Source: a virus
Lineage: Duplodnaviria > Caudoviricetes
Virus record (IMG/VR): IMGVR_UViG_3300005326_000040
Span: 160,001-224,000 of that record
Reading direction: 5' to 3' (one strand)
DNA length: 64,000 nucleotides
The number at the start of each line of letters is the position of its first letter. The stretch's first letter is position 1. Shown one piece after another: positions 1 through 64,000 of this stretch. The translations under genes and the position numbers were made by a program. The notes under the pieces are model-generated. The model was not told the origin of the DNA. It did not search any database and saw only the letters and a list, made by a program, of their open reading frames with translations.

Positions 1-1
1 C

Positions 2-454
2 GGTTCGTATATTGACAACGGTGTTCGTGTTGCTCCGACTTTTATACCTGACGACAATACTGAGTTCTCTTGCAAGTATTGTAAGGGCCGAGGAATTGTA
101 TCGGAAGGTCAAGGAGATTGGGCTCACGATGAAGGTTTCATTTGCAAGAAATGCATTTCAAATCCCGTTCTCTTCAAGTGCGATGCTTGTAACAAATACC
201 GACGAAAGTCGATGTTTGGCAAGTCTCAAATGTATCGAATGATTACTATTACAGGGCACGGGATGACCGGAGAAATTCAAACGATGTGCCCACAGTGCCG
301 GAAAGAAGCTAACCGCAACTATAGAGCTAGAGATTATGTGGAGCCGCAGCCTGCGCCGGTTCGACGAGCAATCGTACCGGGCTCTATTAACATGATTGCC
401 GCAAACGCAAGGGCAGCTTCGCGTTCTGCTTATCGCGACGATCCTTCTTATTGA
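2..454 (+). CDS. Zn-finger (multiple CxxC) protein, 5'-truncated by window edge
   Basis: Frame of track ORF 212..454 stays open back to base 2 (GSYIDNGVRVAPTF...CKYC...CKKC...CDAC...CPQC); four CxxC motifs. Confidence 0.75.
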   Translation, partial: GSYIDNGVRVAPTFIPDDNTEFSCKYCKGRGIVSEGQGDWAHDEGFICKKCISNPVLFKCDACNKYRRKSMFGKSQMYRMITITGHGMTGEIQTMCPQCRKEANRNYRARDYVEPQPAPVRRAIVPGSINMIAANARAASRSAYRDDPSY

Positions 455-472
455 TTAATAGTTGATTGGTAA

Positions 473-504
473 CGGGGCTAGCTACCACATAGGGGCTAGC
501 CCCG
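473..504 (+). terminator. Strong hairpin, probable intrinsic terminator
   Basis: CGGGGCTAGC/GCTAGCCCCG 10-bp stem after gene stop; weak U-tract. Confidence 0.5.
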
Positions 505-538
505 CCTCTTATTTCTATAACTTTTCTCTAAAAAGAAA

Positions 539-916
539 ATGGGCTCTTTCAAATGTCGGTGTATTATCCCCCATCATTCTGCTCGATTATCAGAAGACTG
601 GACAGAAATTCTGGAAGGAAGTCCGGAGGAAGCCGCTCTAGAATTTCATTCCAAATTCTCTCACGAGTTTGGGCTCAAACATCGCGTTGAAGAAAATAAT
701 AAAGTTTACTTTGTAAATTTTGCACGTATTGAAGTTGAAGGTTTTGGCTCTTTCGTCACGCGTATTTATCATTATGGTATCTGGCGACGAGGAGGAGTTA
801 AACGAACTCTTTCTAAAATCGAAACGCTGGAAGGAATTGCAGCAACATTAAAATATGACGATGACCCAAACACTCTTCTAGCCCCCGGCTGGATGTATGA
901 GGAAGAAGATAAATAA
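539..916 (+). CDS. hypothetical protein
   Basis: 125-aa ORF, ATG start, fits gene packing. Confidence 0.7.
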   Translation: MGSFKCRCIIPHHSARLSEDWTEILEGSPEEAALEFHSKFSHEFGLKHRVEENNKVYFVNFARIEVEGFGSFVTRIYHYGIWRRGGVKRTLSKIETLEGIAATLKYDDDPNTLLAPGWMYEEEDK

Positions 917-1319
917 TGCACCAGAAAGGAAGTTGAATCTGATGAATGAACGGCAAGTTAAAGTAGGAGACGCTGTTGAATTTTATGACTCTATTGCAAA
1001 GGAATATAAGCAAGGTGTTGTTTATGACTTTCATGAAGATCATATCATCATAAAAGATTCAAACAGAAAATTATATTTAGAAAAAAGATTCAACCCGATA
1101 GGAGAACATAAAGACCTACTGGATGACCTGCGAAAAGACAAGCAGCAGGATATTGTAAAAGTAATGCATTCAATCACCAAAGTCGAATTGGACAAATGCG
1201 GTGAATTGAATGTGTGGTTTTATGATGGAGCGAATCCATCTGTGAAGGAAGAGTTTTACAAAAGCAGCTTTACTTATAGACTGTTTGAATTGATGGAAGC
1301 TGAATTGAAAAATCCATAG
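897..1319 (+). CDS. hypothetical protein (start may be ATG 942)
   Basis: 140-aa ORF; AAGGAAG upstream of ATG 942. Confidence 0.7.
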   Translation: MRKKINNAPERKLNLMNERQVKVGDAVEFYDSIAKEYKQGVVYDFHEDHIIIKDSNRKLYLEKRFNPIGEHKDLLDDLRKDKQQDIVKVMHSITKVELDKCGELNVWFYDGANPSVKEEFYKSSFTYRLFELMEAELKNP

Positions 1320-1343
1320 CGTTCTTTGTTGTCGAGCACTTGC

Positions 1344-1371
1344 TTGACATCTAATAATCTTGGCGTATAGT
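1344..1371 (+). promoter_or_regulatory. sigma70-type promoter for tRNA-Leu
   Basis: TTGACA-16 nt-TATAGT. Confidence 0.75.
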
Positions 1372-1424
1372 CGGTGTTGTGAGCAGGACGACTGGTTCTG
1401 CTGAGTCTTTGAAAATTCAGGTAT

Positions 1425-1801
1425 GCCAACGTGGCGGAATCGGCAGACGCAGTGGATTCAGCTTTCAAAATGGATCGCCACAGCCGAAAGGCTATGGTAG
1501 TACGCGGCTAATTCGGGGAACGCTAAAAGGTAAAACAGGTTTTACTTCACGCCAATCCCGAGCTAAATGAACTCTCCAATGGTTCGACCAGTAGAGTTCT
1601 AAATGTGTAGAGACTATATACCGCGCACCTAAGTTGATGGAGCTTATATTGCGAACAGCTAAACGGCTTCAAAGATACGGTGAAGAGATAGTCCAGACCA
1701 CGAACACAACCAGAAACATGCTGGAAGTGGCGCCGAAAGACGAAGTGGCAGGCAAAATCCACCGGGTAACTCCCGTGAGAGTTCAAGTCTCTCCGTTGGC
1801 A
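1425..1801 (+). tRNA. tRNA-Leu(CAA) interrupted by a group I intron (exons 1425-1458 and 1753-1801)
   Basis: Joined exons fold as cloverleaf: acceptor GCCAACG/CGTTGGC, anticodon stem GTGGA/TCCAC with loop TT|CAAAA, long variable arm CGGG-TAACT-CCCG, T arm GAGAG-TTCAAGT-CTCTC. Confidence 0.93.
1459..1752 (+). mobile_element. Group I self-splicing intron (294 nt, no internal endonuclease ORF)
   Basis: P1 GAUU|CA:UGGAUC with U.G wobble at 5' splice site; P AAUUCGGGGAA (1510-1520), Q AAUCCCGAGC (1554-1563), R GUAGAGACUA (1607-1616), S AAGAGAUAGUCC (1683-1694); P3 CGCGG/CCGCG; P7 GACUA/UAGUC; terminal G1752. Confidence 0.93.
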
Positions 1802-2248
1802 CTATACATTCTTTTGAGGAAACACCTTCTCAACTTCCCTTACATATTTCTCAACTCCACCCAATACATCATAAATAAATCCAGGCGCAATACTTTTGAC
1901 AGCGTTGACTACCTGTGTTATCTCTGATATAATCCTTTGCTTTTCATCCTTTATATCCTCAGCGGCGCTAAAGACTTTCACAGCGACGATAGAATCAATA
2001 ACGTCTTTAGTGACTGTGAATTCTTTTTCTTTCTTAAGAAGGCCAATCAAAGCACTAGCGTTAGCTTTTGCTTTCGTTGCTATCGTAACAACCTCCGGCT
2101 TGGTACTTGAAGAAAGTTTTCCGCCAGCTTGCATGACATTTGAAAGTAGATTGATGGCGGCTTGAACGTTAGCATCCTGAGCGTTCTTGAGAAGAGAGGC
2201 TAGGACGGAAGAAGTAATCAGGGAGGAAGAAGAAAGTTTCGTTATCAT
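1802..2248 (-). CDS. hypothetical protein inside tRNA cluster
   Basis: 148-aa ORF filling the gap between tRNA-Leu and tRNA-Arg. Confidence 0.6.
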   Translation of the reverse strand: MITKLSSSSLITSSVLASLLKNAQDANVQAAINLLSNVMQAGGKLSSSTKPEVVTIATKAKANASALIGLLKKEKEFTVTKDVIDSIVAVKVFSAAEDIKDEKQRIISEITQVVNAVKSIAPGFIYDVLGGVEKYVREVEKVFPQKNV

Positions 2249-2281
2249 TTAGACTGATGAGGAAATAGTAGTAAATCATTT

Positions 2282-2354
2282 GTCCTCGTAGCTCAGGGGA
2301 TAGAGCGGCTGCCTCCTAAGCAGCGGGTCGCCCGTTCAAATCGGGCCGAGGACG
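2282..2354 (+). tRNA. tRNA-Arg(CCT)
   Basis: GTCCTCG/CGAGGAC acceptor, D-loop with A20, GCTGC-CTCCTAA-GCAGC, T arm GCCCG-TTCAAAT-CGGGC. Confidence 0.93.
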
Positions 2355-2396
2355 CTAAAAAGAATTCTAGTAATTATGATATATACATTCACATAT

Positions 2397-2468
2397 CGCG
2401 GAATGGCGCAGAAGCAGCGCGTAAGATTCATGATCTTAAGGCCATAGGTGCAAGTCCTATTTCCGCAA
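2397..2468 (+). tRNA. tRNA-Met(CAT) with fMet-type acceptor stem, atypical
   Basis: CGCGGAA/TTCCGCA-A acceptor with C1xA72 mismatch; TAAGA-TTCATGA-TCTTA; T-loop TGCAAGT. Confidence 0.8.
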
Positions 2469-2472
2469 CTAT

Positions 2473-2546
2473 TGAGGCGTAGCTCAATTGGATAGAGCGT
2501 CGGTTTCTGGCACCGAATGTTGTGAGTTCAAGCCTTACCGCCTCAG
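2473..2546 (+). tRNA. tRNA-Gln(CTG)
   Basis: TGAGGCG/CGCCTCA-G (U1:A72, G73), TCGGT-TTCTGGC-ACCGA, T-loop TTCAAGC. Confidence 0.88.
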
Positions 2547-2547
2547 C

Positions 2548-2624
2548 CGCAAGATGGAGTAAATGGCAACTCGCCGTCCCATATAAGGACGGAAATCTGT
2601 ACTAGCCTCACAGTCTTGCCACCA
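2548..2624 (+). ncRNA. non-canonical tRNA-like element with encoded CCA
   Basis: Acceptor CGCAAGA/TCTTGCC-A-CCA (C1xC72), D arm GAGT-AAATGGCA-ACTC, 6-bp stem CCGTCC/GGACGG with loop CATATAA, T arm without TTC. Confidence 0.6.
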
Positions 2625-2649
2625 CTTTGAAAAGAAAGAAGCAAGTCAA

Positions 2650-2841
2650 ATGAAAATGGCACCAGCTGATATCGCTCCTGTGCTCATTGTTCTTATTATT
2701 TGCGCTTCCTCCGTTACATGTCAAGCAATAAATACTGGAAAATATTGTAAGGCAGCATGTGACCCTAATCCGGTAGAACAATGCAGCACATTTTCTATCA
2801 AGTGCGCTCAAGCTGTAAAGCCAGAGATTAAGAAAGAATAA
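2650..2841 (+). CDS. small secreted Cys-rich protein
   Basis: Hydrophobic N-terminus, six Cys in 63 aa. Confidence 0.55.
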   Translation: MKMAPADIAPVLIVLIICASSVTCQAINTGKYCKAACDPNPVEQCSTFSIKCAQAVKPEIKKE

Positions 2842-2859
2842 AAATCTACGGATTGATTT

Positions 2860-2887
2860 TTGACGATTTAAACTGCTCGGCTATAAG
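2860..2887 (+). promoter_or_regulatory. sigma70-type promoter
   Basis: TTGACG-16 nt-TATAAG. Confidence 0.5.
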
Positions 2888-2912
2888 GTAATTTTTTGAT
2901 ATCCATTTTATC

Positions 2913-3308
2913 ATGGATATAAACAAGATTGCTGAAGCTATAGAAATTTTTGTAAAGTTTGCTGCTGAACCTAAAGATGATTCAGAGGAAGTTAAAAGAA
3001 TATATGAAAAGGATATGCCAGCAATTGAACGCTTGAAGATGTACATTAGAGAAGCTGAAGATTGGGTTAAGATTGGATATTTGCTTGGTGAAACTCAGAT
3101 GGAAGATGGTGACTTTGAGAGTTCTGCTTGGTTTGACATAATTGGCGCTTTTAAATATTTCCATGATAAAGAGTTGGCAAACTTCAAGGTTCCACAAGAG
3201 CACTGGGCAGAAGTAGTTCAAGGATATGCTAAAGCAAAAAACTATTCCAAAGAGGATTTAGAACTGGTGGTAAAGCAAACGAATGAATACATTAAGAAAC
3301 ATAAATAA
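2913..3308 (+). CDS. hypothetical protein (N-terminal K-x-A motifs)
   Basis: 131-aa ORF MDINKIAEAIEIFVKFAAE. Confidence 0.75.
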   Translation: MDINKIAEAIEIFVKFAAEPKDDSEEVKRIYEKDMPAIERLKMYIREAEDWVKIGYLLGETQMEDGDFESSAWFDIIGAFKYFHDKELANFKVPQEHWAEVVQGYAKAKNYSKEDLELVVKQTNEYIKKHK

Positions 3309-3330
3309 ATTCTTATCCAATTCATCGTTC

Positions 3331-3358
3331 TTGACAATCTGATTCCATCAAGTATACT
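3331..3358 (+). promoter_or_regulatory. sigma70-type promoter
   Basis: TTGACA-16 nt-TATACT just upstream of ATG 3365. Confidence 0.7.
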
Positions 3359-3364
3359 CTCCTC

Positions 3365-3622
3365 ATGGCAACGAAGATTACGTTGACGATTCCGGACGAC
3401 TTTACCCAGCTTGAACGTGGAATGATTCATTACCTTTTGAAGAATGCGTTGCGGCAATATCGTTCTGTTAGGATGCCTCCGGAACTTTTTGTCAGCAGAC
3501 AATATGGGTTGACAGCAAGCACAGACGACAAAATTGTTTTCTCTGCCAAGGTAGCTGAAACCCAAGGTGAGCTTTGTTTGGTGGAAAAGCTGCTAAAGGT
3601 TGACGTAGAGGTTGAGAAATGA
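3365..3622 (+). CDS. hypothetical protein
   Basis: 85-aa ORF after promoter; stop overlaps next start. Confidence 0.7.
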   Translation: MATKITLTIPDDFTQLERGMIHYLLKNALRQYRSVRMPPELFVSRQYGLTASTDDKIVFSAKVAETQGELCLVEKLLKVDVEVEK

Positions 3623-3846
3623 CAAAGCTACAGATTGAAGCTAATTCAAGATTTGTTTCTGCCCGTTGGGATTATTTGTCGGCGAACGGTTGGGTGTTTG
3701 TGGAAACTGTAGCGGCTAACGCAGCTACTAGATGGTGGAAAGCTCCTGACCATTTGGTGAAAGATATGCAAAAAGAATTTCGAGAGGATGAAGCGGCGAG
3801 ACTGCAAGAATCTTGGGACAATGATCAACTAAAAGAAAAAGAATGA
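3619..3846 (+). CDS. hypothetical protein
   Basis: 75-aa ORF, ATGA overlap with previous gene. Confidence 0.7.
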   Translation: MTKLQIEANSRFVSARWDYLSANGWVFVETVAANAATRWWKAPDHLVKDMQKEFREDEAARLQESWDNDQLKEKE

Positions 3847-3852
3847 AGTAAT

Positions 3853-3881
3853 TTGACATGGAATAAAAGCTGATATATAGT
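3853..3881 (+). promoter_or_regulatory. sigma70-type promoter for tRNA-Ile
   Basis: TTGACA-17 nt-TATAGT. Confidence 0.75.
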
Positions 3882-3890
3882 AGTCCATAT

Positions 3891-3963
3891 ACGCCGGTAG
3901 CTCAGTGGTAAGAGCAGAGTCCTTATAAGGCTTTGGTCGGTAGTTCAATCCTACCTCGGCGTA
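3891..3963 (+). tRNA. tRNA-Ile(TAT)
   Basis: ACGCCGG/TCGGCGT-A, GAGTC-CTTATAA-GGCTT, T arm GGTAG-TTCAATC-CTACC. Confidence 0.9.
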
Positions 3964-4016
3964 CCTAGACGCACATTATACTACATCCTGACCGGTTATA
4001 ACTTCTTGAATAAGTT

Positions 4017-4220
4017 ATGAAAATCATCTTTGAAGATAACATTTCTGTATTCCAACGCCCGCCTATCGAGAAACAATTTAAAGATTGGGAAGAACTGAAA
4101 AAGCTTCTCAAGGAATATGGCGACTATAAGTACGCTTATACTGCCGTCATCTATGATGACAACAATAACGCTATTATTCCGTTAATCATATCTGACACCG
4201 CAGGTTGGACTGTCGGATAA
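4017..4220 (+). CDS. hypothetical protein
   Basis: 67-aa ORF. Confidence 0.6.
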   Translation: MKIIFEDNISVFQRPPIEKQFKDWEELKKLLKEYGDYKYAYTAVIYDDNNNAIIPLIISDTAGWTVG

Positions 4221-4254
4221 CAAACTAACTTTATTCGGGAAGTAGGGGAATCCT

Positions 4255-5253
4255 ATGCCTCGTATGCCTTATATTGATATTGAGATGCCGCACATTCCTC
4301 ATATTGATACTCGTGGCGTAGTGTTTCAAATGTTTCAAATGCCAGATTATAACGCTTTTGTAGAGCATCTTGCGCGTTTGGGCGGACAGCTTATTAACTC
4401 TGAACACGCCGAAGAAAATACGAGAACAACCATGTACGAAAACTACAAGAATACCGTTAGCGTTGAACTCTGGACCATGTTCGACAAGCTCATCTGTGAC
4501 TCTTTTCATCATATTCGCCATGAGATGCGTGTTAACGGTAACGATACGATCAACGCTGGCTTCCGTCGTAACAATCATCCTTACGCCTATGCGGTTGGAA
4601 TGATCGCCAGTCTTGCGAAACTCAGCGGTGTTACCGAAGATATCTCTGTGGTTCCTGACGGCAACCTGGGTAACATCTCCCAGAAGATGCGGGAATTGAT
4701 TATTCATTTTGAGGAGAAGGTTCTCAAGGAAGAAGGTTTCCGCAGTCACAATATGTGCGATCATTGCTTTACGAAGTACGGTTTGGACTCACGCCGCAAG
4801 CAGCTTCCTGTTGAATTCGTTTTGCTTGGTAGCCCGGACCTCAAGGATGTTCTTATCGAGAGTTCGGAGAAGGGTGGACCCAGCCCTCGTTCGCTTATCA
4901 TTGCTACTGGCCTTACGGACACAAGTGAGTTTGCGTTCTACAATGCTTCTTACGAGATGAGGGACCTTTCTATTCTGAATCTCAGCGAAGTCATTGATAC
5001 CTTTGATCCTGCTGCTGGCGAAAAGTTCAAGAATGAAATGATTGTTAAGTCGCGTGGCGGCTGCACTTGCGGTCATTGTCCTCCTTCGGTTCATTGGGTT
5101 GAAGGCGTGAAGGTTACTCCGGACGATATGGGTCAGACCATTCGGTTTGAAAAGAAGGATTCTGACATTCGAGTTGAGATCAGCGTGCGTGACTTCTTGT
5201 ACGCAGTGGACCCCAACTTCAAGAAGATTGTGGATGCGGCGAAGGAATCTTGA
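4255..5253 (+). CDS. hypothetical protein with Cys/His clusters
   Basis: 332-aa ORF, GGGG RBS; CDHC and CTCGHC motifs. Confidence 0.85.
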   Translation: MPRMPYIDIEMPHIPHIDTRGVVFQMFQMPDYNAFVEHLARLGGQLINSEHAEENTRTTMYENYKNTVSVELWTMFDKLICDSFHHIRHEMRVNGNDTINAGFRRNNHPYAYAVGMIASLAKLSGVTEDISVVPDGNLGNISQKMRELIIHFEEKVLKEEGFRSHNMCDHCFTKYGLDSRRKQLPVEFVLLGSPDLKDVLIESSEKGGPSPRSLIIATGLTDTSEFAFYNASYEMRDLSILNLSEVIDTFDPAAGEKFKNEMIVKSRGGCTCGHCPPSVHWVEGVKVTPDDMGQTIRFEKKDSDIRVEISVRDFLYAVDPNFKKIVDAAKES

Positions 5254-5293
5254 TAGACACGCAACTGGAATAGACTTCCATAAAAGAGGTGCG

Positions 5294-6034
5294 ATGGGAA
5301 CCATTGTTATTGCTCATCGTATTTTCCCTGATTGGCCTATTGTAGTTGCGGCCAATCGTCATGAAAAATTCGGCAGACCATCAACAGGGTGGGAACATCA
5401 TCCTACCGAGGCTTATGTTTTTGCCCCTCGTGACCTTGTGCATAAGGGGACTTGGATTGGAATTAACAAAAAATATGGAACACTAGTTGCGATTACGAAC
5501 AATGCTATTCCAGAAATGAAAGGTAAGAAGTCTAGAGGGCAGCTGGCTTTGGGATGTCTTTCGCTGCCCTCTGTTGCTTCTATGCCTACCTTTGATGTTA
5601 CTTCTAAATTCAAAGCTAACTACAACGGTTTTCATCTCGTGCTGTTGGACCAGCAGTGCGGGATGATGACCGGCAATTACCGGCAAAATGTACTTACTGC
5701 TATTGCTCCGGACCCTGGTCTTCATGTGGTGACGGAGCGAGGTTTTACCAAAGGGCATTGTGGTCGCGCCAATGTTATTGAAAATGTATTTAGCGCAACC
5801 GTAAAAAATATTACCAATCCGCATGAGCATCCAGAAGCATTTGATCTTCTGTTGAATTTTCATGTGGACGGAAGTCCAAAAAACGATTGTTGTGTGCATG
5901 ATCATAACGAACCTCACAAAACAATTTCTTCTTCTCTAATCTTTATTGGCAAGCAAGGCGCTATTGTTTACGAACGTAACGGCTTTGCTTGCGTCAAACC
6001 ATTCAACAAGAAGCATGAAATAAAACTGGGATAA
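5294..6034 (+). CDS. NRDE/TANGO2-family (Ntn-hydrolase-like) protein
   Basis: AGAGGT RBS before ATG 5294; MGTIVIAH..DWPIVVAANRHE, GTWIGIN, SRGQL, NGFHLV, HKTISSSLI. Confidence 0.8.
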   Translation: MGTIVIAHRIFPDWPIVVAANRHEKFGRPSTGWEHHPTEAYVFAPRDLVHKGTWIGINKKYGTLVAITNNAIPEMKGKKSRGQLALGCLSLPSVASMPTFDVTSKFKANYNGFHLVLLDQQCGMMTGNYRQNVLTAIAPDPGLHVVTERGFTKGHCGRANVIENVFSATVKNITNPHEHPEAFDLLLNFHVDGSPKNDCCVHDHNEPHKTISSSLIFIGKQGAIVYERNGFACVKPFNKKHEIKLG

Positions 6035-6036
6035 AT

Positions 6037-6255
6037 ATGGATTGGGATGAATGGTGTAAACAGTATCCGGCTGAGCCGCTGCTGCATAAGCCCACTGACG
6101 CGGAGCTTCCTATTGAAACTAACGGATATGAATGCCAAGTAGAAGCAGAGCATATAAAAGAAGGACTAGAAAGAGATTACAATATAGGTGGAATGATTGT
6201 TGGTGAATGGTCAGGCCGCTTCTATGTTGTTTGGCGCGACATTGTTTTACGATAA
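6037..6255 (+). CDS. hypothetical protein
   Basis: 72-aa ORF. Confidence 0.65.
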   Translation: MDWDEWCKQYPAEPLLHKPTDAELPIETNGYECQVEAEHIKEGLERDYNIGGMIVGEWSGRFYVVWRDIVLR

Positions 6256-6258
6256 TGT

Positions 6259-6714
6259 TTGTTTTTCAGATGCAGGAGTTTTATCATGGTTGACCCAACC
6301 ACCCCTCCGCCTCCAAGCAAAGGGCTTTACGTAACTATTTTGGTTGGCTTACCGGGTTCCGGGAAGATGCTCTATGCATCCAACATTACAATCGAAGGTT
6401 TCCCTAGAATCTATATGGATAACATTAGGGACGATGAGATATTCCTCCAAACCATGCATGATGGTTATTCGATTATTATTGCTGACCCTGTTCTTTGTTT
6501 GACTAGCGCCAGGAATATTACCTATCGGAACATAAAAGCCAAGGGGTATTTGTGTTCCTGGAATTATTTCGATAACAATTTGGAGCGATGCTGGGCAAAC
6601 ATCGTAAAACGAAAAGAAGAAAAAAAGTATCCGTATAAGCTACTGAAATGGCTTTCTTCTCAGTATAAAATCCCGACCGATACATCGATGGTTAGAAGCG
6701 TATACATTGCATAA
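6259..6714 (+). CDS. P-loop kinase-like (AAA_33/PNK-like) protein
   Basis: ILVGLPGSGK Walker A-like (Met after Lys), IIIAD Walker B-like, CWANIVKR lid-like segment. Confidence 0.6.
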   Translation: MFFRCRSFIMVDPTTPPPPSKGLYVTILVGLPGSGKMLYASNITIEGFPRIYMDNIRDDEIFLQTMHDGYSIIIADPVLCLTSARNITYRNIKAKGYLCSWNYFDNNLERCWANIVKRKEEKKYPYKLLKWLSSQYKIPTDTSMVRSVYIA

Positions 6715-6721
6715 AGGCTAA

Positions 6722-7390
6722 ATGAAAATCGTAATAAAAATTCCAACCAAGAATAGAGTGAACTTATTTTTCCCTTTGTTGGATTCTTATTATGCTTTGC
6801 TTTCCAACAAGCACGATGTGCAGTTTATTATTAACTGTGATCAAAATGATTTCTCGATGCGAAGTATGTTGACGGTTGAAAGACTGAAAACATATAAGAA
6901 TCTAACATATTGTTTTGCTCCAAACAAAACAAAAATTGAAGCTATCAATGCGAATTTAGATAAGCTTCCAGAAGACTTCGATGTTTTAGTTTTGTCTTCT
7001 GATGATATGACCCCTATAAAGCAGGGGTATGACGATGTGATTGCTCAAACCATGCTTGAGAATTTTCCGGATACGGACGGAGCCTTATGGTTCAATGACG
7101 GAACGCAAAGCAACGGTTTGAATACCCTTCCAATTATGGGTAAAAAGTATTTTCAAAGGTTCGGGTATATCTACCACCCAAGCTACAAATCTTTTTATGC
7201 TGACAATGAGTATACTCAGGTCGGCAAAAGCTTGGGGAAATTGCACTATGTGGATTCTGTTATTATCCGGCACGACCATTGTACAACAACAAAAGCTCGT
7301 TTACGGGATGAGCTTTATTGGGAAAATGAAAAATACTGGTATCAGGACGCTGACACTTTCCGTGAACGGGAAGCTAAGAATTTTGGATGA
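6722..7390 (+). CDS. glycosyltransferase, GT-A/GT2-like
   Basis: PTKNR start, SSDDM DxD-like motif, WFNDG, YKSFYADNEYT, IRHDH. Confidence 0.75.
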   Translation: MKIVIKIPTKNRVNLFFPLLDSYYALLSNKHDVQFIINCDQNDFSMRSMLTVERLKTYKNLTYCFAPNKTKIEAINANLDKLPEDFDVLVLSSDDMTPIKQGYDDVIAQTMLENFPDTDGALWFNDGTQSNGLNTLPIMGKKYFQRFGYIYHPSYKSFYADNEYTQVGKSLGKLHYVDSVIIRHDHCTTTKARLRDELYWENEKYWYQDADTFREREAKNFG

Positions 7391-7842
7391 AAACGCACAC
7401 TCAAAATAAACACACGCGTGTTGTTCAATGTAATCCAAGTCAATTTGGAAATACAACTGCCGCAAAAAGGTTTGTTGAAATCCTACTAGAAATTGGAAAT
7501 CCTATTTTGATTAGGAACGTGAATACTTTTTATCACAAAGTCAATATTGAATTTGGATATATTTTTGACGCGCTCAAAATTAAATTTCCTAAAGGAATGC
7601 TTGCTGTAAAAATGAATCCTGACCATAGCGGATACAGAGAAAAGATTCTGTATATGGTCAAGAAAGAAAAACTGCAAGCAATCGATCGAGAACCAAATTG
7701 GCCTGACATTGTGAAATCATTTATGAAAAACATAGTCGATACTAATTTCAAGAAACGCATAAAGGAAATGGACAAACCTGATAATCTAGATGTAGAGCAT
7801 CTAAAGTATCAGTTTGAAACCCATCATAACCAGAAAGCTTAG
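7387..7842 (+). CDS. hypothetical protein
   Basis: 151-aa ORF coupled to GT gene. Confidence 0.7.
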   Translation: MKTHTQNKHTRVVQCNPSQFGNTTAAKRFVEILLEIGNPILIRNVNTFYHKVNIEFGYIFDALKIKFPKGMLAVKMNPDHSGYREKILYMVKKEKLQAIDREPNWPDIVKSFMKNIVDTNFKKRIKEMDKPDNLDVEHLKYQFETHHNQKA

Positions 7843-7847
7843 TAACA

Positions 7848-8309
7848 ATGTATCGGCGGCAAGATCCTGAAATATGGATCTCGAAAGATAATCTAGTCGA
7901 TAGAAAACTCTATCGAGTAATGGCTAGGAATTTTTCTATTGCTGTTTGTCGCAAAGACAGTTGGGGATTTATTGGACGGCGGGAGAAGTTTGGCAAAGTA
8001 TTTCCATTTGAAGAATACCATTGGGATAACAAATACTTTGCTACTGTAAAACCGCTAGAAGAACTACCGGAAACATTACCTGAAAACATCTTAAATGAGG
8101 AGTATATTTGCCGCTGCAAGAATTGTAATGTTATCTTGGTGCCAAAACGCGGTGATATCATGTCAGATCATACACGCGTTCACGCAGAAGATACATCTTG
8201 TTCTAAGCCCGAATGCGAAAAATCCATTCTAAATCTAGCGCTTCTTGATTGGCTGACCGACATGGAAGAGAAGTATTCAACGGCAACAATTGACAGTTGG
8301 AAAGACTAA
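7848..8309 (+). CDS. hypothetical phage protein
   Basis: 153-aa ORF; ARNF..GFIGRREKFG..EEYHWD segment. Confidence 0.7.
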   Translation: MYRRQDPEIWISKDNLVDRKLYRVMARNFSIAVCRKDSWGFIGRREKFGKVFPFEEYHWDNKYFATVKPLEELPETLPENILNEEYICRCKNCNVILVPKRGDIMSDHTRVHAEDTSCSKPECEKSILNLALLDWLTDMEEKYSTATIDSWKD

Positions 8310-8782
8310 GGTTTATCATGGGCTCTAGTAATCGATGGCTTGTTGATGTTAATGTGACTGACCAAGATACGGTCAATAAGATTATTGAAAAGGGCAGACA
8401 AATTGACAAAGGAAACGAACATTGGGATTCATATGTGTTCCGCAAGTGGTGCGAATCCACCAAATGGGACCCAACAGATTTGCTGGTGTTGATTTCAAAA
8501 GAATTTCCAACTGTAATTTTCTCCGCCAACTATCGAGGAGATTATGGTTCTGGAAAGATTTTCATTTTCAACGGAGAACAGATTGAGGAATATGAAGTTT
8601 GGGCTCATCCTTCGTTTCCCACCACTGTTAAGCTCAAAGTCGCGTTGAAGAACAAGAAGGTAAGAGATAAGATTCAACGTGAGCGAAATGAAAAGAGGGC
8701 GGCGGAAGAGCGCGAAGCGAGCCGACGACGGGAAATTGAAGCAACTGAAAAGAAACTTCGCGAACTGAAAAGGGTAAAATGA
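8297..8782 (+). CDS. hypothetical protein with C-terminal coiled coil
   Basis: 161-aa ORF (start may be ATG 8318). Confidence 0.7.
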   Translation: MERLRFIMGSSNRWLVDVNVTDQDTVNKIIEKGRQIDKGNEHWDSYVFRKWCESTKWDPTDLLVLISKEFPTVIFSANYRGDYGSGKIFIFNGEQIEEYEVWAHPSFPTTVKLKVALKNKKVRDKIQRERNEKRAAEEREASRRREIEATEKKLRELKRVK

Positions 8783-9066
8783 AAGCAGACCCTTTTCTGC
8801 TTTTTATTCTTTTAGGTATCTGTGCGGCGTCTGTATACATTGGATACGCTATAGACCCTTTTCGTAAAGAGATTCAAGAACAGCCAAGCGTTAGCTACCA
8901 AGAATTTCGTGCTTTGCAACAACAAGTGGCTGATAATAAAGCGGAATTTTTTGCCTTTCAAAATTTTGCTGTTGAAACATTATTGGTTCATTGGGGCAAA
9001 CAAGAAGTAACTACAGATTATATGCATCAATGTAAGTGTCAAAGCACATCGGTTGAGGTCAAATAA
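8779..9066 (+). CDS. membrane-anchored hypothetical protein
   Basis: N-terminal hydrophobic helix, ATGA overlap. Confidence 0.65.
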   Translation: MKADPFLLFILLGICAASVYIGYAIDPFRKEIQEQPSVSYQEFRALQQQVADNKAEFFAFQNFAVETLLVHWGKQEVTTDYMHQCKCQSTSVEVK

Positions 9067-9077
9067 ATGTAAAAAGG

Positions 9078-10190
9078 ATGGTTCTAATGGATGGCTCATT
9101 GTCCCAAAAAAAGTTACCAACGTATATTTTCGGAATATATCGCAATGGAATTGGGGAAGAAGCAGTTTTTCTTTTCCGAAAAAAGAGTAAACCAACTGAT
9201 GAGCTTCTGCGTGTTTTGGAAACCGCTCTTGCGGTGAATGAATATACTGGCAGGCCAGAAGAAGCTCAAAAGCAAATGAACGCTTTGGCAGCTGCGCACA
9301 ACTGCAAATCGAGAGCTATCGTATGTCATAGCGACGTTGCTCCTGAGCCGATTTCTGTTCCGCAGAGAACGTCTATTGTTCTTCCTTATGTTCCACCAGC
9401 AACTGACCTTCAGCCTGGAGATGTAATCGTCCACTCAGACGGAGAAGGTCATCATCTTGGTGTATACCTAGGGCAAGTTGAAACAAAGGGCTGCGTTCTA
9501 TTTTGCACTTCTAGTAATGAATGGAATCCTAAAGCCAGGAAGGTTACAAGAGACGAATTAATTTTACTTGGAAAACCAGACGGAGCAATCAGTCGAGGAA
9601 CATATTTTGCCCCTGTGATGAGACCTCTTAGAGATTTGTTTAGGAAAGGTTATAGCTTTCCAGAGCACAGGGTAATTGATTTGATGAAAGAATTTTTTCC
9701 AAGTTTGAAATGTTCACCAAGAGCAAACTCAAATCTGCTTGCGCCTATTCCTTTTGAAATTAAGTTTGTTAAGTTTGATAAGCCGCCTGAACATAAGATA
9801 ATTCCAAAGCCTGAGAGTTCTTTTGTTCAGGGCGATATTGTTTTTTACGGAAGGAAAAACGGTGTAAAACGTTTGAGTATTTTCTTGGATAAGTTCAAGC
9901 ACGCCAATCCAAATGAAACAGGCGCAGAAAAAGCTTACATAGCAACATGTGTTAATACCTCGAAGGAACTTGACGACCCAAGATGGAGGAAATTAACACA
10001 AGCTGAACTTGAATGGTTGCATCTTATCGACAGTGACATTACAGAAGATACAATCATTTGTCCCGCTGTAAAGAAAACTAGCTTTCTGACGGGAACAGGA
10101 TATAGCTTTGTTCGCGAAGAAGCTAGTAAGTTATTTGTAGAATTCTTTCCAGAGATAGTAGATAAATTATCCAAGGAAAACAACCAATGA
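9078..10190 (+). CDS. protein with two tandem PemK/MazF-like (SH3-barrel) repeats
   Basis: Internal duplication GD(V/I)...C-x-x-(T)S..E...P..RK.T..EL..L...P...GYSF....L..EFFP at ~9405-9707 and ~9819-10158. Confidence 0.5.
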   Translation: MVLMDGSLSQKKLPTYIFGIYRNGIGEEAVFLFRKKSKPTDELLRVLETALAVNEYTGRPEEAQKQMNALAAAHNCKSRAIVCHSDVAPEPISVPQRTSIVLPYVPPATDLQPGDVIVHSDGEGHHLGVYLGQVETKGCVLFCTSSNEWNPKARKVTRDELILLGKPDGAISRGTYFAPVMRPLRDLFRKGYSFPEHRVIDLMKEFFPSLKCSPRANSNLLAPIPFEIKFVKFDKPPEHKIIPKPESSFVQGDIVFYGRKNGVKRLSIFLDKFKHANPNETGAEKAYIATCVNTSKELDDPRWRKLTQAELEWLHLIDSDITEDTIICPAVKKTSFLTGTGYSFVREEASKLFVEFFPEIVDKLSKENNQ

Positions 10191-10732
10191 CCATTTGGTT
10201 TAGTTCTGACCATCATTTGTTTCATTCAGCGGTGATTAAATATTGCGACCGTCCATTTTCCTGCGCCCAGGAGATGTATGATATTCTGCTAGAGAATCAT
10301 AACACGCTCGTAAAACCAACAGATCAAGTATATTTCTTAGGTGATTTTGCTTTCAACTTACGTGATGATTCTCTTGAGAAAGCGTTTCGAGCATTCCATG
10401 GTAACAAACACTTTATCTTGGGAAATCACGACAAGAAAAAGCAAATAGAAAAGATAGCGAAACGCGGGGCAATCAATTGGGTAAAGGAAGTATACGGGCT
10501 AAAGGTAGATAAACACTATCTTTGGCTGAGTCATTATCCACATAGAAGCTGGAACAAATCATCTCATGGTTCGTTTCATCTTTTTGGACATTCTCACGGC
10601 GGCTTTGAAGATTATGGTTTATCTACTGACGTAGGTGTGGATGCGTGGAATTATCGCCCTGTTTCTTTTGAAATGATTCTTGAGCGATTCAAAAACAAAC
10701 AACCATTAAAGGTTATGCATGCCCAAAACTAG
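10187..10732 (+). CDS. calcineurin-like metallophosphoesterase
   Basis: SDHHLFH, LGDFA, GNHD, LSHYP, HLFGHSHG motifs. Confidence 0.92.
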   Translation: MTIWFSSDHHLFHSAVIKYCDRPFSCAQEMYDILLENHNTLVKPTDQVYFLGDFAFNLRDDSLEKAFRAFHGNKHFILGNHDKKKQIEKIAKRGAINWVKEVYGLKVDKHYLWLSHYPHRSWNKSSHGSFHLFGHSHGGFEDYGLSTDVGVDAWNYRPVSFEMILERFKNKQPLKVMHAQN

Positions 10733-11063
10733 AGTTGTTATATGCATTCCTGAAAAACCTCCGAAAGTTGATGATGTTACTTTAACGACAACCAATGTTA
10801 AATTGATACTAGGCACTCAGAGATATGTGTCTTACCATCGTGCGCAAGTAATTTTGGGTTTCAAATCTATATTTGGGATTTATGGCAATGATTGGATTAT
10901 TAATGTTGACCCACCGCCCGCAAACTATAAGGATTTCTTGCTTGGCGTTAAAGGCCCGTTTATTATTACGGAATTAAATTTCAACAACCTACGATGCTAT
11001 CAAATTACACAAATCTTTAATCGTTTTGAAGAATGGGATAAGATAGTAAAAAGCAGGTCTTAG
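10719..11063 (+). CDS. DUF3846-like paralog 1
   Basis: RVVICIPEKPPKVDD...NLRCYQITQIF. Confidence 0.6.
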   Translation: MPKTRVVICIPEKPPKVDDVTLTTTNVKLILGTQRYVSYHRAQVILGFKSIFGIYGNDWIINVDPPPANYKDFLLGVKGPFIITELNFNNLRCYQITQIFNRFEEWDKIVKSRS

Positions 11064-11450
11064 ATGAGTAGAGTAGCATATGGACGGGTTCGGGTAGTTT
11101 CATGTAAACCAAATGAGCCACCAAAGGTAATCGATATCAAAAATAGCTCAAAAAGAATGCAAGAACATTTGCTAGGACAGTATGTCTTTTTACCGAGAGG
11201 AAGACTTTTTATAAACAGAAGCATTTGTATTATCTGCAACCATCGAGAAAATCGTTATGAAATAGATGGGCGCGAATGGCCACCTGGGCACAGAAACAAT
11301 AACGTGTTCAATTCTAACGGCATAATTATCATCTGTAAAGTGATTGACGGTATGTTTACCTCATTAACGTGCAACGAAATTCAAGATGTTTTTACCGTAA
11401 TTGAAAAAAATAAAACCGAAACCAAGACAATTACGGTTGAAGCGGTTTGA
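11064..11450 (+). CDS. DUF3846-like paralog 2
   Basis: RVVSCKPNEPPKVIDIKN...SLTCNEIQDVF. Confidence 0.65.
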   Translation: MSRVAYGRVRVVSCKPNEPPKVIDIKNSSKRMQEHLLGQYVFLPRGRLFINRSICIICNHRENRYEIDGREWPPGHRNNNVFNSNGIIIICKVIDGMFTSLTCNEIQDVFTVIEKNKTETKTITVEAV

Positions 11451-11475
11451 CAAAGAAACCGAGGCGAGCTATCAT
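11447..11475 (+). promoter_or_regulatory. sigma70-type promoter facing a minus-strand ORF
   Basis: TTGACA-17 nt-TATCAT. Confidence 0.55.
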
Positions 11476-11663
11476 CGGTTTCGTAAGGCTTTGCATACGT
11501 TGTCGTACATTGTGTCTACTTCTAGAACGCTTGTTTCGAGTTTGGATACAGAAAGGTGATACGCAATAACTCCCATGATTTCGCGTTCCCATATTTGGGA
11601 ATGATGTTTCAGTTCTTCAATAGCTTTGCGTTCTATTTCAGCAAGTTTTTCATTGCGGTCCAT
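11472..11663 (-). CDS. small hypothetical protein
   Basis: Probable start MDRNEK at 11663 avoids overlap with 11694 gene. Confidence 0.45.
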   Translation of the reverse strand: MDRNEKLAEIERKAIEELKHHSQIWEREIMGVIAYHLSVSKLETSVLEVDTMYDNVCKALRNR

Positions 11664-11693
11664 ACATAAATACAAAACTAGAAATAGAAAAAC

Positions 11694-11993
11694 ATGAATC
11701 CACAAATGCTTCTCACTGGTCATAAAATAACTTCCTCTGCCCGCGAGTTATGGATTGAACAAGATTTTGTTGGGGCCATTGAATTTCTAAATGGATGCGT
11801 AGAAATGTCCGAGCGCGCAGCGATTGAAGTTTGTATCGGGCGTTCGAAACTAGAAGGCAACTCGTATTCCGGATATAAACTTGTCGCCGATTATAGTAAC
11901 AATTGGTGTGGTGTGAAGTTGCTTGGGATTGTGGAAGCGTTTCGTTCAGCCACAGCAAGCGTTACTTGGATGGGGTCAGCCAGTCACGATTAA
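11694..11993 (+). CDS. hypothetical protein
   Basis: 99-aa ORF. Confidence 0.6.
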   Translation: MNPQMLLTGHKITSSARELWIEQDFVGAIEFLNGCVEMSERAAIEVCIGRSKLEGNSYSGYKLVADYSNNWCGVKLLGIVEAFRSATASVTWMGSASHD

Positions 11994-12055
11994 ATTTTAT
12001 CAAGCAATGAATATCGGTGGATAAAAAAGAACACTAAACAATAGGAGAACAAGAA

Positions 12056-12268
12056 GTGCCCTGGAAGACAATTGATGAGGAGCGACGGAAGGAAGTAATT
12101 TCTATATTGCGCGCAAATATGGAAAAGCAATTACAAAAGATATCTTACTTAATGTCGCAACCTTACCCGTCGTTACATAAAATGGAAAAAGAAAAAGCTC
12201 AAGGTCTTTTAGAGGCTTATAAAGAAGCAATTGATACTCTTTCAGAGAATGTTTCGGTATCATCTTAG
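12056..12268 (+). CDS. hypothetical protein
   Basis: AGGAG RBS, GTG start, 70 aa. Confidence 0.7.
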   Translation: MPWKTIDEERRKEVISILRANMEKQLQKISYLMSQPYPSLHKMEKEKAQGLLEAYKEAIDTLSENVSVSS

Positions 12269-12396
12269 GAGGTTAGACCATGATGACCTTACAGTATTGG
12301 CTCAAGAAAATTGCGTGTATTTGTGTCTTTTTTGTTTGTGGTTTTATTTGTGGAGAATTCGATTTTTGTAAGGATGATTTGCCCGGAGAATGCTAG

Positions 12397-12798
12397 ATGA
12401 CAAAGCCGTCTATTGCTTGTAGCCCCCTACAAAATGGGACATATAGGTTTGCGTCAAAACCTTACAAGTATCTAGCGCATAATAGTAAAGGGTTTTTTAA
12501 TGAACATTTAGCTTCAACGATAAGTATTGAATCAAAACAAATGTTTATTGCAAGAATAGACGATAATTTAATGCGCACTATTATTAGCGTTGCTAATCGT
12601 TACGGCAGCCCTATACGTTACAATATTGATATTGTAGATAATGTTGCTTTCAAATCTTTTAGGGACGAGAATAATTGGATAGAAGTTGCAATTGCTTTAG
12701 AACATTTTTGTGCTCAAATAGAATGTCAACGAAAGCAAATGGAGATTTTCTGCAAAGAAATATCAGAACGCAATATGCAGAAAAAATATCAATGGTGA
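12397..12798 (+). CDS. hypothetical protein
   Basis: 133-aa ORF. Confidence 0.65.
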   Translation: MTKPSIACSPLQNGTYRFASKPYKYLAHNSKGFFNEHLASTISIESKQMFIARIDDNLMRTIISVANRYGSPIRYNIDIVDNVAFKSFRDENNWIEVAIALEHFCAQIECQRKQMEIFCKEISERNMQKKYQW

Positions 12799-12957
12799 TA
12801 ATCAATAATGGATTTTTCTGATTTCAAAAACAAGGAAGATGAAATAGAAATCAACGTCATTGATGTTGATTTTAATCTTGCGAAAGACCTCGAACAAATA
12901 ATCAAAGAAATTTATGCGGGGCTTCAAGTTCCAGAAGAATATCTTACAAAGGATTAA

Positions 12958-13401
12958 ATGAAAAACATAGGAGATATTGCAGATTCTTTATCGCAGATTG
13001 CGAATATTCTTTATCAATATCCGAGACTTCTGAAAGAGATTGAGAGTCTGCGGGGGCAAGTTAAATTGATGAGGAATCTTCTTGCGCTTTATGATTTGAA
13101 AAAGATTTACCCGCATGATGTTGAGCTTACCAAAACGATAGAATCATATCATAAGCAATATTGCAATAGAGTACTAGGGCAAACACCTGGATACTTACTG
13201 CCTCCTGGGTTTGGTTTGACAGAAGAAGAGTTTCTTAAGATTGCTAAACGGAATGTTTCTGAAAAGTCTTTTTTCTTACTTCAGGAATTTGCTGCAAAAA
13301 AGAAGAAAACACTCCCAGAAGCATTTGACGAAATGAAATCTGAAGAAATAACAATGGTCGATACGCCTAACGCTCGTAGGAAAACAGAGGATGGAAAATA
13401 G
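12958..13401 (+). CDS. hypothetical protein
   Basis: 147-aa ORF, AAGGA RBS. Confidence 0.7.
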   Translation: MKNIGDIADSLSQIANILYQYPRLLKEIESLRGQVKLMRNLLALYDLKKIYPHDVELTKTIESYHKQYCNRVLGQTPGYLLPPGFGLTEEEFLKIAKRNVSEKSFFLLQEFAAKKKKTLPEAFDEMKSEEITMVDTPNARRKTEDGK

Positions 13402-13615
13402 AATTACGCCCTGGTTAGTAAAGCTAATTCAATCTATTCCTTTTTTCCAACCAAAAGATAAGCTACAGCCAATCGATACCAATTCCCGATTGGCGCAGAT
13501 GTGTAAAGATATCCCTCCTGTAATCCCTGGGAAAATTTATTCTATTGATGATTTGAACAAAGCTTTAGAACATTTGAACGATTGTCCTTTTACTGAAAAA
13601 AATAAAAATGAATGA
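13391..13615 (+). CDS. hypothetical protein
   Basis: 74-aa ORF, GAGG RBS. Confidence 0.65.
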   Translation: MENRITPWLVKLIQSIPFFQPKDKLQPIDTNSRLAQMCKDIPPVIPGKIYSIDDLNKALEHLNDCPFTEKNKNE

Positions 13616-13892
13616 CATCGAGAAGAAGTTGTGCCCGACTTGTAATGGTAGCGGGGAAGGACAGGTAGCTGGCAAGTGGTGTAATCATTGTTGTGGTAAA
13701 GGGTATGAGTTGTCAGGGGAAATGAAGACGGTTCAAGTAGAATTTATGGATGGGACCATCTTGATGCCCGCCCCTGTAGAATTGACCGAGGAAGAAGCAG
13801 TAACTATTATCCAAGCAAGCCTGAAAAGCCTTGTAGAGAACTTCTTGCCACCCGAAGAGATTAGAAATTTTAAGAAGTTTGAAAGCAACTAA
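13608..13892 (+). CDS. protein with DnaJ-type Zn-finger repeat
   Basis: CPTCNGSG...CNHCCGKG (CxxCxGxG twice). Confidence 0.7.
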   Translation: MNDIEKKLCPTCNGSGEGQVAGKWCNHCCGKGYELSGEMKTVQVEFMDGTILMPAPVELTEEEAVTIIQASLKSLVENFLPPEEIRNFKKFESN

Positions 13893-13894
13893 GC

Positions 13895-14260
13895 GTGGAA
13901 AAATATGCTTATCATTTGACTTATATTCACAGGTTACCTTCAATAGCAAAAATTGGGCTTGTTCCTGGCAATACTCTTGGTCTAGATGGCAAATGGGATG
14001 TCGTTTGGTTTTGTGATAATTATTTTGACTATGAAGTCGTTGACGCACAAAGAGATGTTAAAATAAGATTTCCGTGGCCCTCTGGTGAAATACAAAAACA
14101 TAGCATAAGTGATTTTGGTTCAACAAGAATAGAGTATTCTGTTGAAGGAATCATCCCAGCTAATAATATTGAAGTCTTGATAGGGTCCCGTTGGGTTAAT
14201 TTAATTGATGTTATTTTGTTTATAGAGAATTACAAAAATCCAATTATTCCAGATTATTAA
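13895..14260 (+). CDS. putative ADP-ribosyltransferase-fold protein (H-Y-E clade; DarT/KptA-like)
   Basis: YHLT...LPSI...GL, VWF, EY.V.G.IP..NIEV spacing typical of ART fold. Confidence 0.5.
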   Translation: MEKYAYHLTYIHRLPSIAKIGLVPGNTLGLDGKWDVVWFCDNYFDYEVVDAQRDVKIRFPWPSGEIQKHSISDFGSTRIEYSVEGIIPANNIEVLIGSRWVNLIDVILFIENYKNPIIPDY

Positions 14261-14445
14261 TGAGTGGCCAAATTATTACAATGAGAACGCTGAAGTACGC
14301 AGCGAGAAATCATCCTGAGAATCTTAGGAGACTGGCCTGCGCTCTGCATTTGAATATTGACGGAATGGGAAACATGCAAGTTGCAAAACTCATTTGGTGG
14401 CGTCTAAGGAAACTAAATCGCCCTGAGTTTTGTAATTGGGGATAG
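14260..14445 (+). CDS. hypothetical protein
   Basis: 61-aa ORF, TAATG overlap. Confidence 0.6.
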   Translation: MSGQIITMRTLKYAARNHPENLRRLACALHLNIDGMGNMQVAKLIWWRLRKLNRPEFCNWG

Positions 14446-14480
14446 TTGGAGCTATTCTAAGAATAATTGCTCATTTTTAT

Positions 14481-16043
14481 ATGAGCAAACCTAAAGGCAT
14501 TTTTACATCTAAATATTCTCAATATAAATATGGTGTTGGGCAAAGCGTTGATGAATTTATTGTTCCCAATCTTGATGCCGTTTCGTATTTGCCCGATGGC
14601 GGATTAAATGATGGTTGGACAATTTATGTTCAATCTATTAGAGCTTCATTCAAATTAGTTAAAGCCAGTACATTAACAGTAGATAACATCTCAGTGATGG
14701 CTACTAAAAGTGGTCTTGGCCGATGGCTTCGCGACACTAGTGAAATTGACCCTGTTTGGAAAGCTCAGCCTAACTGGTATGTTCATCCCACAAATGGTTC
14801 GGACGAAGCAACTGGAGCAGATGCAGACCATCCAATAAAAACTTTCAAAGAATGGTATCGTAGAACTGGCGGCACTGTGGAAGGTTTGACTATGACGCTT
14901 AATGTTATGACAAACATTCCATTAACGGATTCCTTCCCGTGCGTAGTTTCCATTAGAGAATATGGGAAGCTGCGCGTTGTTGGAACCAAAACAATTGCAG
15001 AGACTGGACAATTGTTAGGTTATACAGCACACAATTTTGCTAGCAATGCTAGTGCTCAAATATCGAAAAGCTCAGGTAACTGGGCAGCCCACGTCGGCAA
15101 ACTTGTACACATTGTTGAAAAAAATCTTTGGGTAAGAATTATAAAAGATCTTAACAATGGGTCTGCGACCGTTACCGTTCCTTATGGAATGACTAATGAA
15201 TATTCATCTGCCTATCTCAACTTTGTAGCAGGAACACCAGAGGCTGGCGATACTTATATTGTTTATGATTTGCCAACATTACCAATGTTAGTCGGTCTTG
15301 AAATACATGGTGATCAGAAGCGAGCAGCCACTGAAACTGAAACGTCTTTTGCAATGAAAGATGTCAGAATAACAACAGAAGCACCCACTGCTCAATTTAA
15401 AATGAGCAACACCACCATGTATACTGTTATGCTAAATCGGGTGGACATTCCAGGTGCCCAGTTTAATGGCTCAATATATTTCGCGTTTTGTCGTTCAGGA
15501 TATACTTCTTCGCCGTATATGACTGCTTGGGCAGACACCGCAATGACAACGTATTTGCGATGTCATTTACATACCGGCGGATATTTAACAACAATGGGCT
15601 CAAGTTATACATCGCAAGTTGTGTTGTGGGGAGTTGTTATTAGCGGAGGTTATCTTTGGGTAAGCGGTGGAACTAGCATAAGCGATAGTCTTGGTATGTT
15701 TGATGCTGCCAGTCCAATACGAATAGTGCATTCTGCTATATTAAATGTTTCATCAAACACATATGTTTATGGCAGCAACAATACGGGAACCGCAGTACAA
15801 GTTGAAGGTAAACTGACTGTGGCAGCAGCTAACATATCTAAGATAACAATTACGACCAACACTTCCGACGAACTACGAATTGGTGGTTCCGTAAATCTAT
15901 TGCCAGATATTACCGCATCTGCTGGCGCAGTTCTTCCGGCCGTTTCCGCTTGTGATACTTGGGCTAAATTGGCGGCTGCGCCATTCAATGGAAAAGCATT
16001 CAATTATTCCAACGGGGCATATATCGGCCCTAGCTTGCTCTAA
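14481..16043 (+). CDS. probable virion structural / tail-fibre-like beta-rich protein
   Basis: ~520 aa T/S/G/A-rich; WYVHPTNGSDEATGADADHPIKTF motif typical of beta-helix (pectin-lyase-like) protein N-termini. Confidence 0.55.
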   Translation: MSKPKGIFTSKYSQYKYGVGQSVDEFIVPNLDAVSYLPDGGLNDGWTIYVQSIRASFKLVKASTLTVDNISVMATKSGLGRWLRDTSEIDPVWKAQPNWYVHPTNGSDEATGADADHPIKTFKEWYRRTGGTVEGLTMTLNVMTNIPLTDSFPCVVSIREYGKLRVVGTKTIAETGQLLGYTAHNFASNASAQISKSSGNWAAHVGKLVHIVEKNLWVRIIKDLNNGSATVTVPYGMTNEYSSAYLNFVAGTPEAGDTYIVYDLPTLPMLVGLEIHGDQKRAATETETSFAMKDVRITTEAPTAQFKMSNTTMYTVMLNRVDIPGAQFNGSIYFAFCRSGYTSSPYMTAWADTAMTTYLRCHLHTGGYLTTMGSSYTSQVVLWGVVISGGYLWVSGGTSISDSLGMFDAASPIRIVHSAILNVSSNTYVYGSNNTGTAVQVEGKLTVAAANISKITITTNTSDELRIGGSVNLLPDITASAGAVLPAVSACDTWAKLAAAPFNGKAFNYSNGAYIGPSLL

Positions 16044-16064
16044 AAAAACAAAAGGAAAGTCATC

Positions 16065-16316
16065 ATGAGAACGACAACTTCTGAATGGTTTATTGACCTA
16101 CACGCAGAAGGCAGAGAAGATGTTTTGCATCTCTTGCACGAAGCAAGACAAACTCTTACGGATACTAAGTCTCATTCATCTGATAGTGTTAGTCTTCTCG
16201 CAAAGTTTATTTCCCATCTAGAAGAAGATCACGAAGAAGCAAAGCGACGAGAAGCGTTTGGGTACGTGCAGAAGCTTAGGAAGTCAGTGTCACGTTTTAT
16301 TGGCAAGAAGATGTAA
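16065..16316 (+). CDS. hypothetical protein
   Basis: AAGGA RBS, 83 aa. Confidence 0.7.
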   Translation: MRTTTSEWFIDLHAEGREDVLHLLHEARQTLTDTKSHSSDSVSLLAKFISHLEEDHEEAKRREAFGYVQKLRKSVSRFIGKKM

Positions 16317-16345
16317 AACAACTGTCTCTTAAAGGAGAATGAAAT

Positions 16346-16945
16346 ATGCTTTCAGTTCTTGCATATGTTGCTCTTGCGTTTTTCTTTATTGTTATGTATG
16401 GGTCTATCGGCAATATTATGTCGAGGCTTTATCAAAATGCTATTTTGCGCCTCGCTAATAATAAGCGCGGACTATTTACGTTTATTATGTTTCCACAGAA
16501 AACATTGTTTGTATCTCACAATGATATTTTGAAGGATATTAGAAACAATAGCTGTGGGCCAGAAGTTTTCAATGAATTTCCAGCTGTTTGCGCTGATGAC
16601 GTTAAGGTAAATAATAGCAGTGGATTGCGATCTTATGAAGTGATTGGCAGATATGATCGAAAAGATGTTGATGATTATTGGACAAAACATCGAATCACTA
16701 TGTCTTTTCTTTGGCCCGCCCGTTTTCTTATCAGCTTTCTTCAATTGCTAACATTTAGTGTAATCTTCCCGGTATTCATTTTGTATTATATCTTCAAAGG
16801 CATTGAAAAACTAATGAACAATCACGAGTATATTGCTGCTCGTATCAAGTATTTGTTTTCTCGCTCTATTAAAGATGGGGTAGATCCTAATTCACACCCT
16901 TATAGAAACAAGAATGTAGCCGTAGCCTCCAGCGAAAAACAATAA
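16346..16945 (+). CDS. membrane protein (2 TM)
   Basis: AAGGAG RBS; two hydrophobic segments. Confidence 0.75.
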   Translation: MLSVLAYVALAFFFIVMYGSIGNIMSRLYQNAILRLANNKRGLFTFIMFPQKTLFVSHNDILKDIRNNSCGPEVFNEFPAVCADDVKVNNSSGLRSYEVIGRYDRKDVDDYWTKHRITMSFLWPARFLISFLQLLTFSVIFPVFILYYIFKGIEKLMNNHEYIAARIKYLFSRSIKDGVDPNSHPYRNKNVAVASSEKQ

Positions 16946-16947
16946 AC

Positions 16948-17211
16948 ATGCGCTATATAATCCTCGTGATTTTTCTTCTGATCCAAACCGGCTGTTATTT
17001 TCCTTTTTCCGCGTTTCTAAAAGAACGGGAACAATGTGCAGATACAGCTACACCAAAACGAGCAGTTGAGCCGTTCGACAGCTATTGTCCTCATTCAAAT
17101 CATGTTGTAGCCAAGGAAGAGGATGGCGTTGTCTTTTGTAAGTGCTTGACCTCAAACAGTAAAAACGCAGCAATGGTTGGTTTAGAAGAGTTTCAACCCG
17201 AACCGATTTGA
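16948..17211 (+). CDS. putative lipoprotein
   Basis: MRYIILVIFLLIQTG-C lipobox-like signal, Cys-rich. Confidence 0.65.
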   Translation: MRYIILVIFLLIQTGCYFPFSAFLKEREQCADTATPKRAVEPFDSYCPHSNHVVAKEEDGVVFCKCLTSNSKNAAMVGLEEFQPEPI

Positions 17212-17236
17212 CAATACCCGATGTCTCGTGTATCGT
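17208..17236 (+). promoter_or_regulatory. sigma70-type promoter
   Basis: TTGACA-17 nt-TATCGT with TG extension. Confidence 0.6.
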
Positions 17237-17403
17237 GGCTTCACGATGGACGTTTGGTCATCCTACTATATGCGTCTATGTGCTAGAATGTGTGCGTCAA
17301 AATCTAGGTTTGAAAGGAGATTTTAGAATCATATTATTCGCCATATTAATTAACCATAATTAACTTGAACATTTAATAAAGTGGGGGAAGAGGATCCGCT
17401 AAC

Positions 17404-18897
17404 ATGACAACTCTGCCGACTATGAATATCCAAAAGCCTAATTGGAAACCCACCAAGATGAAGGATTACGTAGCCTGCGCTTTGGCTATCGCTGATAATC
17501 GTCCTTTGAATGGTAAAGATATCCTTGCTGTGGTAAAGGGGTTGGGCTTTAATGGCAATGCCAAAGCGTACCAAATTGTTCAGTCCGCAATTCGTCTTGA
17601 CGCTCCTGAGTTGAAGGCCGTATTTGAAACAGCTGGGGTGGGACCTAATAGGACCGTACGTCTTCGTGATGATTTCTTTCGCAAGTATGGAAAGCTTTTG
17701 ATCGAGCGGGCGGTAGCAAGCATGAGTAACAAGCCGCTTCCAAAGAAGCCAAGTGAACAAATTGCATTGAAGTTCCCTGTAGATCAAGCTAAGCCCGAAG
17801 TGATTGAGCCGAAAAAAACCAGGGTGAATTCAGAACCTATTGGGAAAAGAATTGATAAGTCGGGGCATGTATATACGCGCCCTAGTGATGACGAGCTTGT
17901 TCAGAAGCTTGTAACAGTGCTTGATGTTCCGCCTACAATCGCGATGTGGGCGAAGAACAACTATCGCTTGCGTGATGATATTCTTGCCAAGAAGGTCAGG
18001 GTACATTCAGTTGCCGAAAGACTTATCAAAGTAGCACAAGAAGAAAAGGACAAGGGCAACAACGTACCTTTCAATTGGCTTAAAGATTTCGAGAAGTGGA
18101 CTCCTAGCAAGGGCCATTCGCTTAACGAGATCGGCCGCAGAAATCGATTCCAGCTTTTGTTGGACATGGTTGTTCCTCGCGCGCAATTGAAAATCGTTAC
18201 AGGAAAAGCCAAGTTCACAGCACCGAAGCGCAATGTTAAGTTGACGCTTGCTGTTCCTGAAGGTCACAAGATTGCGCCGACCGTTGCGGAAACGGCTGTT
18301 GTTGTTGCGGCTCGGGTACCGCAAACGCCAGAAATTGCAACGGTGATTCCAACTGTTGAGAAACAGACTACGCGAATGGCTGCTCCTCCCGCGCTTGACG
18401 TGACCAAGCCGAGCAATATCTGGATGCTATCTGATCGCGAAGCTTTCCGTAGCGTGAGCCGTGCTGCGCCTCCAGTAATTTCTTCGTTCGTGTACTGCGC
18501 CATTCGTGACGAGCCTCATGCTATTCTTGTCAACAAAGATAAGATTGACGCAATTTGCCGAAAGTTCGTATCTTTCATCGAGGCAACAGATCGAGAACAG
18601 TTCATCACTTACTGGCTTCCTCAGGTAAAGCTGTTCCCGGCCAAGGTTAGCAACAACAAATACGAAGAACTGTACAATACATTGATCACGTTTGCTCGTG
18701 GGCACTATAAGATTCCATCCAATTCAGCAACGGCATCAGCCGCTTTCGTTCAAGCAATCAATTCTATCCAGGAATTGAGCAAGTTCAAGGATGGCGTTTC
18801 TGTAACGCTTGCAGTAGTCAGTGACAAGACGGTTATTCCTGTGATGACCGGCACCGTACAGGATTCAAAGTTCGTCCAGACCAAGGCGAAGAAGTAA
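17404..18897 (+). CDS. large basic hypothetical protein (possible DNA-binding)
   Basis: 497-aa ORF, Lys/Arg-rich. Confidence 0.85.
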   Translation: MTTLPTMNIQKPNWKPTKMKDYVACALAIADNRPLNGKDILAVVKGLGFNGNAKAYQIVQSAIRLDAPELKAVFETAGVGPNRTVRLRDDFFRKYGKLLIERAVASMSNKPLPKKPSEQIALKFPVDQAKPEVIEPKKTRVNSEPIGKRIDKSGHVYTRPSDDELVQKLVTVLDVPPTIAMWAKNNYRLRDDILAKKVRVHSVAERLIKVAQEEKDKGNNVPFNWLKDFEKWTPSKGHSLNEIGRRNRFQLLLDMVVPRAQLKIVTGKAKFTAPKRNVKLTLAVPEGHKIAPTVAETAVVVAARVPQTPEIATVIPTVEKQTTRMAAPPALDVTKPSNIWMLSDREAFRSVSRAAPPVISSFVYCAIRDEPHAILVNKDKIDAICRKFVSFIEATDREQFITYWLPQVKLFPAKVSNNKYEELYNTLITFARGHYKIPSNSATASAAFVQAINSIQELSKFKDGVSVTLAVVSDKTVIPVMTGTVQDSKFVQTKAKK

Positions 18898-18978
18898 TAC
18901 TTCTACTCCTGCGTTCCCTCCCCGTCTGACGCTTCCTTAGCTTATCCTCTTTATTTCACAACCAACTCAACTCATATC

Positions 18979-19344
18979 ATGTCTAAATCAAAGGGAAGAA
19001 GTTCTCTTCAGAAAAGGTGTTTAAAGATAAAGATCGCCAAGGGTCGCACACAAGTTCGCTGCTGTTTTTGTCGTAAACCCATTCCAATTGACAATGCCAC
19101 GTTGGAGCATGTTCTACCTCTCGCTTTCGGTGGCTCATGGAATGAACGCAACCTGACACTATCTTGCAGAGAATGTAATGCGGACAGAGGCGTAGCTGAT
19201 TTTGAATTGTATCGGGCATGGCGTAGAGGCTATACTTTTCAGCGCCCGCCAACAACATTGGAAGACTTATCGAATGAATTTGGTATTGAACGTTTAGAAC
19301 CGCACAATCAGGATAAAGCACAAAATGGCAACTACATCTTCTGA
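18979..19344 (+). CDS. HNH endonuclease
   Basis: CCFC...TLEHVLPLAFGG...NLTLSCRECN. Confidence 0.9.
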   Translation: MSKSKGRSSLQKRCLKIKIAKGRTQVRCCFCRKPIPIDNATLEHVLPLAFGGSWNERNLTLSCRECNADRGVADFELYRAWRRGYTFQRPPTTLEDLSNEFGIERLEPHNQDKAQNGNYIF

Positions 19345-19837
19345 TACCAACACCACTTCTACGGCCCCCAAGAAGAACCGTCGTGTCGTTACGCCGAAGG
19401 CTCAGCAGCAAGTATCTGCCGCTCCTGCTCCTCAGCTTGATGCTGTTGTGGAAGCGTTGAAGGGGCTTGATAAGGATGCTTTACAGAAGGTATTCTCATC
19501 CTTGGGTGCTCAGGCTCCTGCTGCTTCCAAGCCTGCCGTATCCACCGACCTTCATGGACCGGCAATTTATGTTGGCTACCAGCCTGTTTCGACTGAAGAG
19601 ATTGCGTCTTCTCCCGATGGCTCCATGCGATTGATGAAGGAATCATGGAAGTATACTCCTCGTGATGCCAAGGAAGTGGATGGCAAGAAGGAAGAAAAGG
19701 TTTCGGTCAAGATGTCTGTGAGAGGAGTATTCCGAAAACAGGATAACAAATTGTATTTTGCGCAGCCGATGGCAAATATTCACTTGGACCAGTGGGCCAA
19801 GTTTGTTGAATTGATTACGGCGTTCAAGGCCCAATAG
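19325..19837 (+). CDS. putative PC4/YdbC-like ssDNA-binding protein
   Basis: C-terminal SVRGVFRKQDNKLYF..MANIHLDQWAKFVELI resembles PC4 D-I-R...G-I-S-L...Q-W pattern. Confidence 0.45.
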   Translation: MATTSSDTNTTSTAPKKNRRVVTPKAQQQVSAAPAPQLDAVVEALKGLDKDALQKVFSSLGAQAPAASKPAVSTDLHGPAIYVGYQPVSTEEIASSPDGSMRLMKESWKYTPRDAKEVDGKKEEKVSVKMSVRGVFRKQDNKLYFAQPMANIHLDQWAKFVELITAFKAQ

Positions 19838-19861
19838 CATTTAGACCCAAATCAAATCGAG

Positions 19862-19895
19862 GGCGGTTTGGAATAATCCAAGCCGCCTTCTTTTT
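19862..19895 (+). terminator. Rho-independent terminator
   Basis: GGCGGTTTGGA/TCCAAGCCGCC stem plus T-run. Confidence 0.85.
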
Positions 19896-19921
19896 GACAA
19901 TTCAAAATCCTCATGTATAGT
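19894..19921 (+). promoter_or_regulatory. sigma70-type promoter
   Basis: TTGACA-16 nt-TATAGT with TG extension. Confidence 0.75.
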
Positions 19922-19956
19922 ACATCCGTCAACACTCGACGCTTGAGGATTTAATT

Positions 19957-20532
19957 ATGGCGAAAAAGATCATAGTAAAACGTCTTTATGTGCGTTCATA
20001 TTATTATGACGGCTTCAAGGTTTCATTTCGAAGCGGTAATGTATGCGGTTTACTATGTGAGCCAAAGACTTTAGAACCAAGCATTGAAGGTTATGATAAA
20101 GTAGAATTAGTAATTTACAAGCTAAACGATAAAACTGGCGTTTATGAATCATCTCTTTTAGGAGATGTTATCAACGACCCAGAGATCGATAGGAAACATA
20201 CTTATAGATCAAGTTTTGATAATCACAAGGTTCTCCCATACGTTAATCAGGACCTTCTTCGTGAATTGGGGGGAATTGTGAGAAGCAAATTCAAACAAAC
20301 GCAAGAGTCAACGGATGAAACAATAGATGTTCCTGAAACTGTAGAGGACAGATGTTACAACGCTCGATGTAGGGCTTGTAATGACGTGGACCCATACGGA
20401 TTTATTGAACCCGATGGCGTCGTAGATGATGGGAATTATACTTGCTGGGAGTGTTCTCGACATCCATTCAGATGGTCGAGAGGTTTAAAAACAGAGGAAC
20501 ATCGAACGGCTTTTTCAAAGAAATACAAATAG
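19957..20532 (+). CDS. hypothetical protein with C-terminal Cys cluster
   Basis: GAGG RBS; CRAC...CWEC. Confidence 0.75.
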   Translation: MAKKIIVKRLYVRSYYYDGFKVSFRSGNVCGLLCEPKTLEPSIEGYDKVELVIYKLNDKTGVYESSLLGDVINDPEIDRKHTYRSSFDNHKVLPYVNQDLLRELGGIVRSKFKQTQESTDETIDVPETVEDRCYNARCRACNDVDPYGFIEPDGVVDDGNYTCWECSRHPFRWSRGLKTEEHRTAFSKKYK

Positions 20533-20551
20533 CTTATTCTTCTAAGGTTAC

Positions 20552-21184
20552 TTATTCGAGAGCATCTTCATCAGAAGAGTCAACAAGACCGTCAGTTAGA
20601 TGAGGATAATCTTTTTGCCATTTTGCTTTTAGTTCTTTTGCGCGAGCTAAATCATAATAAGGGCCGCGATTTTTCCCAATGCTATGACGCCCAGTTAGTC
20701 TATTTATCTCTGGCTCTTCATAATTTTGTAATGGATTTTTTCTGAATTCATTCATCTGCATGATTTCAGATAAAGTTGGAACATTTAGTTTTTCACAAAT
20801 CCAATCAACAACCATTTTAGAAATATAAGACTGTACATTTTCGCCGGTTAATGCTTTGTGTACGGATTCAAGTTGATCGGAGTCTAAACCAATTACGTCT
20901 AAGAATCTTAGAAGTTCATCAGGAGATTCGCTGTCTTCTGGTAGATCCTCTAAAATGTAATGAAAACTATCTTCTTCAGCATTGGCTCGCTCCCAGATTT
21001 TATCATAAATTTCTTCAACATAATTCTTGGGTTCATCACCAGCTTGTTCATCAACTTCTAGAGGTACATCAGCAGGCACATCAATAATATCGTCAGCAGC
21101 TTCGGCGCCTTCAAATAAAGAATCTTTTTCTTCGGCAAATTTCTTAAACATCTTCGCCGCTGTAACTAAAGCTTTAGTATCCAT
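20552..21184 (-). CDS. acidic hypothetical protein (N-terminal KKFA motif)
   Basis: 210-aa minus-strand ORF filling an otherwise empty gap. Confidence 0.75.
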   Translation of the reverse strand: MDTKALVTAAKMFKKFAEEKDSLFEGAEAADDIIDVPADVPLEVDEQAGDEPKNYVEEIYDKIWERANAEEDSFHYILEDLPEDSESPDELLRFLDVIGLDSDQLESVHKALTGENVQSYISKMVVDWICEKLNVPTLSEIMQMNEFRKNPLQNYEEPEINRLTGRHSIGKNRGPYYDLARAKELKAKWQKDYPHLTDGLVDSSDEDALE

Positions 21185-21235
21185 AATATCAATGTTTCAA
21201 TATTCCTTGGTTAGTAAGTTCTATTTGAAATAGAT

Positions 21236-21445
21236 TTGCTGGCGGGGGAAGAAACTTATAGAGGGAATATGATCGACCTAGCTTATATTGAAAGCAGGTG
21301 CAAAACACTTCATTTAAAATTGCCAGCTTTGGCACAATTGAAAGCAGCACAGCTAAAAAACGACAAGGAAAGCGTAGAAAGGATAGCAAAGAATATCCTC
21401 AGCTTCTTATCTGAAAGAAGTAGCAAACCTGGAAATACTAGATAA
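21236..21445 (+). CDS. hypothetical protein (start probably ATG 21269)
   Basis: GAGGG RBS before MIDLAY. Confidence 0.55.
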   Translation: MLAGEETYRGNMIDLAYIESRCKTLHLKLPALAQLKAAQLKNDKESVERIAKNILSFLSERSSKPGNTR

Positions 21446-21466
21446 TATATCTTATGTTGCCGTTAC

Positions 21467-21494
21467 TTGACAGCTTCAAAAATTTTGATATCAT
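21467..21494 (+). promoter_or_regulatory. sigma70-type promoter
   Basis: TTGACA-16 nt-TATCAT. Confidence 0.7.
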
Positions 21495-21505
21495 AAGAGG
21501 GATAT

Positions 21506-21712
21506 ATGTCTGACCAGGAAATCTGCGTTGAAAACAAATCTGACGAAGTTGCTATTGCTGAAAGGCTCCGCGTAAAGATGGGGCCATTCGTGTGCTTCTG
21601 GTATGGGGGGAACCTTACAGTTGCTACGGATCTAAATACGACTGACAACCTAGTAGTTTTTCCCAAATCATCCGCACGCATTATTGTGAAGACATCAAGA
21701 CGACACAAATAG
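21506..21712 (+). CDS. hypothetical protein
   Basis: GAGGGG RBS, 68 aa. Confidence 0.65.
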   Translation: MSDQEICVENKSDEVAIAERLRVKMGPFVCFWYGGNLTVATDLNTTDNLVVFPKSSARIIVKTSRRHK

Positions 21713-21744
21713 ATTATACACGATCTTTTCAGTAAGCGGGAAAA

Positions 21745-21963
21745 GTGGAAAACATGGTTGAAAGCGTAAAAAATAATTTGCTTGAAAAGGAAATCGACCC
21801 GCAGGACGCAGAATTTTTGCGTAAGATTATCTTAAAATTGTACAACAACAGGAAAAAACTAGATGCGAGCCAGAGACTTACAGCGGTTAATCTTGTTCTC
21901 AAGCTAGCCATCACACGAGACGCCGCTCAACTCGTTATCCCTCCCATGGATAATCTCGAATAG
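21745..21963 (+). CDS. hypothetical protein
   Basis: 72-aa ORF followed by terminator. Confidence 0.65.
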   Translation: MENMVESVKNNLLEKEIDPQDAEFLRKIILKLYNNRKKLDASQRLTAVNLVLKLAITRDAAQLVIPPMDNLE

Positions 21964-21993
21964 TTTTCATTCCCAACAAACGAACCGTAAGAG

Positions 21994-22030
21994 GCGGGGC
22001 GGTCACCAGACTGCCCCGCTTTCTTTTTCT
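21994..22030 (+). terminator. Rho-independent terminator
   Basis: GCGGGGCGG/CTGCCCCGC stem plus T-run. Confidence 0.85.
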
Positions 22031-22457
22031 AATACACATAGGACGCGCTTTCAATTCAAAGACGACCCAACGGTTATGATTGAATTGTTTGTCACTCAAA
22101 AAGAATTGAATGTAGGTGTATGTCTTACCTATAAAATGGGTGAATTATTTTAATTGAAGAGAGCTAGGAAGTGGAGATATATAAAACTCCGAGCGTAGCG
22201 AGGAGTTTAATTTAATTTAAATTTAAGTATCTGGTTAAAGATCTACTACGTAGATCTTTAACGCGAAAAATTTCGCAACATAAAAAATTTTCCACGTTCG
22301 GGTGCAGAATAATTATCACAAAAATAGAAAACATAAACACTTTTGGAAGCAATATTTGACGGTGTTCGTTTCCTCTATTTTTACCCTCAAAAAAGCTCAG
22401 CACACATTTGCACACAGCTGAACAGATTTCAACTCACATTATGCAATTTGAGTGTTC
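22031..22457. other. AT-rich non-coding region with palindromes (replication-origin candidate)
   Basis: No convincing ORF; 12-bp inverted repeat TTAAAGATCTAC/GTAGATCTTTAA (22235-22261), GCGAAA/TTTCGC, AT-only run ~22206-22226. Confidence 0.35.
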
Positions 22458-22486
22458 TTGACAGAACGAAAACCCCATGGTAGAGG
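22458..22486 (+). promoter_or_regulatory. sigma70-type promoter
   Basis: TTGACA-17 nt-TAGAGG. Confidence 0.5.
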
Positions 22487-22495
22487 GGGTGAGCG

Positions 22496-22650
22496 GCTCA
22501 GGTAACCGTTCGACACAACCGGGAAATTTGATACCTGAGTGAACGAATTGAAGCGAGTGTCCAACTTGGACAACCGCTGAACCAATTCTCACTGGAAATC
22601 AAAGGAAGGAAAGTTCGTTCAATCGTTGTTTTTGCCTCTTTATCTTGAGG
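22496..22650 (+). ncRNA. putative structured 5' leader / small RNA
   Basis: Stems CTCAGGTA/TACCTGAG; nested GAATTG..AGCG..TGTCC/GGACA..CGCT..CAATTC; competing TGAACGAA/TTCGTTCA; GCCTC/GAGGC. Confidence 0.45.
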
Positions 22651-22669
22651 CTGGTACACCGCAAGAACG

Positions 22670-23341
22670 ATGAAACGTGACACATATCTTTCTATAGACC
22701 TTGACTATTGGTGCGATGATGCGGGCAGTTCACGTATCAATTCTTTCTTCGATCAGCTATTAAATGAAACGAAGGTACAAAAACTGTATCTTGTTTCCTC
22801 ACATGAGATGCTGTTGTCTCACATTGACTCATGTGATTGTGTGGACTTGATAAATGTTGATTTCCATTCTGACCTAGCTGATGACGCTAAATGTGCTGAG
22901 TATATAAGACCATTGAAGTTAAATGAAGGCACATGGGTAAACTTTGTAAAATGGAAGAATCGAAAGCAATTCAATTGGTATCATCCTCATCCTAACAAGT
23001 TCTCGTTGGATTTTGGATATTGTCACGCTACAATAAATCCGTTCTTGGATAATAAATTAGCTAATACTGGATGGAAAAAAGTAGTAAAGACTAAAGGTCA
23101 TCTTAAAGACGGTATACCCTGGAACAAAGTAGCCGCAGTTGGAATAGCTATTAGCTATCCATGGTTATTAAGAGGCGCGCAGAGACATCCTTTTGAAACT
23201 GTTTACTCTAGCGTTCTGCCATCATTGCTCGGCATCAAGGATATCAGGAAAGCTGAGACATTTGCGAAGCAAGTGAAAGTGAGGAGGGAGATAGATCTTG
23301 GCTTGTTCGAAAAGAGATGGAACGAGCTAGCTTCTCGATAG
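22670..23341 (+). CDS. putative metallohydrolase, arginase/deacetylase-like (UPF0489-like)
   Basis: LSIDLDYW, SSHE, INVDFHSDL, NEGTWV metal-ligand-like motifs. Confidence 0.45.
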   Translation: MKRDTYLSIDLDYWCDDAGSSRINSFFDQLLNETKVQKLYLVSSHEMLLSHIDSCDCVDLINVDFHSDLADDAKCAEYIRPLKLNEGTWVNFVKWKNRKQFNWYHPHPNKFSLDFGYCHATINPFLDNKLANTGWKKVVKTKGHLKDGIPWNKVAAVGIAISYPWLLRGAQRHPFETVYSSVLPSLLGIKDIRKAETFAKQVKVRREIDLGLFEKRWNELASR

Positions 23342-23396
23342 AAGCCTAGAGAGTGTGACAGAGGGGTCTGTAGTGGGGGAAGAGGGGTAGGCGACG

Positions 23397-24359
23397 ATGC
23401 AGGCAGGCGTTGTTACACAAACCAACCATGATGACAAGGTGGGGGAAACGACCTTGTATTCAATGGACAGTTACGGCAAGACGGTTCTGACTATCAGAAA
23501 GTACACGCCAGACGCAGATATTAATATCGACGAAGACCCTCCATACCTCATGTCTATTGCCTACATGGCAGGCACGAGAGGTACCGTTTTTCTTCTGACG
23601 GATAACGGCTACGTCGTAGGTAAGTCCTACGAGTGGTCTCCGAAAAAGAAGGAATATATTCTCAAACGTCAAACTTCCAAATTGGATTCTGTGGATTGGA
23701 TTTTTGACAAATTTGAAGCCGACTTTTATACTTCTCCTCAGCTTCAGTCGCTTGACTTCGACCTGTACTCGCACGGGGCGTCTATCTCGAAAAGCATTGC
23801 TGGTGCTCCCGCTTGTATGGGCGAAGAGGAAGACGACAAAGAAGAAAGCGATGATGAAGAAGAAGATGAAGATGAGGTAAACGAAGAACTTAATAAGTTC
23901 TCAAAACAAAGGGACAAGCTTTCCTATATTGACAAGTTGAATCAACAGCTAGGGAAGCGTAAAGACAGTATCGAATACGTTCTTTGTGTCCTCACGCACT
24001 GGAAAGAGTTTGTGTGCGAGTGTTGTGAAAGGCGTCACGGCTTGATGAAAGACCGGCTGAAGATGCTGAAACGCCATGAGGATGACAAGCTGTTGTCGTT
24101 GATTGATGACCCTCGTAGTGACGAGGATAAAATCAATGATGCTGTAGATGAACTGGAACAATTCCAAAAGAAAGCTGCGCAAGGCTGCGCTTGTACTTCT
24201 ACGGAAGTTCTCTACATGAATTCACGCTTGCCGAAAATTCAAGCCGTTCTTTCTCGGCAGGGTACGGTGGCGGATAAGATCGAAGAGATGCTTAGCCGTG
24301 TGGATGATGAATTGGAAAATGAAGAAGTTGATTTGGGCTTTTCAGAATTAGAGGGTTAG
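23397..24359 (+). CDS. acidic hypothetical protein
   Basis: 320-aa ORF with poly-acidic linker. Confidence 0.8.
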   Translation: MQAGVVTQTNHDDKVGETTLYSMDSYGKTVLTIRKYTPDADINIDEDPPYLMSIAYMAGTRGTVFLLTDNGYVVGKSYEWSPKKKEYILKRQTSKLDSVDWIFDKFEADFYTSPQLQSLDFDLYSHGASISKSIAGAPACMGEEEDDKEESDDEEEDEDEVNEELNKFSKQRDKLSYIDKLNQQLGKRKDSIEYVLCVLTHWKEFVCECCERRHGLMKDRLKMLKRHEDDKLLSLIDDPRSDEDKINDAVDELEQFQKKAAQGCACTSTEVLYMNSRLPKIQAVLSRQGTVADKIEEMLSRVDDELENEEVDLGFSELEG

Positions 24360-24366
24360 ACTACAA

Positions 24367-24621
24367 ATGGGAAAAAAGATTAAGCGAGATAGGATTGAAG
24401 TGATTGGCGAGGTAGTTGAGTCTTTTCGCTCAGCCAGATTTTTGGTGAAGCTCAACGCAAACAGTGCTGAGACGGTAGTAAGTTGTACTCTGTGCGGAAA
24501 GATGAAGGAAAACTATATTAAGATTGTTCCTGGGGATACTGTCGTAGTTGAGCTTTGCCCATACGACATGACCAGCGGACGTATTATTTCCAGAGGAAAG
24601 CAGCGTATGGCAGCAGAGTAA
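24367..24621 (+). CDS. infA: translation initiation factor IF-1
   Basis: IEVIGEVVE...F.V.L...C.L.GKMK.NYIKIVPGD.V.VEL.PYD.T.GRI..R. Confidence 0.93.
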   Translation: MGKKIKRDRIEVIGEVVESFRSARFLVKLNANSAETVVSCTLCGKMKENYIKIVPGDTVVVELCPYDMTSGRIISRGKQRMAAE

Positions 24622-24625
24622 GTAA

Positions 24626-25084
24626 ATGTCAAGATGGCTAATTGTTCTGTTGATTTTTATAGCCATTCTAATACCGGCGATTGACTCTGACGCAGTAGTT
24701 CCGCGTTCTAATCCGAATCTATCTGGCTCCTGGGAGACTCCACAGGGGCTTGATGTGAAGCTAACCCATTCTCCCACAACTAAAGAAACGTCCGTGCGTT
24801 GGGTTTATGCTTCCAAAGCAACAGGAATCGTATACTTACATGGGGCGGGGTTGACAACTTTTGATCGAAGTGGTAATTTTAAAATTGAAACTTCGATAGA
24901 AGATTTTTATTTGTTTATGGGTGGATGGCTGTGCCGTACATCCGGCAATACATTTAATGCGCAAGGTAAAGTGTCGAAAAGATTTTTGCAAATGAAGAAA
25001 TGTATGCTATCATTCAAGTACAAGTGTGGTTCATCATGGGTGGAAAACACTGTACCGATTGATTGCACTGGACAATGGGAATGA
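24626..25084 (+). CDS. secreted hypothetical protein
   Basis: Signal-peptide-like N-terminus; four Cys in beta-rich domain. Confidence 0.7.
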   Translation: MSRWLIVLLIFIAILIPAIDSDAVVPRSNPNLSGSWETPQGLDVKLTHSPTTKETSVRWVYASKATGIVYLHGAGLTTFDRSGNFKIETSIEDFYLFMGGWLCRTSGNTFNAQGKVSKRFLQMKKCMLSFKYKCGSSWVENTVPIDCTGQWE

Positions 25085-25087
25085 ATC

Positions 25088-25870
25088 ATGCGCGACGACG
25101 ATGACGATTTTTCAGATCTTACTCCGGTCGAATTTGCTATCAACGGAAAGGAGTGGACAACGCCAGAAATGATGGCGTTGGGGCATACCAGAGTTCAGGT
25201 CATTGCTCTATTTGAAAAGCTTCACTCGCTTGGTTTTGGAGTTTATACGCCGGGAGGGCGAGGGCCGGGCAATTCGTCTAGGTTCAAACCAAACGAGAAG
25301 TGTCCGCCGAAGTATACAATTCTATTTCGTAAGGTTGGCACACGAAAAAAGACAGATGATTCCAGCAAAGTTGTAACGTTGGCTGCGCCTGCATCAAAGG
25401 TACCAACACCTGTACCTCAGAAGCCGGTGAATTTTTCACCAAAGGTAGCAGCAGCAGAAACAGAAGAGCCCGATTCTGCTGCTCCAGGCGCTTTCAATCC
25501 TGAATATGTAGGTACGTCTTTCGGCCTTGTAAAAGACTGGTTGCGTGGGTTGACAGGCCGCGTCATTGTTAAAGATCGTTTTGCTGCCACCCTAGGTTAT
25601 GAATGTGTTGTATACGGCGATGAGATTCTAGCCGTGGTACGCATCCGTGGTGGTGGTAGTGATAGTATTGAAGACGCCTTGAACGTTGTTTGGAGCCGCG
25701 TAAAGGACAGGGTAGGGGTCAAGCACACTACCAAGGCGGGCATGACCGTAAAGGACGCGGTCATTTCAAGATTGAAGGGTAATGGATATTACGTCCTGGA
25801 TAGGATAAAGGAATTCAGTCGTACTGATAAACCAAAAGAACCAATTCAGGATGACGACGAAGAGCAATAG
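25088..25870 (+). CDS. winged-helix-like paralog family member A
   Basis: TRVQVIALFEKLHSLGFGVYTPGGRGPGNSSRF; C-terminal GGGSDSIEDALNVV shared with 29813. Confidence 0.7.
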   Translation: MRDDDDDFSDLTPVEFAINGKEWTTPEMMALGHTRVQVIALFEKLHSLGFGVYTPGGRGPGNSSRFKPNEKCPPKYTILFRKVGTRKKTDDSSKVVTLAAPASKVPTPVPQKPVNFSPKVAAAETEEPDSAAPGAFNPEYVGTSFGLVKDWLRGLTGRVIVKDRFAATLGYECVVYGDEILAVVRIRGGGSDSIEDALNVVWSRVKDRVGVKHTTKAGMTVKDAVISRLKGNGYYVLDRIKEFSRTDKPKEPIQDDDEEQ

Positions 25871-25892
25871 ATTCCCAAAACGAAACGATGAT

Positions 25893-25926
25893 GGCCCGAA
25901 ACTAACACCTTCGGGCCGTTTCCTTT
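25893..25926 (+). terminator. Rho-independent terminator
   Basis: GGCCCGAA/TTCGGGCC stem, T-rich tail. Confidence 0.7.
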
Positions 25927-25947
25927 AAGGTTCTTATGGAGTTTTAA

Positions 25948-26238
25948 ATGCGTTCTGTATGGTGTCCAGCAGATTCGGAACCATATGTAGCCGATTGTTT
26001 ATTCCCAGAATTTAGTTTCCGGGTCAGATCATTTTTAAAGATTAGCGATACTGCGCATATATTATGTTCAACCAAATCGGTATTTGCTCCGTATCGCGTT
26101 GTGCTTCCAGCAAGTAGATTTGATGTAAATTATTATGCGCCTTTTAAACCTTTTGTGATAGTTGCGCACCCTCAGTGGGAGGATCTGTCGTGCGAGGATA
26201 ATGTGAAAATTTTCAAAATACTTAATAGGGAGTACTAA
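25948..26238 (+). CDS. DUF3846-like paralog 3
   Basis: MRSVWCPADSEPYVAD...DLSCEDNVKIF. Confidence 0.6.
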   Translation: MRSVWCPADSEPYVADCLFPEFSFRVRSFLKISDTAHILCSTKSVFAPYRVVLPASRFDVNYYAPFKPFVIVAHPQWEDLSCEDNVKIFKILNREY

Positions 26239-26532
26239 ATGCGCGTTTTGGTTTTTCCTGTAGATGCGGAGCCTTATGTAAAAGACTTTTATGATGACAA
26301 CTTTTCTGGGCAAGCCCAATTGATTGTTGGGCAAAAGCAAAGATGTCTGTTTAGGGCGCCTGGATTTCATCCATATCGCGTTATAACAGGGAATTCAAAT
26401 GTAAACATCGTAAGACCTTTTATTGTAATTTCTGAATTTGCATGGAGTAATTTGTGTTGTGACGATATTACACGCATTTTAAATTTGGTAAAGCAAATGG
26501 AAGATAAAGGGAAAAATAAAAATGAGCATTAA
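26239..26532 (+). CDS. DUF3846-like paralog 4
   Basis: MRVLVFPVDAEPYVKD...NLCCDDITRIL. Confidence 0.65.
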   Translation: MRVLVFPVDAEPYVKDFYDDNFSGQAQLIVGQKQRCLFRAPGFHPYRVITGNSNVNIVRPFIVISEFAWSNLCCDDITRILNLVKQMEDKGKNKNEH

Positions 26533-26833
26533 TGATAAACATCAAAAAATGATGGATTATCTTAAGGAAGTAGAATCTATTCTTCCTGAGATTAGTGATT
26601 GGAAGCCTGAAGTACGAGATGATATGCCTGGGCACGCTCGTGCTTTTACAGGAAGTGTGAAGGGGTGGCATGTCGTTGTTGTTGATTTTGACATTAGTGA
26701 TCAGGGATTCCCTCCGGGAACTCGCGGGTATGACGGGGCGGCACGCAATGCGGCGGAAGGAGTAGTTCTTCATTTCACGAGGGAGCTTGCAGAAATAGCG
26801 ATTAGGTTGGCAGTTAGTAAAACCATGGTGTGA
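26522..26833 (+). CDS. hypothetical protein
   Basis: 103-aa ORF. Confidence 0.7.
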   Translation: MSINDKHQKMMDYLKEVESILPEISDWKPEVRDDMPGHARAFTGSVKGWHVVVVDFDISDQGFPPGTRGYDGAARNAAEGVVLHFTRELAEIAIRLAVSKTMV

Positions 26834-26837
26834 GGCG

Positions 26838-27224
26838 ATGTATTTGGATAGACTTTTCCGCGCTTCTAGAGATAAGCTTTTTTATTGGGCGCAGTTTGAT
26901 CATTTATATCCTCAGATTTATGCTGTAGAATTGTTTTTTGATTCGCCGGTTGTGAGTTTAGATGAAGTGTTATGTTTTGGTCGGGGACATTTTTTATACG
27001 CAGGAGAAAATGGCACTTGGAATGAAAATTCCGCCCAACAAATGACAACGCTTTTGTGGAAGAATATGTCTCATTATGCGCGCGGTTGTAATTTGTCAGC
27101 CGTTTCATTTTCTAATCTTCCCAGATCGATTTTCGAAATAACACTTAGAGAACTTATGTGCAGTATAAAGAAGTGTCCTGGGCCATGGTTGACTGAAGAG
27201 GAAAAACTAAAAGAGATTAAATAA
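26838..27224 (+). CDS. hypothetical protein
   Basis: GAGG RBS, 128 aa. Confidence 0.7.
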   Translation: MYLDRLFRASRDKLFYWAQFDHLYPQIYAVELFFDSPVVSLDEVLCFGRGHFLYAGENGTWNENSAQQMTTLLWKNMSHYARGCNLSAVSFSNLPRSIFEITLRELMCSIKKCPGPWLTEEEKLKEIK

Positions 27225-27274
27225 TCCTATCATTTTTGCCATCCATGTTTTTTATGGTATCTCCATAGGAGCAC

Positions 27275-27469
27275 ATGGATGATAAAGAAATGAAATTTGA
27301 ACTCCCCCTTTCTTTTAGTGTTGGGTCACAAGTTACACGGCAGCATGTTGAATTAGCCAAACGGGAAGCAGCATCCTTTCCTGGAGGCTCACGGGAATGT
27401 ATCGCCTGGACTTCTTATGCGAAAAGGCTTGAAAGAGAATGCCTCAAGCAAGAAGAACTGAACAAATAG
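27275..27469 (+). CDS. hypothetical protein
   Basis: AGGAG RBS, 64 aa. Confidence 0.7.
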   Translation: MDDKEMKFELPLSFSVGSQVTRQHVELAKREAASFPGGSRECIAWTSYAKRLERECLKQEELNK

Positions 27470-27954
27470 TTTTTGACGTAAGTCATCATTATTCTATTTT
27501 GCTTGCGCTTGCTTCTCAGGCGCGAGCGCACATGGAAATTCTTGTCAAATTAGCAAAAGGTACATTGCCATGGGGGATGGCAGGGTACTGTGGTGTAGGT
27601 TCCAGACACCTTCAGTCTTTGGCTAAGTCTGCTGGAATCGATATTGATTTGGTATATGGTCGTTATAGCTCGAAGCGTCATTCTTCGGGTCATTGCTGGA
27701 CGGAATATCAAAATAAAGTAATTGATGTAACGGCAACGCAATTCTTTCGAGATCATATTGACGCTCCGATTTATCTATTTGACAAAGGATTTGACAAGCG
27801 CTACATTCCGTTGTATAGGAATGAGCTAGCGGATGAAGTCATTCGGTGTTGGACGCGGGAGCAGAATTATTATTGTTATCGAGATGCGTTAACAACCATC
27901 ACTCGATTGTATGGCTTATCGCTGATTCGAGCAATAACGGAACAAAGGGTATGA
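27439..27954 (+). CDS. transglutaminase-like (Cys-His-Asp) protein
   Basis: GYCG...GHCW.....VIDVTATQF; true start may be downstream. Confidence 0.55.
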   Translation: MPQARRTEQIVFDVSHHYSILLALASQARAHMEILVKLAKGTLPWGMAGYCGVGSRHLQSLAKSAGIDIDLVYGRYSSKRHSSGHCWTEYQNKVIDVTATQFFRDHIDAPIYLFDKGFDKRYIPLYRNELADEVIRCWTREQNYYCYRDALTTITRLYGLSLIRAITEQRV

Positions 27955-28457
27955 AAATGGGAACCGTAGACACTGGCGCTATGCAATATTTGTATATGAT
28001 TTTTGTTACCCCGCTTGGAAAGGGGTACGGTTGTTTTGCTATCAAAAGGAATGGAGATAACTACACAGTATCATCCTCTTACTGTCACCCAACAGATCGA
28101 AAGCTTTTCCGAAAGGAAGTAGCGAGGGACAAGGCTTGCAAGATGATGCTTGCGCCTCGTCGGAAGAGGTTGGAAGCTTTGGATTCAGTTGGTGCGAAGC
28201 CTTCTGTGACCGTAGTGTTCTCGAAGGAAAGCCCGCAACAGAACATTGAAAATGCAACGATTGTGAACGCTGCTCTTGAACAGCGGCTCATGATGCCCTC
28301 TTGGGCGAAGCGGGCGTACAATCTTCATCACTTTACGTGTGGCTTGACCAAGGACAATATGACTTGGAACAAGCTCGTTGCGGAAGTTGGCGCAGTAGAC
28401 TTCTTGCTTGATCATTTTCGAGCAATGAATATTGTTCACATGGACATAGATTGGTGA
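27951..28457 (+). CDS. hypothetical protein
   Basis: ATG 27951 overlaps previous stop; AGGG RBS. Confidence 0.75.
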   Translation: MKMGTVDTGAMQYLYMIFVTPLGKGYGCFAIKRNGDNYTVSSSYCHPTDRKLFRKEVARDKACKMMLAPRRKRLEALDSVGAKPSVTVVFSKESPQQNIENATIVNAALEQRLMMPSWAKRAYNLHHFTCGLTKDNMTWNKLVAEVGAVDFLLDHFRAMNIVHMDIDW

Positions 28458-28465
28458 AAGCTTAA

Positions 28466-28610
28466 GGTGGGGCCGGGAACCTGCAATTCCCGGTAAGGCA
28501 CAACAGAAGTAAAAACTTCGCCAGTGCCAAGCCCCTTCACGCGTAGGCTGGTATAACACACCCCTCCGCCTGAAGTCGCTAGACCAGTTTTCCGTGAAGG
28601 GGCCTCACCA
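28466..28610 (+). ncRNA. unclassified structured RNA with four-way junction
   Basis: Closing GGTGGGG/CCTCACC; arms CCGGGAA/TTCCCGG, GGCAC/GTGCC with inner GAAGT/ACTTC, GCCCCTTCACG/CGTGAAGGGGC; GC-rich island followed by pyrimidine run. Confidence 0.65.
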
Positions 28611-28660
28611 TGGTTTTCCCTTTCTTCTTTTTATCAACTTCAAATTAAAGGAAATTCTTT

Positions 28661-29041
28661 ATGAACGACCCTGCGGTTCGTGGTAAGAGTGTTTTGCGAG
28701 TTGTGCGATGCCCTTTGGATGGCCCGCCAGAGGTTATTGATCTGAAAAACGATTACAGGTGTTTTTCAGAAGCTGTTTTTGATAAGAGCACAGATACAGT
28801 TTATGGGTTTTATTCTGACATTTCTAGAGGGGGAGACAAGTTTGGCACTGATTATATGGTTATTTATGGTTATTATTCCCGCACGGTAAATGTGTATGGA
28901 TATCGCGGGATAATTCTTATTGTGAATTGGGATAAAGCTTCTAATAATGCTGTTGATATGAAGTGCTCAAATATCATTGAGGTCTTCAAAAAGATTACGC
29001 GTTCCAAAGCGGCAAGGAAGCGCGTTAAAAAGGCTAGATAA
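28661..29041 (+). CDS. DUF3846-like paralog 5
   Basis: LRVVRCPLDGPPEVIDLKN...DMKCSNIIEVF. Confidence 0.65.
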   Translation: MNDPAVRGKSVLRVVRCPLDGPPEVIDLKNDYRCFSEAVFDKSTDTVYGFYSDISRGGDKFGTDYMVIYGYYSRTVNVYGYRGIILIVNWDKASNNAVDMKCSNIIEVFKKITRSKAARKRVKKAR

Positions 29042-29042
29042 A

Positions 29043-29732
29043 ATGGGACTTAGACATAAGAACACTGAAGTAGACGACCATCTTATGGCGACTCTTCCTA
29101 ATCTTGCTCTTTCAGCTGAGCAAAAGGTGCTTGTTGAAAACAATTTGGGTTTGGTTGGACATATTGCCCACGCTTTTGCTGGTTACCAGATGGAACACGA
29201 AGAGTTGTTTCAGTGGGGTTGTTTTGGTTTAATGCATGCCGCAATGAAATACGATGCGGATAAGGGCGAATTCAAAAGCTATGCCGGAACGTGGATTCGC
29301 TGCTACATTAAGAGTGCGGTTAGATTTATGTGGAGCCAAGTAGTTATGAAAAAGACTACTGCGAAAGGAGGCTTTTGGTCGGAAGAAGGAAAGTTTCGCG
29401 GTAGACGTGATGCGTATCTTAGCGAAACGGTTTATAGAGATTCCGAGAATGTAACGTTGTTGGATACATTGTCTGCTAGTTCAGATGGTTCTGTTAATGA
29501 ATTTGAAAAAAGTGAACAGATTGATAGGTTGAGTAAAGTTATAGAAAAGGCAGAACAACATCCTACTTCGCCATTGCTTCCTCGTGAAAAGGAAGTTATT
29601 AAAATGGTGTATTGGGATGATCAGAATTTTGTTGAAATTGGTAAAAAGCAACATGCTCATAAGAATCGGATTGGCTTCGTGCATGACCGGGCGATGGCGA
29701 AGCTGCAACGCGCAGCTGCGCATATCCAGTAA
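29043..29732 (+). CDS. RNA polymerase sigma factor, sigma70 family
   Basis: Region 2 LVENNLGLV...EELFQWGCFGLMHAAMKYDADKG.FKSYAGTWIR; region 4 LLPREKEVIKM...FVEIGK...RAMAKLQ. Confidence 0.9.
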   Translation: MGLRHKNTEVDDHLMATLPNLALSAEQKVLVENNLGLVGHIAHAFAGYQMEHEELFQWGCFGLMHAAMKYDADKGEFKSYAGTWIRCYIKSAVRFMWSQVVMKKTTAKGGFWSEEGKFRGRRDAYLSETVYRDSENVTLLDTLSASSDGSVNEFEKSEQIDRLSKVIEKAEQHPTSPLLPREKEVIKMVYWDDQNFVEIGKKQHAHKNRIGFVHDRAMAKLQRAAAHIQ

Positions 29733-29778
29733 AAGTAAATTTCCAGTCCTATTGTAATTTCACCATAACCTATTTCGA

Positions 29779-29806
29779 TTGACACGGCCCGCGTGCGGTG
29801 TAAGAT
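29779..29806 (+). promoter_or_regulatory. sigma70-type promoter
   Basis: TTGACA-16 nt-TAAGAT with TG extension. Confidence 0.7.
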
Positions 29807-29812
29807 ACGGTT

Positions 29813-30700
29813 ATGTTTGGCGCCGAGGCATATGCTCGTTTGATGGATTTGCGGGACGAAGATGGCGTTGTTATCGAGCAAAAGGAAAAGCGAGGAAGAA
29901 TGGCTACTTCAAATTTGGAAGAAGTGAAACAATTTGTGCTCTCTTATAAGCAAACTGAAAATGAAGCAATTCTGGATTCTTTGGAATCGGCCGGAAAATA
30001 TGACCGGGCTGTTATTATGAGCGCAATGAAAGCTCTTCAGAATGACGGGCGCGGACGGTTTGTTGTTGGGCGTAAGGGTGGTAAAACCCGTTTTGAATTT
30101 GGCGCGCAGGTTGAAGAAAAGCCAAGCGCTCCTCCCGCGCAGGAATCGAAGATTAACATCATTGCCAATGGGCTCGAAAACGTAATCAAGCAGGAGCAAG
30201 AAAAGAATCCCAACAACCCTCTCATCTTCAATGTTGATGAGCTTGCTGCTCGGGTAGACCGTTCATTGCTTATTGCTGCTTTCCGCGTTTTGGAGACGCG
30301 ACAAATTGGAACGTTCATCGTTGGTCGTAAGGAACAGTCTAGCCGATTTGTGGTGGGAGAGGTCAAGAAGGAAAAGCCGGTAGTTGATGTCATTAGAAGT
30401 TCGGACCCTTCTCGTTATGACCTGCCCGTTCCGGAAGTTGGACCATTCTCTGAAAGCGGAGTATCAGTTCCTGGTCGCGAAGATAAGGAATTGAGCGTTT
30501 CTGGAGCAATGATTCGGCTAACGCCGGAAGCTGTTGTGTTGCTGGTGAATATGCCTGGAGGAAAAGATTCTGTAGAAGATGCAGTGGCGGTAGTTCCGCA
30601 ATTGAGTTCTCTTCCTGAAGACAAGAAGTCTCTGCTTATTGAAGGTTTGAAACGCCACGCTTTTGTTTATACTCAGTTTCTTGGTGTCGAGTTGGAGTAG
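29813..30700 (+). CDS. winged-helix-like paralog family member B (two repeats; start may be ATG 29900)
   Basis: DRAVIMSAMKALQNDGRGRFVVGRKGGKTRF and DRSLLIAAFRVLETRQIGTFIVGRKEQSSRF; C-terminal GGKDSVEDAVAVV. Confidence 0.75.
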   Translation: MFGAEAYARLMDLRDEDGVVIEQKEKRGRMATSNLEEVKQFVLSYKQTENEAILDSLESAGKYDRAVIMSAMKALQNDGRGRFVVGRKGGKTRFEFGAQVEEKPSAPPAQESKINIIANGLENVIKQEQEKNPNNPLIFNVDELAARVDRSLLIAAFRVLETRQIGTFIVGRKEQSSRFVVGEVKKEKPVVDVIRSSDPSRYDLPVPEVGPFSESGVSVPGREDKELSVSGAMIRLTPEAVVLLVNMPGGKDSVEDAVAVVPQLSSLPEDKKSLLIEGLKRHAFVYTQFLGVELE

Positions 30701-30711
30701 AGGAGAATCGA

Positions 30712-32415
30712 ATGGAAACCACGACCTTTATCTGTGAGGCTTGTCAGGCTCCTGCTTCGAACTGTATGTTTGGAGCTAAGGACGATGTTGAGTATCGATT
30801 TTATGGTTGTCGTGAACACTTTATGGACCTTTGCACAAAGCATGTAAACGAAGGTTTTCGCTTTAAGACGGCGAAAAAGATTGCTGAAATTCCTGGCGGG
30901 GCAGCGTTGGTTGCTGCTGCCGCTCCTATTCCTGTAGCTCCTGTTCAATTGGCTGCACCTGCTGTTGTGGTGCCTAAGGTTGTAGAGCCGCAGAAGAAGG
31001 TGGCGGTAATTGAGAACCCTTCGCTTCCTCATTCGCTCCCTGTAGTCGCTATGCAGGCGACTGAAATTGATGATGACAATGGTGGTGTGGACGCCAAGTC
31101 AGGAAGGAAGATTAGTGCCAAGGGCAAGTTGCGAGCTTTGCTTGATGAAGCTGAAGCGATTCAGAGCGGTTTCATTTTGAAGCGGCCTCTTTACAGCTTG
31201 GGCACTACGGTGATTGATGTTGGGCAAGAGAACTTCCGTCGTTCTCGTCAAGAATTTGAAGCGCGTCCCAGGGTGAAGGATGCATGCGATTCTCTTATTT
31301 CCCAGATTCAGTCAGAAAAGCGTGCAGACGCTTATGTTAACTTGACTGACCTTACGATGTTTGCTGATGGTCGGATGGGTCGTTTGGTTGACAACAAGCC
31401 ATTGAAGAGTTCAGCAATCCTTGCGAACGCTGATGTTCTTGGACAATTGATGTCGCTGACCAATTTGGATACGAGCGCTGGAAAGTACTGGGATCGTTGC
31501 CCAACAGCGTTGCGGGCTTTGAATGTCAACTATTGGTTGGCTACGGCGAAAGCGAACAAGAAGGTCAAGCTTCGTGTTCGTATGATTAACGGCAATGACG
31601 GTATGCCCGACCAGGAGATTTACTCGGTTGTAACGAAGAAGTATTCTACGTTTGATATCAATCACGTCGCGGCTATCGTAAAGGAAGAGATTCCTGAAGA
31701 CGCTCGCGCAGAGATTGTTTATGACGGTTTCTATGCGCGAATTAATGTTACGTTCCACTCTGATATTCGCCCTGAAGACGCTGTTGCTGGCGAAATCTTC
31801 AAGGTTGGAATTACCATCAAGGCTGCGGATGATGGCTCCGGGTCTATTTGGGTTATTGTTTTCGTTGAAAGAAACCTTTGTTTGAATCTGATTGTAATCG
31901 ATGTCTCTAAGCAGACGGTCGTAACGCAGAGTCATACGGGCGATCAGGAAAAGATTGCTGCTGCGATTCGAGAAGGTATTTCCAAGGCGCATAGCAAGAT
32001 TGAAGTGTTCTCTAGGCAGTGGGGATTTGCCAACAAGAGCAACCTTCTTCTGCCGGAATCGACAATTGACATCGAGCATTCTGATTCGGATTCGCCCAGG
32101 TTCAATTTGAGCCATGAATTGTTTATGGCTGCGCTGTTCAATGGCATGATTGAACGTGAATTGGTTCCGGTTTCTGGTGGTCGTGAGAATACCATTAAGA
32201 ATCTTTATGGCGCATGGAAGAAGGAACCGGCTCTTACGAGGGCTGGCGTGGTCAACGCGATGACTCGCGCTGCTCACGAGGTCAACCATGCAACCCCTTG
32301 GTTTGAAGATAAGATGCAGCAGGCTGCTGGCGAGATTCTGATGGGAGACAAATGGCGTCCGCTGCCTTGGCAGCAAGTTGACCCTATGCTGGAAGAGGCT
32401 TTGAGGCAGCTGTAA
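30712..32415 (+). CDS. DUF932-like protein with N-terminal Zn finger
   Basis: CEAC..CREH N-terminus; GITIKAADDGSGSIWV..FVERNLCLNLIV..QSHTG core. Confidence 0.75.
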   Translation: METTTFICEACQAPASNCMFGAKDDVEYRFYGCREHFMDLCTKHVNEGFRFKTAKKIAEIPGGAALVAAAAPIPVAPVQLAAPAVVVPKVVEPQKKVAVIENPSLPHSLPVVAMQATEIDDDNGGVDAKSGRKISAKGKLRALLDEAEAIQSGFILKRPLYSLGTTVIDVGQENFRRSRQEFEARPRVKDACDSLISQIQSEKRADAYVNLTDLTMFADGRMGRLVDNKPLKSSAILANADVLGQLMSLTNLDTSAGKYWDRCPTALRALNVNYWLATAKANKKVKLRVRMINGNDGMPDQEIYSVVTKKYSTFDINHVAAIVKEEIPEDARAEIVYDGFYARINVTFHSDIRPEDAVAGEIFKVGITIKAADDGSGSIWVIVFVERNLCLNLIVIDVSKQTVVTQSHTGDQEKIAAAIREGISKAHSKIEVFSRQWGFANKSNLLLPESTIDIEHSDSDSPRFNLSHELFMAALFNGMIERELVPVSGGRENTIKNLYGAWKKEPALTRAGVVNAMTRAAHEVNHATPWFEDKMQQAAGEILMGDKWRPLPWQQVDPMLEEALRQL

Positions 32416-32423
32416 TAATCACC

Positions 32424-32891
32424 ATGAAGTACTATTCTAAAGTGTCAAAACACTTGGTTCGCAAATACGTTTCTAAACGACTTGGAAAGCGTATTCAATG
32501 GGCTTTGAGTTTGGATTCCGGAGCAATCGTAAATGATTGCTCCGGGTTTAACCGTATTGTCAAAGACATTGAAATTAGAGTTAGGAATTTTGGTGCCGCT
32601 GGCGGTTGGATTATTTGGGATGTTGATTTTACGATGGAGAATGGTGGCGGGTGTTCGCTTCGACATTGCGGAGTTGCCCCGCCTCGTTCTAGGGACGAGA
32701 TTGAAAAACAACATCTCAATTTTTTGAACTACTGGGTGACTGAAGGTGCGGCGAGTTGGTATAATTTAGGAGACAGCGATTTGCGAGAGCGATATTCAAA
32801 ATTGGTAGAAAAATTGGAGATGCTCAAGGCAGGCAAACATATCTGTGATGAGAGAGGGTTGATTTTGGATGGGGTTTTAGACGGCATTTAG
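32424..32891 (+). CDS. hypothetical protein
   Basis: 155-aa ORF. Confidence 0.75.
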   Translation: MKYYSKVSKHLVRKYVSKRLGKRIQWALSLDSGAIVNDCSGFNRIVKDIEIRVRNFGAAGGWIIWDVDFTMENGGGCSLRHCGVAPPRSRDEIEKQHLNFLNYWVTEGAASWYNLGDSDLRERYSKLVEKLEMLKAGKHICDERGLILDGVLDGI

Positions 32892-32914
32892 TTTGTTGTA
32901 AGTAAAATGGTGGG

Positions 32915-32945
32915 AAGGGAGGAACAATGTTCCTCCCTTTTTTCC
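32915..32945 (+). terminator. Rho-independent terminator
   Basis: AAGGGAGGAAC/GTTCCTCCCTT 11-bp stem plus T-run. Confidence 0.85.
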
Positions 32946-32984
32946 TACATCCTTTGATATATATGTTCCTTAGAGGTTATTTAT

Positions 32985-33494
32985 ATGCTGAAACTAGAGA
33001 CAATTTTTGCAAACAAAGCTATTATTCACGGGCTTACTGAACCAGAGCTTCCTAAATTTGTGGAGCATGTTATCAAATATACTTGGGTGAACTCAACGCT
33101 TCCAGCAAGCGCTCGGTTTGTAAAGGAATCTGAGAATCCCACGTTGGATAAGATGCCCGTAGGTTTCAATTTGAAGGAAACTGTAGAGCGTGCGGTGAAG
33201 CGAAATGTGCTTCTCTTAGAGACGCTTGGCCCAGTATACTTGGGGCTGAACGTACGCATCACCAATCAGAAGGCTGGAGCTTCCCCAGGAATTCGAGTTG
33301 AATTTGATAAGTTTATGTTTGAGCGAGACGATCGTTTTCGAAACGTAGCTAAGTTTCTAGGAGAACTTATTAAGGCTTGGGAGGGCGCCAAGGAAGTCGT
33401 AAAAGTTCCTGAAGCTCCTGAGGATAACCCTCCGCCAGCGAAGGTTAGCCCTCAACTAAAAGCTAAGAGAGGGCGTCCGCGTAAAGCGAAGTAA
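32985..33494 (+). CDS. hypothetical protein with C-terminal AT-hook
   Basis: GAGGT RBS; ends KAKRGRPRKAK. Confidence 0.75.
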   Translation: MLKLETIFANKAIIHGLTEPELPKFVEHVIKYTWVNSTLPASARFVKESENPTLDKMPVGFNLKETVERAVKRNVLLLETLGPVYLGLNVRITNQKAGASPGIRVEFDKFMFERDDRFRNVAKFLGELIKAWEGAKEVVKVPEAPEDNPPPAKVSPQLKAKRGRPRKAK

Positions 33495-33512
33495 TATTTC
33501 AAAGGACAAAAC

Positions 33513-34949
33513 ATGAAAGTCACTGTTATTGTTCCTTTTGTTCGAATGGAGAATTTCGACAGATGCATTGAATCCATTCGAAAAAATCATGGATTGAGTG
33601 AAGATCCCGAGATTATTTGGGAACAGGACGAACTTGGTATCGGCTGTCCACGAATGGTAAAAAAATTGGTGGACAAATCGACCACCGATTTGGTTTGTTT
33701 TCTTGGAGATGATACCGAGCCCCAGCCAAACTTTCTGAGAAACGCTTTAGCTATGATGCGAAAGCTGGACTTATGGATGGTTGGATTTAATGACACTCAT
33801 ACGGTTCGTCCAACACATTGGTTAGCCAGCAAGAAACTTCTTAACGAAAGAGGGGAGTTTTTTGATACTCGGTTTGTACATAATTATTCTGATACAGAAC
33901 TGATGTTTCGTGCGGAACGGTTGGGGAAGTATGCTTGGTGTGAACAAGCTGTTGTTTTACACCATAACCCGTTAGCGGAAAAAAACATAAAACAAATCGA
34001 TAAGTTTTATCAACGGGGAGCAGATTACTTAAATCAAGACGAAAATCTTTTTCACGAATTGTGTTCTAAAGTATCTGTTGGCATGATTGTAAAGAATGAA
34101 GAAGTCATGTTGGCAGAGTGTCTTGAATCAGTAAAGGGCGCGGATGAAATAGTTGTTGTTGACACTGGTTCAACCGATCGAACCAAAGAAATAGCTGCTA
34201 GATATACTGATAAGATATACGATTTCAAATGGATTGATGATTTCGCGGCAGCTAGGAATTTCGTTATATCGAAATGTTCTCATGACTGGATTCTGTCTAT
34301 AGATGCTGATCAGTTATTGCTTCCCGGCAGTTTAGAACACTTCAAAGCTTTCTTACGTTCAAATGTAGAAATGCTGACTATTGGCACACACATGGTTGAC
34401 CCTGGTGTAGAATATTATGTGCCTAGGTTTTTCCGTAACGTTCCTTGCAATAGATGGCAGGGTATGATTCATGAAGCTATTGTGTTGACGCCCGGCAGGC
34501 ATATTGAATTGTCGGAAGTAAAGATTACCAGTAGGTTTAGTCCAGCGCATACTCAAGACCCAGATAGAAGTGTACGAATTCTATTGAAAGCGGTAGAGAA
34601 GGAACCAACAAGTTCTCGTTACTGGTATTACTTGGGACGGGAATACTGTTACCTCAAAGAATTTGAAAAAGCAGTATCTTGTTTAGATAAATGTGTTTCT
34701 TTTTGCGCGTGGTTACCTGAAAGAGCAGACGCATATTATTTGAAAGCGCTTTCTTTATGGTATCTTTGTAAGGGAGATAAAGCAAGAGAGGCTTGTTTTC
34801 AAGCTTTGTCTATCAACTCTGAATTCAAGTCTGCCTCTTTGCTTATGGCAGAAATGTCATGGGACCATAACAAAGCGGGTTGGCTTAGGATGGCTAACGG
34901 GGCAACCAATCAAGACGTTTTGTTTCGACGCGAAACGTTGTGCTTTTAG
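33513..34949 (+). CDS. double GT2 glycosyltransferase with TPR tail
   Basis: First GT-A: VIVPF..LGDD..YSDTE..HHNP; second: MIVKNEE..LAECLESV..DTGSTDRT..DFAAARN..SIDAD; C-terminal TPR-like helices. Confidence 0.9.
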   Translation: MKVTVIVPFVRMENFDRCIESIRKNHGLSEDPEIIWEQDELGIGCPRMVKKLVDKSTTDLVCFLGDDTEPQPNFLRNALAMMRKLDLWMVGFNDTHTVRPTHWLASKKLLNERGEFFDTRFVHNYSDTELMFRAERLGKYAWCEQAVVLHHNPLAEKNIKQIDKFYQRGADYLNQDENLFHELCSKVSVGMIVKNEEVMLAECLESVKGADEIVVVDTGSTDRTKEIAARYTDKIYDFKWIDDFAAARNFVISKCSHDWILSIDADQLLLPGSLEHFKAFLRSNVEMLTIGTHMVDPGVEYYVPRFFRNVPCNRWQGMIHEAIVLTPGRHIELSEVKITSRFSPAHTQDPDRSVRILLKAVEKEPTSSRYWYYLGREYCYLKEFEKAVSCLDKCVSFCAWLPERADAYYLKALSLWYLCKGDKAREACFQALSINSEFKSASLLMAEMSWDHNKAGWLRMANGATNQDVLFRRETLCF

Positions 34950-34974
34950 ATCCAATCTATAGAAAGACAGCAAA

Positions 34975-35286
34975 ATGGTAGCAACACATAAGAAAAATGT
35001 GGAAGAAGCTATTAAACAAGCTGCGCCTAAACCTAAAATAAATAAAGACCCAGACTTCTATATTCCTAAAGATTTTGCGGGGCTATTGGCCGAAATTGAT
35101 GCGACTGCTAGGGCTCAGGGAGAATGGGATGGCCGGATGTTGAGTTGTTATGTGGCTTGTCAGGAAGCCTATAAGGCTGGGATTGTGAATGTGCCTCATC
35201 CCTCAGAACGAATGAGGTTGGGTGAAAAGCTTGCTGCTCTCATGAAGGCAGCTAACGAATTGTACAACGCCAAGACTAACGGATAG
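34975..35286 (+). CDS. hypothetical protein
   Basis: 103-aa ORF. Confidence 0.7.
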   Translation: MVATHKKNVEEAIKQAAPKPKINKDPDFYIPKDFAGLLAEIDATARAQGEWDGRMLSCYVACQEAYKAGIVNVPHPSERMRLGEKLAALMKAANELYNAKTNG

Positions 35287-35470
35287 TAAAATGGCAATGC
35301 ACAAGAAGATTGTGGAAGAAGCGCTTGAAGAGGCTCTTGCAGAACTCAAACGTGTTTCTTATCCAATTAATCATACAATGAGTTGCAGCATGAAGGCGGA
35401 GTATGATAAGCAGCATGATATTGCTCGTCGCGCAATCCTTGAAAGATTGTTGGAAAAGTTGAGAAAATAA

Positions 35471-35908
35471 ATGGAACGTCTTGTTCAAGTCGGTTCAATT
35501 TTTGCCGTGCTTGCTTTCATTCACATGTTTGCCGATTTGTTTTCACAGACAGAAAACATAGCCATGCGTAAGCATGATGATTTAAGTTGTCGTTCTACTC
35601 ATTCTATTTTGTATACAATCTTTTTTATTCCACTTATATTGTATGTAAATGTAGGTTTGTATTATACATCCAGTCTTTTATGCTTTATTCTGTGTAGTCA
35701 TTTATGGGGTGATTCATATACGCCTTCCTATGTTTGGGCCAAATATGTTCGGCGGCCAAAAGAAATGACAAAGAAGAACAATGTGGAGGGCTTTATGGAT
35801 TATGCTGGCACAGGAATGGGGAAGGCTCTAATCATTTGGGTTGATCAGATCTATCACTTGGCTTGCCTTCTTCTGGTTGCTTTTGTAATTGTGAATAGCA
35901 CAAAATGA
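35471..35908 (+). CDS. DUF3307-like membrane protein
   Basis: HMFADLFSQ..A.RK, HSILY, SHLWGD, VDQIYH. Confidence 0.8.
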   Translation: MERLVQVGSIFAVLAFIHMFADLFSQTENIAMRKHDDLSCRSTHSILYTIFFIPLILYVNVGLYYTSSLLCFILCSHLWGDSYTPSYVWAKYVRRPKEMTKKNNVEGFMDYAGTGMGKALIIWVDQIYHLACLLLVAFVIVNSTK

Positions 35909-35927
35909 AGTGTAAGGAAATTGACTA

Positions 35928-36137
35928 ATGACTAATAAGATCGATGGAAAAGACTTTTACTTTGCCTTTGGGAATGCCGATGAAGGCGGCAAGTATATGA
36001 CTAACAAGATCAATGGAAAAGACTTTTATTTCGCCTTTGGGGATGCTGATGAAGGAGGAGGAAAGCATATGACTAACAAGATCAATGGAAAAGACTTTTA
36101 CTTTGCTTTTGGGAATGCTGATGAAGGAGGCAAGTAT
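35928..36137 (+). repeat. three in-frame tandem repeats (69, 72, 69 bp)
   Basis: Units at 35928, 35997, 36069, each starting ATGACTAA(T/C)AAGATC. Confidence 0.95.
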
Positions 36138-36356
36138 ATGTCAATTGTATCAAAAGAATATTGGAAGCAGAGGCATTGTGTTGAAGACAAATCTTTTGAT
36201 ATTAGTCATTTGATTCCGTATTTCCACAGTGAAGATATGGAATCTCTTTGGTTCCTTTATGATACTTCAGAAGAACAAGTTAGACAAGATATGGAAGACG
36301 CTGGATTTGAATATTCGGATGATTTCGCTGACTTTTTAGATAAGCATCCAATTTAA
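35928..36356 (+). CDS. hypothetical protein with triplicated N-terminal segment
   Basis: AAGGA RBS; three MTNKI.GKDFYFAFG.ADEGG units followed by a unique C-terminus. Confidence 0.8.
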   Translation: MTNKIDGKDFYFAFGNADEGGKYMTNKINGKDFYFAFGDADEGGGKHMTNKINGKDFYFAFGNADEGGKYMSIVSKEYWKQRHCVEDKSFDISHLIPYFHSEDMESLWFLYDTSEEQVRQDMEDAGFEYSDDFADFLDKHPI

Positions 36357-36375
36357 ATTAATATCAAAGGACAAA

Positions 36376-36609
36376 ATGATTTATCATATTTGGAGACAGG
36401 CAGAAGGTGCAATAGATAAAACAACAGGGCAAGCTATTTGTACATATCATTGTGTAACTATTGGAGGGGAAGATGAACATTATGATGCGGTTCATGAGAT
36501 GGGAAATAAGATTGTTTACTTCTTCCAAGCTGATACGTGGCATGAGGCTATGGTAGAATACGATTCATGGCGCCGAGCGCAGGAAAAGAAACAATGGAAA
36601 GCGCATTAA
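36376..36609 (+). CDS. hypothetical protein
   Basis: AAGGA RBS, 77 aa. Confidence 0.7.
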   Translation: MIYHIWRQAEGAIDKTTGQAICTYHCVTIGGEDEHYDAVHEMGNKIVYFFQADTWHEAMVEYDSWRRAQEKKQWKAH

Positions 36610-36830
36610 GATGACAGCAAAAGAAGCGCTGGAAAGAATTAGAAAGGTAAATGAACGTCTTTCTAAAATAGCAAGCGGAGAACTTCGGCCAAGGGTTATT
36701 GTTCAAACCCATGATGGTGGTGTTCGTATCTCAGCTAAGATAGTATTGGAAGAGAGCAAACTGATGCCTAATGAAAACTAGCTTGTCTTTTTGATTTCAA
36801 CGGAGAATACGTTTACAGGGGATAAACGTT

Positions 36831-37907
36831 ATGAGCACCGATGACGACGATAGAAGTTTTCGTTTCGAGTGGGCAAAGTTAGCAAATCAATTCAATGAAA
36901 AGGTTCGTTCTGATTTACTGGAAAGAAGTGGAGGAGATGCTGCTTCTTTGGTAATGTCAAAAGAGAATTTTATGCAAATGGGAGCGTCCCTTTGGGAACA
37001 TACCTATGCTGTTTGTCCAGATAATGATTCTGCTGCTTTTGATAACTTGCTTAAGTACTGGACTAGGACGGGACAGGAAACCCTTGTTCTTGCTGCTGGC
37101 TCTCCTGACATGCAGCTTACGCTTGGTTGGGTAGCCCGCTGGGCCGATCAAGCGTTCCCTCAAGTAATTCTTGGTCAAAGAACAGCAGCGGCTTTGATGG
37201 GGACATCCGCTTCCGAAGAAGTTGTAGAGAATCTTCATGCTCCTTGGAAGGCGTTTCTTGTCAATATCCCTCCTGGATTGTTGACTATTTATGATGATAC
37301 TGTTAAGCGGCAGGTATCAGCAACGTCTTTGGCTGTTCATGAAACGACGCGAGCGGGAGTTGGGACAACTTGGAATTGGCGCCTATCTTCTATGGAGTCT
37401 ACTGTTCAATTGTGGCAGTTTGGAATTACAACTAAGGAATTGGTTCAAGCAGACCTTTATGGATTCAGTGATAAGGAACTAGAAGACCTATTTGCCGACA
37501 GCGTAGATGACCAAGATAAGCGTCTTATGAGGCTTGTTGGTAGGTTGATTGTTGGCATCTGTCTCACTTTCCCTGACAACAACAAACGAGTAGGCGCTGG
37601 CCATAAGAAAGGCGCGCCTTTTCATGGATTTATCAAACAGGGAGAAGAGTTTGTTTGTGTTTCTCGGAGCTATGAACTAAGACCTCCTATCACAATTGAT
37701 TGCCGAGAGGCGATTAAGGATTATGTTGAACATGGGTCCAGGAGAGGTCACAGTCCTACTGTTCGTACGCTTGTTCGTGGAACCTATCGGCGACCTCCTC
37801 GGGGCATTGAAAAGGGACTGCCAAAGACAGTTTGGGTACAACCTCATTGGCGCGGCCCTAAGGATGCTCCTATTGTGGTTCGCGCGCATAAAGATAAGAA
37901 TCAATAA
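36831..37907 (+). CDS. hypothetical phage protein
   Basis: 358-aa ORF; C-terminal VRG.YR...WVQPHWRGP motif. Confidence 0.85.
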   Translation: MSTDDDDRSFRFEWAKLANQFNEKVRSDLLERSGGDAASLVMSKENFMQMGASLWEHTYAVCPDNDSAAFDNLLKYWTRTGQETLVLAAGSPDMQLTLGWVARWADQAFPQVILGQRTAAALMGTSASEEVVENLHAPWKAFLVNIPPGLLTIYDDTVKRQVSATSLAVHETTRAGVGTTWNWRLSSMESTVQLWQFGITTKELVQADLYGFSDKELEDLFADSVDDQDKRLMRLVGRLIVGICLTFPDNNKRVGAGHKKGAPFHGFIKQGEEFVCVSRSYELRPPITIDCREAIKDYVEHGSRRGHSPTVRTLVRGTYRRPPRGIEKGLPKTVWVQPHWRGPKDAPIVVRAHKDKNQ

Positions 37908-37950
37908 AAGATATGAATTAGCTATAGCCTAAACAACTAGAAAGAAAGAC

Positions 37951-38316
37951 ATGCCTTCTAATAAGCTAATTAGGATGATCTATTTAGAAGTGGGTCGGGA
38001 ACCAAGAGTAATTGATCTTGGTTTTGATTGGGGTAAACAAGAACAATTGAAAGAATGGACTGATCTTCTTGGTATTAATTTTGGTTGGTATAGATTGTAC
38101 AGTAAAATTTCGGGCGATCGTGCAATGCATGATTATGAAGGCGAATGTAAAACAGGTTATTCTCTATTGTTTGAAAGGTCTTACAGACTGTTTCAAATTA
38201 AGAGTCCTAATGTTAACGCCATTATTGCAAAAGGTGATGGTGTGCTTCAGTCTATGAAGTGTCAAGACATCACTGAAATCTTTGAATTTATCGAAGCTTG
38301 CAAAAGACTGCCGTAA
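37951..38316 (+). CDS. DUF3846-like paralog 6
   Basis: IRMIYLEVGREPRVIDL...SMKCQDITEIFEFIE. Confidence 0.65.
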   Translation: MPSNKLIRMIYLEVGREPRVIDLGFDWGKQEQLKEWTDLLGINFGWYRLYSKISGDRAMHDYEGECKTGYSLLFERSYRLFQIKSPNVNAIIAKGDGVLQSMKCQDITEIFEFIEACKRLP

Positions 38317-38620
38317 AATGTCTCGAAAAACCATAGTAGATAAACGTAAACATAAGGTTTCTATTGAATATAAAGACGAGGAGGTTTTCTTTAAGGGTGA
38401 TACAGTTGGTATAAGGCTATTCAAAAGGGACGAAAACGATAACCATATTCTTTTTCAGCTGCTAGTAGAGGATGATGGGGATTGGTTTCCAAGCAATGGT
38501 GGTGTTTCAACATATTTTCTTGACGAGCATTTCGTTATTATAGATACCGTAAAGCAATGGTTGTATATGAATTGTGAACCTGATGGTAATGGTGGCTGGA
38601 AGTTCAAAGGCGGGAAGTAA
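38282..38620 (+). CDS. hypothetical protein (start may be ATG 38318)
   Basis: ORF between flanking genes. Confidence 0.65.
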   Translation: MNLSKLAKDCRKMSRKTIVDKRKHKVSIEYKDEEVFFKGDTVGIRLFKRDENDNHILFQLLVEDDGDWFPSNGGVSTYFLDEHFVIIDTVKQWLYMNCEPDGNGGWKFKGGK

Positions 38621-38622
38621 AA

Positions 38623-39408
38623 ATGGGCGACATTATTCGTTATCCTAGAACCTTACACATACGTGGCTCACGTAAAACTGGAGATGATTTTGAACTAGAA
38701 GATGTTTCTTTTGAGGAAGCGCTTCAAGGCAAGTATGTTGTTTACGAGGCGAAAATTGACGGTTCAAATTGTGCCGTTAGTTTTGAAGACTCACGAATGA
38801 TTCTTCAGTCTCGTGGTCATGAGCTTCGTGGCGGGCCAAGAGAAAGAGAATTTCAGCAGCTTAGAATTTGGGCAAACAGATATCAGCATGACTTGTTTGA
38901 TATTTTAGGCAATCGTTATATCTTTTATGCAGAGAACATGTTTGCAAAACATACTGTATTTTACGATAACCTTCCTCATTGGATATTTGAATTTGACATT
39001 TTTGATAAGGAAAGAAGACTTTTCCTTTCTACCAAAGCTCGTCGTCGTCTTCTAGAAGGTCTTGAGTATGTAGCTGCTCCTGTTGTATATGAGGGGACAG
39101 CCACAACACTAGAGCATTTGAAATCTTTTATTGGGCGTTCGGCATATAAGACTGACAATTGGAAGGAGAATTTGGGGCTTCAAGCTGAAAGATGTAATTA
39201 TGATGTCGCTCTTGCGATAGCTCAAACCGATCAATCTGATTTGGATGAGGGAATTTATATCAAGGTTGAAACTGAAGAAGAAACGGTTGGGCGATATAAG
39301 TTTGTAAGAGACAGCTTTACGAATAGCATTTTGAATCAAGGGTCTCATTGGCATGATAGGACTTTGATTCCTAATCAGCTGGCAGATAGTCACTGCTTTA
39401 AACTGTAG
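38623..39408 (+). CDS. RNA ligase family protein (Rnl2-like nucleotidyltransferase)
   Basis: YPRT.HI, motif I KIDG.N, AENMFAKH..FY, FEFDIFD, EGIYIK, YKFVR. Confidence 0.88.
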   Translation: MGDIIRYPRTLHIRGSRKTGDDFELEDVSFEEALQGKYVVYEAKIDGSNCAVSFEDSRMILQSRGHELRGGPREREFQQLRIWANRYQHDLFDILGNRYIFYAENMFAKHTVFYDNLPHWIFEFDIFDKERRLFLSTKARRRLLEGLEYVAAPVVYEGTATTLEHLKSFIGRSAYKTDNWKENLGLQAERCNYDVALAIAQTDQSDLDEGIYIKVETEEETVGRYKFVRDSFTNSILNQGSHWHDRTLIPNQLADSHCFKL

Positions 39409-39416
39409 GTGTTATC

Positions 39417-39767
39417 TTGGACGACAAACCTAGGCTTTTTCGGGTAATAATTATTGACCCCAAAAAGGAACCAAAAGTTGTAGATATGCCGATTACATAT
39501 AGTAGCTTATGTAAAATATTGGGTAGGTCATATGGTGCTTGTCGCCTGAATCATCCTCTGGCGAATTGCGATAACTACAAAGTTTATTATCGATATGGTA
39601 GTTTAGATTTAAATCTAGAATCATTAGATTCGCCCGCAATAATAATAAAACAACCGAGATTTTGCAATGTAACGTCGCTAAATTGCAACGATATTACTCT
39701 TATTATGAAATACATTGAAGATGGCAAACAAAGGTTAACAACGCCAGTGCGGCCGGTATCTTTTTAG
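39417..39767 (+). CDS. DUF3846-like paralog 7
   Basis: TTG start; FRVIIIDPKKEPKVVD...SLNCNDITLIMKYIE. Confidence 0.75.
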   Translation: MDDKPRLFRVIIIDPKKEPKVVDMPITYSSLCKILGRSYGACRLNHPLANCDNYKVYYRYGSLDLNLESLDSPAIIIKQPRFCNVTSLNCNDITLIMKYIEDGKQRLTTPVRPVSF

Positions 39768-39780
39768 AACAGGTGTTGTC

Positions 39781-40110
39781 TTGGATAATGACCTCAAGCT
39801 TTTTCGAGTAATAATCATTGAGCCTAAAAAGGAACCAAAAGTAAAAGTTATAGACACACCAATTACATATCGTGTTTTGTGTGCTATGTTTGGTCCGTCG
39901 TATGGTGCGTCTTTTATGCCAACTATGCCACAATACAGAATTTATTATAGCTACAGAGTTTCGCCTATCGATGTAACTAAGTTAAATTCGCGTGCTATAA
40001 TAGTGAAACAACCAATATTTCTTGAGAGGACATCGCTAAATTGCAATGATATTACTCTTATTATGAAACACATTGAAGAGAACAAACCGAGAGTAGCAGA
40101 ACCAGCATAG
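39781..40110 (+). CDS. DUF3846-like paralog 8
   Basis: TTG start; FRVIIIEPKKEPKVKVID...SLNCNDITLIMKHIE. Confidence 0.75.
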   Translation: MDNDLKLFRVIIIEPKKEPKVKVIDTPITYRVLCAMFGPSYGASFMPTMPQYRIYYSYRVSPIDVTKLNSRAIIVKQPIFLERTSLNCNDITLIMKHIEENKPRVAEPA

Positions 40111-40118
40111 GTGATATC

Positions 40119-40496
40119 TTGAACGATAGGTTGTTTGTTCGGGTAATAATTGTTGCTCCTGGAAAAGAGCCGGAAGTTAAAGACATACTATTTACGTACG
40201 AAAACTTATGCAAGGTTCTTGGTGGAGGTTATTTTACTCGTCTTCTTGGGTCTGATCTTCCAACAGTTAATTACAAAATTGCTTGTCGTAAAACTGATAG
40301 TAATGTAGGCGAGCTTCAGTTGGGTGTGCCGTACAGCATGGTTATAATATTTAAAGTAGACGGCTTGTCAGTAAAACAGATGCTTTGTAGCGATATAACT
40401 TTTATCATGAACTACATTGAACAACAGAAACGTGTATACGAAGCTCTTTCAAATTCAGAGATATTCATGAGGAAGATATTCATGAGGAAGCTATGA
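40119..40496 (+). CDS. DUF3846-like paralog 9
   Basis: TTG start; VRVIIVAPGKEPEVKD...MLCSDITFIMNYIE. Confidence 0.75.
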   Translation: MNDRLFVRVIIVAPGKEPEVKDILFTYENLCKVLGGGYFTRLLGSDLPTVNYKIACRKTDSNVGELQLGVPYSMVIIFKVDGLSVKQMLCSDITFIMNYIEQQKRVYEALSNSEIFMRKIFMRKL

Positions 40497-40774
40497 AACT
40501 GGAAGATAAGAAAAGGCTGCTGGAAATTAGGCGAGAGCTTTTGGATTTGGTTGATGAATTGCAAATGCTTCTTCGTCGGTCAGGAAATAATTTTGTTTAT
40601 GAGCGAGCCAAGGCTTATTGGCTTGGGCATTTGGACAATGCGGTGGAAGGGATTTCTAAACACGATTCATGTATGGATGAAACTTTACGCGACTTGGATA
40701 TTGACCCAGAAGCAGAGTCTGATGATTTGGAAGAAGACGCCGAAGAAGAAAAGGAAGGATCAGAAGATTCTTAA
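40493..40774 (+). CDS. hypothetical protein with acidic tail
   Basis: 93-aa ORF, ATGA overlap. Confidence 0.7.
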   Translation: MKLEDKKRLLEIRRELLDLVDELQMLLRRSGNNFVYERAKAYWLGHLDNAVEGISKHDSCMDETLRDLDIDPEAESDDLEEDAEEEKEGSEDS

Positions 40775-40801
40775 TCCACTCATATTTTAGTATCCTTTCA
40801 A

Positions 40802-41335
40802 ATGGATACTAAAAACGATGGCATTGGGGTTTATGTAAATCTTTTGCAGGAAAACGGAAGCCATCAATTGGCATTGAAGTTTTTGAATTCAGGCGTTGAG
40901 GGAACGATTCCGTTGAGCCCGTCACAATATAAACATATCCTTGGTTTAATTAATAATGATTTTGTGACATCTGTTCGGTCCCCATCCTCTCTTGCACCAG
41001 CGGAAGATGACAGTTCGTTGGTTTCTGGTCTGCGTTATATGATTCCTTTTGAGGATTTGAATGGGGTATATGAGAGTGCTGATCGAAACTCTCGTATAAT
41101 TATGGTTCATGTAGATCCATTAAAAGAAGAGATGCTTTTCTATAGAGTTTCTCCTAAGCCTAACAATAAAGTTGTTTCATTTTCTGCTCCGATGGGATGG
41201 ATGAAAACTCTTCCGAAAGCCGACTTGGGAAAGGTTCAGATTGTAAACCAAGGAAAAGCTATAAGGTTCGGGGATTTGGACATAGCTAGCACAGATTTGA
41301 TTAGCTGGTTCGGGCATAACTATAAGGATGTGTAA
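40802..41335 (+). CDS. hypothetical protein (C-terminus DUF2442-like)
   Basis: SAPMGWMKTL..ADL.KVQI...G.AIRFGDLD resembles DUF2442 pattern. Confidence 0.5.
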   Translation: MDTKNDGIGVYVNLLQENGSHQLALKFLNSGVEGTIPLSPSQYKHILGLINNDFVTSVRSPSSLAPAEDDSSLVSGLRYMIPFEDLNGVYESADRNSRIIMVHVDPLKEEMLFYRVSPKPNNKVVSFSAPMGWMKTLPKADLGKVQIVNQGKAIRFGDLDIASTDLISWFGHNYKDV

Positions 41336-41516
41336 CGTGAAGGTAAAAGAACTCATCAAGGAACTTCAAAAGCAAAATCAGGAACTGGAAGTTCTTACTG
41401 GCGATAATGAGCGCTGGTTCTATAACACTTCAAGGGTAAAGACGGCAAAACTGTATGAAGGAAGAGAAGATGATGAATCTAAAGATGCTGAGCTTTGCGT
41501 TGTAATTTGCTCGTAA
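41328..41516 (+). CDS. hypothetical protein
   Basis: 62-aa ORF. Confidence 0.65.
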   Translation: MCNVKVKELIKELQKQNQELEVLTGDNERWFYNTSRVKTAKLYEGREDDESKDAELCVVICS

Positions 41517-41547
41517 GTTGTTTAGCAATACTTAAGCATTTCTGTGA

Positions 41548-42213
41548 ATGTCCCACGATGAGAATCCATTAGCTTTTTACTTACTTAAGTATGCCGATTA
41601 CGCATACTGGAAAAAGTGGTATGCGGCTAATAAAGAAAAGTTCAACGCCACTGTAAATAAACACAAGCAGAATCGGCGTAAAGAATTCCAAAAGCTAATT
41701 GATGAGAAGAAAGATATTCCCTGTCTTCATTGTGGGAAATCGTTTCCTCCGGCTGCCATGGATTTAGTCCATAGGGATGGAGAAGAAAAGAAATTCAGTC
41801 TTTCAAATGCAACACGATTGATTTATTCTCTTGATAAACTGCAAGAAGAACTAAACAAATGTGATGTATATTGTGCTAATTGTGTAAAAACTTTGAAGAC
41901 TGAACAGTTCCTAGAAGATTCTTCCGACACTTCTACTCGGGAACGTCGCCGCAAGAAGCTGAAAGGCATCGTTGATTCCATAAAAGATACGGTTTGCTCG
42001 GAGTGTGGTGAAAAATTTCCACCATACGTTATGGAATTAGACCATGTGGACCCATCCAAAAAAACCGATTCCATTTCAAAAATGATTACGAAAGAAAAGC
42101 CTCTTGAAAAGATTTTAGACGAGCTTGGGCAGACGAGGGTTATATGTACAAACTGTCATCGGATACATACATATAATCAACGTCACCCAGCGGAGCTAGA
42201 AGAAGAGGAATGA
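41548..42213 (+). CDS. protein with two tandem HNH-like domains
   Basis: CLHC..MDLVH..KCDVYCANC and CSEC..MELDHVDP..ICTNCHRIHT. Confidence 0.85.
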   Translation: MSHDENPLAFYLLKYADYAYWKKWYAANKEKFNATVNKHKQNRRKEFQKLIDEKKDIPCLHCGKSFPPAAMDLVHRDGEEKKFSLSNATRLIYSLDKLQEELNKCDVYCANCVKTLKTEQFLEDSSDTSTRERRRKKLKGIVDSIKDTVCSECGEKFPPYVMELDHVDPSKKTDSISKMITKEKPLEKILDELGQTRVICTNCHRIHTYNQRHPAELEEEE

Positions 42214-42716
42214 AAGATCATATCGCCTACCTAAAATACGTTCTTCGTCACAAATATTACGTTCTTCAAGGCTGCTTTATGGTGCAAGCATCTTTGTGGC
42301 TTGCGCTAATTCACGATTGGTCTAAATTTTTACCATCTGAATGGTTCCCTTATGTAAGGGCGTTCTACAATAAAGACGGTTCCAGTAAGTATGAAGAGAC
42401 GGACGAATTCAATTACGCCTGGAAATATCATCAGAATCGGCAAAAACACCACCATCAATATTGGCTTTTGAAGATGGATGATGGTAGAGTTGTCCCTCTC
42501 AAAATGCCTGAAAAATATGTTAGAGAGATGTTGGGCGATTGGATTGGGGCAGGATTAGTCATCACAGGAAAACTAGAAGTATGGGATTGGTACGAAAAGA
42601 ATAAAGAAAACATGATCCTCCATGAGGATACGAGAAAACTTGTGGAAGATATTCTTGGCAAATTAAAAGCTCAATACGAAAAAATACTGGAAGAAATACG
42701 AAATGAAGTTCTGTAA
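42210..42716 (+). CDS. HD-superfamily phosphohydrolase (DUF5662-like)
   Basis: RHKYYV, IHDWSKF..E, AW.YH..R.KHH.QYW, EMLGDW. Confidence 0.75.
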   Translation: MKDHIAYLKYVLRHKYYVLQGCFMVQASLWLALIHDWSKFLPSEWFPYVRAFYNKDGSSKYEETDEFNYAWKYHQNRQKHHHQYWLLKMDDGRVVPLKMPEKYVREMLGDWIGAGLVITGKLEVWDWYEKNKENMILHEDTRKLVEDILGKLKAQYEKILEEIRNEVL

Positions 42717-43170
42717 ACCTTCTGATGAACTTAATAAAGCTTTTCTAGACTATATTGCGTACGAAAAAGACCTTATCAAAATGTTGGGTGAGGAATGGGA
42801 TATTGCGGAATCTCTTGTTTTAACAAACGCAGATGCTGTTTTTACTTTGCAAGAACAGCCTGGAGGAAATGATAATCCACTGTATATGAGTTTGGAGTTT
42901 GGTTTGGATGATATTTTGAGCGGTTTTGATAACCTAATTGAATCCAAGAGTCGAAGAAGTAGTTCTCTTCCTAAGAATTTGGGATTGTACTATTTTGTAT
43001 ATGGTCGGGTTGTAATGATTTATGCTGTGGATACTAATATGGAAGGTACGAAGTACATCACTGATTCGCTCGCGTCTTTCAAGTTGAAGACGGCGGATTA
43101 TTTCTCAGAGAAGATGTTGAATCGATATCGGCTAGGGGAAATTGTAGCAGTGGAGAGGGCCGATGCTTGA
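42703..43170 (+). CDS. hypothetical protein
   Basis: 155-aa ORF. Confidence 0.7.
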   Translation: MKFCKPSDELNKAFLDYIAYEKDLIKMLGEEWDIAESLVLTNADAVFTLQEQPGGNDNPLYMSLEFGLDDILSGFDNLIESKSRRSSSLPKNLGLYYFVYGRVVMIYAVDTNMEGTKYITDSLASFKLKTADYFSEKMLNRYRLGEIVAVERADA

Positions 43171-43366
43171 AGCGATCAAATGTGATTGTAAAGGTTGTGC
43201 AGAAAAGCCTACGTTAGTATGTGCTTGTCGTAGATGCGGTGGCGTGCTTGATGACGATGATGAGAAGTTTCATTGCTGTGATAAACACACGGAAGAAGCT
43301 GGCGATAATCATTATCGGGTAAGAGGCAGACTTGCTGTGTGGGTAAGTTATGGGCAAACAGACTAA
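43163..43366 (+). CDS. small Cys-rich (Zn-binding) protein
   Basis: GAGG RBS; eight Cys in 67 aa. Confidence 0.65.
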   Translation: MLEAIKCDCKGCAEKPTLVCACRRCGGVLDDDDEKFHCCDKHTEEAGDNHYRVRGRLAVWVSYGQTD

Positions 43367-43703
43367 GGCTAGTATTTTAAAAATTCCTTTGGGGTCTACA
43401 TTATACGGAAAGAATGGAGCTAGATGGGCGGCAGAGTTTCTTAATAATCAATTGCATGATGATGACAAACGATTTAATCGCGCCGTATTTGTTACGGGGC
43501 GAGGCTTTTCAACTTTTGCCGAAAATGCTTTTGCGGAATTTTTTGAAATATATGTTGATAGAGAAAAGACAGAAGTTGGAAGTTATCTTATTGTATTTGT
43601 GAGAGATCAATCTCCTATGGTTTTTGATCTTGAACATGACGGTATCCGTGTGATTCAATACCAAAGACCTGTTCCAATAGGAACAATATCATGGGAAAGG
43701 TAA
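43350..43703 (+). CDS. hypothetical protein
   Basis: 117-aa ORF. Confidence 0.65.
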   Translation: MGKQTKASILKIPLGSTLYGKNGARWAAEFLNNQLHDDDKRFNRAVFVTGRGFSTFAENAFAEFFEIYVDREKTEVGSYLIVFVRDQSPMVFDLEHDGIRVIQYQRPVPIGTISWER

Positions 43704-43707
43704 AGCT

Positions 43708-43986
43708 ATGACTAAAAATAAAGCCGACCCAGAATATGTTTGGGGAGCAATTGTTAATCTAGGTGGAGGTTTACATTCCTCTAAACCAATGCGGTTTACA
43801 AAACGTGATTTTGGTGGTTGGTGGCGCGGCAACGATGTTATTTATAAGCTTGGTTTTCATCATGACAGAGATGGCTTTGCTTCGTTTGCTTCCACAGACA
43901 AACGAGAAGTAGAACTGTTTTGTCTTGGCGCTTCAACGGTGTGTAAGTTTCTTTCTAATTGGACTAGGCAAGGAGCAAAAGATTGA
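43708..43986 (+). CDS. hypothetical protein
   Basis: 92-aa ORF. Confidence 0.7.
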   Translation: MTKNKADPEYVWGAIVNLGGGLHSSKPMRFTKRDFGGWWRGNDVIYKLGFHHDRDGFASFASTDKREVELFCLGASTVCKFLSNWTRQGAKD

Positions 43987-43989
43987 TTA

Positions 43990-44454
43990 ATGGATACTAC
44001 AGCTATTTATCCCAATCGGGTTGATGATAAACTTCAAGTAGAGAATAAAATTGGAATCCCTGAGTTTGGAAACGATTCTATTGATCTTTACGTTCCTGGC
44101 GGCCCTTTATTCTCTAAAGGCTATGTAAGGGTCGTGTATGGTGATCACGGCCCTTACATTGAATTTGAGGAAAAGCATATTCTTATTCCTATGAAGTCTA
44201 AGTTCAATAACTTTGTTGATACTGAAAACCTTCCGCCTTTGGATTATAAATGGTATTATTTCTGGTTATGCCCGCGAGCGTACCCAGACATTAAGGTTTA
44301 CCTTCAAATCAAGCCTGTTACAAGTATTCCAAATGCTCCTAAAAGAGCAGATGGAAAGCCATCTTGTTTTAATCGGGCAGAAGGATATGCTGATTACCGG
44401 AGAGGTTGTTTCTATGTGGACCCCTTTCAGTTAGAATATCGTGGCTCTAGGTAA
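43990..44454 (+). CDS. hypothetical protein
   Basis: 154-aa ORF; RVVYGDHGPYIEF..YADY..G.FYV motif. Confidence 0.75.
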   Translation: MDTTAIYPNRVDDKLQVENKIGIPEFGNDSIDLYVPGGPLFSKGYVRVVYGDHGPYIEFEEKHILIPMKSKFNNFVDTENLPPLDYKWYYFWLCPRAYPDIKVYLQIKPVTSIPNAPKRADGKPSCFNRAEGYADYRRGCFYVDPFQLEYRGSR

Positions 44455-44471
44455 TTTTTGATATATTCTCC

Positions 44472-45140
44472 ATGGACGACGAGATTCTGAAAAATTATAC
44501 ACTTGCGGCGCAACGATTAAGTAAGATTCAAAAGAAGGCTGATACAACTGATGTGGTTGATGCTATTACTCCTTTTTTAACTTTTGTGCCCACGCTCGGT
44601 TTATCTTATTTGTTTCAAGCAATAGGCGGAGCGTATGATAAGTTCGTAGGTAAACGAGCGAATTTTGTTGCGTCCGTAAAGGATTGTCTAAATCAACTTA
44701 GAAGTACCGTTACAACAGATGAAGAATTTGTTGTTTGGAACAACTATGTTAATCCGATTATCCGTGATATCTCTACCAATCTCGCCATCCTTACTCGCTT
44801 GAATATTTCGAATGTTAAAGATGCGCAAGTTTTGAATGTTCAAAAAGCAAAAGTTACCGACGCAATCAAAGCAATAGATAGAATTCGTGCCCAACTAAGT
44901 GTTGTAGCAAGTGATGATTTTCAGCATAGAGCCAGAACTGTAGGAGAAGGTTTGAGTGATACGGCGTTACGTTATCTAACCTTCAGAGGAAGTTCGGTTC
45001 AACGAGCCAAGGGTGCGGCTGAAAAAGCACTTGGGCAGACAGCTGAAACAGTTGATGGTCTTCAAGCTCTCAACAAGCAAATTATCGAAGCTGAAAGTAA
45101 GGTAGCAGCAGCAAAGGCTGACCCAAATTCTCAAGGCTAG
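44472..45140 (+). CDS. coiled-coil hypothetical protein (K-x-A motif near N-terminus)
   Basis: 222-aa ORF. Confidence 0.75.
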   Translation: MDDEILKNYTLAAQRLSKIQKKADTTDVVDAITPFLTFVPTLGLSYLFQAIGGAYDKFVGKRANFVASVKDCLNQLRSTVTTDEEFVVWNNYVNPIIRDISTNLAILTRLNISNVKDAQVLNVQKAKVTDAIKAIDRIRAQLSVVASDDFQHRARTVGEGLSDTALRYLTFRGSSVQRAKGAAEKALGQTAETVDGLQALNKQIIEAESKVAAAKADPNSQG

Positions 45141-45154
45141 ATATATAGTTTTGT

Positions 45155-45343
45155 ATGAGATTTTGGTTCTTTTTATTTTTCCTTCTATTTTCTTGTAATG
45201 TCAGATTAGCTCCCGTTTCTCCTCCATCTCCTTGCTCTTTACATTGTGGCTCACAATATAATCGTGAATGCTCAACCGCATATGACGCGATGTGCAATCC
45301 TATTTATCTTGAGTCGAAATGTGTTTCGGTTAAAAAGCCTTGA
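45155..45343 (+). CDS. small secreted Cys-rich protein / lipoprotein
   Basis: MRFWFFLFFLLFS-C signal, six Cys. Confidence 0.55.
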   Translation: MRFWFFLFFLLFSCNVRLAPVSPPSPCSLHCGSQYNRECSTAYDAMCNPIYLESKCVSVKKP

Positions 45344-45344
45344 T

Positions 45345-45372
45345 TTGACAATCGATTTTTGTCGTGTATAGT
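45345..45372 (+). promoter_or_regulatory. sigma70-type promoter
   Basis: TTGACA-16 nt-TATAGT with TG extension. Confidence 0.75.
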
Positions 45373-45384
45373 GGAGCAAAGAAG

Positions 45385-45666
45385 ATGAAATGTCCTAATT
45401 GTAATGAACAATTGGTTGCTTGGTGCTGGCTTGATGACGGCACCTATAAAGGTGTGTTATGCACCAATTGTAATGGCAGGTGGCATTCAGCGAAGTTCTC
45501 ACAGGAGATTCAATCTCGCGTAGCGGCTGCAATACGTGATATTGAAAAAGAAATGTTTGCAGAATGTTCCTTTCCTAAAGATGCGATTACACAAGAACAA
45601 TTCGAGCAGTTATGTCATGATGAAGAAGCGTATTGTAAGTATTTTGGGTTTAATGAAAACGGATAA
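45385..45666 (+). CDS. Zn-ribbon protein
   Basis: GGAG RBS; CPNC..CTNC. Confidence 0.7.
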   Translation: MKCPNCNEQLVAWCWLDDGTYKGVLCTNCNGRWHSAKFSQEIQSRVAAAIRDIEKEMFAECSFPKDAITQEQFEQLCHDEEAYCKYFGFNENG

Positions 45667-45716
45667 TTAAACTAATAATACTTGTGTATCTATTCAATTT
45701 GGGCCTAAGGAGCTAA

Positions 45717-45881
45717 ATGAAAAAAGATTATCTTATCATCAAATACGAATGCAATAAATGCGGACAGGAAACTGATTTCAAAATAGACAACCGGTTCATG
45801 AATTGTACTGGTTGTTCATACATGTTCGATATTTACAATTGGGAAGATAACGAGCCAAAACGTTCCGAGCAAAAAAAGTAG
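45717..45881 (+). CDS. 54-aa Zn-ribbon protein (not in ORF track)
   Basis: AAGGAG RBS; MKKDYLIIKYECNKCGQETDF...CTGCSY. Confidence 0.65.
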   Translation: MKKDYLIIKYECNKCGQETDFKIDNRFMNCTGCSYMFDIYNWEDNEPKRSEQKK

Positions 45882-45942
45882 CAATTTAGCTTGCTTACAT
45901 AATTTACACTTTTTCTTTCTAGTACTTTTTTGGTGTAACGGT

Positions 45943-46551
45943 ATGCGGGCAAATGGAAAAAAAATACATATAGGCGAAGCAGTTCGAATTATTCAAGACC
46001 TTCGATATCCAAGCACTGCTACTGGACAAGATGCAATTTATGTTGGAAGATGCTTTATTCATAATGGTAATCGTTATTTAGGGCCTAGAAATCTTCCAAA
46101 TGTAAAGGCTAAGTTTATCCTTGGAGACAAAGGTTATATATGGGAGCACGAGTGTTATTGGGTCTCTCTTCGCGACGCTATGCTGATTGAAGCTAATCTT
46201 GCAAAAGCTACTGAAGGATGTGAATTGGAGATTCAACGCCGATTAGAAGAAGAGCTACAAAAGATGTTGGCCGAACCTAAAGTTGAAATCAGCGGCATTA
46301 TTGACAGCGTTCGTTCTTTTGGTAAGATAGTGTTTGTGAAGCTGGGTGACGGTTGGACTATCGTCTGTAAAGAAAGCGTTCTTGGCCCAGAATTCATGAG
46401 AAAATTAAAGGGAAGATTCCAACCGGGCGTTGCTATAGCAGCAAGTGGCCCGCTTATTGAATCGAATTCTTCAGATAAAATCATTTGTGCTGTAAGCCTT
46501 TGTGGCCTCGATACCGAAGGAGCGCAGGAAAATGAGGATCGGAACATTTAG
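45943..46551 (+). CDS. protein with C-terminal OB-fold resembling aminoacyl-tRNA synthetase anticodon-binding domain
   Basis: VEISGIIDSVRSFGKIVFVKLGDG..IVC..G..I.ASG.L resembles class IIb (Asp/Asn/Lys) aaRS OB domain. Confidence 0.6.
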   Translation: MRANGKKIHIGEAVRIIQDLRYPSTATGQDAIYVGRCFIHNGNRYLGPRNLPNVKAKFILGDKGYIWEHECYWVSLRDAMLIEANLAKATEGCELEIQRRLEEELQKMLAEPKVEISGIIDSVRSFGKIVFVKLGDGWTIVCKESVLGPEFMRKLKGRFQPGVAIAASGPLIESNSSDKIICAVSLCGLDTEGAQENEDRNI

Positions 46552-46780
46552 TTCTCTGAGCAATCCCAAAAAACGTTATTCGATTTTCCGCGATGGAAGA
46601 AAAATTGCTAATGGCGGAGAAGGCATCAATTGGCGATGCAGCTGCGAACAAGGCGCTGAATGTAGCCATCTCAAATGCCTTTGGGCTTTTGCGAGAGTTG
46701 ATAAGTTGCAGTGTCTATTAGACGCTAATTTGTTGACGCTTACCCGTTCTGGGAAAAGTTTTTTCAAAGTAAAAGTGTAA
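46532..46780 (+). CDS. SWIM Zn-finger protein
   Basis: WRCSC....CSH motif. Confidence 0.7.
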   Translation: MRIGTFSSLSNPKKRYSIFRDGRKIANGGEGINWRCSCEQGAECSHLKCLWAFARVDKLQCLLDANLLTLTRSGKSFFKVKV

Positions 46781-46789
46781 GGACATGTT

Positions 46790-47086
46790 ATGCCTAAAGG
46801 TATCCGTTGTAAACATAGTTGGGAGCGGATTGGTTTTATTGGGGATCCACTAGTATCTGGTTATTACTGTTGTGAAGTTCAAGAACGCTGTACGTTATGT
46901 AATACAAGACGTTCTCGAACCTCAACTGAAGCAGAACATCAGGCTGAATTCAATTCAAGAATTTGCTCTAAGTGTAAGTTGCCAAAAGCCGATCATATTT
47001 GTGATGATTGTGTGTCTGCCTTGATCAAGAAAATTAATGAACTTGATGAACGGCTTTCAGATTTGGAAAGGTGGAAAAATGGCTAA
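46790..47086 (+). CDS. Cys-rich hypothetical protein
   Basis: AAGGA RBS; several CxxC. Confidence 0.7.
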   Translation: MPKGIRCKHSWERIGFIGDPLVSGYYCCEVQERCTLCNTRRSRTSTEAEHQAEFNSRICSKCKLPKADHICDDCVSALIKKINELDERLSDLERWKNG

Positions 47087-47250
47087 GGATGATTCAAAAC
47101 CATATATAGATGTAACCTCTATTATCTGGAATGGTTTTGAGCATGCCACCGATGATGAGCTTTATGAAATGCTCAAAACCGGTCTAATTTATCGGCCATA
47201 TACGCCGCTTCAAGTTTCTTGCATAACACCAAACAAAGCGTCAAAAGACA

Positions 47251-47484
47251 ATGAAAAACATTAGTTTCAAGTTGTTATGTGTTGCGGTGCTTTTTGTTTT
47301 AGGTTGTGGCTCTTCTTCTGAGGAGCTTGAGCCAGAGTGTGGTGATGCAGGAGAAGTCGTTTCTTGTGAGTGTACGGTAGGTGTGTCAGGGTATAAGAGA
47401 TGTTTTGTGGACCGATGGACTCCCTGCTCTTGCTGGGATGAAGACGCTTCACCTAGTACCAAATGGGAACCTTGTGGGCAATAG
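47251..47484 (+). CDS. Cys-rich lipoprotein
   Basis: AVLFVLG-C lipobox; C.C..G..G...C....W..C.C pattern. Confidence 0.7.
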   Translation: MKNISFKLLCVAVLFVLGCGSSSEELEPECGDAGEVVSCECTVGVSGYKRCFVDRWTPCSCWDEDASPSTKWEPCGQ

Positions 47485-47500
47485 AGCTTGAGGTAAAATA

Positions 47501-47875
47501 ATGGCAAAACAAAATGTGAAGCTTATTCTTACTGCTGAAGAAGAGCAATTGATTTTGAAGAAGCGTGAAGAGGAGAAAAATCAAAAGCGTGAAGATGAGG
47601 AAAGTCAAAAACCAAAGAAGACAGGAGTTCTAAAGCACGATCTTTATGATTTTAGCCCAGTGCGAATATATGAGCGGCTTTTTTCCGATCAGGAACGAAA
47701 AGCAGCTATTGAAAATTTTGAAGACCGTTTTACTTTAGTAGCAAAAGCCGGAGCTATATTTGATTGTTATATTGATAACGGTGTTGAAGGATGGTATGAT
47801 AGAGAATATGGTTTAGAAGATTTGAGTGAAAAATGGGCAAAAGAGAATTTGACAAACATTAAACGATGTGATTAG
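47501..47875 (+). CDS. hypothetical protein
   Basis: GAGGT RBS, 124 aa. Confidence 0.75.
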   Translation: MAKQNVKLILTAEEEQLILKKREEEKNQKREDEESQKPKKTGVLKHDLYDFSPVRIYERLFSDQERKAAIENFEDRFTLVAKAGAIFDCYIDNGVEGWYDREYGLEDLSEKWAKENLTNIKRCD

Positions 47876-47975
47876 AAGTTGTAATTGGAACTATTCGTTT
47901 AGTTATCATAGCGCCCGTCAATTCAGTTCGCAAGAAAAAGCATAGTATTTTGAAGCGCCGCTATATAGAAGCGGC

Positions 47976-48380
47976 ATGTCAGATTGCCTCTTTCTTCCAG
48001 AAGAAAAAACCAAGGTTTGTACAATTTGTCTGGTAAGCAAGTCTTTATCACATTTTGCTCCAAACAGAGGAAGATGTGATGAGTGCGAAGATAAACATAA
48101 AAACTATTTGCGGCAATATGTCAGAGGTCTAAAATCAAAACCGTGTGCAGATTGTGGTGAGAAGTTCCCATATTATGTAATGGATTTTGACCATTTAGAT
48201 GAGCAGACAAAACGTTCTAACATATCAAAATTGATGAATGAGAGATGTACCCTTCAGTTTTTGAAGGACGAGCTTGCGAAGTGCGAGCTTGTATGCGCCA
48301 ATTGCCACAGAAAGCGTACTTTTCAGAGAAGAGACGCAACGAAGCCGTCAAACCCTCTCTGCCCGGTTAAAATAGGCTAA
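47976..48380 (+). CDS. HNH endonuclease
   Basis: CADC..MDFDHLD...KCELVCANCHRKRT; paralog of 41548. Confidence 0.88.
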   Translation: MSDCLFLPEEKTKVCTICLVSKSLSHFAPNRGRCDECEDKHKNYLRQYVRGLKSKPCADCGEKFPYYVMDFDHLDEQTKRSNISKLMNERCTLQFLKDELAKCELVCANCHRKRTFQRRDATKPSNPLCPVKIG

Positions 48381-48709
48381 AAACCGTACTTTTCATCAGG
48401 CTGGATTTCCCCGTCATATGGGTGCTTTCCAAAGAGAGCTTGATATACTTCGCACATTTTCATCAAATAATGATGGCTTGTTTCAAGCTGAAGCTGTAAA
48501 GAGTGTAATAGACAGGCGTGATTAAGACTATCTGTCCTATTTTTGACTCTTTCTATTTCATCTGTTAGTTCCATAAGGTCTTTTCTAGCTTCTTCGATGT
48601 CTTCTAGAAAGCCTTTTTGCATTTCATGTTCTTCGTATGCCTTAACTTTTTGTGTTATGTAATCAATAAAGCTATTATGTGATGCTTCATCACCTGATTC
48701 GGAAGTCAT
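48377..48709 (-). CDS. coiled-coil hypothetical protein
   Basis: AGGTG RBS before MTSESG at 48709. Confidence 0.65.
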   Translation of the reverse strand: MTSESGDEASHNSFIDYITQKVKAYEEHEMQKGFLEDIEEARKDLMELTDEIERVKNRTDSLNHACLLHSLQLQLETSHHYLMKMCEVYQALFGKHPYDGEIQPDEKYGF

Positions 48710-48811
48710 AACGTCACCTTTGAAAAAATTGTAATATTTCGGTGTATTTGCGTTGCTTTCATCTTTATGGTATACAATTAGCTGTAGCGGTTTTGAAAGG
48801 AAATTAGCCAA

Positions 48812-49114
48812 ATGTCTGATCAAGAAGAAAAAAAAGAATTGACTCCTCTGGAGTGGCTTGAAATTCAAATGCTAGAGCACCCTCAGCATACCAATATATA
48901 CCAGCCTGTGGTTGATAGGCTTCGTGCTCTGCGCGATGGGCAGCCATTGACGGTAGAAAACCCCCAATTTGGGGCGATGAAGCTTCGTATTGCTACAAGT
49001 GTGTGGTTGCCGTCAAACATGAGCTTGGGGGAATTCTTTGCTGAATTGAAACGAATTGAGAAACTGGTAAATGAAAATTCGAAAATTAAAACCCAATTTG
49101 AAATGGGAGAATAA
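48812..49114 (+). CDS. hypothetical protein
   Basis: AAGGA RBS, 100 aa. Confidence 0.7.
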   Translation: MSDQEEKKELTPLEWLEIQMLEHPQHTNIYQPVVDRLRALRDGQPLTVENPQFGAMKLRIATSVWLPSNMSLGEFFAELKRIEKLVNENSKIKTQFEMGE

Positions 49115-49124
49115 CTTGCCTCAT

Positions 49125-49152
49125 TTGACACGGATGAAACTTGGTGTATGAT
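49125..49152 (+). promoter_or_regulatory. sigma70-type promoter
   Basis: TTGACA-16 nt-TATGAT with TG extension. Confidence 0.75.
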
Positions 49153-49228
49153 GGGTTCAGCAGTTGACGAACAAGCTGTGTTCTAGCTTGTCGATAACCT
49201 AATGAATCTTCACGGATTGGAGCTTTAG

Positions 49229-49765
49229 ATGGTAACTATTACTAAGACCGTACACTTTGTTCTGAATAATCAGAAAAATGACATTACGCTTACGGAGCTT
49301 AAGAAGAATTATTCGCGCCCGGACATCCTCAAGCTGTTCGAAACGCTTCAGGGGTTGGGATATGGCGAATTCCGTATGGGGAGTCGCGGACGTGGTCAGT
49401 GCAGCCGGTTTATCAAGAACGATTCTTGCCCGGTAGAATTCGATCTTGTTCTCACGGAGTCGCCGAATCGTGGTCGCCCTCGTAAGGTTCTGGACATTCC
49501 TGGTATCGAAGCCGAAAATACGCCTATTGTTGGGGGCAATGGGTTGCTTCCAGATAGCGATTCTTCCAAGGAGCAGCTGCAAGCGGCTTTGGACAGTATT
49601 GATGAAGCAGATAGTGAAGAGTCTGAAAACCTGGAACAGATGGTTTCTGATCTTTCTATCGTTTCCAACATTGCGGACGCTACGGCAACTTCTGTTGCGG
49701 TAGGCGATGACGAGCAGGATTCGGTTGACGACGACGAAGACGACGCAGATTGTCTTGAAGCATAG
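49229..49765 (+). CDS. winged-helix-like paralog family member C with AT-hook and acidic tail
   Basis: SRPDILKLFETLQGLGYGEFRMGSRGRGQCSRF..NDSCP; RGRPRK; D/E-rich C-terminus. Confidence 0.8.
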   Translation: MVTITKTVHFVLNNQKNDITLTELKKNYSRPDILKLFETLQGLGYGEFRMGSRGRGQCSRFIKNDSCPVEFDLVLTESPNRGRPRKVLDIPGIEAENTPIVGGNGLLPDSDSSKEQLQAALDSIDEADSEESENLEQMVSDLSIVSNIADATATSVAVGDDEQDSVDDDEDDADCLEA

Positions 49766-49782
49766 TCCATCCAAGCTCTTTT

Positions 49783-49837
49783 AGCAGGGCAGAGAAGAAA
49801 TTTTTGATTTCTCAAGTCATTCTTCTCTGTCTTTGCT
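49783..49837 (+). terminator. long hairpin (terminator or processing stem)
   Basis: AGCAGGGCAGAGAAGAA pairs with TTCTTCTCTGTCTTTGCT with one bulge. Confidence 0.5.
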
Positions 49838-49850
49838 ATATAGAAGGTGC

Positions 49851-50321
49851 ATGGATGATAACAAAAGCTTTCTAGCAAGATTTGGCGGCGAGTGGGTTTA
49901 TGCGGAAGATGGCGTGAACAAGTATCTTGGGCGCGTTGTTTCCCTTGGTATTGAAAAAGGTGTGCCTATAGACAAGGCTGAGGCTTTGAATAATTGGCAA
50001 ACTAAGAACGTAATTTCTCTTAGCCCTGTTTTTCAGTATATCAGCAGGCTGGTTCCTCAGCAGACGGCAGAGGGAACATCCATTGCGCGAGATTCTGCGG
50101 CGCTACCATATGACCTCATGTTGGATGACAAGGCGAGGATTTTCCTCAAGCCAGTTATGCTGACATTCCTGTCAGAAATGGATGGCCGTGACCGGCAGCA
50201 GTATCAATCTCTTATTGAGAATTGCGCTGACATTATGGCGAAAACCAGATTTGCCGCTTCAGGACTTACGTTGGCATCATCAATGCCATCAAACGGTTCA
50301 TTAATTCAGATGAAAAGGTAA
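49851..50321 (+). CDS. hypothetical protein
   Basis: AAGGTG RBS before ATG 49851. Confidence 0.75.
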   Translation: MDDNKSFLARFGGEWVYAEDGVNKYLGRVVSLGIEKGVPIDKAEALNNWQTKNVISLSPVFQYISRLVPQQTAEGTSIARDSAALPYDLMLDDKARIFLKPVMLTFLSEMDGRDRQQYQSLIENCADIMAKTRFAASGLTLASSMPSNGSLIQMKR

Positions 50322-50912
50322 TTGATTATGCCGAAGACGCCTAAAACGATGGAAGACCGGGTAGAGAAGCTTGAGTTTCAGGTAAACTCATTGACGAAAT
50401 TACTCGGAAAGGTTGTTGGCGGATTGAATTCCGAGCTTTCAGAGCTTGTAGATGCAATTGGAAGTCCAGCAGCTTCAAAGCCTGTTCTGGTTATGGTGAA
50501 GGATTCTTCTCCTGCTGAGGAGAAGCCTGTTCCAGCAGAGCCTGTCGTAGCTCCATTGAAGAATGATGATGTTACGTCTGGTCAATATGGAGATCCGAAG
50601 GTGTTTCGAGATCCTCCGGACTGGTCTGGAAAGTCTTACGAGAACAAGTTGTTTTCCGAATGTCCTTCGGCTTATCTCTTGGAGCTAGCTCGCTATTACG
50701 ATTGGGCTGCGGCTGATGACAAGAAGAAAAACACGCTTGCTACCAATGGCAAACCGCGCCATATTTACCGTGAACTCGACGCGAAACGCGCTAGGGCATG
50801 GGCCAAAAAGGTAGATGCCAGAGAATCCAGCCCTCAGGTGGATTCTGAAAAGTCGAAAAGCGCTTTGATCGATCCGAACGACCCTAATTATTCTTTCGAC
50901 GACGCGGAATAA
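50322..50912 (+). CDS. hypothetical protein
   Basis: 196-aa ORF; GKS...LFSECPSAYL...W segment weakly DUF3820-like. Confidence 0.75.
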   Translation: MIMPKTPKTMEDRVEKLEFQVNSLTKLLGKVVGGLNSELSELVDAIGSPAASKPVLVMVKDSSPAEEKPVPAEPVVAPLKNDDVTSGQYGDPKVFRDPPDWSGKSYENKLFSECPSAYLLELARYYDWAAADDKKKNTLATNGKPRHIYRELDAKRARAWAKKVDARESSPQVDSEKSKSALIDPNDPNYSFDDAE

Positions 50913-50926
50913 TTTTTCTTATCCCC

Positions 50927-50954
50927 TTGACAGCACAATATAACTTCTTATAAT
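50927..50954 (+). promoter_or_regulatory. sigma70 consensus promoter for small heat-shock gene
   Basis: TTGACA-16 nt-TATAAT. Confidence 0.85.
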
Positions 50955-50984
50955 GTGGCAAAACCCATATAGGAGGTATTAAAT

Positions 50985-51362
50985 ATGCGTGATTTTGAAC
51001 GTGTTGTAAAATCGTTATTCGACGACCCAACATATAAAAGTTTTTCTACGTCTTCAAAGTTACATACTTTTTCGGAAGTAAAAGATGATGACGGCGTATT
51101 GTACGTCGATCTTCCGGGCGTAAGCAAAGAAGATGTGATGCTTCAATATCAGCCGCCAACGAAATTGAATGAATTTGGTAAATTGGCGATTGCTGCTAAA
51201 AGAACTGTTGGGGGCACGAAAGATATTGAAACGGAGATTTTTGTAAATGCGCTGTTTGATTGGGATGGCGTAAAAGCTACCATGAAAGATGGCGTTTTGA
51301 CTCTTAAGGTTAAAAAAAGGGAGGATGGAGCAGGCAAATTGAAATCAATTAAAATCGAATAG
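50985..51362 (+). CDS. small heat-shock protein Hsp20/alpha-crystallin
   Basis: AGGAGGT RBS; VDLPGVSKEDV, VKATMKDGVLTL. Confidence 0.92.
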   Translation: MRDFERVVKSLFDDPTYKSFSTSSKLHTFSEVKDDDGVLYVDLPGVSKEDVMLQYQPPTKLNEFGKLAIAAKRTVGGTKDIETEIFVNALFDWDGVKATMKDGVLTLKVKKREDGAGKLKSIKIE

Positions 51363-51367
51363 CGCAC

Positions 51368-51395
51368 TTGACAATGGTTTTTTCTCTGGTATGTT
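51368..51395 (+). promoter_or_regulatory. sigma70-type promoter
   Basis: TTGACA-16 nt-TATGTT. Confidence 0.6.
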
Positions 51396-51475
51396 GATGG
51401 AAGTTGCTGCGCAGCCGTATTCCTATTGCAGACCGAATGTGTGGTTGTCTTTTCTAAAAAAGGCGGAATCTCAAA

Positions 51476-52093
51476 ATGAGTAGTAATGTTTTTGCCAAAG
51501 ACGAAAACGCAAATGAAGGCTCCAACCGAGCAAATTTTGAATCTAGAAGGCTTACGTACCCCAAGAATAAGTTGAATATCGTATCGCGCGGGTACATTGA
51601 AACGGAAAAGGATCCCAAAACCGGTGAGGAATATGACCTTATTGCAATTCGGCCAGACGTTCCTGTTTCTGCCTATTTGAATGATTTGTGTTTTTTGGTT
51701 ACAATTCCGAATCAGGACCAAACATATGCTCCTGCCTACGTTCGATTGCAGGAAAAAACTGGCGAAGAGGAGCAGCAGGATGAAGTTCGAAGCTTTACCG
51801 GAGTATCCTGTAAGGCTTTGGTGAAGAAGAGTAGGAACACTGACGGTGAAATCATCGTTTGTGCGCCTCGAACTAGGGTTCTGGTGCAGTTGAATCGTCT
51901 CGTGATTCAGGCTGAGATTCCACTGGAAGATGAACTAGAGACGATGGTGCATTTCAAGCCTAGAGCATCACGACCGAGGGTGCAGCGACGTGCAAATGGC
52001 GTAGGTTATACTGCTCAGCCAATTCGGGAAGAGGGAAATGCCGATGCTGGGCACTATGATGTTCCGGAACAAGGCGGAGTAGTCAAGAGCTAA
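51476..52093 (+). CDS. hypothetical protein
   Basis: 205-aa ORF followed by terminator. Confidence 0.8.
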   Translation: MSSNVFAKDENANEGSNRANFESRRLTYPKNKLNIVSRGYIETEKDPKTGEEYDLIAIRPDVPVSAYLNDLCFLVTIPNQDQTYAPAYVRLQEKTGEEEQQDEVRSFTGVSCKALVKKSRNTDGEIIVCAPRTRVLVQLNRLVIQAEIPLEDELETMVHFKPRASRPRVQRRANGVGYTAQPIREEGNADAGHYDVPEQGGVVKS

Positions 52094-52120
52094 TCTGCGC
52101 TGAAATTAAAAGATAGGTGG

Positions 52121-52156
52121 CGGGCTAAAGGGCTGGACTCTTTGGCCCGTTTTCCT
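52121..52156. terminator. terminator between convergent genes
   Basis: CGGGCTAAAG/CTTTGGCCCG stem, T-run. Confidence 0.7.
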
Positions 52157-52529
52157 ATTTGCAAATCGTGTCAAGGTCGGTGCAGTTTTCAGGGGTGATA
52201 CGAGAAGCACAGTCAACCTGACTGCATGTTGAAACTTTTGCCATACAAGCAGGGTTAAGTTGTACCGAATTGAGTTGAGTATCAACACACCATTTAGTGC
52301 ATTCTGCTACAGCTGCATCAGTACCAGCATCCATATCGCCTAGATATTGGAAGCACTCTACGTCTTGTTTCGTTTGCCCTAAATCGAGTGCATGCTCGCA
52401 GAAAGTAGGACAAGCTTCTTTTCCTGGCTCTTCACGGATATAAGGCTGAGCAGGATCTCGTCCTGCGCATGAGGCGCCAATAATGGTTGGCATAAGAATC
52501 ATAATTAGGATTGTTAATAGCTTTTTCAT
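52155..52529 (-). CDS. Cys-rich lipoprotein
   Basis: MKKLL...IIGAS-C lipobox; ten further Cys; DAGTDAA linker. Confidence 0.75.
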   Translation of the reverse strand: MKKLLTILIMILMPTIIGASCAGRDPAQPYIREEPGKEACPTFCEHALDLGQTKQDVECFQYLGDMDAGTDAAVAECTKWCVDTQLNSVQLNPACMAKVSTCSQVDCASRITPENCTDLDTICK

Positions 52530-52536
52530 TTTTCTC

Positions 52537-53418
52537 TTACATGGTTAGAACAAACAAATCGCGAGTGATACTGGAGGAAATGTAGCTCGGTGTGAAGTAG
52601 GTGTAGCCTTGATCGCCCCAACCAAGTCCCCAGGAGTTACGAACCTCAAAGGCGTTTTCGTATTGTGACCATCCTGTAATCACCATTGCGTGTCGTCCGA
52701 TAAATCCAGTGGTCGGCGGGCTTACAATCTTCTTTCCTTGGACGCCTAGGAACTCTTTATTAAGGGACGTACCAAATACAACAGCGTGTCCTGAATTGAG
52801 AGTTTTGATGACATCGGTAATTCGTTTGTCGCCAGTTGAGTTGATAGAATAGAAGTTTACGTACTGTGGTTTTGTGCTGTATGCTGTTCGATAAGCTAGT
52901 GGGCTTGGGCGAGTAAAAACTTTGCTCGTGTCATAGGGCCATAGCGCTTCGGTAGGTACGCCATATCTACGCAGGCAATCAAAAGCGAGAGCAATATAAG
53001 TTCCCTTATCAACGTTGGCCGCTGGTGGGAATTGGTTGTTTCTTGCATTCCAATAAAGGAACAAACGAGATACGTCATCAATAAGGTCTGGCGAAACGTT
53101 TCTAAACCGAGCGAGTTCAGCTTCTGCTGTATCAGCCGTTGCGTTCGCGACGCAAGACCCTAGAGAATACTGATCGCTGACAGGCTTGAAGTACTTTCGA
53201 ACAGAAACTTCTGAAGCTACTGGAGTTCCAGCAAGCGGGCTGTGAGCGAAATCGATTGTTTCCTTGTCAATCTTGGTGGCTTCTAGGTTGTGTTCAATAA
53301 AACCGGAATTTAGGACAACGTTTCCTAGCAATGCTGCGCCTGCCAGGATTTGAGCCGGGCTGTTGATAACAGTAGTTCTTGTGAAAATGTTGGATATGGT
53401 TGAAAGGAGAGTTCCCAT
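52537..53418 (-). CDS. C1 (papain-like) cysteine peptidase
   Basis: DQYSLGSCVANA (Gln/Cys), GRHAM (His), VRNSWG..WGDQGY (Asn). Confidence 0.93.
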   Translation of the reverse strand: MGTLLSTISNIFTRTTVINSPAQILAGAALLGNVVLNSGFIEHNLEATKIDKETIDFAHSPLAGTPVASEVSVRKYFKPVSDQYSLGSCVANATADTAEAELARFRNVSPDLIDDVSRLFLYWNARNNQFPPAANVDKGTYIALAFDCLRRYGVPTEALWPYDTSKVFTRPSPLAYRTAYSTKPQYVNFYSINSTGDKRITDVIKTLNSGHAVVFGTSLNKEFLGVQGKKIVSPPTTGFIGRHAMVITGWSQYENAFEVRNSWGLGWGDQGYTYFTPSYISSSITRDLFVLTM

Positions 53419-53445
53419 GCCTTGATGTGGCGTATTTGCTAGAAC

Positions 53446-53474
53446 TTGACTTCATGCGTGGGATGCTGTAGGAT
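53446..53474 (+). promoter_or_regulatory. sigma70-type promoter for 53480-60696 cluster
   Basis: TTGACT-17 nt-TAGGAT with TG extension. Confidence 0.55.
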
Positions 53475-53479
53475 AAGAT

Positions 53480-53995
53480 ATGCCGCAAGATATAAAGAAC
53501 CATTTTCAGTATTTGGTGAATTTACTTCCTGAAGAACGGAGACAAGAATTTCGGGAATATGTAGATGCAGCGAGTGACGGCTCCGATATTGATGATGGCT
53601 TTCTTGGATTTATTGACGACTACGTGGATTTGGCAAATATTATTCGGCGGCATACAATTATCTTTCCAAAAGAGAAAAGCACACGATCAAAACTTTTGAC
53701 AGGCATACTACCAGATCTTATTTGGACGGTTTATGATGTGGGTTGCGCGAGTGGATTCCAGCATATCTTGTTTCCTTTTGTGAAGAAGTATGTAGGAATT
53801 GACGCTTGGTCTACTCCAAAATCATTTCTCCCTAATTGTGAGTTTGTAACAGGAAGGTTTGCTGACGTGGTGGATAGTTTGAATATTGACCACGAAAGGT
53901 CATTTGGAATTGCTAATATGAGCCTTCTTTATCCTGCCAGACAAGAGGATTTAGAAGCTTTTAACAGGGTGTTTCGACATAAATATATCCTATAG
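53480..53995 (+). CDS. class I SAM-dependent methyltransferase-like protein
   Basis: VYDVGCASG motif I, YVGID motif II. Confidence 0.7.
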   Translation: MPQDIKNHFQYLVNLLPEERRQEFREYVDAASDGSDIDDGFLGFIDDYVDLANIIRRHTIIFPKEKSTRSKLLTGILPDLIWTVYDVGCASGFQHILFPFVKKYVGIDAWSTPKSFLPNCEFVTGRFADVVDSLNIDHERSFGIANMSLLYPARQEDLEAFNRVFRHKYIL

Positions 53996-54006
53996 GAGCA
54001 GAACTA

Positions 54007-54309
54007 ATGAGCATCCATGATAAAATCAGGATTTATACTGTTGGGTTTTCAAAAGACGGTAAAGACTATGTAGCTGCAATTGAATATAGGCTTACAGAAG
54101 CTTTAGTTGTTTTTAATAGAATGGTGCATTACGCTGAAGGAAATGAAAGTCAATATGTAATTGATGCCAAATGGGAAAAAGTCGGAGAATTTATGGTTTC
54201 ATTTTGCGAGAATATGAGTGAAAAAGAAGCAAAGGAATTAGCAAAACAATATGGTTTTGAATTTGTAAATTGGCCTAGTTTTATTAAGATGATTGAAACC
54301 GCGCAATAA
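54007..54309 (+). CDS. hypothetical protein
   Basis: AGGAG RBS, 100 aa. Confidence 0.75.
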   Translation: MSIHDKIRIYTVGFSKDGKDYVAAIEYRLTEALVVFNRMVHYAEGNESQYVIDAKWEKVGEFMVSFCENMSEKEAKELAKQYGFEFVNWPSFIKMIETAQ

Positions 54310-54326
54310 CTGAAGGATAAAACATC

Positions 54327-55088
54327 ATGGCTACCACTTCTGAATCCGCTGCCCCTCGTAAGCGTTCTAAGACTGCAAAGGTTACCGAAGCTGTTGCTTC
54401 TACCGCTAGGGTTATTACTTCGTTTGTTGGTTTGGAAGATGAATATCAGGATTTTATGAATTCGGTTGCTTCCAGCAGGTTGGAAGTCCGAGTAATCAAT
54501 GACGTTCTCAACGTGTTTGCGCGAGGCAAGCTTCGTGAAAAGGTGAAGATTGCTCTTGAACTTAATTCGGAAATCGTGAAGAAGAAGCGCGAACTAACGA
54601 AGCTTGAAGATGAGCTTCGTCAGTATGGTTCGGATTTTCGTGACAACTGGAGGAAAATCAATCCTGGTAGCAGCATTTGTTCTTCGAGATTGATTCCTAC
54701 TGCTGATGAAGAACATTATAGCATCCTGGTTACTGTAAAGGATACCTTTAGCTTCGCAAAGGAAGCCAAGGAAGCTGTTGCAGCAATGAAGGAACAGCTT
54801 TCTGCTATTGTTCTTGAAGGCGGCAAGACATTGTACGATACGATGTTTACGGAAACCGTTACGCATAACGTCAAGGATGAATTGGGTTATGAGCTTCTTT
54901 CTGGTTTGATTGAAAAGTACCTTGGCAAGGAAGCGGTTACTGAATTGGTTGAAACGAACGTTGATGTCAGCTTGAACGCTGATAAGTTTGCCAAGTTGAT
55001 GGAATCCGATGTTATTCCGGCGGAATTGAAAACCAAGCTTTCTCTTGTTATTGCTAAGCAGAAGCCAGCGATCACGTATCCTAAATAA
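54327..55088 (+). CDS. coiled-coil hypothetical protein
   Basis: AAGGA RBS, 253 aa. Confidence 0.8.
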   Translation: MATTSESAAPRKRSKTAKVTEAVASTARVITSFVGLEDEYQDFMNSVASSRLEVRVINDVLNVFARGKLREKVKIALELNSEIVKKKRELTKLEDELRQYGSDFRDNWRKINPGSSICSSRLIPTADEEHYSILVTVKDTFSFAKEAKEAVAAMKEQLSAIVLEGGKTLYDTMFTETVTHNVKDELGYELLSGLIEKYLGKEAVTELVETNVDVSLNADKFAKLMESDVIPAELKTKLSLVIAKQKPAITYPK

Positions 55089-55101
55089 GTAGAGGTCCGT
55101 T

Positions 55102-56256
55102 ATGGATGATCGTTCAACTTTGAATGACACATTAGTCGGGCACAAAGTCAACGCGATGTGTACCAACGTTCGTCGCCTTGAGAACTATGATATCTTTACA
55201 TTGGTTCTTGGGGACGGATGTAAAATTAAGCTACTTGAAAACATTTCTCGCGAAATTCAGCTTGCTATGAAGTTGCAGTCACCGCCAGTATTCCATCCTG
55301 ATTATTCGAACGGCTTGTTGCTTATGGTGGCTGCGCGCAGGGTTGATTCTCCGATTCTTCTTTCATCCATTATCGAACCAAAGAAGCCTGGCAATTACGA
55401 TTGTCAGCTTGGTTATGATATGTATGGAGCGAAGGTTTCGCTAGACATTACTAAAGCTCCGCATATTTTGGTGTCTGGAACTACCGGTTCCGGAAAATCT
55501 GTTTGTTTGAATTTGCTTGCGGCAAACATTCTTGCCATGGGAAATGGCGAAGCAACATTGTGCGTTACTGACCCTAAAATGGTTGAATTTGAATATCTGA
55601 AGGACGCTTGTGTTCGATATGAAAATGATTATCGCGGCACGGTGAAGTATCTTCAGGAAGTTGTTGACTATATGGAGGAGAGATACGAAGTATTGAAACA
55701 GTTTGGATGCAGAGACATCTCAGATTTGCCTGCGGAGTATAAGACGACGCGTACATTCATTATTATTGATGAAATTGCTGACCTTATGGTTCATGATAAG
55801 TCTGGTAGGCTTTCGAATTTGATTGCCCGACTGGCGGCGAAATCTAGGGCTGCTGGCATTCATATGATTCTAGCTACTCAGCGACCGTCAGTGAACGTTG
55901 TAAGCGGTCTAATCAAGGCTAATTTCCCGGTACGTATTACTTTTAGAGTGGCATCTTCGACCGATAGCCGCGTTGTCATTGATATGAATGGCGCAGAAAA
56001 TCTTATGCCCAAGGGGGACGGTATTATTTTTGGATACGGGGACCGACAGATGGTTCGGTTCCGTGCGGCTTATGTAACACCGGCAGAAGTAATGAAGTAT
56101 TACAAGGATAATTATGACCCCTCTATGGATTATTATAAGGATGAAGAATCCGATGAAGATGATGAAGATGTCGAGGAAGATGATTTAAGAAATTATAGCA
56201 TGGCTAGGGTTGACCCTGAAGCCGACGCAGAATTGCAGCGTTTTTTGAACTCCTAA
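55102..56256 (+). CDS. FtsK/SpoIIIE-family DNA translocase ATPase (no TM segment, no evident gamma domain)
   Basis: APHILVSGTTGSGKSV, DPKMVE, IIDEIADLM, RAAGIHMILATQRPS, GAENLMPKGD. Confidence 0.93.
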   Translation: MDDRSTLNDTLVGHKVNAMCTNVRRLENYDIFTLVLGDGCKIKLLENISREIQLAMKLQSPPVFHPDYSNGLLLMVAARRVDSPILLSSIIEPKKPGNYDCQLGYDMYGAKVSLDITKAPHILVSGTTGSGKSVCLNLLAANILAMGNGEATLCVTDPKMVEFEYLKDACVRYENDYRGTVKYLQEVVDYMEERYEVLKQFGCRDISDLPAEYKTTRTFIIIDEIADLMVHDKSGRLSNLIARLAAKSRAAGIHMILATQRPSVNVVSGLIKANFPVRITFRVASSTDSRVVIDMNGAENLMPKGDGIIFGYGDRQMVRFRAAYVTPAEVMKYYKDNYDPSMDYYKDEESDEDDEDVEEDDLRNYSMARVDPEADAELQRFLNS

Positions 56257-56268
56257 TGGAGAATAGTA

Positions 56269-57477
56269 ATGAGCGGATATGATGTTGCGCAAGTAAAACA
56301 AGCCATTAAGAATAAATGGGATTGGAGAAGTGGTGATTTCCATTACACTCCGATTTTAGTTTGGGGCGGTCCTGGTATTGGTAAAACTCATATTCTTAAT
56401 CAAGTTGTTTCGGAGAGAAAGATTGTTGAATTAAAAGAGAATTCAGACCCTCGTTTGGAGCGCTTACTGGAATTCAATCGTCCAGAGGACGTTGAAGATA
56501 TTCTTGAAGAGAATTTGCTTAATATTCGATTGGCTGAACGTCCGCTAGAACAAATTGAAGGGATGCCATATCCATACCCTAAAGAGGGGTATATGGAGTT
56601 CTTGGCTCCGAAGAATTTGCAGAAGCTCAAGGCAGCTAAGTGGGTTGTTATTCTGCTGGATGAATTGGATAAGGCTGGCCCCGCCAAGATGGCTGCGGTA
56701 ACGCATCTTATCGAGTCGGGTGTCGTTGGTGATTTCAAGTTCCCCAAGGATACTTTTGTTGTCGCTGCCGCAAATAGGGTGACTGATTCATATCTTAGCC
56801 GCCCTATTTCGGCAGAACTCTGTAATAGGATGGCTCATATTGAGCTAGTTCCAACGGTTGATAATTTCGTTTCTTGGGCAAAGAATTGCGAAGACATCTT
56901 AGATGAAGTGATTGCTTTTCATCGTTTCAATAAGTTGCGTAACGAAAATTATCTTCTTAGTGACGATAAGGACCGTGAAGTTGAGACGGTAAGAGCGTTC
57001 AAGTCGCCACGAAGCTGGCATTATGGTTCTCGTCAGATGAAAAAGATTTACACCAGACATGGGTGTAAACCAGGACAAATTATTAACGTTGATGACGAGG
57101 CGTTTTTTGAATTAGAACAGTTGGTTGGTGAGCGGCCAGCAATTGAATTTGCTACTTATCTGCGATTGTACCGAGACATCGATGTTGGTCGTATTCTTAA
57201 GGGCGAACTTGTTTTGCCTACAGGCGACCGCAAAGATTGTCTATCTAATCAGTATACGTTTACTATGGTTCTGATTGATCAGCTGACGGAAAGGGACCTT
57301 AAGAAACATGGTTTGAAATATGTTGTGCGGGCCATGTGTGAAATGTATCCAGAAGTGTGCAGTGTATTCCTTAGTGCGCTGAGCAGTTCAAACAAGAAGG
57401 TTTTCGAACATATTGTTAACTCCAAAGAAGCAAATGATTCTGGAATGATTAAACAGGTATTGGATGGTTTGATGTAG
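56269..57477 (+). CDS. MoxR-like AAA+ ATPase
   Basis: WGGPGIGKT, LLDELDKA, AAANR, AELCNRMAH. Confidence 0.9.
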   Translation: MSGYDVAQVKQAIKNKWDWRSGDFHYTPILVWGGPGIGKTHILNQVVSERKIVELKENSDPRLERLLEFNRPEDVEDILEENLLNIRLAERPLEQIEGMPYPYPKEGYMEFLAPKNLQKLKAAKWVVILLDELDKAGPAKMAAVTHLIESGVVGDFKFPKDTFVVAAANRVTDSYLSRPISAELCNRMAHIELVPTVDNFVSWAKNCEDILDEVIAFHRFNKLRNENYLLSDDKDREVETVRAFKSPRSWHYGSRQMKKIYTRHGCKPGQIINVDDEAFFELEQLVGERPAIEFATYLRLYRDIDVGRILKGELVLPTGDRKDCLSNQYTFTMVLIDQLTERDLKKHGLKYVVRAMCEMYPEVCSVFLSALSSSNKKVFEHIVNSKEANDSGMIKQVLDGLM

Positions 57478-57491
57478 TTGATAGGCTAACA

Positions 57492-58751
57492 ATGATAAAA
57501 CTTTCAAGTTTGACTTTGTCCAAAGAGGATTATCTTTCCTATAGTAATATTTTGGGGCATTCAATCTCCTGCTTGGTGACTGATGCCCCTTTCTCTATGC
57601 CTATTATTAAGATGCCTCGATTGTTTTGCAATATTGAGCAGGCATATGCAGCAACTGATGGCAGATCGATTTTTATCAACCCAACTCGGTGGGTTCCTCT
57701 TCCAAAGCCGCAACGACAGGGTATTGTTTATCATGAATGGCTTCATGTAGGGTTTCGGCACCCTTGGAGAATGAAGAACAGGATTCATCGCGTGTGGGGA
57801 TTTGGTTGTGATTTCGCCATTGATTCTCATATTATGCAAGATGTAAATCCCGATAAAATGACCATTGCTCGCGGGATGCTTTATGACCCTTATTATAATG
57901 GGTGGAACGCTGAAAAGATTTATGAAGACCTTCTCGACGTGTCTGAAAATATAGAAATAGGAGATCTTTCTGATTTTGAACAAAAAGCTAAACAACAACA
58001 GTTTTGTGACAGAGAAACTGCCGCAAAATTGTTGAAGCTGGACAAGAAAATTGAAGAGATATTTTCTGACGATCTTATTCAAGCTCCGTCAGACATGAAT
58101 GATTTTGATAAAGAAATGCTTCGTGATACAATTCGTTCAGCCGAACAGGCAAAGAAATTTGGGAAAGATATTCCTGGAGAGTATTTACTTAACATTGATG
58201 TTCTAAAGCGCTCTCGAACGGATTGGGCGAAAGCCTTTGCTTGTTATTGGATGAATGTGGTCCAGGCAACAGGTGATCGGAATTACTATCGACCTAAGAA
58301 GTGGGGCTTTCCTTTTGGTATTATTATTCCTACAGAAGCAAACGTAGGTAAAATTAATGTCACTTTTATTTGCGACGTGAGTGGGTCGAGGTACGTCGCT
58401 GCTGCTTTTGAATCTTATGTAAAAGAATTGAACGCTATGATGCCTCACGTAGAGAGGCTTACCGTTATCACTGCTGATTGTGTTGTTCAGGAAAAAGCAA
58501 CAATATCTAACATCTCTGAAATTATTGGAGCGCGCAAAAAGATTAAATTCAAAGGTGGTGGAGGAACAGATTTTCGTCCGGCATTACAAGAGGCGGCGAA
58601 GACAATGCCTGACCTCGTTATATATTACACAGATAGTTTTGGAGAATATGGAAGTAAAGCTCCTGGCGGCATCCAAAATTTACTTTGGGTATATGCAAAT
58701 CGTGATTTCAAACCCCCACCTTATGGGCGATATTTAGTGATAGGTGATTAA
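57492..58751 (+). CDS. DUF2201-like metallopeptidase plus vWA-like domain
   Basis: AATDG..IFINP, HEWLH zincin motif, DVSGS MIDAS, GGGGTDFRP, YTD.FG. Confidence 0.9.
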   Translation: MIKLSSLTLSKEDYLSYSNILGHSISCLVTDAPFSMPIIKMPRLFCNIEQAYAATDGRSIFINPTRWVPLPKPQRQGIVYHEWLHVGFRHPWRMKNRIHRVWGFGCDFAIDSHIMQDVNPDKMTIARGMLYDPYYNGWNAEKIYEDLLDVSENIEIGDLSDFEQKAKQQQFCDRETAAKLLKLDKKIEEIFSDDLIQAPSDMNDFDKEMLRDTIRSAEQAKKFGKDIPGEYLLNIDVLKRSRTDWAKAFACYWMNVVQATGDRNYYRPKKWGFPFGIIIPTEANVGKINVTFICDVSGSRYVAAAFESYVKELNAMMPHVERLTVITADCVVQEKATISNISEIIGARKKIKFKGGGGTDFRPALQEAAKTMPDLVIYYTDSFGEYGSKAPGGIQNLLWVYANRDFKPPPYGRYLVIGD

Positions 58752-59263
58752 TGGTAAATTCTCATCAGTTATTACTTTCAGCGGCTGTTATTAGAATTTT
58801 TGATATTGTCGGTATTTCACCAGCATCTATTCCAAATATCAAGTCGCCTCAGTTTAAACAAAAATCTAGCACTTTAGTCGATGGTTTATCCGTTTATGCT
58901 GGTAGGATAAACATCGACGAAAAGTCTTGGGTTTCTATCTTGTTTTCTAAAAACGATGACGCTGAAGTTTTAGCTACAAAAATCATAAATGAAGATTCTT
59001 CGGTGCCAACTAATTGGGTTTTTGTTGTTTGCGGTGACATTTCTGGCGAAGACTATACGGCAAACAGTATTATTGTTGAGACTGGGGGCGAACACAATCA
59101 TGTTGTACACATGTCTTGTTACAATGTGTATAACTATTTGCTTGGTTTTGAGCATGTTAGACAATATGTTCCAACGTTGCTTCCTTTTGACGCTCCTATA
59201 GAACACATTGAAAAATTGGCTTGGTTTATATCGAAACTTGAATTACGCGAAGAGGATGAATGA
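58751..59263 (+). CDS. hypothetical protein
   Basis: TAATG coupling to vWA gene. Confidence 0.75.
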   Translation: MVNSHQLLLSAAVIRIFDIVGISPASIPNIKSPQFKQKSSTLVDGLSVYAGRINIDEKSWVSILFSKNDDAEVLATKIINEDSSVPTNWVFVVCGDISGEDYTANSIIVETGGEHNHVVHMSCYNVYNYLLGFEHVRQYVPTLLPFDAPIEHIEKLAWFISKLELREEDE

Positions 59264-59625
59264 TTGTTAACAAAGGCATTCTGTTAAGGCGATTGTTGAA
59301 GAGAATGCCGACCGTTCGCTTTTATGATATGATGTATCTCGTGAATTGCGCTTCCGAGTTGATGATAAAAAGAATCATTGAAGATAGACCTATTATCATT
59401 GATGGCTTTGGAACTCTTCATCGAGTGCAAGAAAAGCCACGGCGAGCCTTCAATGTAGCCACACGGCAAATGTATACTTTTGAGGTTAACGCTGTGCGAT
59501 TCCGTCCTCACATTGCATTTTTACGAATGATCGAATGTGTTGGGAAAGAATATATTAAAGAGTTGATTCGAAAAAAGTCTAGAGAAGCAATCAAAAAACG
59601 GGTGAAGAAAAAAAGACTAGTTTGA
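59260..59625 (+). CDS. HU/IHF-family histone-like DNA-binding protein
   Basis: I.GFGTL......R.AFN..T.........VRFRP. Confidence 0.8.
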   Translation: MIVNKGILLRRLLKRMPTVRFYDMMYLVNCASELMIKRIIEDRPIIIDGFGTLHRVQEKPRRAFNVATRQMYTFEVNAVRFRPHIAFLRMIECVGKEYIKELIRKKSREAIKKRVKKKRLV

Positions 59626-59641
59626 CATCAATATACAGATA

Positions 59642-59998
59642 TTGGGTTTTATGAATGCGAAACATTTGGAAAAATTGAAAAAGCTTATTGTAGATACTAT
59701 TAAAATTTTATCTGCTCGTGATTATGATTTTAATGTAGATGAGCGTGGTGATGAGGTTGATGCTGCTCAAGGTGGATTTATTGTCGGGATGATGCACGAC
59801 CAAAGAAATAGATCAAATGCAAGACTAGCAGAATTGAATGAGGCTCTTCTTAAAATAAAAGGGGGCATTTACGGTCTTTGCGAAGAGTGCGATGAAGAAA
59901 TTAGCATCAAACGGCTTGAAATATGCCCGGAGGCAAGATGCTGTATTCGATGCGCTGAAGTTCTCGAAAGAGAAAAGAAGGGCTATTTCACAAGATGA
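59642..59998 (+). CDS. dksA: DksA/TraR C4-type Zn-finger transcription factor
   Basis: DEVDAA coiled-coil tip; GIYGLCEECDEEISIKRLEICPEARCCIRC. Confidence 0.9.
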   Translation: MGFMNAKHLEKLKKLIVDTIKILSARDYDFNVDERGDEVDAAQGGFIVGMMHDQRNRSNARLAELNEALLKIKGGIYGLCEECDEEISIKRLEICPEARCCIRCAEVLEREKKGYFTR

Positions 59999-60696
59999 AA
60001 AAGAAGTCGATATTAGGTTATAATTCTTTGGCGCCTTGTGATAAAGACGCTGAAAATGATCAGGCTTATGATGTCTTTTTCCGGCTTTTAAACGAAAGAA
60101 ACGTTTTTCTTACAGGGGAAATTGAGCAAGAGTTGGCGGACGAAGTAATTGCTCAGCTTCTTTACTTGAGAAGTGTGGACCCACAAGCCCCAATTCAACT
60201 GTATATTAATTCTCCTGGCGGACATTTAAATTGTATGTTTGCTATTTATGATATTATTCAGTATCTTGAAGCACCAGTAAGTACAATTGTTTTTGGTGAA
60301 GCGTCATCAGCGGCTGCTGTATTGTTAGCTTGTGGGACTAGAGGGAAAAGAATGGCTTTCCCTAACGCCACTATTATGGTCCACCAACCTTGGGCTGGCG
60401 ATATGGAAGGACAAGCCACTGATATTGCGATACAAGCTCAGCAGTTGCAAAAAGAAAAAGTTCGTATTACTGAGATTTTAGCTAGACATACTGGGCAACC
60501 TTTCGAAAAAGTATTGACTGATTGTGAGCGAGATGTTTATCTTGGGGCCATTGAAGCAAAAGAATATGGCTTAGTAGATAGTATTATGCCTGTGCATCAA
60601 GTAATTCCCGAGCTTGTTGCAATGGAAGAAGATACTCCGGAAATTCAGGTAACACTCAAAGTTCCTCGCAAACGGCGCCCTCGTGCAAGAAAATGA
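59995..60696 (+). CDS. clpP: ATP-dependent Clp protease proteolytic subunit
   Basis: LYINSPGG, G.ASSAA (Ser), IMVHQP (His), ERD (Asp), A.EAKEYGLVD. Confidence 0.95.
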   Translation: MKKKSILGYNSLAPCDKDAENDQAYDVFFRLLNERNVFLTGEIEQELADEVIAQLLYLRSVDPQAPIQLYINSPGGHLNCMFAIYDIIQYLEAPVSTIVFGEASSAAAVLLACGTRGKRMAFPNATIMVHQPWAGDMEGQATDIAIQAQQLQKEKVRITEILARHTGQPFEKVLTDCERDVYLGAIEAKEYGLVDSIMPVHQVIPELVAMEEDTPEIQVTLKVPRKRRPRARK

Positions 60697-60738
60697 CAAT
60701 ATCTTTGCATTTCCTTGACGGTTTTGTTTAGGTGCCTA

Positions 60739-62271
60739 ATGAATGAAATTATTCGAACCACGATACGCAAGGAAGCGGCTAATCCAGTCTCTAGAGCGGT
60801 AACATGGCTTTGGTCTTTGAGAGACCCTTACCGTGAGTTTATTACTAATATTTCTAAGTCGTTGAATCTTGCGATTAATAGTATCAACGGAATTCTTGTA
60901 AACATTTCAAAAAGCAATATCAATCATGACCGAACTGCTGTTAAGAATCTTCGTCGTGTTCGTGAGATGATTCGAGCGGTTGGTAAGATTGTTGCCGTTG
61001 ATATTGCTACGACTTTAGCTCAAGATGGTAATGTATCTTTGTTGCCTGCTGGTGCTGTGCCACCAGCGAATGCTCCTAAAGGTGTTGATGGAAAGGCTCC
61101 CGCTGGTGGCGGTAGTAGTTCTGCGTTTTCATCATCAGAACCTATTAGTGAAAAAGATTTAGAATTTTATAGTGATGTGCAAACTCTGGAAATAGCAAAA
61201 GAAAAGTTTGAAAAATCTATTGATGAATTGCTGCGTATGCGAGCGATTTATGCTGGACAAAAACGCGGGTTGAATTCTATTAAGGACATGCTTGGTGCCA
61301 GGAAAGTAAACATAAAAGTCAGAGATGAAAACGGGCAAGAGTTTGAAGGAGCATATAGCATTAAAAATGCTACACGAACTCTATTATCTGAAATTCGTAA
61401 AGAGATAGGCAAAATCAACGATATTGTTGATAGAATTCAATCTTTAGACCTTGAAGGTGCTGCTCCGCGTGATAGGATGATTAAGTTTCGCGAAGTAAGG
61501 CGCGTTATAACTCATAGAGCCGCAGTGCAAAAGGATTTGGAAGAGCAGTACAGAAATATCATGAACGCAGTGAATCCAAGTGGATTAACACAAGTGCATG
61601 AGCTTTTTGGCACAAAAGCTGAAAAGCCAGAAACTACAATTGTAGATAGGAAAAAAACTCCTACTGATAATGTAGAGCCTGAGGCAGAAGAAGGACTAGA
61701 GAGTGAAAACAGTTTCACTCCAAGTCTTACAAAGATTGCAAGCACAATATCATACGAAGAGCTTGTAAAACTTGCATATAATCCAGAGTATAGTGAAGAG
61801 TTAGCCGCTGGTTTGCGCTCTGTAAAACAGAATTTCTTTGGCTTTTTTGGTAACGAGCCTGAAGCAAGAAGGGTTAATCTTCGCTCTGGATACAAGAGTA
61901 TTTTGCAGGGCCTTATCAATCTTGTTGTCATTATTAGAAAAACGTCTGGTAAAAAAGATAACTTTGCGGAAGAAAAAGCTCGTTGGGACCGTGTGATTGT
62001 TGAATACAACAAGTTGGTTGATATTTTTAACGCTGCGGTTGATAACGTGATGGTTCCTAATCTTAGTTCAATTGACATTGATATTGATGAATCAAAGGCT
62101 GACGCTACGCCGGATTCAAAGACGGTTCCTACTGAGAGAGAATCTTTTAATGAGCTAGCCAACGGTCGCACTATGTTGCGTCGAGATAAATTGGATAAGA
62201 TTCCATCTATTGATGTGTTGATTCAAGACTTAGCGCAAGGTAAACGTTGGGAATATAAAGCAACAACTTAA
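60739..62271 (+). CDS. large hypothetical protein with K-x-A motifs (possible virion protein)
   Basis: AGGTG before ATG 60739; RKEAANP, TKIAS, VKLAYNP. Confidence 0.8.
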   Translation: MNEIIRTTIRKEAANPVSRAVTWLWSLRDPYREFITNISKSLNLAINSINGILVNISKSNINHDRTAVKNLRRVREMIRAVGKIVAVDIATTLAQDGNVSLLPAGAVPPANAPKGVDGKAPAGGGSSSAFSSSEPISEKDLEFYSDVQTLEIAKEKFEKSIDELLRMRAIYAGQKRGLNSIKDMLGARKVNIKVRDENGQEFEGAYSIKNATRTLLSEIRKEIGKINDIVDRIQSLDLEGAAPRDRMIKFREVRRVITHRAAVQKDLEEQYRNIMNAVNPSGLTQVHELFGTKAEKPETTIVDRKKTPTDNVEPEAEEGLESENSFTPSLTKIASTISYEELVKLAYNPEYSEELAAGLRSVKQNFFGFFGNEPEARRVNLRSGYKSILQGLINLVVIIRKTSGKKDNFAEEKARWDRVIVEYNKLVDIFNAAVDNVMVPNLSSIDIDIDESKADATPDSKTVPTERESFNELANGRTMLRRDKLDKIPSIDVLIQDLAQGKRWEYKATT

Positions 62272-62278
62272 AGGAATT

Positions 62279-62707
62279 ATGGCTCGTGTTTTTATTAACG
62301 ACAAATTTGTTGGAGATATTAAGATAGCTGCCGACCCACAATCTCAAGCAAAAGGGTTGATGGGTGTTGATTGGCCTCCGCATCCATTATTGTTTCCATA
62401 CAAGACTAGCGGCGTTAGAAAATTTTGGATGAAGAATACAGCTAGTCCTTTGGATATTATTTTTTGTCGAGCAAACGAGGTGATATATATTGGAGAGGGA
62501 GAGCCGTTTAATGCTGAAGATCTCGTTGGCCCTGATGATAATTGTGATCTAGTTTTAGAATTTCCTAAAGGGTTTGTCGCGCAGGCGAATGTAGGAATTG
62601 GATCAAAGGTTAGGGTAAAGTACTCCAAGGATGAACTTCTTGATATCATGAAAAATGGCTCTCCTAAATTCAAGGAGAGTGATGATCAAGACCGTAACGC
62701 TACCTAG
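62279..62707 (+). CDS. DUF192-family protein
   Basis: AKGLM, FWMKNT..PLDIIF, VLEFPKG. Confidence 0.88.
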   Translation: MARVFINDKFVGDIKIAADPQSQAKGLMGVDWPPHPLLFPYKTSGVRKFWMKNTASPLDIIFCRANEVIYIGEGEPFNAEDLVGPDDNCDLVLEFPKGFVAQANVGIGSKVRVKYSKDELLDIMKNGSPKFKESDDQDRNAT

Positions 62708-62912
62708 TGGAGAGGTAATAAGTTTATCCAGTGGAGATACCGTTTTCGTAACATTGAAACCGAACGAAACTAATACTTTAGTTCGAGGCACTTTTGTTGG
62801 GCTACCATCGACCGGAGAAGGAATTCTTTTTTCGGTTCTGAGCCCTAAATTAGAGGTTCAACAAATTATCATTTCAGAATCTCGAATTGTTAAAGTAGAA
62901 AAGCCAAACTAA
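62682..62912 (+). CDS. hypothetical protein
   Basis: AGGAG RBS before ATG 62682. Confidence 0.7.
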   Translation: MIKTVTLPSGEVISLSSGDTVFVTLKPNETNTLVRGTFVGLPSTGEGILFSVLSPKLEVQQIIISESRIVKVEKPN

Positions 62913-62997
62913 TTCTTATTGTAATCACTTTCAGTAGATTTGACTTTCTGTAGTGTGGGTATAGGCTTGAACCCGAAGGCAGTAAAGGAGAATCATT

Positions 62998-64000
62998 TTG
63001 CCAATTACACCAACAGAACAAAGCGGTCCAAAAAATGTTTTGGAGCAGTTGCAGCGGTTTGGACCACCAGCGTCTGCTGAGGAATGCCTTGATAGTATTT
63101 TTGAACAAGTGTTGCCGTATTTCAACTCAGCCATTGATTGGAAAGCCCGGAAGATTATCAATTTATCTGATTCGACGTGTCAAAAGAACGACAGTTCAAT
63201 CTTTCATCGGGCGCTGGTTGCAAAAGCTAGGTTAGCATTAAAAGAAGGTTTGCGTATCTATTTGTTTAGAACGCAGGGTTGGAAGAACAAGGTTCCTATT
63301 GATACGTATCTGTTTAAAGTTCTTTGCAATTTTGAGTTTATGGAAATTAGAGACAACTCTATTTATCCAAAAATAAATCGGTTTGTATGTTTATCATGCA
63401 AAGAATTTCAACTTCGAGAAGAACTGCTTGAATTTTCTGAGGGTTTAAATTGCCCGACATGTGTAAATTTTATTGCTGATTGCGATTCAAACCCCTCACT
63501 AAAAGTAGCGTTTCAGAGCAGATATAGGCTATCAAAACTGCTTCTAGGTCACTCTAGAGGCGGGGTAAGATGTCCTAGATGTCAGCGTTTTGTCCCGGTG
63601 TCACTGCGGGATAATGAAGGAAAACTGACTTGCCCATATGAAAAGTGCGGAGAAGATTGTTCTTCAATTGCGGAAAAAGTAAGTCATCCCGTTGGTTTAT
63701 TCAATGTTGATTTGGTGAGCTTGGAAAATAAAGAAGGAGTATCTAAGTCCGCAACTGCTCCTAATATGATTAAGGCTCAAGACCGTCTTCGTTGCCGCAG
63801 TAAAAGCGTTGAGATGTCGTTAGAATGTTTGGATGCGGCAAAAAAGTCTGCCGATCAAATCAAGCAAATTATAGAGAAGCAAAAAGCTGTGAATGGTTCT
63901 ACAAGAGCGGCGCCTAATAAGAAAGTTATGTATGATTCCATTCATAATGTTCTTGATAAGTATCCTCTTGAAGCTGTGAATTTCCTTACTAGGAAAACAA
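62998..64000 (+). CDS. multi-Zn-ribbon protein, 3'-truncated (not in ORF track)
   Basis: AAGGAG RBS, TTG start, frame open to window end: LPITPTEQ...CLSC..CPTC..CPRC..CPYEKC. Confidence 0.8.
   Translation, partial: MPITPTEQSGPKNVLEQLQRFGPPASAEECLDSIFEQVLPYFNSAIDWKARKIINLSDSTCQKNDSSIFHRALVAKARLALKEGLRIYLFRTQGWKNKVPIDTYLFKVLCNFEFMEIRDNSIYPKINRFVCLSCKEFQLREELLEFSEGLNCPTCVNFIADCDSNPSLKVAFQSRYRLSKLLLGHSRGGVRCPRCQRFVPVSLRDNEGKLTCPYEKCGEDCSSIAEKVSHPVGLFNVDLVSLENKEGVSKSATAPNMIKAQDRLRCRSKSVEMSLECLDAAKKSADQIKQIIEKQKAVNGSTRAAPNKKVMYDSIHNVLDKYPLEAVNFLTRKT

Follow-up and report, generated by a model that had tools for sequence, protein, structure and literature searches.

A jumbo phage genome, the 338,055-bp IMG/VR virus record analysed here, carries a tRNA-Leu(CAA) gene in which a group I intron of 294 nt separates U33 from C34 in the anticodon loop. 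The gene lies at 1425-1801 (+) of the window, the 64-kb stretch of DNA under study (positions 160001-224000 of the record), and the intron occupies 1459-1752 (+). The element is very probably a genuine group I intron with a complete structure that belongs to the IC3-like tRNA-intron family of bacteria, resides in a functional phage tRNA-Leu(CAA) gene and is predicted to splice itself out by the ordinary pathway. The initial annotation had proposed that a complete group I ribozyme interrupts a phage-encoded tRNA-Leu(CAA) at U33/C34. Rfam, ARAGORN in intron mode, covariation, an independent covariance model and the terminase of the record agree with this proposal.

Exons of the split tRNA gene

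ARAGORN in intron mode (-i) reported tRNA-Leu(caa), i(35,294) for the window. This corresponds to an intron at 1459-1752, with boundaries identical to those of the initial annotation (junction 1458/1753). The 5' exon of 34 nt (1425-1458, +) was delimited by this call and by the call on the spliced product. It comprises the 5' strand of the acceptor stem, the D arm, the 5' strand of the anticodon stem, U32 and U33. The 3' exon of 49 nt (1753-1801, +), delimited by the spliced-product call, contains the anticodon CAA, A37, A38, the 3' strand of the anticodon stem, a long variable arm, the T arm, the 3' strand of the acceptor stem and the discriminator A. CCA is not encoded. The joined exons form an 83-nt class II tRNA, which ARAGORN calls as a clean tRNA-Leu(CAA) with a loop UUCAAAA of 7 nt including U33. 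This call agrees with the expectation that removal of 1459-1752 restores the loop UU-CAA-AA. With a 7-bp acceptor stem without mismatches, A73 and the long variable arm, the tRNA looks functional after intron removal. The gene escapes ARAGORN with default settings and the Rfam tRNA model, as had been anticipated for standard tRNA callers; both see four other tRNAs in the window.

Identification of the group I intron

The Rfam model RF00028 (Intron_gpI) matched 1449-1704 (+) with 53.9 bits and an E-value of 6.8e-11 over the whole window. The gathering cut-off of the model is 50 bits, which places the intron about 4 bits above it, and the model is covered end to end (1-253 of 253). The group I assignment, at first read from the letters, is thus backed by a covariance model. 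The match is the only one in the 338-kb genome. A second covariance model, R1, represents the 3' half of such introns: P7, P8, P9.0, P9a, the terminal G and two exon bases. It was built from eight tRNA introns, six viral and two bacterial, with the window intron left out. R1 gave a single, full-length match in the 64-kb window at 1605-1754 (71.5 bits, E 2.4e-16) and placed the terminal G on 1752, reaching the part of the intron beyond the coverage of the Rfam model. A chance origin of the group I match is excluded by the E-values of Rfam (6.8e-11) and of the independent R1 (2.4e-16).

Close relatives were searched for in several collections. The region 1300-1900 had no close relative among GenBank phages by blastn. 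An exact 20-mer of the R core had no match in viral contigs, a 25-mer of the intron core none in metagenome contigs, and a pattern for the 3' tail of the intron none in viral or metagenome contigs. A 25-mer of the tRNA 3' half was absent from genome contigs, that is, no bacterial genome with it was found, and the flanking ORF at 1802-2248 (-) had no match in viral contigs. There is no sign of purifying selection on the window copy of the intron, since neither a close relative nor an intron-less allele was found in the collections searched.

Splice sites and the P1 and P10 helices

The P1 hairpin, read from the sequence at 1455-1476 (+), has the form GAUU|CA:UGGAUC with 6 bp, 1455-1460 pairing with 1471-1476. 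The wobble pair U1458.G1473 marks the 5' splice site, and U1458 is the last exon base; the P1 helix with the wobble exactly at the exon junction is present as initially described. The internal guide (1471-1476) pairs with the exon at 1455-1458, that is, with the 5' strand of the anticodon stem and U32 and U33. P1 covaries with the exon: the pairing is GACU/GGUC in the viral relative L036 and GAUU/GAUC in the window intron.

The dinucleotide CA opens the intron (1459-1460) as well as the 3' exon (1753-1754), and therefore three registers give an identical mature RNA. Only the register 1458|1459 ... 1752|1753 combines the U.G wobble, the terminal G and the universal U33. Registers shifted by +1 or +2 yield the same mature tRNA but place C/C or A/A before the 5' and 3' splice sites. 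A register at 1457/1751 has U and G at the splice sites, but position 33 would then be a G, and U1457 takes part in a Watson-Crick pair of P1. The terminal (omega) G at 1752 (+) was located by the R1 alignment and by the relatives, four bases past P9.0 as in the relatives. The ligation junction 1458/1753 proposed from the sequence is accordingly backed by ARAGORN -i, by the wobble pair and by the terminal G of R1. The ligated exons are predicted to read GGAUU|CAAAAUCC across the junction, and an intron-less allele (empty site) would carry ...GGAUUCAAAAUCC....

P10 has 2 bp, with G1472 and U1471 able to pair with C1753 and A1754. The repeated CA suggests a double use of these guide bases: G1472 and U1471 can first hold the intron bases C1459 and A1460 as an extension of P1, and then the exon bases C1753 and A1754 in P10.

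Secondary structure of the intron

The elements P, Q, R and S, the helices P3 and P7 and the terminal G, all claimed for the 294-nt insert, are present. A minimum free energy (MFE) fold recovers P2 to P6 and P8 unaided, with z = -2.3. P2 is a hairpin of 8 bp with one C-A mismatch at 1478-1497 (+, MFE fold), closed by a GAAA tetraloop (1486-1489), and GAAA at the L2 position is conserved in all aligned relatives. P3 (1503-1507/1621-1625, +) was defined by an alignment of 17 introns; all five pairs are standard in 17 of the 17, with several compensatory changes. The P4-P6 domain spans 1513-1606 (+) and was defined by the Rfam alignment, the MFE fold and pair counts. It consists of P4 (1513-1518/1556-1561) with A-rich J4/5 and J5/4, P5 (1522-1523/1551-1552) with the hairpin P5a (1528-1547), and P6 (1562-1563/1605-1606) with P6a (1569-1599).

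The P7 helix is the guanosine-binding site of group I introns. Its 5' strand, the R element, lies at 1610-1616 (+) with a bulged A1611, and 1610 and 1612-1616 pair with 1689-1694. The P7 pairs are invariant across the relatives, and RNAalifold recovers P7 in R1. J8/7 (AAGAGA) and the 3' strand of P7, the S element, occupy 1683-1694 (+) according to the Rfam alignment, pair counts and R1. The pairs of P4, P6, P7 and P8 are present in 16-17 of the 17 aligned introns.

P8 is an extended hairpin at 1626-1682 (+), defined by the fold and the relatives. Its base resembles an 11-nt receptor and departs from it by one base, CCUAAG (1628-1633) facing UACGG (1676-1680); in relatives, CCUAAG is combined with UAUGG or with the identical UACGG variant. 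The arrangement of the L2 GAAA and the P8 receptor corresponds to that of Azoarcus-type (IC3) tRNA introns, and a tertiary contact between the two may form. P9.0, in the region 1698-1748 (+), pairs CCAC (1698-1701) with GUGG (1745-1748), as seen by family covariation and in the R1 alignment. It covaries as CUAC/GUAG in most relatives and CCAC/GUGG in the window intron and a few others, and always lies four bases ahead of the terminal G. P9.0 encloses two hairpins on the same strand, P9 (1710-1724) and P9a (1731-1742), the latter with a GAAA loop (1735-1738) and a C-A mismatch. The L9/P5 loop-receptor pair is approximate: GAAA is on P9a, and the receptor-like GCUAAA ... CACGC of P5 has an extra base.

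The 2-bp P10, the C-A mismatches in P2 and P9a and the degenerate P5 receptor put the catalytic efficiency of the modelled intron in doubt. The same features would suit a decaying relic that splices poorly, in which case the gene would effectively be a tRNA pseudogene and UUG would be read by host tRNAs and the tRNA-Leu(UAA) of the phage, which is intact. An Rfam score just over the threshold, the lack of an endonuclease gene and of detectable close relatives, and a second split tRNA in the same genome, whose 57-nt insert cannot be a ribozyme, also fit a relic. Yet the catalytic-core elements, including P3, P7, the U.G wobble and the terminal G, are intact and fit the family covariation, the exons are undamaged, and a strong promoter-like site precedes the gene. 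Decay is therefore an unlikely account of the locus, and a complete, self-splicing intron is the preferred reading.

The phage genome and the setting of the gene

The record has 41.6% G+C, is a linear metagenomic assembly and has a CheckV completeness of 97%. A 630-aa ORF at genome positions 299162-301054 is a homologue of the terminase large subunit (E 7e-25 against annotated terminases). Relatives of this terminase with 51-60% identity are encoded in four IMG/VR contigs, the best being a 244-kb contig (L067) with 51%; in three small contigs with terminase relatives, no group I match was found. The host record of the split tRNA is a tailed phage, because it has the terminase homologue and a CheckV completeness of 97%.

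The split gene lies in the middle part of the contig, about 161 kb into the 338 kb, within a phage tRNA cluster. This position, together with similar promoter-like sites in the cluster, argues against bacterial DNA that was mis-joined into the viral contig or mis-binned with it. Such an artefact could be suspected, as the nearest look-alikes of the intron 3' end are bacterial (Opitutaceae) and the assembly is linear and metagenomic. But the contig has both the terminase and its high completeness, and the tRNA 3' half was in no bacterial genome searched. A misassembly is extremely unlikely, and the gene is best read as part of the phage genome.

A convergent ORF of 148 aa (1802-2248, -) ends right at the 3' end of tRNA-Leu(CAA), and no terminator-like site was found downstream of the tRNA on the plus strand. 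Near the tRNA cluster, the phage encodes a tRNA/RNA repair set consisting of a Thg1-like protein (95 bits) and two proteins of the RNA ligase family (92 and 105 bits), with genes at genome positions 148877-149305 and 151730-152269 and at window positions 38734-39303. The Thg1-like gene and the two ligases suggest an exposure of the phage to tRNA damage; nothing ties the set to the tRNA-Leu(CAA) intron.

Promoter candidates and UUG decoding

The initial annotation had assigned the tRNA its own sigma70 promoter. A sigma70-like candidate, TTGACA-16-TATAGT, is indeed located at 1344-1371 (+) with 11 of 12 matches in a consensus scan; it is a consensus match, and its function as a promoter is putative. 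With the expected transcription start near 1378, the leader of tRNA-Leu(CAA) would be about 46 nt long. Shuffled sequences do not contain significantly fewer promoter-like sites than the region. Equally good consensus matches precede other tRNAs of the cluster; the one at 3853-3881 (+), with 11/12 matches, ends 10 nt before tRNA-Ile(UAU). Further plus-strand sites with 11/12 matches are at 1905-1933 and 3331-3358. One of these sites, which has an extended -10 TG, is located within the convergent ORF 1802-2248 and faces the Arg-Met-Gln tRNA cluster.

UUG makes up 25% of the leucine codons in long ORFs, or 20.8 per 1000 codons. The split tRNA-Leu(CAA) is the only CAA isoacceptor of the genome, and the phage also encodes an uninterrupted tRNA-Leu(UAA). 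The initial annotation overstated the dependence of UUG decoding on splicing: the reading of UUG does not hinge on it because the intact tRNA-Leu(UAA) and the host's own tRNAs are available.

Proposed splicing pathway and origin of the intron

The splicing mechanism would be the ordinary group I pathway, and the proposed course follows this established scheme. Transcription, probably from the site at 1344-1371, would yield a precursor of about 420 nt, in which the core of the intron (P3-P9) would fold. The 5' strand of the anticodon stem with U32 and U33 would pair with the guide at 1471-1476 to form P1. A free guanosine, bound in P7, would then attack after U1458. In the second step, C1753 and A1754 would replace C1459 and A1460 on G1472 and U1471, forming P10, and G1752 would enter the G site. 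Ligation of the exons would form the bond between U33 and C34 and with it the loop UUCAAAA. The UUG-reading tRNA would then be completed by RNase P of the host, by trimming of the 3' end and by addition of CCA.

In the ORF list, the window intron lacks an endonuclease gene, and its 294 nt are too short for an ORF of 147-206 aa, the size of endonuclease-like ORFs in longer viral tRNA introns. Because an endonuclease gene of this size would not fit, the intron is most simply seen as an ORF-less, immobile form. The lack of this gene also makes it most likely an immobile and nearly neutral passenger. It may have been acquired horizontally together with the tRNA gene, or it may be the remnant of a mobile ancestor bearing an HNH endonuclease, as in other phage tRNA genes.

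Intron-split tRNA genes in other viruses

IMG/VR was searched with a degenerate core motif consisting of GTAGAGACTA, nine free bases and CACCTAAG. The motif was found in 63 contigs (L002-L064) and lay within a split-tRNA call in 58 of them. Intron boundaries were re-mapped by the rule of U at -1 and a terminal G; two cases (L017 and L061) were mapped by eye. The 58 viral split tRNAs comprise 46 tRNA-Leu(UAA) interrupted at the classical site U34|A35, nine CAU tRNAs interrupted after position 36 (Azoarcus type), two tRNA-Leu(CAA) with C at -1 and one tRNA-Leu(UAA) split after U33 (L036). ARAGORN labels of Phe, Trp, Ser, Gln and Pro on some of the viral split tRNAs are boundary errors, and most of these re-map to Leu(UAA) or CAU. 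Some records with intron-split tRNAs are complete genomes with terminal repeats (111.6, 467.4 and 331.9 kb). HNH endonuclease-like ORFs of 147-206 aa were present inside all ten of the long viral introns (690-880 nt) tested. The two tRNA-Leu(CAA) genes (L032:6927-7759 and L042:821-1653) are on phage contigs of 111-114 kb and have an HNH-bearing intron after C34. The base before their 5' splice site is C, not U, which corresponds to the type 'Leu.3Cg'; the L032 record is complete with terminal repeats. Williams observed this type in Proteobacteria only and flagged it as needing a splicing test (10.1101/2020.01.27.920355).

The recurrence of intron-split tRNA genes in many unrelated, complete large phage genomes would be in keeping with a benefit to the phage. 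The intron could be kept as useful in addition to being self-splicing: it might make the interrupted gene or precursor immune to homing endonucleases with which co-infecting phages target tRNA genes, provide a precursor pool proof against anticodon nucleases, or time the tRNA supply by GTP and Mg. The HNH endonucleases of the relatives must target intron-less tRNA alleles, and the phage invests in tRNA/RNA repair with the Thg1-like gene and the two RNA ligases. Selfish spread, however, explains the recurrence equally well, and no nuclease or endonuclease specific for tRNA-Leu(CAA) is tied to the locus. After splicing, the tRNA would have an ordinary anticodon loop and be no less vulnerable than others. 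Usefulness of the window intron is very unlikely on this balance. The suggestion that the precursor evades host anticodon nucleases is likewise speculation, the loop of the spliced tRNA being normal and exposed. In the more general form, intron-split tRNA genes would be a selected feature of large phages, through HNH protection, a nuclease-blind precursor pool or GTP/Mg2+ gating, and not selfish passengers; this generalisation is distinctly unlikely. If it were true, the ribozyme of tRNA-Leu and the hairpin of 57 nt of tRNA-Asn would be two variants of one device at 33/34 in the same phage. A self-splicing, nearly neutral passenger remains the preferred reading of the window intron.

Other tRNA genes of the phage

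The second split tRNA of the genome is a tRNA-Asn(GUU)-like gene outside the window, at genome positions 27815-27946 (L075:316-447) in an Asp-Asn-Lys-Sup cluster. It has a hairpin-forming insert of 57 nt after U33, far too short for a ribozyme. The gene scores 42.6 bits with the Rfam tRNA model over a span of 129 nt and has two U-U mismatches in the acceptor stem. A tRNA with the anticodon UUA, which would read UAA, is encoded at genome positions 28046-28121 (L075:547-621; RF00005, 41.5 bits). Despite this tRNA, TAA is the commonest stop codon of long ORFs (157 of 328). ARAGORN in intron mode also called a tRNA-Val with an 892-nt insert (genome 82866-83845) and a tRNA-Ala with a 448-nt insert (genome 87933-88455). 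Both are without an RF00028 match and are probable false positives.

Phage tRNA inventories, codon-supply analyses and surveys of suppressor tRNAs are under-counted because standard callers miss intron-split genes. The window case is ordinary in mechanism. Its value lies in an ORF-less predicted ribozyme of 294 nt with a defined junction, which can be tested at the bench, and in a data point for a census of tRNA introns in phages.

Comparison with known systems

Williams (2020, bioRxiv 10.1101/2020.01.27.920355) numbered eight possible insertion sites around the seven bases of the anticodon loop and listed four classical bacterial types (Leu.3Ug, Arg.5Ug, fMet.2Ug and Ile2.5Ug, all IC3) and 17 new ones. 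The seed alignment of that study includes 'Eba21.Leu.2Ug', in which P1 begins GGACU|C and the 3' end reads CCAC ... GUGG-CAGG (10.1101/2020.01.27.920355). The window intron shares with it the tRNA isotype, the position after U33, U at -1, the terminal G, C as the first intron base and the CCAC ... GUGG-CAGG arrangement. In a comparison by eye, the two differ in that Eba21.Leu.2Ug is bacterial, in the long P6, P8 and P9 insertions and in the sequence outside the core. By these characters, the window intron is of type 'Leu.2Ug' in the nomenclature of Williams and would be an expanded phage-borne member of the position-2 branch, not a new kind.

A pattern based on the Leu.2Ug-like 3' tail led to two Opitutaceae genomes with tRNA(CAU) introns that follow U33 and end GAAGUGGCAGG|CA. 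These introns of 235-245 nt in metagenome-assembled genomes (L070:6838-7080 and L071:7154-7406) share with the window intron the U33/C34 site and the 3' tail GAAGUGGCAGG|CA, and they have the top global alignment scores to it. The cyanobacterial tRNA-fMet intron (fMet.2Ug) is also inserted at U33/C34, and its 3' exon starts with CA. In contrast to the window intron, fMet.2Ug and the Opitutaceae introns reside in CAU tRNAs, are bacterial and GC-rich, and have about 67-70% identity to it over aligned positions.

The highest identity to the window intron was found in L036 (IMG/VR 3300029288_000065, 234 kb), with 81% (155 of 191 aligned intron positions) and 68% over the whole split genes. Like the window intron, it interrupts a phage tRNA-Leu after U33, is ORF-less, starts with CAG and has the same P9.0 and P9a. 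Unlike it, the tRNA has the anticodon UAA, and the intron of 195 nt is 100 nt shorter, without the extensions of P5a, P6a, P8 and P9. The two phages are unrelated, as there is no terminase match.

Self-splicing has been demonstrated for the cyanobacterial and plastid tRNA-Leu(UAA) introns and for the Azoarcus tRNA-Ile(CAU) intron. The window intron shares with these IC3 introns the fold, the core GUAGAGACUA ... CACCUAAG ... AUAGUCC, the L2 GAAA and the P8 receptor. They differ in the insertion site, which is one base (U34|A35, Leu.3Ug) or three bases (after position 36, Azoarcus) further 3' in the loop. The introns of T4 td, nrdB and nrdD, of the SPO1 and Bastille DNA polymerase genes and of Twort are phage-borne, self-splicing group I introns as well, but they are located in protein genes. 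These probably belong to other subgroups (IA2-like).

According to a review from 2014, every phage intron known at that time interrupted a protein-coding gene, despite the many tRNA genes of phages (PMC3984707). Devoto et al. (2019) described the tRNA introns of Lak megaphages as 'enigmatic' and were not aware of phage tRNA introns having been reported before (PMC6784885). Recent papers on phage introns concern protein genes, and the literature search turned up no published account of a phage tRNA gene interrupted by a group I intron. The present locus offers a clear counter-example to the statements of 2014 (PMC3984707) and 2019 (PMC6784885). The rarity implied by the initial annotation does not hold: bacterial introns of this insertion type had been catalogued before, and similar introns occur in at least 58 viral tRNA genes of IMG/VR. 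The window case is part of a wider, under-annotated phenomenon of tRNA introns in phages.

Follow-up and report, generated by a model that had tools for sequence, protein, structure and literature searches.

A jumbo phage tRNA(CAU) of initiator descent that keeps one of three anticodon-stem G-C pairs

Results

The tRNA(CAU) gene and its setting

The window, a 64-kb stretch corresponding to positions 160001-224000 of the phage record (C1:160001-224000), carries at 2397-2468 a tRNA with the anticodon CAU that, judged by its sequence profile, is of initiator (fMet) descent. We consider this tRNA(CAU) a real and probably functional phage initiator of a known kind, less broken than it was first read to be. 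The source record is a 338,055-bp IMG/VR virus, a jumbo phage, that is 97% complete with 41.6% GC; a groundwater metagenome is the single DNA sequencing run containing the record, with no RNA run among those listed. About 20 tRNA or tRNA-like genes occur in the phage genome, and the one at 2397-2468 is the only convincing CAU tRNA among them. The features of this region are as follows.

1905..1933, +: nearest upstream sigma70-like promoter match (11/12, extended -10; consensus match only), candidate promoter of the Arg-Met-Gln cluster
2282..2354, +: tRNA-Arg(CCT), upstream member of the cluster (ARAGORN, Rfam)
2397..2468, +: tRNA(CAU) descended from an initiator (fMet), 72 nt ending at discriminator A73, CCA not encoded (ARAGORN, Rfam, fold, Logan)
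2397..2403, +: 5' acceptor strand, partner 2461-2467 (C1xA72, G2:C71, C3:G70, G4:C69, G5:C68, A6:U67, A7:U66)
2406..2420, +: D arm with a 7-nt loop, A18 (2413) and G19 (2414); C11:G24 replaces A11:U24, with initiator-type G12:C23
2422..2438, +: anticodon arm, CAT at 2429-2431, U32 and G37 (2432); A29:U41, G30:C40 (2425/2435), A31:U39
2449..2455, +: T loop, G55 (2450) covarying with A18 (from sequence)
2473..2546, +: tRNA-Gln(CTG), downstream member of the cluster (ARAGORN, Rfam)
3891..3963, +: tRNA-Ile(TAT), able to read AUA (ARAGORN, Rfam)

The position of the gene given in the earlier note is confirmed by an ARAGORN call of tRNA-Met(CAT) at 2397-2469, an Rfam RF00005 match of 58.7 bits (E 4e-10), a minimum-energy fold that is a cloverleaf (with a folding z-score of only -1.27) and a Logan contig spanning 1390-2676 that shows zero letter differences from the window and may derive from the same sample. 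Sigma70-like promoter matches in the region number 11, with 6.2 expected. We found no close relative of tRNA(CAU) or its cluster in cultured phages, and a comparison of the neighboring proteins yielded no syntenic relative and no orthologous tRNA(CAU) locus in a close relative.

The 1x72 position is the sole mismatch across all four stems. The D stem is formed by G10:C25, C11:G24, G12:C23 and C13:G22, and the anticodon stem by U27:A43, A28:U42, A29:U41, G30:C40 and A31:U39. U8, A14, G19, U33, CAU, G53, U54, C56, A58 and C61 are all retained. CCA is not encoded, the letters after A73 (2468) being C, T and A. The initiator-like acceptor (C1xA72, G2:C71, C3:G70, A73), the C:G pair at 11:24 and the G at position 37 are as the earlier note had described. 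Its claim that the three anticodon G-C pairs were lost holds for 29:41 and 31:39, which are now A:U, but not for G30:C40, so two of the three are gone. Likewise, a D loop without GG and a TGC T loop (G55) are indeed present, but they are not two losses; they make up one linked A18/G55 change in which G19 and C56 are both kept. The combination of all these departures in one molecule is shown by none of the relatives that we fetched.

Relation to initiator, elongator and Ile2 tRNAs

The determinants for the formylase Fmt comprise C1xA72 as the major element and A73, G2:C71, C3:G70 and G4:C69 as minor ones, with a purine 11:pyrimidine 24 pair (R11:Y24) as a further element (PMC9976931). All of the acceptor and discriminator determinants are present in tRNA(CAU), and C11:G24 takes the place of R11:Y24. 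[quoted passage not shown] Because these two textbook features fail, we file tRNA(CAU) as an initiator variant and not as a canonical member. The marks of an elongator tRNA-Met, a paired 1:72 and U12:A23, are absent: C1xA72 and G12:C23 stand where E. coli metT has G1:C72 and U12:A23. The same two marks, A37 for t6A and an Ile2-like profile would identify an Ile2 tRNA, and tRNA(CAU) has none of them.

The weight matrices drew on 168 initiator-type and 57 elongator/Ile2-type CAU tRNAs among the fetched loci; the two classes were set by our own rules and checked against six annotated references, and scoring was confined to the 32 positions left free by the search patterns. On this scale tRNA(CAU) scores +17.6 bits towards initiator versus elongator/Ile2. 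The control initiators score +14.1 (E. coli metZ) and +8.2 (T5 fMet), the elongators -16.6 (metT) and -11.4 (T5 elongator Met), and the Ile2 tRNAs -43.9 (ileX) and -27.6 (T5 Ile2). In a leave-one-out analysis the initiator median is +14.6 and the elongator/Ile2 maximum is -1.0. The profile and the formylase determinants thus support an initiator-type origin, and the profile disfavors both of the ancestries that had been named as refuting it, elongator Met and lysidine-modified Ile2.

Comparison with the closest known tRNAs

Across 66 numbered positions tRNA(CAU) is identical to E. coli metZ/W/V (L329) at 45, versus 37 for metT and 36 for ileX. It shares with metZ/W/V C1xA72, G2:C71, C3:G70, G4:C69, G5:C68, G9, G12:C23, G26, G30:C40, CAU, A44 and A73, and differs in C11:G24, A29:U41, A31:U39, U32, G37, the A18/G55 elbow with its 7-nt D loop, A6:U67, A7:U66 and the lack of an encoded CCA. 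The T5 tRNA-fMet (T5t14, annotated "initiator tRNA fMet", NC_005859) is likewise phage-encoded, with a 1x72 mismatch, G2:C71, C3:G70 and G30:C40 as the only G-C pair kept in its A29:U41/G30:C40/U31.G39 stem; unlike tRNA(CAU), it has U1xU72, A11:U24, A37, U55, U73 and CCA, and T5 also encodes elongator Met and Ile2 tRNAs. Only 36 of the 66 positions are identical between the two, which argues for independent derivation. The T5 fMet-tRNA has reportedly been shown to be formylated.

Two further groups resemble tRNA(CAU) at the elbow. Patescibacteria initiators (L279, L234, L217) share the 7-nt D loop with A18 G19, G55 and fewer than three anticodon-stem G-C pairs, but they are cellular and keep A11:U24, A37 and two G-C pairs. 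A CAU tRNA of Campylobacter phage CP81 (L324:600-674), identical at 44 of 66 positions, shares C11:G24, A18/G55, the 7-nt D loop and a 1x72 mismatch, but keeps all three G-C pairs and A37 and has A1xA72. This initiator-like CP81 tRNA is unannotated, although it lies in a cultured phage. Since relaxed-stem phage initiators are already known from T5, cyanophages and Sinorhizobium phages, tRNA(CAU) alone is modest news.

The anticodon stem

E. coli is viable on initiators with au/gu/au and cg/GC/cg stems (middle G-C or G30 only), with reduced fitness; the exact A:U/G:C/A:U stem of tRNA(CAU) is absent from the mutants of Shetty et al., of which the nearest grow poorly in the cold or in minimal medium (PMC5389676). 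Since E. coli can do with the middle G-C pair alone, the idea that P-site function has been lost is weakened. G30:C40 is also the only pair kept in the T5 annotated initiator and in the phiM12 tRNA-Met. Among about 220 distinct initiator-type tRNAs that we fetched, pairing is maintained where G-C departs, at 29:41 in 149 of 151 cases and at 31:39 in 39 of 43, and 30:40 departs from G-C only 7 times. All three G-C pairs are found in only 5 of 38 distinct viral C11:G24 tRNAs. In a cellular control drawn from the phylum of Niabella, the pattern matched 115 of 301 genomes, and the copies listed have A11:U24, G30:C40, G31:C39 and A37 in all except one accessory gene. tRNA(CAU) shows how far viruses relax the three-G-C rule compared with hosts.

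The elbow and the 11:24 pair

The D-loop GG is absent in 90 of 96 initiator-type tRNAs with G55 versus 1 of 127 without it, a contrast among related sequences whose p-value is therefore overstated. The D loops of the G55 initiator-type tRNAs carry A18 G19; A18 covaries with G55, and the change is a compensated swap and not a loss. The A18/G55 initiators sit in chromosomal contexts adjoining topA, dprA, der and gatA, with proteins named Patescibacteria, and by this context A18/G55 is the standard chromosomal initiator form in Patescibacteria contigs. In these initiators (L279:177-252 (-), L234 and L217, and many among L203-L320) the D loop is 7 nt long and carries A18, G55 is present, and the anticodon stem as a rule has just two G-C pairs. 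A18/G55 also occurs in the cultured Campylobacter phage CP81. A literature search returned no paper on A18/G55 or on Patescibacteria initiators.

The C11:G24 initiator-like form was found at 41 viral loci, by a pattern that demanded a D loop of at least 8 nt and so leaves the 7-nt-loop tRNA of the window outside it, versus 12 matches when a slightly narrower pattern was run on 185,579 GTDB genomes. All five checked cellular genomes that hold the C11:G24 variant have a canonical initiator as well, which suggests that the C11:G24 form is accessory. One locus (L173) has C11:G24, A18/G55 and G37 and still keeps all three of the G-C pairs.

G37 and a recurrent viral anticodon arm

In E. coli the A37G change in tRNA-fMet is tolerated and active in initiation (PMC10018350). 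In our set G31:C39 is lost in 9 of 15 tRNAs with G37 versus 33 of 208 without it (Fisher p 3e-4, without phylogenetic correction). G37 is not confined to initiators: about 13 distinct viral CAU tRNAs of elongator type have it too. A scan for the arm G30 A31 [loop with G37] U39 C40 on an initiator-type D stem returned 23 viral loci, 18 of them distinct, with G2:C71 and C3:G70 in all and G1:C72 in none; the 1x72 position is mismatched in 14 and weakly paired in 4, and A11:U24 is present in 13. In three of the loci (L341/L342/L350) the anticodon arm is identical to that of tRNA(CAU). The phages that carry the A31:U39+G37 arm share almost no proteins with the window phage. No description of this arm was found in the literature searched, from which subscription journals were mostly absent, and annotation tools file such tRNAs as plain tRNA-Met. 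On these sequence comparisons, A31:U39+G37 is a recurrent and apparently undescribed viral arm.

IF-1 and start codons

The earlier note had proposed that tRNA(CAU) might belong to a phage-tuned initiation system together with an IF-1 and many TTG/GTG starts. The IF-1 is real:

24367..24621, +: phage IF-1, 84 aa, full-length PF01176 member (PF01176 E 6.4e-17; PDB IF-1 matches E 9e-14)

Its homologues are 58-71% identical, and the two that we checked sit in syntenic contigs. In one related contig (L323:1215-2570) a T4-type RNA ligase gene directly follows IF-1 and is absent at that place in the window; the controls in the T4-type RNA ligase search were silent. The remainder of the proposal did not hold up. 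In a set of 190 tightly packed starts chosen without SD information, 175 are ATG, and a second caller gives 92% overall, within the range of GC-matched comparison phages. With ordinary start codons, IF-1 lying 22 kb from tRNA(CAU) and nothing linking the two, and no IF3, Fmt or MetRS found in the phage genome, a tuned system of this kind lacks support. A 4-base SD core precedes 43-55% of starts versus 6% in the background, and about half are without it. A search for non-standard starts (e.g. AUA read by the tRNA-like neighbor at 2548) found no coding ORF without ATG, GTG or TTG.

Position 37 of the tRNA pairs with the -1 base of the mRNA, and A37G shifts the preference to C (PMC10018350). Because of this pairing with the base before AUG, we examined the phage starts, taken from a simple in-house gene caller, for a signature of G37. 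If start selection were tuned through position 37, G37 would favor C(-1) and the host preference for U(-1) would be lost. The window phage genome shows no U excess and has C(-1) at 76 of 299 starts (25%), compared with 15.8% at the positions on either side (p=2e-5). The C(-1) excess is strongest in C1:60-165 kb (46/130, 35%, versus 34/198, 17%, elsewhere), a region whose boundaries were chosen after looking; within C1:60000-165000 the C excess is specific to position -1. When 19 G37 phage clusters are compared with 38 A37 clusters, adjustment for GC and SD use leaves U(-1) lower by 0.13 in the G37 clusters (t -3.0), with a permutation p of 0.003 one-sided and 0.019 over four bases; another adjusted estimate of the effect is -0.12 (p 0.006), and the U(-1) excess at GC under 50% is 0.014 (G37) versus 0.178 (A37; p 0.008).

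The predicted gain of C(-1) is, however, absent across the clusters (p 0.55-0.99), the lost U(-1) being replaced mostly by A. Several G37 phages retain a strong U(-1) excess, and in the window genome both bases fall within 0.7 SD of what A37 predicts. We rejected C(-1) enrichment as a signature of G37, since G37 phages are not different from A37 phages. In addition, C at -4 and C at -9 each reach a similar t (+2.9), a sign that host or lineage confounds the U(-1) signal. The association of G37 with U(-1) is a weak lead and not a result, and we regard tuned start selection through position 37 as decidedly unlikely. If G37 does also bias start choice, these phages would be natural material for testing the pairing between positions 37 and -1.

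Discussion

Proposed function of tRNA(CAU)

Each change in tRNA(CAU) has a working precedent, which makes a functional spare starter tRNA the most likely reading. That the molecule works as an initiator seems rather probable from its sequence, and we lean, somewhat less firmly, towards an accessory phage-encoded initiator tRNA-fMet. In such a role, tRNA(CAU) would be co-transcribed with the Arg and Gln tRNAs from the nearby sigma70-like promoter, and CCA would be added by a host or phage nucleotidyltransferase; the phage has a CCA/poly(A) polymerase family protein (PF01743) at C1:296282. Host MetRS would charge the tRNA through CAU, and host Fmt would formylate it via the acceptor stem, perhaps more slowly owing to C11:G24. 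It would enter the P site through the retained G30:C40, less efficiently than the host tRNA, and could sustain initiation when host tRNA-fMet is depleted. The phage also encodes a peptide deformylase (C1:263617).

A different assignment of the CAU anticodon, to a lysidine-modified tRNA-Ile2 reading AUA, is hardly credible. The anticodon and A73 are common to both kinds and C11:G24 is an elongator-type pair, but the scores of ileX (-43.9) and T5 Ile2 (-27.6) lie far from the +17.6 of tRNA(CAU), which has G12:C23 and the 1x72 mismatch. Moreover, t6A37 is a strong determinant for bacterial IleRS (PMC9976931) and G37 is unable to carry t6A, a search of the phage for TilS found none, and the tRNA-Ile(TAT) that the phage already encodes can read AUA, which removes the need for such a tRNA. 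More room is left for a molecule derived from an initiator that now has a dual function or serves mainly as an elongator tRNA-Met, with weak formylation (C11:G24) and a weak P-site grip letting part of it go to EF-Tu, so that both Met roles fall to a single gene. No other CAU tRNA was found in a genome that is 97% complete, 1x72-mismatch initiators elongate when formylation is slow (PMC6393288), and E. coli can be sustained by single dual-function mutants (PMC6265465). A weak 1:72 pair occurs in 4 of the 18 members of the arm subfamily, and a Thg1-like enzyme might rewrite position 1 to pair with A72; a Thg1-family gene is present at C1:148877, but its action on tRNA(CAU) is speculation. Against this, C1xA72, the major formylase determinant, is intact, initiators with a wild-type acceptor were unable to replace elongator Met (PMC6265465), and several phages (L002, L004, L039, L193) have a separate elongator-type CAU tRNA beside the initiator-type one. 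We consider the dual role unlikely.

It is very unlikely that tRNA(CAU) is a decoy soaking up tRNA-targeting enzymes, or a relaxed and decaying copy, like other tRNA-like RNAs of this phage. Several of those have shrunken anticodon loops, an initiator-like mimic lies 80 nt downstream, about a third of the phage's tRNAs have non-standard T loops, and the folding z-score of tRNA(CAU) is modest (-1.27). The stems of tRNA(CAU) are nevertheless fully paired except at 1x72, the conserved positions from U8 to C61 are kept, and its changes come in pairs and are seen again in phages not related to this one.

Possible toxin evasion

For a spare initiator, evasion of host toxins appears the likeliest single reason, by analogy with other phage tRNAs; as the selective reason for the changes in tRNA(CAU) it is plausible but tentative. 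The cut made by fMet-specific VapC toxins falls where the anticodon stem meets its loop, depends on both sequence and structure, and spares elongator Met (PMC8522696); the 31:39 pair, U32 and G37 of tRNA(CAU) flank this junction. AtaT reads three G-C pairs at 4-6:67-69 (PMC7595197), of which tRNA(CAU) has two, A6:U67 breaking the third. The rebuilt 31:39 pair and the G37 close to the VapC cut, together with the A:U pairs of the lower acceptor, probably leave it a poor target of host toxins that are specific for fMet.

Phage tRNAs that evade nucleases provide the closest parallel. The T5 tRNA-Lys escapes PARIS through changes in its anticodon stem-loop (PMC11464382), and in this case as in mycobacteriophage tRNAs (PMC10264068) a phage copy of a toxin-targeted host tRNA has an altered anticodon stem-loop. 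Those tRNAs, however, are elongators, and for T5 the nuclease is named and the resistance has been tested. According to van den Berg et al. (PMC10264068), phages confronted with VapC-LT2 tend to do without a tRNA-fMet of their own instead of mutating it, which counts against evasion. By analogy, the anticodon arm of tRNA(CAU) may escape VapC-like nucleases. The VapC of NTHi reportedly needs the G-C pairs adjoining the loop. T5 also appears to carry a phage starter tRNA that host toxins possibly miss. If the arm resists VapC-type toxins, tRNA-based counter-defence would be extended to the initiation step.

A broader proposal joins the two strands: the A31:U39+G37 arm would define a viral initiator class that escapes fMet-specific toxins and, through G37/-1 pairing, shifts initiation to phage start contexts, with mRNAs co-adapted by loss of the U(-1) preference. 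We think this quite unlikely; if true, the class would exemplify in nature the four-base initiator-mRNA pairing that has until now been demonstrated with engineered tRNAs only.

Other tRNA-like genes and features of the window

The tRNA-like RNA at 2548..2624 (+), 80 nt downstream of tRNA(CAU), has C1xC72, G2:C71, C3:G70, A11:U24, G12:C23, A73 and an encoded CCA, together with an A33 loop, a nominal UAU and a degenerate T arm, and draws no ARAGORN or Rfam call. It keeps the A11:U24 and encoded CCA that are missing from tRNA(CAU), and could be a formylase or acetylase decoy. Upstream, tRNA-Leu(CAA) at 1425-1801 (+) contains a 294-nt group I intron after U33 (Rfam RF00028, 53.9 bits), the only group I match in the phage genome. 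A tRNA-Asn(GTT) at C1:27815-27946 contains an insert of 57 nt, and one of 51 nt is present in a weaker tRNA-Glu(TTC)-like call at C1:231136-231278. The anticodon loops are shrunk to 3-5 nt in the tRNA-like genes at C1:87933, 88388, 110581, 112577 and 28046, the last of which has a G3.U70 alanine-type acceptor and is labeled a TTA "stop" tRNA by ARAGORN.

Elsewhere in the window, a sub-threshold Rfam CRISPR-DR22 match at 21326-21361 (+; 29.9 bits, cut-off 50) is a single copy with no array seen, and is probably due to chance. A TANGO2/NRDE-family protein (PF05742, E 8e-21) is encoded at 5147-6034 (+), FtsK/SpoIIIE-like ATPase, ATPase and HNH-family genes follow one another at 55102-58751 (+), and a glycosyltransferase gene lies at 33513-34949.

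What the first reader, a model, noticed from the sequence alone, without database searches (positions are those of the whole stretch)
10719..40496. Nine dispersed paralogs of a small DUF3846-like protein with conserved ends and a variable core
Seen: 10719, 11064, 25948, 26239, 28661, 37951, 39417, 39781 and 40119 share an N-terminal (R)V-hyd-hyd-hyd-P-x-x-(E/P)-P-x-V-x-D and a C-terminal (S/N/D)-(L/M)-x-C-x-(D/E/N/Q)-(I/N)-x-x-(I/V) helix with an invariant Cys, while the middles are nearly unalignable. Nine copies in 30 kb, some in pairs and a triplet, is a striking expansion. Inference: a diversifying scaffold, such as a library of anti-defence or host-protein inhibitors. This is among the best candidates for an undescribed system here.
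Basis: partly seen in the sequence, partly recalled or inferred. Interest (0 to 1): 0.65.

Follow-up and report, generated by a model that had tools for sequence, protein, structure and literature searches.

The report
Sixteen diverged DUF3846-like genes, jumbo phage
An uncultured 338-kb phage keeps 16 old, intact copies (nine in this window) of a small protein that is a strongly altered offshoot of DUF3846, a domain of unknown function often fused to anti-restriction proteins; they are most likely a kit of small binding proteins for host takeover, but this is untested.

Summary
All nine ORFs exist. An HMM finds exactly 16 intact members on the 338-kb contig and no decayed copies. Each passes a leave-one-out test (E 4e-6 to 3e-26; best non-member E 0.06).

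They are a divergent branch of Pfam DUF3846. None reaches Pfam's cut-off, but the family profile retrieves true DUF3846 proteins (19 of 21 outside hits), hhalign gives 99.3%, and two AlphaFold models and an ESM model match DUF3846 folds (TM 0.5-0.7).

"Conserved ends, variable core" is real. The core scores at random level (0.03, against 1.16 in canonical DUF3846), and it is where canonical members carry their best motifs (VGGxIE, NEEG), all lost here. The family instead has an invariant Cys at the start of the last helix and is basic (pI 9.0 against 4.8).

The copies are old (long branches; two outside proteins nest among them). In the youngest pair omega is 0.69 in the core and 0.25 at the ends, so positive selection is not shown.

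Canonical DUF3846 is fused to ArdA, YodL and DpnD-PcfM in mobile elements, which indirectly supports a counter-defence or takeover role. No function has been tested for any member.

The parts
10719..11063 (+). Family member, 114 aa; first gene of a tandem pair
   Evidence: ORF; leave-one-out HMM E 1.3e-11; C-terminal motif NLRCYQITQI
11064..11450 (+). Family member, 128 aa; second of the pair, starting right after the stop of the first; best Pfam DUF3846 score of all copies
   Evidence: Leave-one-out E 8.6e-18; Pfam DUF3846 19.7 bits, E 9.6e-4, below the 27.5-bit cut-off
25948..26238 (+). Family member, 96 aa; first of a tandem pair; weakest member by HMM
   Evidence: Leave-one-out E 3.7e-6; AlphaFold model pLDDT 82.8, pTM 0.77, same strand/helix order, best BFVD hits are DUF3846 proteins
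26239..26532 (+). Family member, 97 aa; second of the pair
   Evidence: Leave-one-out E 6.2e-8; sister of 25948 in the tree, support 97/87
28661..29041 (+). Family member, 126 aa; single copy; strongly basic C-terminal tail (net +8)
   Evidence: Leave-one-out E 2.1e-16; charge by segment
37951..38316 (+). Family member, 121 aa; single copy, upstream of the RNA ligase gene
   Evidence: Leave-one-out E 2.9e-11
39417..39767 (+). Family member, 116 aa; first of a triplet directly after the RNA ligase gene; TTG start preceded by AGGTG
   Evidence: Leave-one-out E 2.9e-26; AlphaFold model pLDDT 85.2, pTM 0.76; BFVD DUF3846 hits TM 0.5-0.66; upstream sequence
39781..40110 (+). Family member, 109 aa; second of the triplet; youngest duplicate (53% identical to 39417)
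   Evidence: BLASTP E 1.6e-36 to 39417; sister in the tree, support 100/98; dS 0.75, dN 0.34
40119..40496 (+). Family member, 125 aa; third of the triplet
   Evidence: Leave-one-out E 1.7e-17; groups with the other two, support 90/75

Best explanation
Shown: the nine ORFs belong to a family of 16 intact single-domain proteins (96-139 aa) on this 338-kb phage contig, and the family is a strongly diverged branch of the DUF3846 fold. The N-terminal beta-hairpin, strand 5 and the C-terminal helix form a conserved frame. The segment between them (helix 1 and the loops around strands 3 and 4) varies freely in sequence and length. Canonical DUF3846 keeps its most conserved motifs in that same segment. 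Inferred: the ancestral functional site was given up, and the same face was re-used as a variable binding surface. Each paralog would then bind a different host (or phage) macromolecule, probably to block defence or take over host processes. The invariant Cys at the start of the last helix and the basic charge would be features of this subtype's shared mode of action. The family grew by tandem duplication followed by dispersal, mostly long ago.
For: Family reality: leave-one-out HMM; exactly 16 intact copies and no fragments. DUF3846 kinship: 19 of 21 outside profile hits are PF12957; hhalign 99.3%, E 2.9e-20; fold matches to DUF3846 proteins from two AlphaFold models and from an independent ESM model. 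Frame versus core: mean column score in the core is 0.03 for the family and 1.16 for canonical DUF3846, while the ends are alike (1.51 and 1.16 against 2.08 and 1.02), permutation p about 0.005. Column conservation correlates between the two sets at the ends (rho 0.67) but not in the core (rho 0.11). The motifs N, VGGxIE, CNEEG, N and G are lost. The core is 45-69 residues long, and model confidence is lowest in the two indel-rich loops. In the youngest pair the core changes about four times faster than the ends (dN 0.57 against 0.13). Selection keeps the copies: all are intact despite long branches (median 1.65 changes per site), and omega is below 1. Link to counter-defence: canonical DUF3846 is fused to ArdA, LPD18 and DUF4316 and to YodL, DpnD-PcfM and DUF4314, one plasmid hit lies inside an annotated ArdA gene, and polyvalent proteins of phages and conjugative elements are read as conflict weaponry (PMC5512222). 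Setting: all copies are co-directional and tightly packed among small unannotated + strand genes. Tandem origin: the triplet and the 25948/26239 pair are each other's closest relatives.
Against: No member of DUF3846 has an experimentally known function in the searchable literature, so the counter-defence link is guilt by association only. It comes from canonical members, whose conserved site this family has lost. Omega stays below 1 even in the core, so faster change may reflect relaxed constraint rather than target-driven diversification. The family is basic while ArdA-type inhibitors and canonical DUF3846 are acidic. The contig has no ArdA. Early expression is assumed from gene layout and earlier unverified notes; promoter and terminator scans were at chance level. 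Both AlphaFold models used the same family alignment, so their agreement is not fully independent.
Confidence: 0.4

Rival explanations
1. The paralogs are small nucleic-acid-binding proteins, for example RNA chaperones or regulators that serve the phage's own RNA-rich early region or coat DNA. The basic core and the Lys/Arg-rich tail would contact the backbone, and the variable core would give sequence or structure preference.
For: Median pI is 9.0, against 6.7 for the contig's 161 other proteins of 90-140 aa and 4.8 for canonical DUF3846. The charge gain lies in the core (+1.6 against -2.3) and in a basic tail after the last helix (+1.9 against -0.8). The triplet directly follows an RNA ligase gene. 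Earlier unverified notes describe tRNA-like RNAs and hairpins between genes in the same part of the genome.
Against: No known nucleic-acid-binding fold or motif was detected. Three members are near neutral or slightly acidic. Adjacency to an RNA ligase holds for one array out of nine places.
Confidence: 0.2
2. The invariant Cys is chemically active. The proteins would be thiol-dependent enzymes, redox or metal-binding modules, or acceptors of a covalent modification, and the variable core would choose the substrate.
For: Cys is the only invariant non-initiator side chain besides one Val across the 16 paralogs, and both outside relatives have it too. It is the first helical residue of the C-terminal helix in both models. 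It replaces the Asp (47%) that canonical DUF3846 has in the same column. From general protein chemistry, thiols at helix N-termini tend to have lowered pKa.
Against: No second invariant polar residue such as His could complete a catalytic dyad or a metal site. The nearby Asp is kept in only 75% of members. No similarity to any thiol enzyme was found.
Confidence: 0.12
3. Nothing special diversifies. These are ordinary old duplicates of a small accessory protein, of the kind jumbo phages accumulate. They would do one common job, perhaps as homo- or hetero-oligomers, and the core drifts because only the frame matters.
For: Paralog arrays are known in jumbo phages (over 30 similar genes in phage G and 121Q; PMC5646251). 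This contig has several other small paralog families in the same region. Omega is below 1 throughout. Branches are very long.
Against: Sixteen copies have stayed intact over divergence that saturates synonymous sites, with no pseudogene, which argues that each copy is individually useful. The drifting part is exactly where the ancestral family is most constrained.
Confidence: 0.2

Closest known systems
Pfam DUF3846 (PF12957), solo proteins of phages and Bacillota mobile elements
   Same: Same predicted fold (beta-beta-alpha-beta-beta-beta-alpha). Homology by profile-profile comparison is 99.3%. Both share the N-terminal hairpin (basic residue-V...P...P-x-V-x-acidic residue-I) and the C-terminal S-L-x-x-x-D/E-I helix. 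Size is similar, about 100 aa..
   Different: No copy reaches Pfam's cut-off (best 19.7 against 27.5 bits). The canonical motifs VGGxIE and (C)NEEG are absent. An invariant Cys replaces the usual Asp at the helix start. The family is basic rather than acidic (pI 9.0 against 4.8). There are 16 copies per genome, against 1 (rarely 3) in 10 of 301 sampled bacterial genomes and one place per record in 29 phage and 11 plasmid records.
ArdA-DUF3846(-LPD18)-DUF4316 polyvalent proteins of conjugative elements (concept: Iyer et al. 2017, PMC5512222)
   Same: They contain the same domain superfamily. They belong to invading DNA elements and give the only functional association available for the domain..
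   Different: Those are proteins of about 580 aa with several domains, including the acidic restriction-enzyme binder ArdA. Here every copy is a solo single domain, and the contig has no ArdA. The copies also lack the head-protease tag proposed for this phage's packaged proteins (1 hit in 1,902 residues).
Tandem paralog arrays of jumbo phages (phage G and 121Q; Hua et al. 2017, PMC5646251)
   Same: Gene-family expansion in a phage genome of over 200 kb, at least partly by tandem duplication.
   Different: [quoted passage not shown] Here 16 deeply diverged genes (mostly 20-30% identical) lie in nine places over 91 kb. Phage G itself has no member of this family by either profile.

Membership tests
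Pfam DUF3846 (PF12957) | Score at or above Pfam's gathering cut-off (27.5 bits) against the family HMM | tested here: not met
   Best copy (11064) scores 19.7 bits, E 9.6e-4. Two more are below 15 bits and six have no hit. A whole-contig scan gives 2 sub-threshold matches and none over the cut-off.
Pfam DUF3846 (PF12957) | Homology to bona fide members by profile methods | tested here: met
   The family profile against 1.84 billion representatives gives 21 outside hits, of which 19 are PF12957 (best E 1.6e-30). hhalign of A2 against A3 gives 99.3%, E 2.9e-20, over 100 columns.
Pfam DUF3846 (PF12957) | Same three-dimensional fold | tested here: met
   Two AlphaFold models (pLDDT 85 and 83) have DUF3846 proteins among their best BFVD hits, TM 0.5-0.66. 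The ESM Atlas model matches DUF3846 clusters at TM 0.64-0.70. All are predicted models; no solved structure exists.
Pfam DUF3846 (PF12957) | Canonical conserved motifs in the middle of the domain (N, VGGxIE, CNEEG, N, G) | tested here: not met
   These columns are 73-93% conserved in 15 canonical sequences, but no residue exceeds 62% in any of them among the 16 paralogs (G 56% and 38% at the GG pair; NEEG positions 19-25%; the last G 62%).
Polyvalent proteins (Iyer et al. 2017) | Two to fifteen conflict-related domains in one polypeptide | tested here: not met
   All 16 are single-domain proteins of 96-139 aa. Fused forms exist only for canonical DUF3846 elsewhere.
ArdA/Ocr-type DNA-mimic anti-restriction proteins | Strongly acidic surface that mimics DNA; ArdA domain | tested here: not met
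   Family median pI is 9.0 and net charge at pH 7 ranges from -1.2 to +8.5. There is no PF07275 match on the contig, and the control genome was detected.
Jumbo-phage tandem arrays of near-identical genes (Hua et al. 2017) | One block of many very similar genes | tested here: not met
   The copies lie in nine places. Most pairs are 20-30% identical, with a maximum of 53%.

The most novel reading that the evidence does not exclude
The Cys-bearing, basic subtype is a new functional class built on the DUF3846 frame. It would be a phage-encoded repertoire of 16 target-specific small binders or inhibitors, each aimed at a different host defence or housekeeping factor. The ancestral active face would have been converted into a hypervariable recognition surface, and the invariant helix-start Cys would provide a shared chemical step, such as covalent or metal-mediated capture.
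Probability: 0.2. Interest if true: 0.75.

Novelty: new variant of a known kind. Interest (0 to 1): 0.45.

Why it matters
DUF3846 is widespread in phages, plasmids and conjugative elements and is often fused to anti-restriction modules, yet I found no experimental work on it. This phage offers a natural comparison: 16 copies that keep the frame but have exchanged the ancestral conserved face for variable sequence, plus one new invariant residue. That separates what the fold needs from what the function needs, and it gives 16 ready-made variants for binding or defence screens. It also shows that routine annotation misses the whole family, because every copy is below Pfam's threshold. Similar hidden expansions may therefore be under-counted in huge phages.

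Tried and rejected
- No DNA-level relatives of the region were found in the phage or plasmid collections, and tblastn with a window copy against phages found nothing.
- PHROGs gave no significant hit for any of the nine copies.
- The PDB gave nothing useful: no sequence hit, no Foldseek hit at E <= 0.001, and a wide structural search peaked at Z 5.2 (Mrs2 N-terminal domain), which is within the tool's stated chance range.
An RNA-ligase relative (152 kb contig, 78% identical ligase) and an FtsK-like relative (62 kb contig) are not syntenic and have no member; both records are incomplete. P0011 and P0013 are not in IMG/VR. The 90%-cluster protein search returned only this phage's own proteins.
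- dN/dS is saturated for all pairs but one.
- Promoter and terminator scans were at chance level.
- The contig's other two small paralog families are not hidden relatives (hhalign probability <= 0.2%).
- The head-protease tag is not enriched in the family.
- A sub-threshold CRISPR-repeat hit at 21326-21361 has no repeats around it.
Full report
**What is there.** The window is bases 160001-224000 of a single 338,055-bp virus contig that CheckV rates as 97% complete. In a nine-way alignment, R, P, V and D of the N-terminal motif and a C-terminal Cys are invariant.

**Size and reality of the family.** An HMM built from the nine copies and run over all 1,646 ORFs of at least 50 aa on the contig finds seven more members. 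They lie upstream of the window at genome positions 109341, 123081, 123417, 129329, 129699, 130018 and 150803. The search converges at 16 members. A search of stop-to-stop frames down to 25 aa finds the same 16 and nothing between E 5e-19 and E 1.4, so there are no decayed copies. In leave-one-out tests each member is recovered by a model that does not contain it (E 3.7e-6 to 2.9e-26), and the best non-member scores E 0.057 or worse. All 16 genes are co-directional. They lie in nine places over 91 kb, as two triplets, three pairs and four singles, with gaps of 0-13 bases inside most arrays. The three genes of the window triplet start with TTG preceded by AGGTG.

**Kinship with DUF3846.**
- Pfam gives only sub-threshold DUF3846 hits. 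The best is 19.7 bits against a cut-off of 27.5, and six copies have no hit at all. A whole-contig scan with the Pfam model finds nothing over the cut-off. PHROGs gives nothing significant.
- The 16-member profile, run against 1.84 billion representative proteins, finds only 31 proteins at E <= 0.001. Ten of these are this phage's own. Of the 21 outside hits, 19 are bona fide PF12957, with a best E of 1.6e-30.
- Profile-profile comparison gives 99.3% probability, E 2.9e-20, over 100 columns.
- An AlphaFold model of the 39417 protein (pLDDT 85.2, pTM 0.76; strand/helix order beta-beta-alpha-beta-beta-beta-alpha) has phage proteins annotated as DUF3846 among its best BFVD hits, at TM 0.5-0.66 and probability 1.00.
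- The weakest member (25948) folds with the same topology (pLDDT 82.8, pTM 0.77) and hits the same proteins.
- An independent ESM Atlas model matches DUF3846 clusters at TM 0.64-0.70.
- No solved structure resembles the fold or the sequence.

So the family is a divergent branch of the DUF3846 superfamily that routine annotation would miss.

**Conserved ends, variable core.** I aligned the 16 paralogs with 15 canonical single-domain DUF3846 proteins and scored each column by mean BLOSUM62 pair score.

| Segment | Paralogs | Canonical DUF3846 |
|---|---|---|
| N-terminal hairpin | 1.51 | 2.08 |
| Strand 5 and C-terminal helix | 1.16 | 1.02 |
| Core (reference residues 25-73) | 0.03 | 1.16 |

- The difference in pattern has a permutation p of about 0.005.
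- Column conservation correlates between the two sets at the ends (rho 0.67) but not in the core (rho 0.11).
- Canonical members have their strongest motifs in the core (N, VGGxIE, CNEEG, N, G; 73-93% conserved). The paralogs have lost them.
- The paralogs keep a Tyr in strand 4 (81%) and have an invariant Cys where canonical members mostly have Asp (47%). In both models this Cys is the first residue of the C-terminal helix.
- The core is 45-69 residues long in the family, and model confidence is lowest in its two indel-rich loops.
- The family is basic (median pI 9.0). The contig's 161 other proteins of 90-140 aa have a median of 6.7, and canonical DUF3846 has 4.8.
- The charge gain lies in the core, the helix region and a Lys/Arg-rich tail.

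**Age and mode of expansion.** In a maximum-likelihood tree, canonical DUF3846 separates from the Cys subtype on a long branch (support 88/97). Terminal branches are very long, with a median of 1.65 changes per site. The window triplet and the 25948/26239 pair are each other's nearest relatives. Two outside proteins, P0011 and P0013, carry the Cys motif. Each sits on a 1,229-bp contig from a public sequencing run, probably the same contig as a tandem pair. They nest inside the paralog set next to 25948/26239 (96/88). Most of the diversification is therefore old and predates the split from at least one other element. Synonymous sites are saturated for all pairs except 39417/39781. For that pair omega is 0.25 at the ends and 0.69 in the core (dN 0.13 against 0.57). 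The core does change faster, but positive selection is not shown.

**How unusual is 16?**
- tblastn with a canonical member finds 29 phage and 11 plasmid records, each with a single place.
- In 301 bacterial genomes sampled from the class of Bacillus sp. M6-12, 10 have DUF3846: one copy each, and three in the seed genome.
- Phage G has none, and Brevibacillus phage Jenst has one.
- No close relative of this phage carrying the family could be found.
- Expansion as such is known in jumbo phages: more than 30 similar genes in tandem in phage G and 121Q (PMC5646251). This contig also has other small paralog families, unrelated to this one.

**Function.** I found no experimental work on DUF3846. 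The only functional lead is domain association. Canonical DUF3846 is fused to ArdA, LPD18 and DUF4316 in proteins of about 580 aa. It is also fused to YodL, DpnD-PcfM, DUF4314, DUF5688 and Amidoligase_2/LIM, and it occurs as a double domain. Such multi-domain proteins of phages and conjugative elements are interpreted as weaponry for establishing the element in a new cell (PMC5512222). That paper does not name DUF3846.

This phage has no ArdA. The paralogs also lack the tag proposed for this phage's capsid-packaged proteins. Annotated neighbours are few: an RNA ligase directly before the triplet, a family-2 glycosyltransferase with TPR repeats, and weak metallophosphoesterase and NlpC/P60 hits.

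My best reading (confidence about 0.4) is that the frame is a stable scaffold and the former functional face has become a variable binding surface. That would give a set of small soluble binders used in host takeover or counter-defence. The rivals are nucleic-acid binding (supported by the basic charge), thiol chemistry at the invariant Cys, and ordinary old duplicates with a drifting core.

**Verdict.** The DUF3846-like assignment is confirmed at superfamily level, but the family is a distinct subtype that fails Pfam's threshold and lacks the canonical motifs. The inhibitor-library idea remains an untested inference, and ongoing diversifying selection is not demonstrated.

Noticed in passing
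window 26838-27224 (+); also genome 124791-126952, outside the window: A second paralog family: five tandem copies upstream of the window plus one in the window, all ending in a conserved C-P-G-P-W-(M/L)-T-E-E-E-K motif. In both places it lies just downstream of a DUF3846-like pair (123081/123417 and 25948/26239), which suggests an old segmental duplication of a two-family cassette. It is unrelated to the DUF3846-like family (hhalign probability 0.2%).
   Followed up: partly
genome 104695-107966 (outside the window, about 52-55 kb before its start): A third family of six small paralogs (115-128 aa) with a conserved C-terminal C-x-(L/F)-Y-(R/K)-(V/I)-L...F-P motif. It is unrelated to the other two families by hhalign.
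   Followed up: partly
window 14436-16043 (+) and 16346-16945 (+): The 535-aa ORF belongs to a four-member family of proteins of about 520 aa spread over the contig. The 199-aa ORF belongs to a three-member family. Neither has a Pfam or PHROG hit.
   Followed up: no
window 38623-39408 (+): An RNA ligase (PF09414, E 1.2e-29) sits between copy 37951 and the triplet. A 78%-identical ligase lies on IMG/VR contig IMGVR_UViG_3300008255_002756 (152 kb), but the neighbourhood there is not syntenic.
   Followed up: partly
window 2282-3965 (+): Four tRNA genes: Arg-CCT, Met-CAT, Gln-CTG and Ile-TAT.
   Followed up: no
window 20552-22700: This stretch holds only short ORFs on mixed strands. It has a sub-threshold Rfam CRISPR-DR22 hit at 21326-21361 (29.9 bits against a gathering score of 50). 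No direct repeats were found, so this is most likely a chance hit.
   Followed up: yes
window 33513-34949 (+); 55102-56256 (+); 56269-57477 (+); 57492-58751 (+): The recognisable genes in the window are a family-2 glycosyltransferase with TPR repeats (which has a paralog at genome 35783), an FtsK/SpoIIIE-like ATPase, an AAA ATPase and an HNH endonuclease-type protein (phrog_1314).
   Followed up: no
L008:5061-8546 (Bacillus sp. M6-12, NZ_PGVF01000001.1): A canonical DUF3846 protein (280 aa) lies just downstream of a bacterial PARP-like gene (WGR + PARP_reg + PARP catalytic domains), with one unassigned 357-aa ORF between them. The same genome has three DUF3846 copies within about 120 kb.
   Followed up: no
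P0011 and P0013 (Logan assembly, contig of 1,229 bp): These are the only outside proteins with the Cys-bearing motif (L-x-C-N-D-I/L-T-x-I-F). They are probably a tandem pair on one short contig of an unsampled relative.
   Followed up: partly

Follow-up and report, generated by a model that had tools for sequence, protein, structure and literature searches.

The species 1 and 2 RNAs of phage T4 (rnaC and rnaD) are small stable tRNA-like RNAs that are cut from polycistronic transcripts. The enzymes of tRNA processing normally read the T-loop or the D-loop. Bacterial RNase P also cleaves non-tRNA substrates, phage regulatory RNAs included (PMC4919922), and the C4 RNA of P1/P7 is cited there as processed by RNase P. 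In addition, another study reports that an RCCA end supported the cleavage of one non-tRNA substrate (PMC12710915). T7 R1.1 is cut by RNase III (PMC4858673). Meanwhile, the YrlA Y RNA (RF02553) has a GNCGAA motif and T and D stem-loops and is found within 4 kb of Ro60 (PMC4201824), and canonical terminators have a 7-8-nt U tract beside the hairpin; the terminators selected in one study had loops of 3-10 nt (bioRxiv 10.64898/2026.05.29.728758).

Here, we analysed a predicted structured RNA in an uncultured phage whose virus record is 338 kb. The window, namely the whole stretch of DNA that was analysed, is 64,000 nt long, and the RNA element is found on its + strand at 28466-28610 (at 188466 in the genome). 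This element is similar to T4 rnaC/rnaD and P1/P7 C4 in size range, closed multi-arm fold, CCA-like end and absence of a promoter. However, it matches no GenBank phage sequence and no Rfam C4 model, it is not located in a tRNA cluster, and no antisense target was found for it. Similar to T7 R1.1 (PMC4858673) and to the early hairpins of the same phage, it is intergenic, just past a stop codon, and it has long GC-rich helices and an internal loop in the lower stem; in addition, its arm 3 has the GCCCCU/AGGGGC base of the early family. However, the element is a predicted four-way junction and not a single interrupted hairpin, it does not have the lower stem and the pyrimidine internal loop of the early family, and its cleavage is putative.

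[quoted passage not shown] Compared with intrinsic terminators and attenuators, the element occupies the terminator slot of related phages and has a GC-rich helix followed by a U-rich run, but about 130 nt of structure stands as the loop and the U tract is interrupted. Furthermore, a tRNA-shaped RNA of a related huge phage (G006:1197-1314), which was assigned to no RNA family, shares with it GGUGGG, three bases, GGGAA, a UGCAA loop and UUCCC, and in both RNAs GGUG pairs with CACC. In the G006 RNA this module replaces the anticodon arm amid acceptor, D and T arms, whereas in the element it stands alone with two unrelated arms.

Genomic context of the RNA element

The phage encodes a gpA-type terminase, DnaE, RecA, topoisomerase I, trigger factor, TROVE/Ro60, about 20 tRNAs and a domain of the CCA-adding/poly(A)-polymerase family. 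No RNase III gene was detected in the phage genome. The comparison of DnaJ gave about 30% identity to many phyla, and no host was assigned. A second, independent assembly contained an identical sequence of the RNA element, and thus the element is not an assembly artefact.

An earlier note on this DNA had described the element as a GC island in AT-rich DNA, intergenic, followed by a pyrimidine/U run and then by a sigma-factor operon. The intergenic location and the U run were both confirmed. The element starts 8 nt past the stop codon of a 166-aa gene, its 3′ end is 50 nt from the next ORF (ATG at 28661), and all of the neighbouring genes are on the + strand. The GC content of the element is 57.9% against 41.3% in the window (46.7% in the upstream gene and 26% in the 3′ tail), but the surroundings are only moderately AT-rich. 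The sigma-70-family gene is real, but a 126-aa ORF intervenes between it and the RNA. The features of the locus are as follows.

27779..27807, + strand: nearest upstream sigma-70-like promoter match (10/12 consensus match only; total match count at chance level)
27957..28457, + strand: 166-aa gene, kept in related huge phages (stop codon 28455-28457)
28614..28632, + strand: pyrimidine/U-rich trailer, capable of weak pairing with the ribosome-binding site of the next ORF (28647-28654)
28661..29041, + strand: 126-aa ORF between the RNA element and the sigma gene
29043..29732, + strand: sigma-70-family sigma factor of 229 aa, for which the examined relatives gave no detectable counterpart

The searches gave no function for the 166-aa and 126-aa proteins. 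In the searches run, the 126-aa ORF had no homologs outside the phage, and inside the phage it had one weak paralog. The promoter scan found no match able to start at the 5′ end of the RNA element. Thus, the element is probably located inside a three-gene transcript. Judged from the sequence, the match at 27779..27807 is a putative start of a unit that includes the 166-aa gene, the RNA, the 126-aa ORF and the sigma gene, and the next promoter match lies 3′ of the sigma gene. A role of the RNA in sigma expression, which the earlier note had suggested, is possible as a cis element of the same transcription unit.

Predicted structure

The positions in the RNA are numbered from 28466 = 1. The predicted parts are listed below.

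28456..28462, + strand: outer 7-bp stem, 5′ strand (predicted), overlapping the upstream stop codon
28466..28474, + strand: closing helix, 5′ strand, 6 secure bp and up to 9 via branch migration
28472..28494, + strand: arm 1, a 5-8 bp stem and a 7-nt loop with UGCAA
28497..28528, + strand: arm 2, 5 bp, a 4x4 internal loop, 5 bp and an AAAA tetraloop
28531..28603, + strand: arm 3, whose perfect 11-bp base begins with GCCCCU and is followed by about 9 further bp
28553..28582, + strand: apical loop of arm 3, 30 nt, C-rich, predicted open
28601..28610, + strand: closing helix, 3′ strand, ending in ACCA at 28607-28610
28612..28618, + strand: outer stem, 3′ strand (predicted)

In the folding model, the RNA element is a significant predicted four-way junction, and it is uncatalogued. 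It folds with a minimum free energy of -66.5 kcal/mol (z -5.5), which was equalled by 0 of 200 dinucleotide shuffles and 0 of 1000 mononucleotide shuffles. Among 250 random genome windows there was one with z below -5.5, which is a rough estimate with 15 shuffles each. Meanwhile, 145-nt folds of equal stability occur commonly in this genome within its GC-rich early region. The minus strand of the element folds about equally well (-69.9, z -4.1), and the + strand was assigned because of the gene direction and because some G-U pairs work only on this strand.

The pair probabilities are 0.8-1.0 for the closing helix, arm 1, arm 2 and the 11-bp base of arm 3. Thus, the three arms that had been reported before hold, with 7-8 bp in arm 1, 5 + 5 bp in arm 2 and a perfect 11 bp in arm 3. 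The closing helix had been given as 6-7 bp; it is present with 6 secure bp, but it can extend to 9 bp by branch migration. In the model, the junction can migrate by 3 bp between two states. In state A, positions 7-9 pair with 27-29 and positions 66-68 pair with 136-138, whereas in state B, 7-9 pair with 136-138 and 27-29 pair with 66-68. State B has a 9-bp closing helix and a junction without unpaired bases, and it is 3-4 kcal/mol less stable. In addition, the outer 7-bp stem (28456-28462/28612-28618), which was absent from the first reading, is predicted to be separated from the closing helix by a small internal loop.

The pseudoknot that had been proposed in the third arm is not supported. 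Its two helices, UAGGC/GCCUG and CUGGU/ACCAG, both use C83. CUGGU/ACCAG belongs to a nested 8-bp stem (80-87 with 118-125); with both compared as nested folds, this stem is favoured over the UAGGC/GCCUG alternative by 6.7 kcal/mol. The best reading of arm 3, in this prediction, is one longer nested hairpin of about 20 bp, whose C-rich loop is 30 nt long.

The ends of the element can be read in two ways, from G1 to A145 or from G4 to the ACCA; the stem of the latter has 6 bp and its CCA is encoded. In terms of a tRNA acceptor, this corresponds to a helix of 6-9 bp plus A, or to 6 bp plus ACCA if the RNA is cut at G4. The G1-A145 reading resembles the acceptor of the tRNA-Tyr of the phage. However, the base after the discriminator is U in this reading, and it is C in 21/21 listed tRNA and tRNA-like genes of the phage. 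Thus, only the G4-ACCA reading fits the phage tRNAs.

Comparison with known RNA families

The earlier note had recognized no known RNA family, and a cmscan-type check against Rfam agrees: nothing reached the gathering score, and what appeared at E up to 10 was at the level of chance. For tRNA (RF00005), the slot of the T arm holds the hairpin of about 20 bp with its 30-nt loop, and no T arm was found by T-arm scan, ARAGORN or Rfam. Arm 1 is in the position of the D arm, its loop is CCUGCAA with C at the U33-equivalent, and there is no D-loop. As for tmRNA, there is no ARAGORN or Rfam call, no T arm, and no G3-U70 in either register. YrlA was rejected because of the missing GNCGAA motif, the missing T and D stem-loops and the distance from Ro60, which is at 248248 in the genome.

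Among ribozymes, the HDV-like class was rejected, since P3, P1.1 and P4 are not in the helix list, the P1-like helix is disfavoured, and Rfam gives no match. The cores of hammerhead, hairpin, twister and pistol ribozymes are absent by inspection, and Rfam gives no match to them at E up to 10. A canonical intrinsic terminator is not consistent with the AUGG before the U run and the loop of about 130 nt, and the terminator scan makes no call. Furthermore, the 30-nt loop matches the genome over 11 nt at most, compared with 9-14 for shuffles, which argues against an antisense RNA of the C4/CI type, and the duplexes of this loop with nearby sites are fragmented. There was no covariance-model match in Rfam to 6S, SRP, RNase P RNA or the catalogued riboswitches, and the signature motifs of RNase P and SRP are absent. 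The second helix of a T-box antiterminator is missing by inspection. A cobalamin riboswitch, a fragment of RNase P or SRP RNA, and a piece of tmRNA were also dismissed by inspection.

Other structured RNAs in the phage and its relatives

Several other structured RNAs were observed in this phage. Directly upstream of the TROVE/Ro60 gene there are three tandem Y-RNA-like repeats (L010:3890-4235, genome 247890-248235); the second one has a tRNA-type T arm, and the repeats are below the Rfam gathering score. A tRNA-Asn(GUU) at L002:7815-7946 (genome 27815-27946) includes a 57-nt structured insert after U33, which is too short for a group I intron. In addition, a tRNA-Leu(CAA) at 1425-1802 of the window is split by a group I intron, and ARAGORN predicts a tRNA with the anticodon TTA (ochre suppressor) at genome 28046-28121 (L002:8046-8121). 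tRNAs with a CTA anticodon were found in relatives of the phage. RNAs that are tRNA-shaped and have large inserts, or are without a normal anticodon arm, occur at genome 99076-99146, 73542-73678 and 231136-231280, and further ones occur near 83.8, 88.4 and 112.6 kb.

Among the related huge phages, G006 has a complete-looking bacterial-type RNase P RNA gene (G006:36380-36760, L280), and no such gene was found in the query phage by motif or Rfam. Two others have tmRNA genes (G005:55645-55997 and G012:207749-208102) with tags ending in AA. Two expanded tRNA-shaped RNAs of 137 and 125 nt are located at approximately G008:112245-112381 and 212765-212889, and ARAGORN makes no call of them as such.

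Two short motifs weakly link the element with other RNAs of this kind. In the whole genome, GCCCC...GGGGC within 70 nt was found only in arm 3 and in eight early hairpins at 71-76 kb. Given the pair composition, the chance of this match is about 0.01-0.05. The region L004:11069-16165 (genome 71-76 kb) has at least eight intergenic GC-rich hairpins with the common GCCCCU/AGGGGC helix base, and three related hairpins are at 77.5-80.8 kb. The other motif is in the first 31 nt of the element, which are similar to the arm found in place of the anticodon arm of the G006 tRNA-shaped RNA (covariance-model E of 0.28 in 100 kb; the post hoc chance estimate for the pattern is about 0.001). No third example of this pattern was found in 30 records. 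The G006 RNA itself (L279:1197-1314) is a 118-nt tRNA-Leu-like RNA with an encoded CCA that ARAGORN missed; an extended arm replaces its anticodon arm, and its variable arm is also extended. A metagenome contig (L103:1-700) has tandem repeats of about 75 nt, each with an arm-1-like hairpin, and is probably unrelated.

Homolog searches and syntenic relatives

No full-length relative of the element was found by BlastN of GenBank phages and plasmids. Exact patterns were searched in IMG/VR, metagenome contigs and GTDB genomes (the metagenome collection with one 17-base pattern only), and the inspected matches were due to chance, some of them in coding DNA. A covariance model built from the single sequence found no homolog in 29 plus 50 viral records, in 1.6 Mb of four near-complete relatives, in 50 diverse prokaryotic genomes or, when run unfiltered, at eight syntenic loci. 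No second copy was found in the phage genome. The absence of homologs is not proven by these searches, since a one-sequence model is insensitive and most of the viral records are small fragments. In addition, scanning with stem descriptors gave too much noise to be informative, and a search of the literature on phage structured RNAs or T4 small RNAs found nothing relevant.

Contigs of related phages were found via homologs of the upstream gene and of a downstream 567-aa gene, and they have the same gene order. The RNA element was found after the upstream gene in none of the eight loci (seven are distinct, as L118 and L310 are nearly identical). Three contigs (L305, L306 and L310) cover the whole slot, and in them the upstream gene and a 295-aa gene flank other small genes, including Nudix, pyrimidine-dimer glycosylase and unknowns. 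No RNA element, no 126-aa ORF and no sigma gene was annotated or detected in these three contigs. Meanwhile, the same gap in L305, L310/L118 and L116 contains a simple GGCGGG/CCCGCC hairpin and a U-rich run, whereas in four other relatives the hairpins of the slot are different or weak. One two-sided change and one wobble distinguish the closing helix of the element (GGUGGG/CUCACC) from the GGCGGG/CCCGCC stem, and the AU after the closing helix is the same as in L305 and L310/L118. These comparisons suggest that the RNA was added in this lineage, as were the 126-aa ORF and the sigma gene, at a variable slot that often holds a terminator in relatives. At another syntenic position, a long AT-rich gap is found both in the window (21964-22669) and in L305 (4581-5861); the latter has two long direct repeats and is origin-like.

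Discussion

The element was described in the earlier note as a novel phage ncRNA. The results are consistent with this as far as an uncatalogued structured element is concerned, but they do not bear out a discrete, conserved ncRNA, as the element has neither its own promoter nor a homolog. With the stop codon only 8 nt upstream and no promoter match at the 5′ end, a discrete RNA would need to be cut out of a longer transcript. Our leading, though still tentative, reading of the predicted fold is that the element is a lineage-restricted punctuation or processing unit of the + strand mRNA and is cut out of it. RNA polymerase would read through from the upstream 166-aa gene, and the four-way junction, closed by the ACCA-ended helix and the outer stem, would fold during transcription. 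Host nucleases might then cut it, either in an RNase III-type manner at the long helices or in an RNase P-type manner at the closing helix, and the U-rich trailer would be trimmed after the cut. The cut would separate the upstream message from the message of the 126-aa ORF and sigma, and a stable RNA of 142-145 nt would probably be left over. Here, the transcription, all of the cleavage steps, the enzymes and the role of the released RNA are what we infer.

The processing reading is favoured by the strong, well-defined fold, and by the many tRNA-shaped RNAs and long hairpins that this genome places in intergenic gaps. The CCA-adding/poly(A)-polymerase-family domain of the phage, the base motif that arm 3 has in common with the early hairpins, and the resemblance of arm 1 and the closing helix to part of the G006 RNA also point to it. 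Furthermore, the 6-bp stem plus ACCA of the G4 reading fits the C74 of the 21 listed genes. An RNase III signal has about two turns of helix around the cut, with or without an internal loop; in the prediction, arm 3 (about 20 bp) and the closing and outer stems (6-9 + 7 bp) are long enough and might serve as one, depending on the host enzyme and its box preferences. However, no homolog means no covariation, and the element is absent from the slot in all syntenic relatives. The missing T-loop and D-loop also weaken the processing reading, and so does the 5′ GGU of the element, which, by pairing with ACC, would make the RCCA of the precursor inaccessible. In addition, the phage is without a detectable RNase III.

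The slot of the relatives suggests another origin, and a regulated or leaky terminator, similar to an attenuator or a riboswitch, is possible although on balance doubtful. An ancestral hairpin would have become the closing helix, and the three-arm domain would have replaced its loop; closure of the helix, opposed by a ribosome at the stop codon or tuned by a ligand or protein, would set the read-through into the 126-aa ORF and sigma. The GGCGGG/CCCGCC stem and U-rich run are in the exact slot in L305, L310/L118 and L116, the query stem is only a two-sided change and a wobble away with the same AU following in L305 and L310/L118, and the relatives that span the slot have neither the RNA nor the 126-aa ORF nor the sigma gene. 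In the model, masking of 15 nt after the stop codon also abolishes the closing helix. However, AUGG precedes the U run, the "loop" is about 130 nt and the terminator scan makes no call; there is no alternative antiterminator fold, and the modelled accessibility of the ribosome-binding site barely shifts (0.38 vs 0.30). Furthermore, stems of this G-rich/C-rich type are generic, and the hairpins of the four other relatives are different or weak. The links to the terminator stem, to the early hairpins and to the G006 arm are all weak, being short and spotted after the fact. Since the terminator stem and the G006 arm would both account for the first six bases, no more than one of them can be the origin of these bases. 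A new class of phage regulatory RNA, in which a multi-arm domain grafted into a terminator loop gates sigma expression by its folding, under the influence of a ribosome, a protein or a ligand, and comes partly from the tRNA-mimic hairpin module of relatives, seems rather improbable to us.

A fold more elaborate than a cut site requires might instead act in trans, as a decoy or scaffold that is released and engages a protein via the UGCAA hairpin of arm 1 or via the open 30-nt loop; a tRNA-handling enzyme, the phage Ro60, RNA polymerase or an anti-phage nuclease would be the partner. This proposal is unlikely. It gains from the recurrence of arm 1 in the G006 RNA (post hoc chance about 0.001), from the closing helix that is like the tRNA-Tyr acceptor of the phage, and from the Ro60 that the phage encodes. 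However, the element has no T-loop, D-loop, GNCGAA motif or 6S-like central bubble, it is 60 kb from a Ro60 gene with its own adjacent Y-RNA-like repeats, it has no antisense target above chance, and it is not conserved. The tRNA decoy of the earlier note is weak in particular, because the T-loop, D-loop and anticodon arm are absent and U follows the discriminator. The single copy, the missing homologs, the similar z in about 1/250 random windows and the comparable fold of the minus strand (-69.9, z -4.1) would suit an element without function, that is, a remnant of a palindromic or mobile insert, a DNA-level structure, or a chance GC-rich fold that arrived with the sigma cassette. This is distinctly improbable, since the gap between the stop codon and the U run is occupied by five independent short helices that nest without conflict and whose pairing is almost certain, several G-U pairs work on the + strand only, and no second copy was found in the genome. 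A ribozyme had also been suggested before; a self-cleaving one, whether it is HDV-like or belongs to a new class, is very improbable. The helix order in the first reading matches HDV-like P1/P2, and GCUAG resembles J4/2. However, no catalytic core is present and the pseudoknot is disfavoured: P3, P1.1 and P4 cannot form, the P1-like helix loses by 6.7 kcal/mol, and neither the hammerhead, hairpin, twister and pistol cores nor an Rfam ribozyme match (E up to 10) was found.

The element is one sequence from one uncultured phage with no assigned host, and thus the reach of these results is limited until relatives or expression data are available. If it is a gated terminator, a new sigma cassette would be controlled by a remodelled terminator, which is an unusual design for a riboregulator. 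If it is a processing element, as we tentatively favour, the transcript punctuation of huge phages would gain a shape without any T-loop.
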